Positions 1-25,624 of a stretch of 25,624 bases of DNA are shown piece after piece. This DNA is from Promethearchaeia archaeon (GTDB taxonomy: Archaea; Asgardarchaeota; Lokiarchaeia; Sigyniarchaeales; SOKP01). Numbering within the stretch: the stretch's first letter is position 1; every line of letters begins with the position of its first letter. The stretch spans positions 1 through 25,624 of the forward strand of contig JAWOCD010000058.1 of the NCBI GenBank assembly GCA_046483985.1, written 5' to 3'. The notes beneath the pieces were generated by a model. It searched no databases. It had not been told where the DNA came from and saw nothing but the letters and a program-made list of their open reading frames with translations. The position numbers and the translations under genes were made by a program.

Positions 1-199
1 TTTTCAAAAAGACAAGTAATATCGTAGAGAAAAAGAATAAGAGGCCCAAAACCTTATCATCCAACGCTAAGTTGAGCAAGTCCAACATATAGATGGATTC
101 TACTAGTCTGGGACTCAATTCGATGAAAAATAGAAATGTAATGCTTAAAACCGCAATTTTTGAATAGATGGATTTGGAAATTTCTATTAAATCAGACAT
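1..199 (-). CDS. Partial (N-terminal 66 codons) membrane protein running off the left edge; not in the ORF track
   Basis: Manual translation from ATG at 199 gives MSDLIEISKSIYSKIAVLSITFLFFIELSPRLVESIYMLDLLNLALDDKVLGLLFFFSTILLVFLK with no stop and two hydrophobic stretches. Function cannot be assigned from this fragment. Confidence 0.7.
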   Translation of the reverse strand, partial: MSDLIEISKSIYSKIAVLSITFLFFIELSPRLVESIYMLDLLNLALDDKVLGLLFFFSTILLVFLK

Positions 200-252
200 A
201 TTATAAGAAAGTACAAGCACATATATAACGATTTTTAATATAAGGAATGGAA

Positions 253-300
253 TTGAAGTCTCCCCGCCCTAAAGGGCGGTGTTTTCTTTTGCCGTCTATG
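253..300 (-). mobile_element. 48-nt single-hairpin IS200/IS605-type mini-element, copy A
   Basis: Minus strand reads TTTAT|CATAGACGGCAAAAGAAAACACCGCCCTTTAGGGCGGGGAGACTTCAA. Hairpin CCGCCC-TTTA-GGGCGG, ends in TCAA, TTTAT target at 301-305. 265-305 matches 21691-21731 at 40 of 41 nt. Confidence 0.8.
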
Positions 301-527
301 ATAAAAATCTACAGATCCCCAAGTACATAAGAAAAAGTTTAACAGAGCAAGATTTAGAGAGAAAGCAATTATCCACATATCATGATCTAATGAAAGAGCT
401 ATTTCCAATAACACTCTGGGGAGACATATGTATTTATTGATTCCCGTCTTATTTATACAAAAATTCATTTGAAGTAAAACATTATTTATTTTATATAGAA
501 TATCAACTCACTTGGGTTAATTCCCTA

Positions 528-2390
528 ATGGAAAAAGTTTACTTAGTTGATTACGATCTCTGCACATTACGATTTTGTAATCGAATTTGCATTCAAAAAT
601 GTCCCATCACACTTTCTAACAAAAGAAAGAAACAGCATGAGAAAAAAGATGAAGTACCAATTTATCTAAAGAAATCGACAGAACAGATACGAATTAATAA
701 CGAAATCTGTTTAAAATGCGGTGCTTGTGCAAATGTATGTCCGAATAGTGCAATCTACGTAAAACATCTTCTCGATGAACCCAATAATCTCGAGCCCACC
801 CATCAATATTCGGGTGCAGAGAAAGGATTTAGACTTTATAATTTACCAACTCTAGTAGCTGGACAAGTTACGGGGTTATGTGGTCCAAACGGAATTGGAA
901 AAACTACGGCATTAGATATTCTTGCGGGAAAATTAAAACCTAATTTTGGAGAATCAAATAAAAAGGACTCTGATATATCATGGGAAACGGCAATTAATAA
1001 CGTAAAAGAACGAGAAATGCGAAACCATTTCATTGCATTATCACGAAATGAACGCAACGTTGCCTATAAACATCAAGTTCTTAAGATCTTATTCCAAAAA
1101 TACAAAAATCAGCAAGTGCAAAATATTTTAAACGCAGAAAACGAGGTAAGTAATGAATTTTTTGAAAAAATCTTGAATCATTTAGATATCAATTCAATTG
1201 CTAACCGGAAGCTTACACAATGTTCTGGGGGTGAATTACAACGCTTCGCTATAGCATCTACTCTAACAAAAGAAGCGGACATTTATATTATAGATGAACC
1301 TTGTACTTTTCTCGATGTGAGAAAAAGAATAGATCTTGCTCGTTTATTCCGAAAACGAGCACAAGGATTTGATCAAGAAAGACCATGTCCTGTATTAGTA
1401 GTAGAGCATGATCTAGCTATATTAGATTATGTGTCCGATATTATTCAACTTTTTTATGGAATACAGCACAAGTTTGGAGTTATATCCAGTCCCATTACAG
1501 TTAAGCAGGGGATAAACTCCTATCTAAACGGATATCTCCAATATGAAAAGCTACAATTTAGAGATACAAGTTATAAATTTCGGAAATCCACCACCGGACG
1601 TCGATGGAGTAACGCCAAAATATTCGCTAAATTCGGAAAAATGTCGAAAACTTTCGATTCCTTTAAACTTGAAGTCGAACCCGGTATCATTTACGCCACT
1701 GAAATTTTGGGAATTGTTGGGGAAAATGGCTGCGGAAAGACTACTTTTGCAAGGATTCTTGCCGGCGATTTAGAGCCTGATTCCAGCTCAGAATATCACG
1801 GTATTCCGGCAGCGGTTTCCTATAAACCCCAATATATTACCCAAAAGTCTGATCAAAGAGTGAAGGATTTCATCACCGAACGATCATATAATTATAATTT
1901 CTCACCTGATTTCATACAATTGCTCTATAAACCATTGGGTGTGGATAAGCTTCTCGATCATAGAATTTCAGGCTTGTCGGGTGGCGAATTACAGCGCGTA
2001 TACATTTGTGCTTGTTTGGCAAAAAAGGCTGATCTTTATATTTTAGACGAACCATCCGCGTATTTGGATGTGGAAGAGCGCATAAAGATTGGGCAACTGA
2101 TTCGAACCATCAGTAAAAAGTCGAATGCCGTGGCAATCGTGATCGAACACGATCTTCAGATCGCAGATTCATTAATAGATAGACTATTATTATTCAAGGG
2201 AAAACCTGGAGTGTACGGTAAAACAGTTGGTCCATTGACTAAAAAAAAAGGAATGAATGAATTTCTCAAGATTTTGGATATCACGTTTAGAAGAGATCTA
2301 AAAACGGGACGGGCAAGGTTAAATAAAAAAGGCTCAAAAAAAGACAGAGAGCAAAGAAAAAAGGGTCATTGGTGGGGAATAAAAGATTAA
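528..2390 (+). CDS. rli: ABCE1/RLI ribosome-recycling ABC ATPase with N-terminal 2x[4Fe-4S] domain
   Basis: Cx4Cx3Cx3CP (CTLRFCNRICIQKCP) and Cx2Cx2Cx3CP (CLKCGACANVCP). Two ABC domains: GPNGIGKTT/SGGELQR/IIDEP/VEHD and GENGCGKTT/LSGGELQR/LDEPSAYLD/IEHD. C-terminal hinge TFRRD..TGR.R.NK..S..DREQ. Confidence 0.95.
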   Translation: MEKVYLVDYDLCTLRFCNRICIQKCPITLSNKRKKQHEKKDEVPIYLKKSTEQIRINNEICLKCGACANVCPNSAIYVKHLLDEPNNLEPTHQYSGAEKGFRLYNLPTLVAGQVTGLCGPNGIGKTTALDILAGKLKPNFGESNKKDSDISWETAINNVKEREMRNHFIALSRNERNVAYKHQVLKILFQKYKNQQVQNILNAENEVSNEFFEKILNHLDINSIANRKLTQCSGGELQRFAIASTLTKEADIYIIDEPCTFLDVRKRIDLARLFRKRAQGFDQERPCPVLVVEHDLAILDYVSDIIQLFYGIQHKFGVISSPITVKQGINSYLNGYLQYEKLQFRDTSYKFRKSTTGRRWSNAKIFAKFGKMSKTFDSFKLEVEPGIIYATEILGIVGENGCGKTTFARILAGDLEPDSSSEYHGIPAAVSYKPQYITQKSDQRVKDFITERSYNYNFSPDFIQLLYKPLGVDKLLDHRISGLSGGELQRVYICACLAKKADLYILDEPSAYLDVEERIKIGQLIRTISKKSNAVAIVIEHDLQIADSLIDRLLLFKGKPGVYGKTVGPLTKKKGMNEFLKILDITFRRDLKTGRARLNKKGSKKDREQRKKGHWWGIKD

Positions 2391-2440
2391 TAGCGTAGAA
2401 ACAAATTTTCGGTTTCAAAATTTATGTTCGATTCTCCTCA

Positions 2441-2458
2441 AAAACAAAACCCTTTATA
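2441..2458 (+). promoter_or_regulatory. Putative archaeal promoter (A-rich BRE region + TTTATA) for a likely leaderless transcript of 2481..4454
   Basis: AAAACAAAACCCTTTATA; TATA at 2453-2458 lies 22 nt before the ATG and no SD sequence is visible. Confidence 0.45.
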
Positions 2459-2480
2459 GTTACTTCCTTTTTTTGTATTT

Positions 2481-4454
2481 ATGGTTTCGGTTAGAAAAGT
2501 CTTGTTAATCCCCTTTTTTCTTGGAATTGGATTAGTGGGAGAAGCTTTAATTTTTAGATTCTTTTTAATTTCCCCATATAGGGATTTTATTGGGACATCA
2601 GAGGGAATTGTACGTTTTAATCATTCGGTCATAATACTCATTTTCTTAAAAGGCTTTTTCTGGCTCGGAATTACCTTGATTGCAACCACTATATTTTTAT
2701 ATCTCATGTTTAGCCTCAATCCAGAAAGAGTTTTGGATCTTGCTTCAAACAAAAATAAACCATTTATTCTGATTCTTTTAACTTTAATCATTATTGTCAC
2801 TTATTTAGTTATATATCCGCCATTCTGGGTTCTTGGAATAATTTCAACTCTTATATTATCGATCTTACTTTGGTCTCAAACAAATATATTTAAAACAGGA
2901 AAAAATAGGGTTAAATCACTCACAGAAAAAGTAATAACTACAATTTCTAAGAAAAAGGTCTATTCATATTCATTTTATGGTTTTATTGGTTTTATCTTCT
3001 TTTATTTATTGGTACCCCTTCCGATACAACCGAGTAACCTTCCAAACCATGCAGGTGAAAATTATATCCAAAACGGACGGGTTTATGACAAACAAAATAA
3101 TCAAGAAGTGAGATTGATGGGGTGGGATTACCATTGGGTTCATTTCCACGGACCAGGGGAGGCTTGGGATGATTCGGCCGAAATGGAGAGATTCGACCTT
3201 GAGACCATCCGGCAAGATTTAATATGGGCATCTCAAGCTGGTAATTTTATTAGAATTTGTGCTAATTGGTTTGAAATCGAGCAAGAAAAAGGAGTATATA
3301 ATTATTCTACGTTAGATGCTGTATTTAATCTCATCGAGAATGATCCAGAGATAAATGATTTACACGTTTTATTAGAAATAGGACCAATTAAAACGAGTAA
3401 AATATGGGTACAAGCGTCTCTGCCAAAGTGGTTTCCATATCGCATTGATTTACAAGACCCTCATTTCCTCGAGAGGATAAAACCATTTTTAAACAAAACA
3501 ATCGAGAGGTATAAAGACAAAGATTCCTTATTTGCATACCAGTTGGAAAATGAACCAGACTTTTTGGTAACCACGGTAACAGATAACGATGAAGATTATG
3601 TCATTACTGGGGATGTAAATCAATATTTAACACGGCTTAACAATTTCGTCAAAGAAAGAGATTCTAACCACTTTACTTCCATTAACTTATTGGTAAACAA
3701 TCTATATCAGCAGAAAAAACTGCCCCCCGTGGATATTATTTTTTATGATTATTACGGGTCTATTGAAAATACAGCGCCTTTGCAAGATTATGCGCGCAAA
3801 TACTCTCAATATATTACTGGAAATACGGGATTTGGAGTAGCAGAGTTACAATTAAATAATTGGCATTATGAGATTACCCCCGAAATAATAGAAGAAGAAT
3901 ATCAATCATGTATAGAATCGGGTATGACTATGATTTTATGGAGTGAATTACATGATCCAGTGTGGTGGGATGGATCTGCCATTTCACCCGATAATATGCG
4001 AACAGAGAAATATTATAAAGTTCAGGAATTATATCAAAAGTTTCAAAATGAAGAAATAAATAGCAGTTTACTAGTTCAAGCCTCCTTCGATTGGCTAAAT
4101 GTGTTAATCTTTTTTTCTGTTATATCTGCAATGATATTTGTCTATTATACTGGTGAGGTGGTACTAAATAAGAGAAATAGGAAATATGAAGAAGAAAATT
4201 ATCTAAATCTTATTAATCCAACTCTTTGCTTTATCATAATTCCTTCGTTGGTGATTATATTTCCTTATATTTCCAACATACTTTTAGTGGGGATAGGAAT
4301 TTCTCTATTGAATTTAGTATTTAGCCCGATAATAATGAGCAATATCTTTCATAATAGATTTAAAAGAATGAAATACAAAAAAATAAAAGCATTAATTTTG
4401 GCAGTAAGTGCATCTATACCAACCGTTTTGCTGGGAATCATCGGATTCTATTAA
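2481..4454 (+). CDS. Multi-pass membrane protein with central clan GH-A (GH5/GH42-like) glycoside hydrolase domain
   Basis: About 5 N-terminal and 4 C-terminal hydrophobic segments. Central TIM-barrel-type motifs: NFIRI..W.EIEQEKGVYNY..LD, YQLENEP (acid/base), DYY, VAELQ (candidate nucleophile). Confidence 0.75.
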   Translation: MVSVRKVLLIPFFLGIGLVGEALIFRFFLISPYRDFIGTSEGIVRFNHSVIILIFLKGFFWLGITLIATTIFLYLMFSLNPERVLDLASNKNKPFILILLTLIIIVTYLVIYPPFWVLGIISTLILSILLWSQTNIFKTGKNRVKSLTEKVITTISKKKVYSYSFYGFIGFIFFYLLVPLPIQPSNLPNHAGENYIQNGRVYDKQNNQEVRLMGWDYHWVHFHGPGEAWDDSAEMERFDLETIRQDLIWASQAGNFIRICANWFEIEQEKGVYNYSTLDAVFNLIENDPEINDLHVLLEIGPIKTSKIWVQASLPKWFPYRIDLQDPHFLERIKPFLNKTIERYKDKDSLFAYQLENEPDFLVTTVTDNDEDYVITGDVNQYLTRLNNFVKERDSNHFTSINLLVNNLYQQKKLPPVDIIFYDYYGSIENTAPLQDYARKYSQYITGNTGFGVAELQLNNWHYEITPEIIEEEYQSCIESGMTMILWSELHDPVWWDGSAISPDNMRTEKYYKVQELYQKFQNEEINSSLLVQASFDWLNVLIFFSVISAMIFVYYTGEVVLNKRNRKYEEENYLNLINPTLCFIIIPSLVIIFPYISNILLVGIGISLLNLVFSPIIMSNIFHNRFKRMKYKKIKALILAVSASIPTVLLGIIGFY

Positions 4455-4550
4455 GATTTCTTTAATATTTCTGGGAAAGATGACGTATTTCATGATAGTG
4501 TAACCGTTGTCTAAACATAATTAGTTTCAATAATTCGGGGATATAATAGA

Positions 4551-5828
4551 TTACTTAACTTTTCTTAGTCGATAAATCATATCCACGATAGTGGTGGACA
4601 TTCCGAGCCCTCTTTCTCCTTCACCTTCACCAGTAAGAGGATTATGATACTCATAAATACCATTTTTTTTATACATCTCCACCCATCTGTTTAATATTTC
4701 ATTCGCTAACTGCTTATAATTATGGTTCAGTAATCCCTCCATTACTAACCAGGTGGTACATGGCCAAGTGGGGCCCCGCCAAAGTAATCTTGATTCATGG
4801 GGATCAAAGGTGGGTTCACTTTTCGCCGTGGAAGGAACGGGATATTGCAACCAAAATTTTTCATGGTTTTTTAGATTTCTCACTACTTGTTCTAAAATAT
4901 TATGAGGAAGGTTATCCAATAAGAGAGGGAAAAGCGATTGGACCGTTTCGATTTTTGAAACATATTCTCCAGATGGAGTATGGTAAAAGGATACAAACTG
5001 TCCTTCCTTCTCGCTCCAACATTTATCGATAATTGCGGAGGAAAATTTCTCTTGTTTTTCTTTGCACATTGCGGCAAGGTCAGGATCAAATTTCCTTGCT
5101 AAATCTCCCAGTTCCCCCCAGCCCGCAGCATACACACTATTTAGGCCCACATCTTCCACATTAAAGTAATTCATCTCTAAAATCCTGCTTAAATCCCATT
5201 CAGCTTTCTTTTTATATTTCCGAAGCGCGATTAAAAATTTTGGATAAAGTTGCCAAAAACTCGGGTCCTCAACCCCCCAAACAGGATCATAGAGCGGGCT
5301 TGCATCGATCCCAGATTCCCATGGATGAATAATAGAGACCAGACCATCATTGTCAGGATCTCGGGCTTCTTCCCACCATTCAAAGTAATTGATTAATTTG
5401 GGCACAAATTCCTCTGATAAATCCTTATTTTTAGTGGCGTTCCATATTGCTCGGACTGAATAGGCCAACATAGGCATTTGAGTAATATCAGTATATTTCT
5501 CATTGGAATAGCCGAAAAGCTTGTCCTTCAATTTAGCAAATAGTCCTGAGTGGTTTTCCCAAAAGATCATCTCCGGAATAAAGCCATTCGGTTTCTGAAA
5601 TTGGAGCATCGTGCGTAAATCCTTAACAGAATTATTCACATTGCGGTGGGCCCAGACGATCATATGCCATCCTGAGTCCCATAACCACTGGGATGATCCG
5701 TACTTAGTATTCGCTGGTTTGTAAAAGTGGTAAGGAAGTCCCCATCTCTTCCCAGAGACTTCATTTGATTGCAAATGGTTATAACATGCGTCTATTATCT
5801 CATCAACAGTCTTATAAATATAGTTCAT
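4551..5828 (-). CDS. GH63-like (MGH1-type, mannosyl/glucosylglycerate hydrolase-like) glycoside hydrolase
   Basis: QWLWDS, TQMPMLA, HPWESGIDASPLYD, LWRGPTW and EYHNPLTGEG motifs of (alpha/alpha)6 GH63/trehalase-like enzymes. Confidence 0.85.
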   Translation of the reverse strand: MNYIYKTVDEIIDACYNHLQSNEVSGKRWGLPYHFYKPANTKYGSSQWLWDSGWHMIVWAHRNVNNSVKDLRTMLQFQKPNGFIPEMIFWENHSGLFAKLKDKLFGYSNEKYTDITQMPMLAYSVRAIWNATKNKDLSEEFVPKLINYFEWWEEARDPDNDGLVSIIHPWESGIDASPLYDPVWGVEDPSFWQLYPKFLIALRKYKKKAEWDLSRILEMNYFNVEDVGLNSVYAAGWGELGDLARKFDPDLAAMCKEKQEKFSSAIIDKCWSEKEGQFVSFYHTPSGEYVSKIETVQSLFPLLLDNLPHNILEQVVRNLKNHEKFWLQYPVPSTAKSEPTFDPHESRLLWRGPTWPCTTWLVMEGLLNHNYKQLANEILNRWVEMYKKNGIYEYHNPLTGEGEGERGLGMSTTIVDMIYRLRKVK

Positions 5829-6027
5829 ATCTTTAATTATTATATTTTTATGAATATATTAGTTAATTTTATTATAAATAATTCCACCACAAAAATCCTT
5901 CAAAAATAAATTTATTATGTTTCCAATTTTCATATTCACTAATTTGGATTTGAATCGAAATCCTTAAATCCAATCCTTCATACTTTAAAATAAGGAATGA
6001 AATTAGTAAAAAGGTGTATGTTAAAGG

Positions 6028-6429
6028 ATGAGTAAAAAAATAGGAGTAACCGCGTGTACAGGAATGAATAAAGTTGAAGGTACTATAGCTAGAATGGCGA
6101 TATATAAAATATTGGAGGATTTAAATCCCGAAGAATCAATTTTAATTTGTCTTCCAGCTTTAGCCGGCGAAGTAAAAGAAGACGTGGATTTTGTGAGAGA
6201 TTATCCAGCAATAATATTAGACGGGTGTGAAAAAAATTGTGCATTAAAAGTATTTAAAAAATTCAAGAGCAATATTAAAGATGTTTTTAATGTCTCCGAT
6301 TATCTAAAAAAACATCCAGATCTCCATCCAACTTCTATAATAGATATAGATGTCGATGGAGAAAAATTGGCAGAGATTATCGCAGCAGATATTTCCAAAA
6401 GGATTAATGAGGTGTTGGAAAATGAGTGA
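6028..6429 (+). CDS. DGC-domain putative zinc-binding protein, copy 1
   Basis: ACTG, ICLP and DGCxxxC conserved cysteines; AGGTG SD-like sequence upstream. Confidence 0.85.
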   Translation: MSKKIGVTACTGMNKVEGTIARMAIYKILEDLNPEESILICLPALAGEVKEDVDFVRDYPAIILDGCEKNCALKVFKKFKSNIKDVFNVSDYLKKHPDLHPTSIIDIDVDGEKLAEIIAADISKRINEVLENE

Positions 6430-6820
6430 GAAGGTTGCTATCGTTGCCTGCACTGGAATGGGAAAATCTTTAGCTTCGGTGGGACGATATGCAGCTCTTT
6501 ATCTAACGTCCACGCTTCGCCCCGAGGATACGATTAATGTTTGCTTTCCTTGTACCGTTAGTGAAGATGAAGATTCTTTGGATCTGCTTAAAAATTACCC
6601 CGTCATAATTATCGATGGATGTGCAGAAATTTGCGGTAAAGAAATTTTATCAAAAATAAATTCAAATATAATTGCGCATTTAAAAGTGTGGAAAATCCTC
6701 GGTAAACATCTTGATTTAAAACCAGAATCTAGAGTTGATATTGGTGAAAAAGGGAGAGAATTAGCGCTGATTATCGCAGAAAAGATTGCAGAGAGAATTG
6801 ATGAATATAAAGGAATATAA
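6422..6820 (+). CDS. DGC-domain putative zinc-binding protein, copy 2 (start moved from 6350 to 6422)
   Basis: MSEKVAIVACTGM aligns with MSKKIGVTACTGM of copy 1. DGCxxxC present. GAGGTG SD upstream and ATGAGTGA overlap with the upstream stop suggest translational coupling. Confidence 0.85.
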   Translation: MSEKVAIVACTGMGKSLASVGRYAALYLTSTLRPEDTINVCFPCTVSEDEDSLDLLKNYPVIIIDGCAEICGKEILSKINSNIIAHLKVWKILGKHLDLKPESRVDIGEKGRELALIIAEKIAERIDEYKGI

Positions 6821-6869
6821 TACCTTTTATCCATTTCCCAAAATAGTTATGTTTTAAGCGATGTGCAAT

Positions 6870-6955
6870 TTGAACTAGTACGACCTAAAGAGCAATGGAT
6901 CTTAATGCATCACAAACTGCTCGGCTACGTGCATGACTCTTATAGATTCAGAACT
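6870..6955 (-). mobile_element. Decayed IS200/IS605 right end with upstream structured segment (possible omegaRNA/reRNA remnant)
   Basis: Minus strand ends ...GATCCATTGCTCTTTAGGTCGTACTAGTTCAA, with the same 20-nt TTTA-to-TCAA spacing as copies B and C, but the hairpin arms pair poorly. Inner boundary uncertain. Confidence 0.45.
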
Positions 6956-7139
6956 TTTTGAACATTAGGAAAATTTCCTTAAAGAAAAATCTAGAATTTT
7001 TTCACTTCAAAAAGATGATATTCCGTTTTATACCTTTATAGTATAAATTTTAAATCCTTATTAGTAGTCAATTATTATTAAATCAAATGAAAATTACTAC
7101 AAATTATATTAATTTGAAATCAAAAGAGTTAAGGTAAAA

Positions 7140-9929
7140 ATGGATTCAAAAGAAATTATAATTACGCCAGAGAGCCATTGGGATCGAGAGTGGTATCTCC
7201 CATTTCAAGAGTATCGGGCTCGTCTTGTTCAAATGCTCGATGATCTCTTGGAGATTTTTGATACCGATACGGATTACAGTAATTTCACATTAGACGGACA
7301 AACTATCCCCTTGGAAGATTATTTAGAAGTAAGACCCACCAAGAAGGGCAAGATTAAAAATTATGTTGAGAAAGGTCGTCTTTCTGTTGGTCCCATGTAT
7401 ATTTTACCAGATGAGTTTCTAGTGAGTGGGGAATCCCTAATTCGGAATCTATTGATAGGTCATAAAATTGCTCAAAGGTTTGGGAAAGTTATGAAGGCGG
7501 GATATATTCCAGACCCCTTCGGGCATATTGCTCAGTTACCTCAAATTATCAGCGGATTCGAAATTCCTTCTATCTTGTTTTGGAGAGGTTTGGGAAACGA
7601 ATACGATGAACAAAATTTGAATATGGAATTTATATGGGAAGCCCCAGGAAAAGCGAGTTCTACAACCGCCATTTTCTTAGCAAAGGGTTATGGCTCGGTT
7701 GCTGATTTAAGCACCAAAAAGTATGATGGAAAATATAAGAAAGCAATACGAAAGATTAGACGAACGGTGAAAAGTCTCGAGAAAGAAACGGTCACCCCAT
7801 ATACATTACTTAATAACGGCTCAGATCATCATGTCGCCCAGCCCGAAATCCCAAAAATTGTGAACCAATGGAATGAGAAATATCCAGAGAATAAACTGGT
7901 GCAGAGAGATTTTGAATATTATGTAGAAAAGGTTCTCCAAGCAGATGCAGAGTTAAAATCCTTTCAAGGTGAATTACGGGGAGGAAAATATGCACATCTT
8001 CTATCTGGAGTCTTTTCCGCCCGAATGTGGATAAAACAACGCAATACGAAAATTGAATATCTTTATGAAAAATATGCAGAGCCCATCTCTACTATTACGT
8101 GGTTGTTGGATAAATATGAAAATTTTGAATACCCGCAAGACTATGTTAAAACGGGTTTAAAATGGTTAATCAAGAATCATCCTCACGATTCCATCTGTGG
8201 CTGCTCAATTGACCAAGTTCACGATGAAATGGAGACTCGATTTGATTGGGCAGAACAAATTGCGGAAGAACTGTATAAAAACGCTTTTATTTATTTATAT
8301 GATCTAATAAAATTTAAACAAAAAGAGGATAATGAGATGGTTTTATTAGTTTTTAATCCGTTGCCGTGGGATCGAACCGATATCGTAAAGTTTAACGGAG
8401 TTTCAATAGAACAAAAAGGAGGAAAATTCACTGAAAAGATAAAAATAATCAATGATGAAGGAAAGGAAGTACAGTTTCAATATCGGTATATTAAAGAAGA
8501 GCCTCGCTATACAAGAGTAGGTAATATTTCACATCAGTTCTCTTTCCTGGCGAAAGTTCCGGCTTGTGGATTCAAAACCTATTATGTGATTCCAGGAGAA
8601 GAAAGTTCCAATACCAAAAAGAAAAATCACGAATTTAAAATAACTGGGAATTCAATTGAAAATATATATTATAAAATCACACTTGTAGAGGATGGAAAAC
8701 TCAATCTTTTAGATAAAAAATCCGAAATGTTGTACGAGAACATTTGTTTTTTTGAAGATTCTGGAGATTGGGGGGATGAATATGACTTTTCTGGACCAAA
8801 TGATGAACAAACCGACAAAAGATTTACATCAAGTGATATGGAACTCGAAAATACAGAGATATTACTGGACGGAGTCACTCAAAAGACGCTTAAAATAGAT
8901 TTAAACTTTCGCCTGCCCATTTCCCTCTCTCCAGACAGAAAAAGGAGATCAAATACGTTATGTGATAATCCAATAGAACTCGTTATTACATTGTGTAAAG
9001 AGATGAAAAGAATTAATTTTAAAATAAAACTTGATAACAATAGTAAGGATCATCGAATTAGAGCTATTTTCCCGTCTTATATCAAGGCAAAGCAAGTCTA
9101 TGCAGACGGACATTTTTACGTTGTTCCTAGGGATATAAAATTGCCCGAAGCCGAATATTGGGGCCAAGATCCATTACCAACTAATCATCAAAAAGATTTC
9201 GTGTGTGTGCAAAGCGAAGATAAATGTTTTGCGGTATTGAATAAGGGTTTGCCAGAATATGAGCCAATAAAAAAGGATGATGGTACTATTTCGGTGGCAA
9301 TTACGCTTTTGAGATGTGTGGAATGGCTTTCTCGCGGAGATCTCGCTACGCGGGGATCAAACGCTGGTCCAGGCCTTAAAACTCCCGGAGCGCAATGTCA
9401 AGGGGAACACACATTTGAAATGGGTTTAATAATTGAAAATGAAAAGAACAATTGGTTGGATGCTAATATTGCATGCAGAGGAAAGGAATTAAATAATCCT
9501 TTAAAACCGATCTTCCCGAGAATGGCGGATACCCCTCTTCGGATTGGTGATCATATCCTATTATCGTCATTAGGTTTGCTTGAAATCTTTTCAACCCCCC
9601 ATGAACGTAAGGTTGATCCATACTTACCTCCCAACGTAAGTTTTCTTAATATTGATAATAAAAACATAATGTTAAGTGCATTAAAGAAAGCAGAAGATGG
9701 AGATACATTAATTATAAGATGTTATAATCTCTCTTCCGAAGCTCAATCTGCAAGGATTACCTTTTTTGAGAAACTTCAAATACAGCTAGCTGAACTTGTA
9801 AATTTCTTGGAAAAAAAGCCTAAAAATCCTATAAAAGCAGAAGTAAAAAAAGTCACTGATAACCTTATCAAGATTGATCTTCAACCCCATGTGATAGCGA
9901 CTTTAAAACTGAAGATCTCCCATTTATAG
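7140..9929 (+). CDS. GH38 alpha-mannosidase (MngB/MAN2C1-like)
   Basis: SHWDREWY Zn-binding motif, LDGQ, GPMYILPDEFLVSGESLIRNL, PDPFGH nucleophile region, HPHDSICGCSIDQVH, DWGDEYDFS, TLLRCV. Confidence 0.95.
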   Translation: MDSKEIIITPESHWDREWYLPFQEYRARLVQMLDDLLEIFDTDTDYSNFTLDGQTIPLEDYLEVRPTKKGKIKNYVEKGRLSVGPMYILPDEFLVSGESLIRNLLIGHKIAQRFGKVMKAGYIPDPFGHIAQLPQIISGFEIPSILFWRGLGNEYDEQNLNMEFIWEAPGKASSTTAIFLAKGYGSVADLSTKKYDGKYKKAIRKIRRTVKSLEKETVTPYTLLNNGSDHHVAQPEIPKIVNQWNEKYPENKLVQRDFEYYVEKVLQADAELKSFQGELRGGKYAHLLSGVFSARMWIKQRNTKIEYLYEKYAEPISTITWLLDKYENFEYPQDYVKTGLKWLIKNHPHDSICGCSIDQVHDEMETRFDWAEQIAEELYKNAFIYLYDLIKFKQKEDNEMVLLVFNPLPWDRTDIVKFNGVSIEQKGGKFTEKIKIINDEGKEVQFQYRYIKEEPRYTRVGNISHQFSFLAKVPACGFKTYYVIPGEESSNTKKKNHEFKITGNSIENIYYKITLVEDGKLNLLDKKSEMLYENICFFEDSGDWGDEYDFSGPNDEQTDKRFTSSDMELENTEILLDGVTQKTLKIDLNFRLPISLSPDRKRRSNTLCDNPIELVITLCKEMKRINFKIKLDNNSKDHRIRAIFPSYIKAKQVYADGHFYVVPRDIKLPEAEYWGQDPLPTNHQKDFVCVQSEDKCFAVLNKGLPEYEPIKKDDGTISVAITLLRCVEWLSRGDLATRGSNAGPGLKTPGAQCQGEHTFEMGLIIENEKNNWLDANIACRGKELNNPLKPIFPRMADTPLRIGDHILLSSLGLLEIFSTPHERKVDPYLPPNVSFLNIDNKNIMLSALKKAEDGDTLIIRCYNLSSEAQSARITFFEKLQIQLAELVNFLEKKPKNPIKAEVKKVTDNLIKIDLQPHVIATLKLKISHL

Positions 9930-10069
9930 TATAACTATGATTTATATACATTACATTATTTGCCTTTTGGGCAGCAACTATTCGATATTTTGCACTTAAC
10001 ATTTTATACTTTTGCAATCGAAGTCAAAGACTTGACTGGATTATAAATTTAAGGGCTAAAAAGTGAATC

Positions 10070-10113
10070 TTGAACTAATCACGCTTAAAGGCGTGAGATT
10101 CACGTCATTTTTG
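10070..10113 (-). mobile_element. 44-nt single-hairpin IS200/IS605-type mini-element, copy B (different sub-family)
   Basis: Minus strand reads TTTAT|CAAAAATGACGTGAATCTCACGCCTTTAAGCGTGATTAGTTCAA. GAAT at the foot of hairpin TCACGC-CTTTAA-GCGTGA, ends TCAA, TTTAT at 10114-10118. Confidence 0.7.
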
Positions 10114-10125
10114 ATAAAAAAAAGT

Positions 10126-11538
10126 TTAAAGTTTATTAAAGTCCTTTTTAGCAGCTCCGCAGACAGGACAGACCCAATCATCGGGTATTTCTTTAAAAGA
10201 GGTTCCAGGCTCAATTCCGCCATCTGGATCCCCCTTCATTGGGTCATACACATACCCGCAAATAGAACATTTCCATTTACCGCCTAATTCTTCGCTCGTT
10301 TTTTCAATTTGTTTTCCTTCCATCTCTTTTTCTACCTCTCCTAATTCACGTTCTACATCCCTTTGAGGTAGATCAAATAAATTCGGCATGCCATGTTCAT
10401 ATTGTTTCCTAGCAAATCGAGAAATTACAATCCTTTGAATTTCGGAGGTTCCCTCATAGATTTGAAAGAGTTTAGCATCACGGAATAATTTTTCAACTGG
10501 ATAGGTTTTAATATATCCATAGCCCCCAAAAATTTGTATGGCTTCAGTTGTGACTTCCATTGCAACATCGGAGGCAAAAGCTTTTGCACATGCTGAACTT
10601 AAGTTATTATCCATCCCTTGGTCCGCTTCCCATGCAGATTTATAAGTTAATAAACGTGCAGCTTCAATGTCTTTGTACATTTCTGCGATTTTAAATTGAA
10701 TTGCTTGATATTTCCCAATCTCGCGTCCAAAAGCCTCCCGTTTTTTTGCGTAATCAATAGCATATTCCATTGCAGAACGAGCCGTACCAACGGCAAACGC
10801 TCCTATTGCGGGTCTTGTATGAGCAAAGGTCTGCATTGCTAATACAAAGCCTCTTCCAGGCTTAGCTAATACATTTTTTTTGGGAATCCGCACATCATTC
10901 AAAATAACTGATGTTGTATTTGATGCTCGCTGACCTAATTTGGGAATATGTTTTCCAACTTTAACACCATCAGTATCTGTAGGCACTATAAATGCGCAAA
11001 TACCTTTATGTCCTTTTTCTGGATCCGTAGTAGCGAAGAGAGAAATATAATCTGCAAATCCCCCATTGGTTATCCAATATTTATTTCCATTAAGAATATA
11101 ATCTTCCCCGTCTTTCTTAGCTCTACATTGCATTCCAGCCACATCAGATCCCATCCCAGTCTCAGAAGTTGCAAAAGCAATTAGCGTGAAATCATTTACC
11201 AATTCGGTTAAGATTCGCTCTTTTTGTTCCTTATTTCCTCCAATTATGATAGGTTCTGCACCTAAATTATTGTCAAAAATTGAAGTCGCAATTCCCGGAC
11301 ACGCAGCAGCAATTTCTTCCACCACGATTACAGACTCCATCAGTCCATATCCATTTCCACCATATTCTTTGGGGATAGATAAATTTAAAAGACCTTCTTC
11401 CCATGCTTTCTTGATGACTTCTATGGGCATACGTCCTTCTCTGTCATATGCAGAGGCTACAGGTAAAACTTCCTCAACGGCAAATTCTCGAGCTTCCTTT
11501 TTTAATTTTTTTTGTGTGTCTGTTAATTCAAAATTCAT
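10126..11538 (-). CDS. Acyl-CoA dehydrogenase with C-terminal rubredoxin domain
   Basis: ACAD motifs [50 protein letters not shown] charged linker is followed by [37 protein letters not shown]. Confidence 0.95.
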
Positions 11539-11758
11539 AATTTTAACCTCTAATTCAATTTTTTTATTGATATCTCAATTATTTAACTCTAAATGAGTTA
11601 TAATCTATTTTATCTGAAATTATGGAATCGATTATTTATAATATATTTGAAATTGGGTTTTAAACTTGCTTCTAATTTTTTATAAAATTTATATATAAAT
11701 CTGATTTTTGAGAATAAAAATAAGTTAGATACTCCTTGAAGATTAGATTGACAATTTT

Positions 11759-12484
11759 CTATTTTAAGAGGATTTTCTTAACCCATTTAGGAAATGCAAA
11801 ACCCATATAAAAAATTACAGAACTAATGACTAAAATTAGTCTGGAATAAATGTTTAAAATAGGTTTTTTGTAAAGTGCATCGGTCATGGCCCCAATAGTG
11901 AAAAAAATAAAAGCAACCATAAGAAGTTTTCCTTTTAATTTCACCTCTTGAACTTCAGATTTTATTGATTGAATAGAAAAGAGTAAACCAGTTATCAGAG
12001 CTTCAAGAACATAAATTATAAGAGTATAATCAATATAGTCAGATATGTAAAGATAGCCTGAAATTTCTATCCCTTTTTGAAGATCAATGAGATAAAAATA
12101 AATTAAGAATATTTCATAAAATATACTAAGAATAACGGTCAAAATAAGAATCAGTTTTCGGTAGTTTTCTCTTACATTTAACATCTTAGTAAAGGCAATC
12201 AACCAGAGAAGTACTGGTATCGGTAATATTACATTATTTACAATTAAGTTGAAGGTTATGATCCATAACTGCTTTTTATTTGGATCGATTAAAATATAGA
12301 GAGGAGTTAACGCATCGGGAATCCAAGGACTTGCGATCCCTATCCATGCGAGTCCCACTAAAAGAATACGCGGAGCCCCATATTTAAAATATTGGGAGAT
12401 GATTTTAAACCCAACAATAAAGGTGATCAAAACAAACGCTAAACTGATAAGTCCCAGAGTAATATCAATTAATTCTAAGGGCAT
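11759..12484 (-). CDS. 7-TM membrane protein of unknown function, paralog 1 (start moved from TTG 12496 to ATG 12484)
   Basis: Seven hydrophobic helices by eye; MPLELID aligns with MALELMD of the neighbour; 170/241 identical by manual gapless alignment. Confidence 0.85.
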   Translation of the reverse strand: MPLELIDITLGLISLAFVLITFIVGFKIISQYFKYGAPRILLVGLAWIGIASPWIPDALTPLYILIDPNKKQLWIITFNLIVNNVILPIPVLLWLIAFTKMLNVRENYRKLILILTVILSIFYEIFLIYFYLIDLQKGIEISGYLYISDYIDYTLIIYVLEALITGLLFSIQSIKSEVQEVKLKGKLLMVAFIFFTIGAMTDALYKKPILNIYSRLILVISSVIFYMGFAFPKWVKKILLK

Positions 12485-12536
12485 TCCTATTGGCAATTCC
12501 GATAAATCTCTCTAAGATGCTTAAGGATGAAAACAA

Positions 12537-12553
12537 TAAAAAATTTGACATTT
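12537..12553 (-). promoter_or_regulatory. Conserved 17-nt upstream motif (probable BRE/TATA) of 7-TM paralog 1
   Basis: AAATGTCAAATTTTTTA on the coding strand, identical to 13399-13415, about 50 nt upstream of the ATG in both genes. Confidence 0.55.
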
Positions 12554-12621
12554 TTGAAAAAATTACTTTTAAATATTTAAGAAAAACGGAACGGAGCAAG
12601 TAAAAAAAGAAAAGTGGAATG

Positions 12622-13350
12622 TTAGTTTTTTAAGAGGATTTTTTTAGCCCATTCAGGTAATATAAAACCTATATAAAACATAATGGAACTGACGTCCAAA
12701 ATCAGACGGGAAAATATATTCGTAATATCAGTTATATAAAGGGCATCAATAGTGGCTCCAATAGTAAATAAGATAAAAGCAATTATTAAAAATAACCCCT
12801 TTAACTTCACTTCTTTATCCTTTGATCTCAGTGATTCAATAGCAAAGATTAACCCAGTAATTAATGCCACAAGGATATAAATTATTAGGGTATTGTCTAT
12901 ATAATCAGATGAATAAAGGTATCCCGTAATTTCCATTCCCACTTGGATATCTGTGATATAAAAATATATGAGGAATATTTCATAAACAATGCTGAGGATA
13001 AATGTTATACCAATTATTATTTTTCTGAAATTTTCCCTAATCCTTAACATTTGAGTAAATGCAGTTAACCAAAGAAGTATCGGAATCGGTAATATGACAT
13101 TATTGATTATCAAGTTTAAAGTTACAATCCAAAGCTCGTTTTGATTTGGGTCGATTAATATATAGAGTGGTTTTAACGCATCTGGAATCCAAGGACTTGC
13201 AAGTCCGATCCATGCTAAACCCACTAAGAGAATTGTCGGTACCCTATATTTAAAATATTTAGAAATGATTTTTCCTCCAACAATAAAGGTAATTACAACA
13301 AACCCAGCACTAAAAAGTCCAAGAATAATATCCATCAATTCTAAAGCCAT
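12622..13350 (-). CDS. 7-TM membrane protein of unknown function, paralog 2
   Basis: Tandem duplicate of 11759..12484; shared ASPWIPDAL, NNVILPIP, YEIFLIYFY, EVKLKG, DALY, SRLIL. Confidence 0.88.
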   Translation of the reverse strand: MALELMDIILGLFSAGFVVITFIVGGKIISKYFKYRVPTILLVGLAWIGLASPWIPDALKPLYILIDPNQNELWIVTLNLIINNVILPIPILLWLTAFTQMLRIRENFRKIIIGITFILSIVYEIFLIYFYITDIQVGMEITGYLYSSDYIDNTLIIYILVALITGLIFAIESLRSKDKEVKLKGLFLIIAFILFTIGATIDALYITDITNIFSRLILDVSSIMFYIGFILPEWAKKILLKN

Positions 13351-13398
13351 GTATATTTCACATTACGATTTTTTTAAGCTTCTAAGTAATAAAAATTT

Positions 13399-13415
13399 TA
13401 AAAAATTTGACATTT
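13399..13415 (-). promoter_or_regulatory. Conserved 17-nt upstream motif (probable BRE/TATA) of 7-TM paralog 2
   Basis: Identical to 12537-12553 while the surrounding intergenic DNA has diverged. Confidence 0.55.
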
Positions 13416-13590
13416 CGGAAATTTAATTTCATTGAAAACATAAAAGCCAAACAAAGTGAAAGAGATTCTCTTAGATTATAAATAAAACGGATCCAATTAA
13501 TTTATTTCTAAAGTTATCCAAAAGGATCTTTGTTGTAAATATTCAATAAAAAGGTAAAATCTAAAAGATAATATTCATTATATAAGTAAA

Positions 13591-14940
13591 ATGCGTATTA
13601 AGACCTTTGAGCGACTGTTAGGGCTTAAAGAGATCTATGAATTATGCGATGATTTTATCGAATCGGATTATGAAGTCTCTGATCACTCGTTCTATGATCA
13701 ATCTAAATTAATCATTTCAGCAATCAATCTCGAAGAAAATTCCATACTTATAAGCGGAACAACTAATTCAGAACATGAACGAACCCACCTAGCATTAAAA
13801 ATTATACCCACAGAGAAATTACACTCAATTTTATCCAAAAATCAGTCGGTGGAAAATTCAGTTGATGAAATCGGTGCCGCCATAAAAGAGATTACGGAAA
13901 AGATTGAACCTAAGGACATTTTTCCATTTACAAAACTCAATGGAGCAGAACTTGTAGAAAAAGAAACCAATAAAAAAATTATTAATCATGAGAAAAAACT
14001 ATTTAACCAAATCTTAGAAGAAGTAGGTCAAAAATTCAACTATCAAGATGATTTTATAAAATTCCCATTCTCTATTGCGGCAGTTGAGGGTTCTTGGGAG
14101 TTGTGGGAACCGATTTATGAACCCTATTTAAGAGAAATTGAAAAAAATTTGGATGAGATTCAAAATTATACATTTGATGTCTATAAAAATTATGGATTTT
14201 CATATCCTCGAGAGTTTTATCAGAGAGTTTTCGACTTAATGATTACGGAGGAGACAAATGTAAAAGGGTTTGATCCGAGCGAATTATTCACAGGGGTCAT
14301 CACCGAACGGATGAGTAAAATCGCTAAAATAAAAAATGCAGAAACTAAAAAGAAGCCCAAGATAAAAGGAACTCATTTTTTATGGATGACCTTTGTCTAT
14401 GCCTATAAAGAAGCAAAACCTATGAGTATAATCAAACTGTTAAAATTAAATCAAGAAGTAAAACGCTTTGCTCGTCAGTATAAAAAGCGACTTAAAGACA
14501 AATATATTGAAATAAGCCCTCGACTCATATTAATTTCTCTGTTCGGCTTTGATAATAAAGTAAAAGAGCATCTCAAAAACAATAGATTTCGGCAAGGTGA
14601 AGAGGTCATTCCAATTTTCGTTTTACCTGCGATTGACGGGAATTTATGGCATAATTTCAGAGAAGATAGAAAATTAAGTCGGGCTGATAGAGACAGAAAA
14701 AAAAAATCAAAAAAGATAATGGAGATCTATGATAAAATGTCAAATACCTCCTCATTTCGAAAGTCGCAGGCTGAAGAGGCAAGAGAAAAGTACAAAAATT
14801 TAGTCGCTCGTCAAAAGAAAGGAGAACTTGACACTCTCTTTTTAACAGATTGGGCAAAGATTCTTGAGAAAGATAATGTAAAATCATTACTTAATTTGGA
14901 GGAAAACCGAGAAAAAATAAAGGATATTTTTTCAAATTAG
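13591..14940 (+). CDS. Hypothetical soluble protein, 449 aa
   Basis: Long ORF with normal composition; acidic N-half, basic C-half; no family recognised with confidence. Confidence 0.8.
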   Translation: MRIKTFERLLGLKEIYELCDDFIESDYEVSDHSFYDQSKLIISAINLEENSILISGTTNSEHERTHLALKIIPTEKLHSILSKNQSVENSVDEIGAAIKEITEKIEPKDIFPFTKLNGAELVEKETNKKIINHEKKLFNQILEEVGQKFNYQDDFIKFPFSIAAVEGSWELWEPIYEPYLREIEKNLDEIQNYTFDVYKNYGFSYPREFYQRVFDLMITEETNVKGFDPSELFTGVITERMSKIAKIKNAETKKKPKIKGTHFLWMTFVYAYKEAKPMSIIKLLKLNQEVKRFARQYKKRLKDKYIEISPRLILISLFGFDNKVKEHLKNNRFRQGEEVIPIFVLPAIDGNLWHNFREDRKLSRADRDRKKKSKKIMEIYDKMSNTSSFRKSQAEEAREKYKNLVARQKKGELDTLFLTDWAKILEKDNVKSLLNLEENREKIKDIFSN

Positions 14941-15098
14941 TAATAGATTATCCTATTTACTCCTTTTTACAGAATCGCTTATTTAGATTAACTCAATTTT
15001 CTGATTTTTTCATTAATTTATTTTAATCGTAAAATTTTAAAATTAAAATTATACTATAATAGCATATAGAATAACAATATAGGAGCAAATGAAATCTT

Positions 15099-15989
15099 AT
15101 GCAATTATTCAAAATTGATAACAAGGGAGCATTATCAGAATTAAATAAATTAGAATTTATAGAGGATGATGCTTACATAATAGATGATGAAAGTACAATA
15201 TATCTCTGGTTTGGAAACGAGATAAGCAAAAGGCAAAAAGATAAAGCAATTCAAAAGGCAAGAAAGTTGAATAAAGATCGGAATGGTTCGGCAAAATTAC
15301 TCTCCATGAAACAAAACAAAGAGTATGGATCCTTTATGGCTATGATGGACGATCTCCAGAATGGGATAAAAGAAGGGGATGTACCCAGAAGAGCCGAATT
15401 TAAACTTGACATTGACAAATCGAAAGAAATTGAGAAAAAGGAGAAACAGTCAGAAAAAAAGGAAATAGAGGAAGAAGAAAAGAAAAAAGAAATTATAAAA
15501 TCAGAGAAAAAAGAGAAACAGCCAAAGGAAGCAAAAGAAGAGGAAGAAGAAAAAGAACTTGGTGTACATCAATGGCTAAAACAACAACAAAAATATCGGA
15601 CAACAAAGGAAGAAAAGATAGAAGCAGGAAGTCAAAAAAAGGAACCTATACAAGAACCAGAAGAAGACACATCGAATGCTGTAGTTAGTCCGGAAACTAA
15701 AGTTCAAGAAAAGTCAACCGTGGAAAAAAAGGAAGAACCCGAGATGGATTTTGAAGAGGATGTAAAAACTGCCGCATATTTCGTCTCTCAAAAAGGACAC
15801 TCTTATGAGGACCTCTGCTATATCTTGGCTGAAAAAATAATCCTCGAACAACCTTTTGGATACGCATCTAAAGAACAAATTCGGAAAAAAGCGAAAGAGA
15901 TTTTTCACTCCTCTACCTCATATGACGAATTGTGCTGGCTTATCGGAGAAATGAATGTTTTAATCGAAACAAACTTTTACAACTTTTAA
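15099..15989 (+). CDS. Gelsolin-domain protein with E/K-rich linker and C-terminal helical domain (Asgard 1DGelX-like)
   Basis: Gelsolin core F.EDDAYIIDDESTIYLWFG...A..L......QNKEYGSF. About 120-aa charged linker. C-terminal internal repeat AYFVSQKGHSYEDLCYILAE / AKEIFHSSTSYDELCWLIGE. AGGAG SD upstream. Confidence 0.8.
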   Translation: MQLFKIDNKGALSELNKLEFIEDDAYIIDDESTIYLWFGNEISKRQKDKAIQKARKLNKDRNGSAKLLSMKQNKEYGSFMAMMDDLQNGIKEGDVPRRAEFKLDIDKSKEIEKKEKQSEKKEIEEEEKKKEIIKSEKKEKQPKEAKEEEEEKELGVHQWLKQQQKYRTTKEEKIEAGSQKKEPIQEPEEDTSNAVVSPETKVQEKSTVEKKEEPEMDFEEDVKTAAYFVSQKGHSYEDLCYILAEKIILEQPFGYASKEQIRKKAKEIFHSSTSYDELCWLIGEMNVLIETNFYNF

Positions 15990-16116
15990 TATTCTCCACT
16001 TTTTTAATTCTCTTTTTTTGTGAGTTTTTAATTCTATTTATTTTAATCATCAATTAAGAGCACGGTTTAACTAAATTACAAGGACTTAATTACAAGGATT
16101 TTTTATAGAGCTTATT

Positions 16117-17280
16117 TCATTCTTTCCGCGCGACATCCTTTATTCTAAACCAATGTTTATTCATTACGAGAAACCCAAGAACAAAAATGTAAAAAATTAA
16201 GAAAGCATATCCATATATATGTGATGATAATGAATACAAAAATATAATTAGCAACCACGCCGTCATAACTGCCGAGAAAGCACAAAAAGAAAGAAATAAG
16301 AGATCAGATTTAATTCGAATAATTCGTTTCCCGATGAAAAGAGCAAGAGAAAAGGAAATTGACATTGACAATACAAACGCAAAATTAAAGAAAAAAACGG
16401 ACTTAATGGGAACAAAAAGCAGACCAATAATTTGTAACGCTGAGATAATGAAAGTGAAAATAGTCAATACAAATATGATAAATATATCTAGGAGGAGTGT
16501 TTTGTAGGAAAATTGACTACTCTTATGTAAATTCTCTTTATAAAAATGATAGATGATTAAAATGATATTACTCAAAGCAAAAACAATAAAACTTGACAAT
16601 AGAACCAAGACAAAAGAGGCCCCATAAAGATAGAGAAATTCATTAACCGCTAAAATCTGAGGAAAGAATATTAAAACTGAAATTAAGTAGATCAGAATAC
16701 AAATAACGAGGAAAAGCTCGGAAAGGTTATTAGAAATAAGAAGATCTTTTTTAAAAAAAAAGTATGATAAAGATATATAAGCCAGAAGAAACACAGATAT
16801 GAATATAGCTCCGCTAAATCCTAAAATGAAGGAGATAAAGAGTACGGTAAAATAAATTTCCTCAAATTTTTCATTTGAAAGGTCAAAAGAGTTTGCTAAC
16901 TTTTCAAATTCCCTTCTACAGAGGGTAAATGAAACCAAAAACAGAACAAAAAAAAGCACCGAAGAGAGAGCTACAAATAGAGTAAATTTAAAGATTAATT
17001 TTCTCAAAAATAAATTCATTATTAATAGTGAAGTGGACGAGAAAACAAGTAGATTTTTAAAGGAAAGTGGGCTAGATCTCTCGGGAGAAGTATCAGCATT
17101 TTCCGTAAAGAAAATAGCGTCAGGAATATTAAGATAGCCAAGAAATAAAAGATAAGATACCGTTAAAAAGAGATACCCCATCATTTCATATTCAAAGAGA
17201 AACCAGAAAATCCCAGCTGTAATGGAAAGTAGAGAGAATATGGAACTCCAACCTGTTTTTGAGTTAAAATTTAGATTCAA
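16117..17280 (-). CDS. Polytopic membrane protein of unknown function (about 11-12 TM)
   Basis: Highly hydrophobic F/L/I/S-rich ORF; TTG start with GAGGT SD; 17 nt downstream of the phosphoesterase stop, so likely co-transcribed. Confidence 0.75.
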   Translation of the reverse strand: MNLNFNSKTGWSSIFSLLSITAGIFWFLFEYEMMGYLFLTVSYLLFLGYLNIPDAIFFTENADTSPERSSPLSFKNLLVFSSTSLLIMNLFLRKLIFKFTLFVALSSVLFFVLFLVSFTLCRREFEKLANSFDLSNEKFEEIYFTVLFISFILGFSGAIFISVFLLAYISLSYFFFKKDLLISNNLSELFLVICILIYLISVLIFFPQILAVNEFLYLYGASFVLVLLSSFIVFALSNIILIIYHFYKENLHKSSQFSYKTLLLDIFIIFVLTIFTFIISALQIIGLLFVPIKSVFFFNFAFVLSMSISFSLALFIGKRIIRIKSDLLFLSFCAFSAVMTAWLLIIFLYSLSSHIYGYAFLIFYIFVLGFLVMNKHWFRIKDVARKE

Positions 17281-17297
17281 TTAAGTTTAACCTCGAA

Positions 17298-19316
17298 TTA
17301 TAATAATTCAATAATATAGTTATCCAGAATGTCTTCCTTTTTTAGGGTCCACCCATAGGAAGTTTCTTTCAAATCGGTTTTTTCTATATCTTTTATATTA
17401 ATTTCACCCGGATTAAAAACAGAAATGGACATGAAGTTATCTGGGGCCGCGGGAGAAACTTGATTGATTTCGACTTCATATTCCGTTTCTGTGGAAGAGC
17501 AAGTACCAAATGATAAGTCGTCGCTCCAAATTAAAGGATCTTCATAGATCAGTCGAACAATCCCGGTTTTAGAACCATTTATCTGAGCTTTGATATTGAG
17601 CTTGTTCCTCATAAAGGAGTTCGAAACGGGAAAACTCTCTTTTTCATTATATCCCAGTCTCTGAGTAGAGGTAAACGGCTCCTCATTAATCATAATGGAA
17701 AAGTTCTCAATCTGAAGGGAATCATAATCTCGAGTTATTGACCATTCATCCAGATAGCAAGTCTCTTCACTTTTGGATTCCCATATGGTTTGTATAATCC
17801 ATGCATCTGGATCATCAGGTACTGTAAATTCTCCGTCATAACTTTGGTATGAGGCGTTTAGATCCAGATCCGTGAGTACTTGCTGTTCTGAAATTGTGTT
17901 TGAAATATTTTTTCCTAAGATCTTCACGGAAACATCCATCGGATCGGCAATATCTTTAGTTGCTTTTGCTTTTATTTCGAGTCGATAAGATTCCCCAGGA
18001 ATAGCTAAGGGAGTTGTTGAATCAGGAACTTTCCCTTCTTCCCATTTATCATACCACCCAATATGGACTTGATTTTCTAATACGGGAGAGATACTGCTCG
18101 CAAACGAATCTTTTCCCTTAAATTTTACCTCTCCCTCCGTATTTCCGTTATTATCATCATCTTCGTATCCGATCCAGTTTAAAAGAGAGTTTTCATAACC
18201 TTTCTCACCCCAATGGCTAAATTTTCGATTCTGTTCGATAAGCTCTGGATCAGAACCGATAACTTGTAAAGAATGATTTTTTGCCAAGATTCTATTATCC
18301 ACCCTAATCTCTTCCTTATCTTGTACCCGTTTTGGGACCGAATACCATTTAATCCCTTCATTCTTAAAGCTAGTTTTCATTTCCTTTTCAAAAAAAGTGT
18401 TGTTAACCCAGTCTTGTGTGAATACATCATATATACCCGCTCGTATTGAGTTTTCTGTTACTTCAAAATAAACTGTCCATGGTTTTCCCCCTTGAGTATT
18501 AGTTATACCAACATCTATACAATCTAATCCATGATATTGATAATGTTTAAACATATGATTATGACCATGGATATGCAACGCGATTTGAGAATTATTATTG
18601 ATAAAGGATTGCCACCATTCTTCATCATTATAGAACCTATAACAATTATCCTCTTCCTCTCTAGGGAATCCTTGATGGCTTACGGTAATGGTTGTTTTAT
18701 TGGGATATTGAGCGGTCATAAATTGTAGCCATTGTCGTTGTTCTTGTGTCAGCAGCATAGTTGTTCCTTGATCACCGAAGAATAAGAAAAGGATATCATC
18801 CCAGAGATATGCGTAATTTTGTTGCATTGTTCCCGTTACATTTTTTCCAGCTTCTATGGCCGAATACGGTTTATCATAAGTGTCAGTATCCGGTAGACCC
18901 CATCCATCACCGTAAATATCCTTTCCCGTATTGGTTTTGTAATTAGCAGTATCGTGATTACCAAAAAGAAACATCCAAGGAAATAAAACCTTATTAAAAC
19001 TCCCGCTCATCGCGGCGTTATAGCCCTCTGGCGTACCAAAATGTGTAAAATCTCCAAGATTAATGCCAAATTCTGCTCTTGGCAAGTTAGGATCATTCAT
19101 CCATGAATTTACAATCTCATCCGCGTACTGGTCCCCCCATCCGAAATGAGGATCCCCTATTGCTGTAAAAATTAGACTATCGGAAGAAAATTCCATTTTA
19201 GAATTCCTTTCGCGGATGTAACTAAACGGAATTAATAACGTTACACATAAGCCCGCGATAATTACCAAGCCTTCAAGTTTTTTCTGTTTGAGAGTGTTTT
19301 TTAGATTTCTCTTCAA
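17298..19316 (-). CDS. Membrane-anchored calcineurin-like metallophosphoesterase with C-terminal beta-rich (CBM-like) region
   Basis: Single N-terminal TM. GDPH, NLGDF, GNHD, SHQ and HGHNH metal motifs. C-terminal PGESYRLEIKAK...YQSYDGEFTVP...YLDEWSI is typical of galactose-binding-like jelly rolls (inference). Confidence 0.85.
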   Translation of the reverse strand: MKRNLKNTLKQKKLEGLVIIAGLCVTLLIPFSYIRERNSKMEFSSDSLIFTAIGDPHFGWGDQYADEIVNSWMNDPNLPRAEFGINLGDFTHFGTPEGYNAAMSGSFNKVLFPWMFLFGNHDTANYKTNTGKDIYGDGWGLPDTDTYDKPYSAIEAGKNVTGTMQQNYAYLWDDILFLFFGDQGTTMLLTQEQRQWLQFMTAQYPNKTTITVSHQGFPREEEDNCYRFYNDEEWWQSFINNNSQIALHIHGHNHMFKHYQYHGLDCIDVGITNTQGGKPWTVYFEVTENSIRAGIYDVFTQDWVNNTFFEKEMKTSFKNEGIKWYSVPKRVQDKEEIRVDNRILAKNHSLQVIGSDPELIEQNRKFSHWGEKGYENSLLNWIGYEDDDNNGNTEGEVKFKGKDSFASSISPVLENQVHIGWYDKWEEGKVPDSTTPLAIPGESYRLEIKAKATKDIADPMDVSVKILGKNISNTISEQQVLTDLDLNASYQSYDGEFTVPDDPDAWIIQTIWESKSEETCYLDEWSITRDYDSLQIENFSIMINEEPFTSTQRLGYNEKESFPVSNSFMRNKLNIKAQINGSKTGIVRLIYEDPLIWSDDLSFGTCSSTETEYEVEINQVSPAAPDNFMSISVFNPGEINIKDIEKTDLKETSYGWTLKKEDILDNYIIELL

Positions 19317-19485
19317 AAGGGTTTACCTTTAAGCATTATTATTTTTAATAAATAATCCAGGAAAATTTATAAATTTAAATGTCAATAATTTACCGTTTTA
19401 AAACTTGAATGATTTAAACACGGAGAATTTAAAAACTAAAAAAAATAAGATTTATGTAACTCTGAAAGGTCAACTTTGGTTAAAA

Positions 19486-20649
19486 TTAAAAACTTTTATA
19501 AGGAAATCGCTGCTTCTGGTGCTTTTTTTTCTTACCAAACGAGCGTTTTCTGATTTCTTTGTTAATAAACCCTTCAATTTTACATAAATATTCATATTCA
19601 TTTTTTAAACATAAGGTAATAGCAGTCCCTTTTTTATCCATACGGGAAGTGCGCCCAATGCGGTGTACATAACTCTCGGGATACTTTGGAAGATCGTAAT
19701 TAATAATATGTGAAATACCTTCAATATCCCAACCACGGGCAGCCACATCAGTTGCTATTAATATATCTATTTTATCGCTTCGAAAGTCACGTAAGATCTT
19801 CTCTCGCTTATTTTGAGAAAGATCCCCAGAAATATATCCCACATAATAAAATTTTCTTAAATATGAGGATTTCATTTTATTGAATAACCAATTTCCAGTT
19901 CGTTTCGTATTTATAAAGACAATTGCACTCTCGGGTCGTTCTCGGTTCAATACTTGACAAAATACATCAAACTTTTTATGAAAATCCGAAATCATATAAT
20001 AATATTGATTAGTATTTGTTACAGTTAAATCGTCTTTACTGATATCAATAAATTTAAAGGAATTTCCGGTATGTTCCTTTACAAGTTCCCTGATTTCATA
20101 TTCCATTGTTGCCGAGAACAAGAGAAATTGAAAATCGTGATTAATTTTGCTTAAGATATATTTAATATCGGGGAAGAATCCCATATCTAATAATCGATCT
20201 GCTTCATCCAGTACTAAGAAGCGGAGGTTATTGAACTTCAACTTACCTCGTTTGTAGAGGTCGATTAATCGTCCTGGGGTACCCACAATAATGTTGACTC
20301 CCTTTTTCAATTTCTTAATCTGTCGGTTGATCGATGTTCCCCCGTAAATCGTCATTGATTTGAGTTCATGATCTTTCAACTCTTGAACAACGCGATTGGT
20401 CTGTTTTGCTAATTCGCGGGTTGGGGCAATAATTAATACTTCATTATTCACAAATTTCAATTGCTCAATAATGGGCAATAAAAACGCTAATGTTTTGCCA
20501 GTACCCGTTTTAGATTGGGCCATCACATGTTTTCCCTTTAATACAGGAGGAATTGCTTCTTCTTGAACCTCGGTGGGTTCTGTAATTTCCATCTGTTCTT
20601 TCAAAATCTGCGTATATTTGTTGCTGATTCCTAAATCATCAAAATTCAT
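19486..20649 (-). CDS. DEAD-box RNA helicase
   Basis: Q motif (PTEVQ), TGTGKT, PTRELA, GG, TPGRL, LDEAD, FSAT, ATDVAARG, YVHRIGRT.R. Confidence 0.95.
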   Translation of the reverse strand: MNFDDLGISNKYTQILKEQMEITEPTEVQEEAIPPVLKGKHVMAQSKTGTGKTLAFLLPIIEQLKFVNNEVLIIAPTRELAKQTNRVVQELKDHELKSMTIYGGTSINRQIKKLKKGVNIIVGTPGRLIDLYKRGKLKFNNLRFLVLDEADRLLDMGFFPDIKYILSKINHDFQFLLFSATMEYEIRELVKEHTGNSFKFIDISKDDLTVTNTNQYYYMISDFHKKFDVFCQVLNRERPESAIVFINTKRTGNWLFNKMKSSYLRKFYYVGYISGDLSQNKREKILRDFRSDKIDILIATDVAARGWDIEGISHIINYDLPKYPESYVHRIGRTSRMDKKGTAITLCLKNEYEYLCKIEGFINKEIRKRSFGKKKKHQKQRFPYKSF

Positions 20650-20974
20650 ATTCTTTTCACAGTATATAAATGATAATTATCGTAAAATTTAGTTTACTAT
20701 ATTATCGTTGTATATTGTTTAATTATCAAATGCAGTCTTAAGTTAAAACAAAAAGATTTTCGTTCAAACAAACTTACATTTTATTTATAGATTAATACTT
20801 ACTAAGGATAAGGAGAAACCATAAATAAATCTTTAGATTTTTTTTAAAAACTCTAAGAAGTAATTGTTTATCAAAAATGAATCTTGTAAATTCAAGAAAA
20901 ACGAAAAAGCACCGATATTCTAAAAAATTGTAAGAAAAAAAATATTTATAATAAAAGATTTAAATTTTTAAAAT

Positions 20975-21115
20975 TTAATCTTCCAGCTTTTCAAACATAT
21001 CCTTTCCTACTCCACAGACTGGGCAAGTCCAATCATCCGGGAGATCTTCAAAGGGTTTTCCTTCTTCGTTTTCATCATAAATATAGCTACATGCAGTACA
21101 TTCCCATTTTGCCAT
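20975..21115 (-). CDS. Short-chain rubredoxin, 46 aa (absent from the ORF track)
   Basis: Manual translation [46 protein letters not shown], with CxxC.Y.YD ... [14 protein letters not shown]. Confidence 0.95.
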
Positions 21116-21193
21116 TTTTTTTACCACTTATTTGATATTTTTGCTTTTATTTTTATGAAGTCTAAATTCTTATCTAACTTGAATCTTAATCTA

Positions 21194-21460
21194 TTGAACT
21201 ACTCCCGTGAAATTTTTATCTTCTAATACGTGATCAGTACATTAGACAATATAAGTTGGTTTTCCAACCGTAAATCAAGGTTCTACTTCTTTTTAGAATG
21301 ACGAACTATATTAAAGCTAAGGTAGGTATTAATCCGAAGTATTGTATAATTATAAACTAGATATTGACCTATTTAAAAATAATGGTCTTACGATATTTAG
21401 TGTTTTAAACGTAAAAATTCATCTCCATCCTAAAAGATGTATGTTTCTTTTGCTTTTTTG
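21194..21460 (-). mobile_element. Degenerate non-autonomous IS200/IS605-type element (about 267 nt) with left end and partial right end
   Basis: Left end TTTAT|CAAAAAAGCAAAAGAAACATACATCTTTTAGGATGGAGATGAATT at 21460 shares GCAAAAGAA with copies A and C. Right-end tail CACGGGAGTAGTTCAA at 21194. Possible tnpA scrap V*NTKYRKTII at 21378-21410. Confidence 0.5.
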
Positions 21461-21679
21461 ATAAAACCTTTTAAATATCTTTCTAATTTCCCTTCATAAC
21501 AGAGTTAAAAGATATTTAATCTAATTTAGCTAAGATGCTTTTGGATCTCCGACATACCTAACACTTGTAATCCTCATCCATATCCCAGAACGGGATTTCT
21601 TGTTATTTATCTTTATGGAGAAATTGATGGAGTTATATATTAGATTTATTTTTATTTTATTATTCAGACATTATGTTAT

Positions 21680-21726
21680 TTGACCTACCACGCCCTAAAG
21701 GGCGGTGTATTCTTTTGCCGTCTATG
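21680..21726 (-). mobile_element. 47-nt single-hairpin IS200/IS605-type mini-element, copy C
   Basis: Minus strand reads TTTAT|CATAGACGGCAAAAGAATACACCGCCCTTTAGGGCGTGGTAGGTCAA. Near-identical to copy A; similarity stops just past TTTAT on one side and at TCAA on the other. Confidence 0.8.
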
Positions 21727-21796
21727 ATAAATCAAGAAAATATAATATTTAAATACATAAAGAGAGAATTCTAATTAAAGGAAAAAGTTTAGGAAA

Positions 21797-22252
21797 ATGA
21801 GAATGACAAATTATAAACTATCTATTGCATGCTGTGTACTTTTTATTGTAGCAATGATTATTAGCGTATTTTCTAATATGGTTCTTGGTTCAGAGCTGGG
21901 CTACAATATTGGATTATTTATCGGAGTGGTGGTAATCTTGCTAAGTTGCCCAGTCTGTATCCTTGATAGCTTATTAGCCCGAAGGAACAAAGGAAAAATA
22001 AATAAAAAACAACAAGAGGTTACTAAGCAACAAGAAGATCTGAAACTAAAACGAAAGAAAATAGAACTAGAAAGAGAAAAACTAAGATATCAACAGCAAA
22101 GACAAGAAACGGAAAAATACGAGGATCAGAAAAAGAAGGGAATAGAGGAAAAAGTTAATGAACCAGCTAAGAAGTATTGCAGTTATTGCGGAAAAAAACT
22201 CGATAAGAATGCGAAGATCTGCACCTATTGTGGAGCAGAACTCGAAGATTAA
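21797..22252 (+). CDS. Membrane protein: 2 TM + coiled coil + C-terminal zinc ribbon
   Basis: Two hydrophobic helices, Q/E/K-rich heptad region, KYCSYCGKKL...AKICTYCGAEL. Confidence 0.85.
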   Translation: MRMTNYKLSIACCVLFIVAMIISVFSNMVLGSELGYNIGLFIGVVVILLSCPVCILDSLLARRNKGKINKKQQEVTKQQEDLKLKRKKIELEREKLRYQQQRQETEKYEDQKKKGIEEKVNEPAKKYCSYCGKKLDKNAKICTYCGAELED

Positions 22253-22400
22253 AATTTATAAGCTGGATCTTTTTTCAATAAATATCCGTTGTAAAAGAAC
22301 CAATCTTTACGTTCTTATTTTGGCTCTGGATATTTTAAGCAGCAAAAGCACGAGATAAAATTGTTGATGAGATCTCAATTGATTTAGTATCTTCAGTCTT

Positions 22401-22430
22401 GAACATGTTCGGGAAAAGATATTTATAAAT
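22401..22430 (+). promoter_or_regulatory. Palindrome GAACATGTTC + purine-rich BRE + TTTATAAA box upstream of the Fe-S protein gene
   Basis: Perfect 10-bp palindrome at 22401-22410, GGGAAAAG at 22411-22418, TTTATAAA at 22422-22429, ATG at 22450. Confidence 0.55.
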
Positions 22431-22449
22431 TTTACAACTTCAGATAACC

Positions 22450-23220
22450 ATGACAAGAGGAGAACAGAAAAAGAAAATAAAGCGGAAAATTATCAAGATC
22501 GATAAAGAATTATGTACTGGCTGCGGAAAATGTGTCACGGGGTGTGCGGAAGGGGCATTAGAAATTATTGATGGAAAAGCAGAAGTCGTAAATGAGGCCT
22601 TTTGTGATGGTTTAGGTGCGTGTATCGGGGAATGCCCCGAAGGCGCTTTAACCATTATAAAAAGGGAAGCCCATCCGTTTGATGAAGAAAAAGTTGAAGA
22701 ATATTTAGATTCACAAAGGGAAAAGAAACAACAAGTAAAAGCTACTCAAGGTGATGATTTTCATTGCTCATGTCCATCGTCCCAACCAACGTCATTTAAT
22801 GAACCATGGAAAGAAAGCACTTATGATGACAGTAATATCCCGTCCGCATTACGACAATGGCCAACTAAACTCGCTTTAGTAAATCCAGAAGCGGATTATT
22901 TTCAAAATGAAGAATTATTGATTATTTCAGACTGTTCACCTATAGCATTTGGCGACTTTCATCGAAAAATCCTTAGAGGTAAACCAATTATCACCACTTG
23001 CCCTATGCTGACTTTAGATGAGCCCCAGCTGGATAAATTGGAAACAATTCTAAGAATCAATCCCATTGAAACGGTCCATCTTATTTTGATGGAAGTTCCC
23101 TGCTGCCAAAAAATTAAATTTTTCCTTGACCCCATCTTGGATAATTTAAAGGAAGATATAGAGGTAAATGTTACAATAATCAGCAAGGAAGGAAAAATCA
23201 AGAAAGAAACCATGCTTTAA
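22450..23220 (+). CDS. 2x[4Fe-4S] ferredoxin-domain protein (family often found near hybrid-cluster protein genes)
   Basis: CTGCGKCVTGC and CDGLGACIGECP, followed by CSCP, LRQWP, SDC, CP and MEVPCC conserved blocks. Confidence 0.88.
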   Translation: MTRGEQKKKIKRKIIKIDKELCTGCGKCVTGCAEGALEIIDGKAEVVNEAFCDGLGACIGECPEGALTIIKREAHPFDEEKVEEYLDSQREKKQQVKATQGDDFHCSCPSSQPTSFNEPWKESTYDDSNIPSALRQWPTKLALVNPEADYFQNEELLIISDCSPIAFGDFHRKILRGKPIITTCPMLTLDEPQLDKLETILRINPIETVHLILMEVPCCQKIKFFLDPILDNLKEDIEVNVTIISKEGKIKKETML

Positions 23221-23870
23221 TGTTCAATCATAACCTTTTTTTTAATTATTTTTCTTAAAAGAACAGAAAGAGTGCTTTTAGATTTGCCTACTTTGTTTGC
23301 CAGATCTTCCAGTGAGATATTTCGGGGGACTTCAAAAAAGCCCTCCTCAATTGCTTTATTTAGAATTTGTTTCTCCTCCAAACTTAATTTTTCCTCCTCT
23401 TTTTGCAAGTCATACGGGGAATTTCCCATCCGTAAAACGGTATAATCAATTCCCTTTCTATCAAAAATAGTAAGCAGTTGGTCGATGCGCTTTCTAGTCG
23501 AGATTAAACGCCAATAGGCGTAACCCTCTTTAACTCGTACCGGAAAGTTTACCAAAACCCCACATTTAATAAGTCCATAAAGTAAATATGGGTCTTCTGT
23601 TTTTACGTTAAATTTTACCCGATTTTCCTCCTTTTCCAAGACTGTAAATTCCATAACCGAGGGATGGAGGCGAATCTCATCTATAATGGAATCTATGTTC
23701 CAATGCTGTATCTCAATCATCGCATTCCCTATAGATTTTTCCAAATCGTAAGGCAAAAAATATGCGATGGTCAAGCGAACATCGTTAAACTCATGGAATA
23801 TATGAGAAATCCAAATGTTGTCCGGGAACTTAATCTTTACTCGTGCTAACGTCGGGTTTTCAAGATCCAT
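23217..23870 (-). CDS. HTH_10 (bacterio-opsin activator-type) transcriptional regulator
   Basis: C-terminal LS.EE..IL..A.EEGFFEVPRNISLEDLA..VG.SKSTLS..LRK is typical of archaeal HTH_10. Confidence 0.88.
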   Translation of the reverse strand: MDLENPTLARVKIKFPDNIWISHIFHEFNDVRLTIAYFLPYDLEKSIGNAMIEIQHWNIDSIIDEIRLHPSVMEFTVLEKEENRVKFNVKTEDPYLLYGLIKCGVLVNFPVRVKEGYAYWRLISTRKRIDQLLTIFDRKGIDYTVLRMGNSPYDLQKEEEKLSLEEKQILNKAIEEGFFEVPRNISLEDLANKVGKSKSTLSVLLRKIIKKKVMIEH

Positions 23871-23886
23871 TAAAATATAAAATGTG

Positions 23887-23932
23887 ACAAATCTTAAATT
23901 TGTTTAATATTTCCATGAGCAGACCGGTCTCA
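23887..23932. promoter_or_regulatory. Inverted repeats in the divergent promoter between the HTH_10 regulator and the iron-sulfur flavoprotein
   Basis: ACAAAT-CTTAA-ATTTGT (23887-23903) and perfect AGACCGGTCT (23921-23930), the latter GC-rich in an AT-rich spacer. Confidence 0.4.
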
Positions 23933-23987
23933 TTTTTAAAAAATAAATTAAAGAAATTTAAAACAAGGGGTGATATTTAATTTAAAT

Positions 23988-24620
23988 ATGAATGAAAATT
24001 TATTATTGGGTATTTGCGGAAGCCCTCGAAATGAAGGAACCGAATTTGCGGTTAAATATGCACTTGATTATGCAGAAGAAAAATTCGGTTTCCTCACAGA
24101 GTTTTGGACGGTGAGAGCAAAAACCATTAAATTCTGTATTCATTGCGATTATTGTATCCAAGAGAAAAAGGGCTGCATTCATAAAGATGATATGCAAGAA
24201 TTATATCCCAAATTGGAGAAAGCAAGATTCCTCCTCTTTGGGACACCAGTATTCCAAGGGGAACTCTCGGGACAGCTGAAAACGATGTTGGATCGCTGCC
24301 GAGCATTGGTAGCAAAAAGCCCGCAAATATTCAAAAATAAGATCGGAATGGCATTGGCAGTGGGAGGAGATAGAAGTGGTGGACAGGAAATCGCAATTCG
24401 AAGTATTTTGGATTTTTATCAACAGAATCACGTAATCTCAGTTTCGGGAGGTGCTTTTGGAGCAAATTTAGGCGCTGCACTATGGAGTAATGATCAAGGT
24501 AAAGATGGAGTGGCCCAAGATAAGGAAGGGTTGAGAGCAATACGAAAAGTGGTAAAGAGATTGGGGGAATTTAAGGATGAAACACTGTTCGGGGACTCTC
24601 TTGAGATCTCGGAAAATTAA
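23988..24620 (+). CDS. isf: Iron-sulfur flavoprotein (Isf, flavodoxin-like NADPH-dependent FMN reductase family); alternative GTG start at 23970
   Basis: GICGSPR, compact Cys motif CIHCDYC...C..KDDM, GTPVF, LKTMLDR, AVGGDRSGGQE. Confidence 0.88.
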   Translation: MNENLLLGICGSPRNEGTEFAVKYALDYAEEKFGFLTEFWTVRAKTIKFCIHCDYCIQEKKGCIHKDDMQELYPKLEKARFLLFGTPVFQGELSGQLKTMLDRCRALVAKSPQIFKNKIGMALAVGGDRSGGQEIAIRSILDFYQQNHVISVSGGAFGANLGAALWSNDQGKDGVAQDKEGLRAIRKVVKRLGEFKDETLFGDSLEISEN

Positions 24621-24726
24621 AAATAATGAAAAATCGAGAATTATTTTAGATTGCTATAGAATAGACCTTCTTGATAATTGAAAAAAAAATAGATGATTAT
24701 TTGGTCTAAAACTTAGCCAATTCTTT

Positions 24727-25023
24727 TTACTCCACATCAAATAATTCTTTTGCTTTCTTCTCTCGTAGACCGTTTATCCCCCATAATTCTTTAAACCAAT
24801 ATTTTCCATTGTGCATGACCACCGGAGTATTTACTAAACAGCCTTCCTCATCGCAAAAGGTCGTTACAAAACTTTCGTCATGGAGCAATTGGTGAATCAG
24901 CTCCTCATCATCAACGGATTTCTCAACATATTGCACTTCATTCTCTTTAAGCCATTCCTTTAATTCATGGCAACGATGACAATCTTCCTTGGTGATAACC
25001 CAAGGCAATTTGATTTCCGTCAT
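24727..25023 (-). CDS. Glutaredoxin/NrdH-like protein
   Basis: TKEDCHRC..LKEWL..N.V.Y.EK.V and cis-Pro motif NTPVV..NG. Confidence 0.75.
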   Translation of the reverse strand: MTEIKLPWVITKEDCHRCHELKEWLKENEVQYVEKSVDDEELIHQLLHDESFVTTFCDEEGCLVNTPVVMHNGKYWFKELWGINGLREKKAKELFDVE

Positions 25024-25344
25024 ATTACATTATAAAAAATATGATAATTCTATAAAAAATCTCTTCTTCTAAATTATTAATCTAGCAAAAAAGTCTCATA
25101 TCAGTCCAAGAAAAAAGAGATTTTGAGATCCAAAAAATCCTTCTGGCTGAAGGTGTTTTGCCAATTTTGATCTTAAATTCTAATTGGAAAGGAATTCAAA
25201 GGCTTTCAAAAATGAATGGAAGCAAATCTAAGTCGATGATTCCCCCTTTTTTCACGAGATTTCTAAAGTGATTATGACTTTGATCCTTCAAATTTCAATG
25301 AATTCTGGGAAAAATAAAAAAGTTTGAAAAATTAAATATTTCAT

Positions 25345-25624
25345 TTATGGAAATAAATCCCTAAAATTCTTTACATCAGAAATCTGAAAATTTAAATCTA
25401 TTACTTTAGGTGTGTGAATATGTGAAATTGCTTTCCAGATCAACTTCCTACCGACATTTTTGAAAAGATCAATAGCAATTATGAGATGAATCAACTGTAC
25501 AAATGCTATCATGGGATAAGTCACAAATGACCCTGCTAAACCTAAGGGACCCTGTAAATTAAGAATAAAAGTCATTATGACAGATATTCCGGTATATCCT
25601 TTTACTATTCTAAAAATAACGCTT
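25345..25624 (-). CDS. Partial (C-terminal) membrane protein entering from the right edge
   Basis: The frame stays open upstream of the tracked ATG to the window edge (SVIFRIVKGYTGISVIMTFILNLQ...), with two hydrophobic helices. Confidence 0.7.
   Translation of the reverse strand, partial: SVIFRIVKGYTGISVIMTFILNLQGPLGLAGSFVTYPMIAFVQLIHLIIAIDLFKNVGRKLIWKAISHIHTPKVIDLNFQISDVKNFRDLFP

Follow-up and report, generated by a model that had tools for sequence, protein, structure and literature searches.

The window analysed here, a stretch of 25,624 nt of an archaeal genome, contains three short hairpin units on the minus strand, A, B and C. The initial annotation treated them as one family of IS200/IS605 mini-elements with both cleavage sites around a single hairpin. 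Two origins were offered: scars of recombination between the two end hairpins of a full element, or minimal units mobilised in trans by TnpA. The locus thus raises the question whether such units are what is left of transposons, or are transposons themselves.

Anatomy of the hairpin units

Inspection of the sequence confirmed the three units, their positions (Table 1) and their strand. As described initially, 40/41 positions are identical between units A and C over the stretch that begins with TTTAT and closes with the hairpin, and their tails differ. Each joins ~25 nt from the start of an IS608-like left end to a GC hairpin with a TTTA loop and to the final 8-12 nt of a right end, with the TCAA terminus. 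The left end starts directly 3' of TTTAT, and 19 nt downstream, at the hairpin foot, is a matching guide, AAAA in A and AATA in C. TCAA lies 8-9 nt from the foot in A, B and C. This geometry (TTAT 19 nt 5' of the foot, the TCAA end 8-9 nt 3' of it) obeys the IS608 rules for end cleavage sites, taken from PMC3201880.

The proposed coexistence of left-end and right-end signals around one hairpin is borne out by the two halves, which match left-end type c and right-end types 1 (A) and 2 (C). Genuine right ends that lie behind tnpB remnants have termini identical to the right halves of the units. The tail of unit A is identical to that of right-end type 1 (~40 copies), and unit C from GAAT through the hairpin and tail is the same as a right end in a relative, G022. 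The hairpins are subterminal imperfect palindromes on the top strand, and their stem pairing is kept across end types by compensatory changes. The predicted folding energies of the single-stranded DNA are -5.7 to -7.9 kcal/mol (-7.9 for unit A).

Two parts of the initial description need correction. Both cleavage motifs are indeed present, but there is one guide per hairpin, and in most copies it specifies the left site only (AAAA for TTAT), and the right TCAA no longer has its GAAT; the presence of two motifs is therefore no sign that both are cleavable. GAAT occurs in B and C, whereas A and most family members have GAAA or AAAA. The overlap of AAAG and GAAT seen in unit C does not stand, as this GAAT is the right-end guide of the variant shared with G022; it is one base off the hairpin foot, the same as in genuine type-2 right ends.

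Unit B had been counted as a family member. It shares the layout, but, judged by its sequence, it can be assigned to the right-end termini of another IS type, as a solo terminus outside the A/C family, because its guide GAAT fits TCAA and not the TTTAT on the left, and its spacing to the hairpin is 16 nt rather than 18-19 nt. Its homology to other copies is limited to ~33-36 nt. The 12-nt guide-plus-stem word of this right-end type, GAATCTCACGCC, occurs exactly 18 times, B counted. In its left 11 nt, unit B is similar to the beginning of the type-3 left end and may be a fusion with it, but this 11-mer is common by chance (91 occurrences vs 30 in the reversed control).

Table 1. Transposon-derived features of the window
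Feature	Position	Strand	Description
Unit A, 48-nt terminal-only element	253..300	-	from left-end type c the left part (guide AAAA), then a single hairpin and a right-end type 1 tail (ends ACTTCAA)
TTTAT adjoining unit A	301..305	-	target / left cleavage motif (TAM), host-side sequence; TTAT before 12/12 type-c left ends; paralogous empty site
Decayed right-end remnant	6870..6946	-	ends TTCAA; one related copy elsewhere
Unit B	10070..10113	-	10070 to ~10102, right-end type 3 (terminal hairpin and TCAA tail; guide GAAT); origin of 10103-10113 uncertain
Gene-less IS200/IS605 derivative (PATE, type 3)	21194..21460	-	~267 nt; after TTTAT, ends TTCAA; both ends kept, right hairpin partly deleted
Unit C, 47-nt terminal-only element	21680..21726	-	~17 nt from the start of left-end type c, followed by right-end type-2 variant keeping GAAT, hairpin, tail ending GTCAA
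TTTAT adjoining unit C (TAM)	21727..21731	-	TTAT before 12/12 type-c left ends

Copies, guides and insertion sites

The expectation of further copies was correct. The A/C family has ~17 copies in the 4.06-Mb genome, 10 of which are single-hairpin units (stubs) of 42-48 nt. The 36-nt core of A and C has 10 genome matches at <=3 mismatches, and its reversed control has 0. A scan of 121 genomes for the pattern TTTAY, 24-25 nt, CCTTTAGGGCG, 5-8 nt, TCAA, which reflects the structure, gave 0 control matches and found it 7 times here, 17 times in a relative, G003, and once in G014. The recurrence of the unit is not due to chance. Three stubs at separate loci of this genome are identical (47/47), and left-end c is fused to three different right-end tails, those of types 1, 2 and 3-like.

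The assignment to IS200/IS605, and to IS608-like elements in particular, is upheld by the spacings, by the tnpA and tnpB genes of this genome and by the co-variation of guides and targets. Left ends of type a have the target TTAC (40/48 copies) with the guide AAAG (42/48), those of type b have TTTA (39/46) with AAGT (45/46), and those of type c have TTAT (12/12) with AAAA (11/12). The genome contains 15 matches to tnpA (Y1) and 26 to tnpB, with left-end b followed by tnpA and right-end 1 situated behind tnpB. All tnpA copies found here look truncated or disrupted, and there are hundreds of decayed ends of these IS elements. Internally deleted copies occur in many sizes, from full elements through ~270, 160 and 100 nt to single-hairpin stubs. 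The PATE of the window, with ~12-29 related copies in the genome, shows an intermediate stage of decay. For 5'-truncated right ends, an origin from pseudo-left sites was ruled out, their junctions having no common motif.

The insertion boundaries can be read from a family member other than A, B and C. This unit, at C45:4887-4938, directly adjoins a motif ending in TTAT on one side and ACTATAT on the other, and it disrupts a paralog of a coding sequence, inside which it is located; the paralog on C87 is uninterrupted near 66448. At the level of sequence, this paralogous empty site confirms that the boundaries are exact, that there is no target duplication and that insertion is 3' of the TTAT motif. 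No orthologous empty sites were obtained, as the genus is represented by this genome alone and the nearest relatives, at ~73% coding-DNA identity, have no alignable intergenic DNA. Nor, with one genome in the genus, was a close strain found that has a full element where a stub sits here. The gene adjoining unit C has no exact-protein match. When two stub loci of G003 were compared with three congeners, larger intergenic indels left no precise junction to be read.

The relation between a full element and its stubs is clearest in G003, which belongs to a related genus. This genome has 21 near-identical 46-nt units with unique flanks, each preceded by TTTAC. Thirteen of them have the same sequence, and each of two variant bases recurs in stubs at two different loci. 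There is one full element, L125, with tnpA and tnpB; the locus ends inside tnpB, so its own right end is not tied to it. The 20-nt palindrome of the L125 left end is the same as that of right ends carrying the stub's tail (L129), and those of L128 and L130 are one base off each. The 46-nt unit is the exact product of deletion between the 20-nt repeats of the L125 left end and L129-type right ends.

Full tnpA/tnpB elements with matching ends, which the initial proposal called for, were found in part: L125 in G003, and left-end b with tnpA and right-end 1 with tnpB here, but no complete element with left-end c in this assembly. The left-end c sequence is absent from 120 family genomes, and scans of metagenomes and GTDB yielded six chance matches, none with the hairpin. 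Four copies in this genome have a left-end-type continuation (C8, C41, C94, C69), and neither tnpA nor tnpB follows any of them. The parent of A and C is thus inferred, being absent from the sequences examined.

Origin of the units

We estimate at about 0.6 the probability that units A and C are terminal-only derivatives, or scars, of IS608-like IS200/IS605 transposons, left when a repeat-mediated deletion took out the core. Single-strand 'peel and paste' transposition would first place a full element or a gene-less PATE 3' of TTTAT. The palindromes of its left and right ends would be near-identical and in the same direction, and deletion between them, by replication slippage or recombination, would remove all sequence in between. 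A left tip that carries the guide, a single hybrid hairpin and a right tip with its terminal TCAA would be left over. Unit B would be a similar remnant, from another IS type, in which the right terminus alone is kept. The recombination scar is thus the better supported of the two origins considered initially, and it matches the published 'terminal-only PATEs'. We infer the deletion mechanism from strain comparisons in Haloquadratum, where a 52-bp product of the same kind was seen to arise between strains by core deletion (PMC3119063). Within this genome, positions 1-343 of the window and the end of contig C45 have flanks that are 98% identical and contain different chimeric elements, which indicates rearrangement in place. 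Stubs combining left-end b with right-end 1 are few (3-4), their palindromes are less alike, and their junctions differ, as expected for independent in-place deletions. The stubs of this genome are most likely inert scars: an intact tnpA was not found here, and the right-end guide is missing from the majority of them.

The other possibility is that the single-hairpin units are themselves non-autonomous transposons. TnpA acting in trans would cut TTAT or TTAC on the left and TCAA on the right and move the 46-48-nt unit, somewhat like TnpA(REP), which cuts upstream and downstream of a REP (PMC3333891). We hold this to be rather unlikely. The G003 stubs argue for it, being 21 near-identical copies with unique flanks, all after TTTAC, vs one full left end, with two pairs of loci having the same variant base; so do the three identical stubs in this genome, whose parent is absent, and six strain-specific insertions in Haloquadratum, all of the 52-bp form (PMC3119063). 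However, if elements collapse between 20-nt repeats faster than they mutate, many stubs per parent would be no less expected. Moreover, the IS608 synaptic complex requires both ends, each with its own guide, and no longer forms once the guide or the cleavage site of the right end is removed (PMC3201880). In ISGst2, scrambling of either end stops excision, and the left guide rejects the right-end motif (PMC10055086). Most stubs have AAAA or AAAG, a match to the left site but not to TCAA; 3' of the stub hairpin there are two bases of the right-end type instead of the AT required at a left end; and the tnpA copies of this genome are all disrupted. That Y1 TnpA mobilises the 46-48-nt units, a single hairpin and guide sufficing for both cuts, appears unlikely. 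A second reading, compatible with it, sees core deletion as a loss of the transposon that would be safe from TnpB: the TAM and the guide-matched flank would stay 47 nt apart, and the emptied site would never be cut by the homing nuclease. The side effect suggested initially, an interruption of the TAM-target junction that TnpB recognises, would follow logically from this spacing.

Four points count against the deletion reading. Two are the negative results given above, the lack of a full element with left-end c and of a close strain with a full element at a stub site. The excess of stubs over full left ends in G003, with variant bases shared, would also be seen after a burst of the stub itself. 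The fusion of left-end c to three tails could not come from one parent without more recombination.

It is highly improbable that the units are host regulatory elements, such as terminators or insulators, kept by selection. A terminator scan does flag A, C and part of B on the plus strand, where the hairpin is followed by a T-rich run, and on the minus strand, directly after an acyl-CoA dehydrogenase-rubredoxin gene, unit B and its flank pair into an extended stem with five T behind it (z = -4.0). However, the units of G003 have no comparable T-run, the left-end sequence, missing from 120 related genomes, is not conserved, and one copy disrupts a paralog of a coding sequence. As intrinsic terminators the units are ruled out by gene context, no co-oriented (plus-strand) gene ending upstream of A or C, and by the host, an archaeon (RLI/ABCE1 equivalog), in which hairpin-dependent termination is not the rule. 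The window contains no known RNA families or tRNAs.

Relation to known elements

Stubs of this kind are already known. They were described in 2011 in salt-loving archaea, as the 52-bp forms of HqIRS46 and ISHwa23 in Haloquadratum walsbyi, named terminal-only PATEs (Dyall-Smith et al. 2011, PMC3119063), and the present case is a second archaeal lineage. The order left terminus, palindrome, right terminus is exact in G003 and is matched by the halves of A and C. In both lineages the elements are ~50 bp long and gene-less, with fused IS605-type termini around one near-terminal palindrome and no target duplication. The palindromes are direct repeats of 19-22 bp there, with deletion between them, and of 20 nt in the G003 parent here. 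The same question of stub mobility arises in both. The host here is a low-GC archaeon and not a haloarchaeon, and the element sequences differ. In Haloquadratum the formation event was caught between strains, which is not the case here, and the chimerism of one left end with three right-end types belongs to the present genome. The guide logic is readable here since the ends are IS608-like.

Elements of the IS608/ISGst2 type share with the units the cleavage motifs (left, TTAC or TTTAT; right, TCAA), the guides AAAG and, in B and C, GAAT at the 5' foot, similar spacings of 18-19 nt and 8-9 nt, the 3' foot bases (AT in left ends, AG in right ends) and the co-variation of guide and target. In contrast, the stubs have one hairpin, one guide and no genes, and are 42-48 nt long, compared with 1.3-2 kb for these elements and ~100-270 nt for two-ended PATEs.

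The stubs would show the death of IS200/IS605 and TnpB elements by collapse between their own end palindromes. In genome annotation, 45-nt hairpins of this sort call for the label of transposon scar rather than of terminator, REP or regulatory site. The G003 family, with 21 stubs and one autonomous parent, offers handy natural substrates for the question of one-hairpin Y1 transposition.

REPs with their RAYT (TnpA(REP)) are likewise short single-hairpin repeats related to IS200/IS605 ends, with an enzyme that cuts on both sides of the hairpin (PMC3333891). However, there are 10-21 copies per family here, dispersed singly, instead of hundreds. The 5' foot has IS608-type guides and no GTAG-type tetranucleotide, which is needed for binding in the REP papers; inverted pairs (BIME/REPIN) were not seen, and the termini are those of ordinary IS608-like elements. 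If the stubs do move, they would rank with the smallest transposable elements on record and stand as a living link from IS200/IS605 to REP/RAYT repeats.

Units of the window and types of element ends

The three short IS200/IS605-like repeats A, B and C were confirmed on the minus strand at the positions reported in the initial annotation (see the table of window features). Their described likeness also holds: A and C both follow TTTAT, have the first 17 nt in common, a GC stem with a TTTA loop and the TCAA end, and differ at one base over TTTAT through the hairpin. B has the same layout with a different sequence.

Features of the window
Feature	Position	Strand	Remark
Unit A	253-300	-	
RLI/ABCE1 ribosome-recycling ATPase	528-2390	+	633 bits, above equivalog cut-off
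Another right-end remnant	near 6870-6946		
Unit B with right flank, extended stem	10050-10118	-	GTGAATC pairing with GATTCAC, then five T
Unit B	10070-10113	-	
Acyl-CoA dehydrogenase with C-terminal rubredoxin domain	10126-11538	-	
Segment of about 800 nt	11762-12559		ORF of 245 aa; one further genome copy
Adjacent segment of about 800 nt	12628-13421		ORF of 242 aa; one further genome copy
Separate rubredoxin gene	20975-21127	-	50 aa
Two-ended gene-less derivative	21194-21460		267 nt
Unit C	21680-21726	-	

The assembly, which includes the window as contig C11 (4.06 Mb, 35% GC, 128 contigs), has 10 copies of the A/C core at no more than three mismatches, compared with none for the reversed control, and 16 copies of the first 24 nt. 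The hairpin word CCTTTAGGGC occurs 87 times, and sorting of these copies gives several types of right and left ends. The family of left-end c has about 17 copies, including one with a more diverged start: 10 are single-hairpin units (stubs) of 42-48 nt ending in TCAA, among them a copy at the end of contig C45, four run on as a normal left end, and three stop early. Comparison with the genome copies assigns the tail of A to right-end 1 and that of C, like those of most other family members, to right-end 2; the tail of one copy (C24:31964) is type-3-like. The homology of B to other copies is limited to the last 33-36 nt, the terminus of right-end 3, and B is a right end carrying GAAT, with no usable left site.

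Types of element ends in the genome
Type	Copies	Context	Target	Guide
Right-end 1	about 40	behind tnpB		
Right-end 2	about 7			
Right-end 3	12-nt guide-plus-stem word exactly 18 times, B included	slightly different stem		
Left-end a		behind TTAC	TTAC 40/48	AAAG 42/48
Left-end b	about 46-55	behind TTTA; Y1 tnpA next in full copies	TTTA 39/46	AAGT 45/46
Left-end c		behind TTAT; left half of A and C	TTAT 12/12	AAAA 11/12

A regulatory role of the units is unlikely. No gene lies upstream that the terminator-like plus-strand pattern could serve, the sequence lacks conservation, and the host is an archaeon, as follows from the RLI/ABCE1 equivalog. The extended stem of B lies directly after the stop codon of the acyl-CoA dehydrogenase-rubredoxin gene (-10.7 kcal/mol, z = -4.0). 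Another IS copy, near position 700 of contig C66, also adjoins a rubredoxin-like ORF.

Guides, targets and insertion boundaries

IS608 has its left cleavage site, TTAC, 19 nt 5' of the hairpin foot, with the guide AAAG at the foot recognising it; the right site, TCAA, is 10 nt 3' of the foot and has GAAT as its guide. Pairing involves C-3:G-35, T-4:A-34 and A-1:T-32, and the two bases 3' of the foot contribute base triplets (PMC3201880). In the present elements the left spacing is 18-19 nt and the right one 8-9 nt. Genuine right ends carry the GAAT guide and the TCAA terminus, as in IS608, and the same is true of AT just 3' of the stem in full left ends and AG in right-end 1. The final base of the guide complements the final base of the target in each of the three left-end types. 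For ISGst2, too, guide/target covariation of this kind has been described, as has a TTTAT motif (PMC10055086). In A and C, TTTAT thus serves as target and as the motif for cleavage on the left. The proposal that both cut sites surround one hairpin stands as regards the motifs, TTTAT and TCAA; however, there is a single guide, which in A and the majority of copies matches the left site alone. C retains GAAT at a distance of one base from the foot, and a right end of the related genome G022 has precisely this arrangement; hence the junction of C lies further left.

The two flanks of each unit were joined and used as a query against the genome, and one paralogous empty site was found. The unit at C45:4887-4938 lies exactly between sequence ending in TTAT and ACTATAT, whereas its paralog in contig C87 (near 66448) is uninterrupted at this point, with CTAT, inside an intact open reading frame. 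This places the start of the element immediately behind TTAT and its end at TCAA, without duplication, as expected for the IS200/IS605 family. The C45 unit interrupts a paralog of the C87 reading frame, and the match is lost downstream of it.

Full left ends (e.g. G000:C41:50330-50391 and L125:1500-1570) have a second, outer helix enclosing the guide and hairpin, which co-varies between end types (for example GGCAAAA/TTTTGCC, GTGCGA/TCGCAC, CACCA/TGGTG); its 3' half is missing from the stubs.

Decayed copies in this genome and single-hairpin units in relatives

The genome contains 15 tnpA and 26 tnpB matches. Truncation, a frameshift or an interruption affects each of the tnpA alignments. The type-2 right ends have all lost 5' sequence, and no left end accompanies any of them. 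Copies of right-end 1 and left-end b, some deleted internally and others truncated on one side, make up a continuous series, which includes two-ended derivatives of about 160 and 100 nt and three or four single-hairpin fusions with different junctions. In two 24-nt hairpin-less copies (G000:C85:35011, G000:C98:24971), TTCAA comes immediately after the first 19 nt of left-end b.

A search of 120 family genomes gave no copy of left-end c, and two public collections yielded only chance matches to it. The structural pattern occurs in 17 copies in G003, a genome of another genus, and in one copy in the related genome G014. In G003, 21 of the 22 copies of one left end are 46-nt single-hairpin units behind TTTAC with unique, intergenic flanks; 13 of the 21 are identical, and each of two variant bases is common to two loci. 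In the remaining copy, L125, the left end is full and tnpA and tnpB come next. This locus stops inside tnpB and does not include its own right end. G003 right ends with the same tail (L128-L130) contain GAAT. L129 shares its 20-nt palindrome, base for base, with the L125 left end, and those of L128 and L130 are one base off each. The 46-nt unit is exactly what deletion between the two 20-nt repeats would leave.

Origin of the single-hairpin units

Repeat-mediated deletion between the end palindromes would remove the element core and leave a stub. We consider such collapse in place the probable origin (about 0.6), as it fits the anatomy as well as the parent-product relation and the deletion series. 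It also agrees with stub numbers, which rise with the likeness of the two palindromes, from 3-4 for the least alike to about 10 here and 21 in G003 for the most alike. Core deletion has been observed directly between two strains of Haloquadratum walsbyi: where one strain has complete elements, with palindrome repeats of 22 bp or 19 bp at their flanks, the other has 52-bp terminal-only forms (PMC3119063). Six strain-specific insertions in that species are all in the 52-bp form, and movement of the stubs was left open (PMC3119063).

That the stubs themselves are mobile seems rather unlikely, and the two explanations are not mutually exclusive. The 21:1 ratio of stubs to full elements in G003 and the variant bases common to different loci favour mobility; however, IS608 and ISGst2 require two ends, each with its own guide, the guide in most stubs is wrong for TCAA, and this genome has no intact tnpA. 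At about 1% divergence, the stubs are old enough for full elements to have transposed in the ordinary way and then collapsed. Terminal-only PATEs, gene-less derivatives of this family, are a known kind, and the host lineage is new; added here are a clear reading of the guide logic and, as a useful set, the 21-copy G003 family with its autonomous parent.

The window region 1-343 duplicates the end of contig C45 (G000:C45:81774-82116) with 98% identity, with different chimeric elements between the common TTTAT and right flank. The pair is due either to a recent duplication or to strain heterogeneity in the assembly. In the C45 version, a unit with a type-2 tail is followed by 16 nt ending in TTTA and then by a type-b derivative with an odd end, while the window version carries unit A. 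Deletion from the palindrome of a unit of this sort to the palindrome of an adjacent type-1 right end would give unit A; since the two versions are not derivable from each other in one step, this origin is inferred.

Two regions, G000:C125:1-150 and G000:C127:1-300, hold tandem arrays of a 54-nt unit in which the left part of left-end a and the right-end 1 tail are combined with one hairpin. The arrays resemble products of unequal exchange between a right-end hairpin and the adjacent left-end hairpin, the reciprocal of the deletions.
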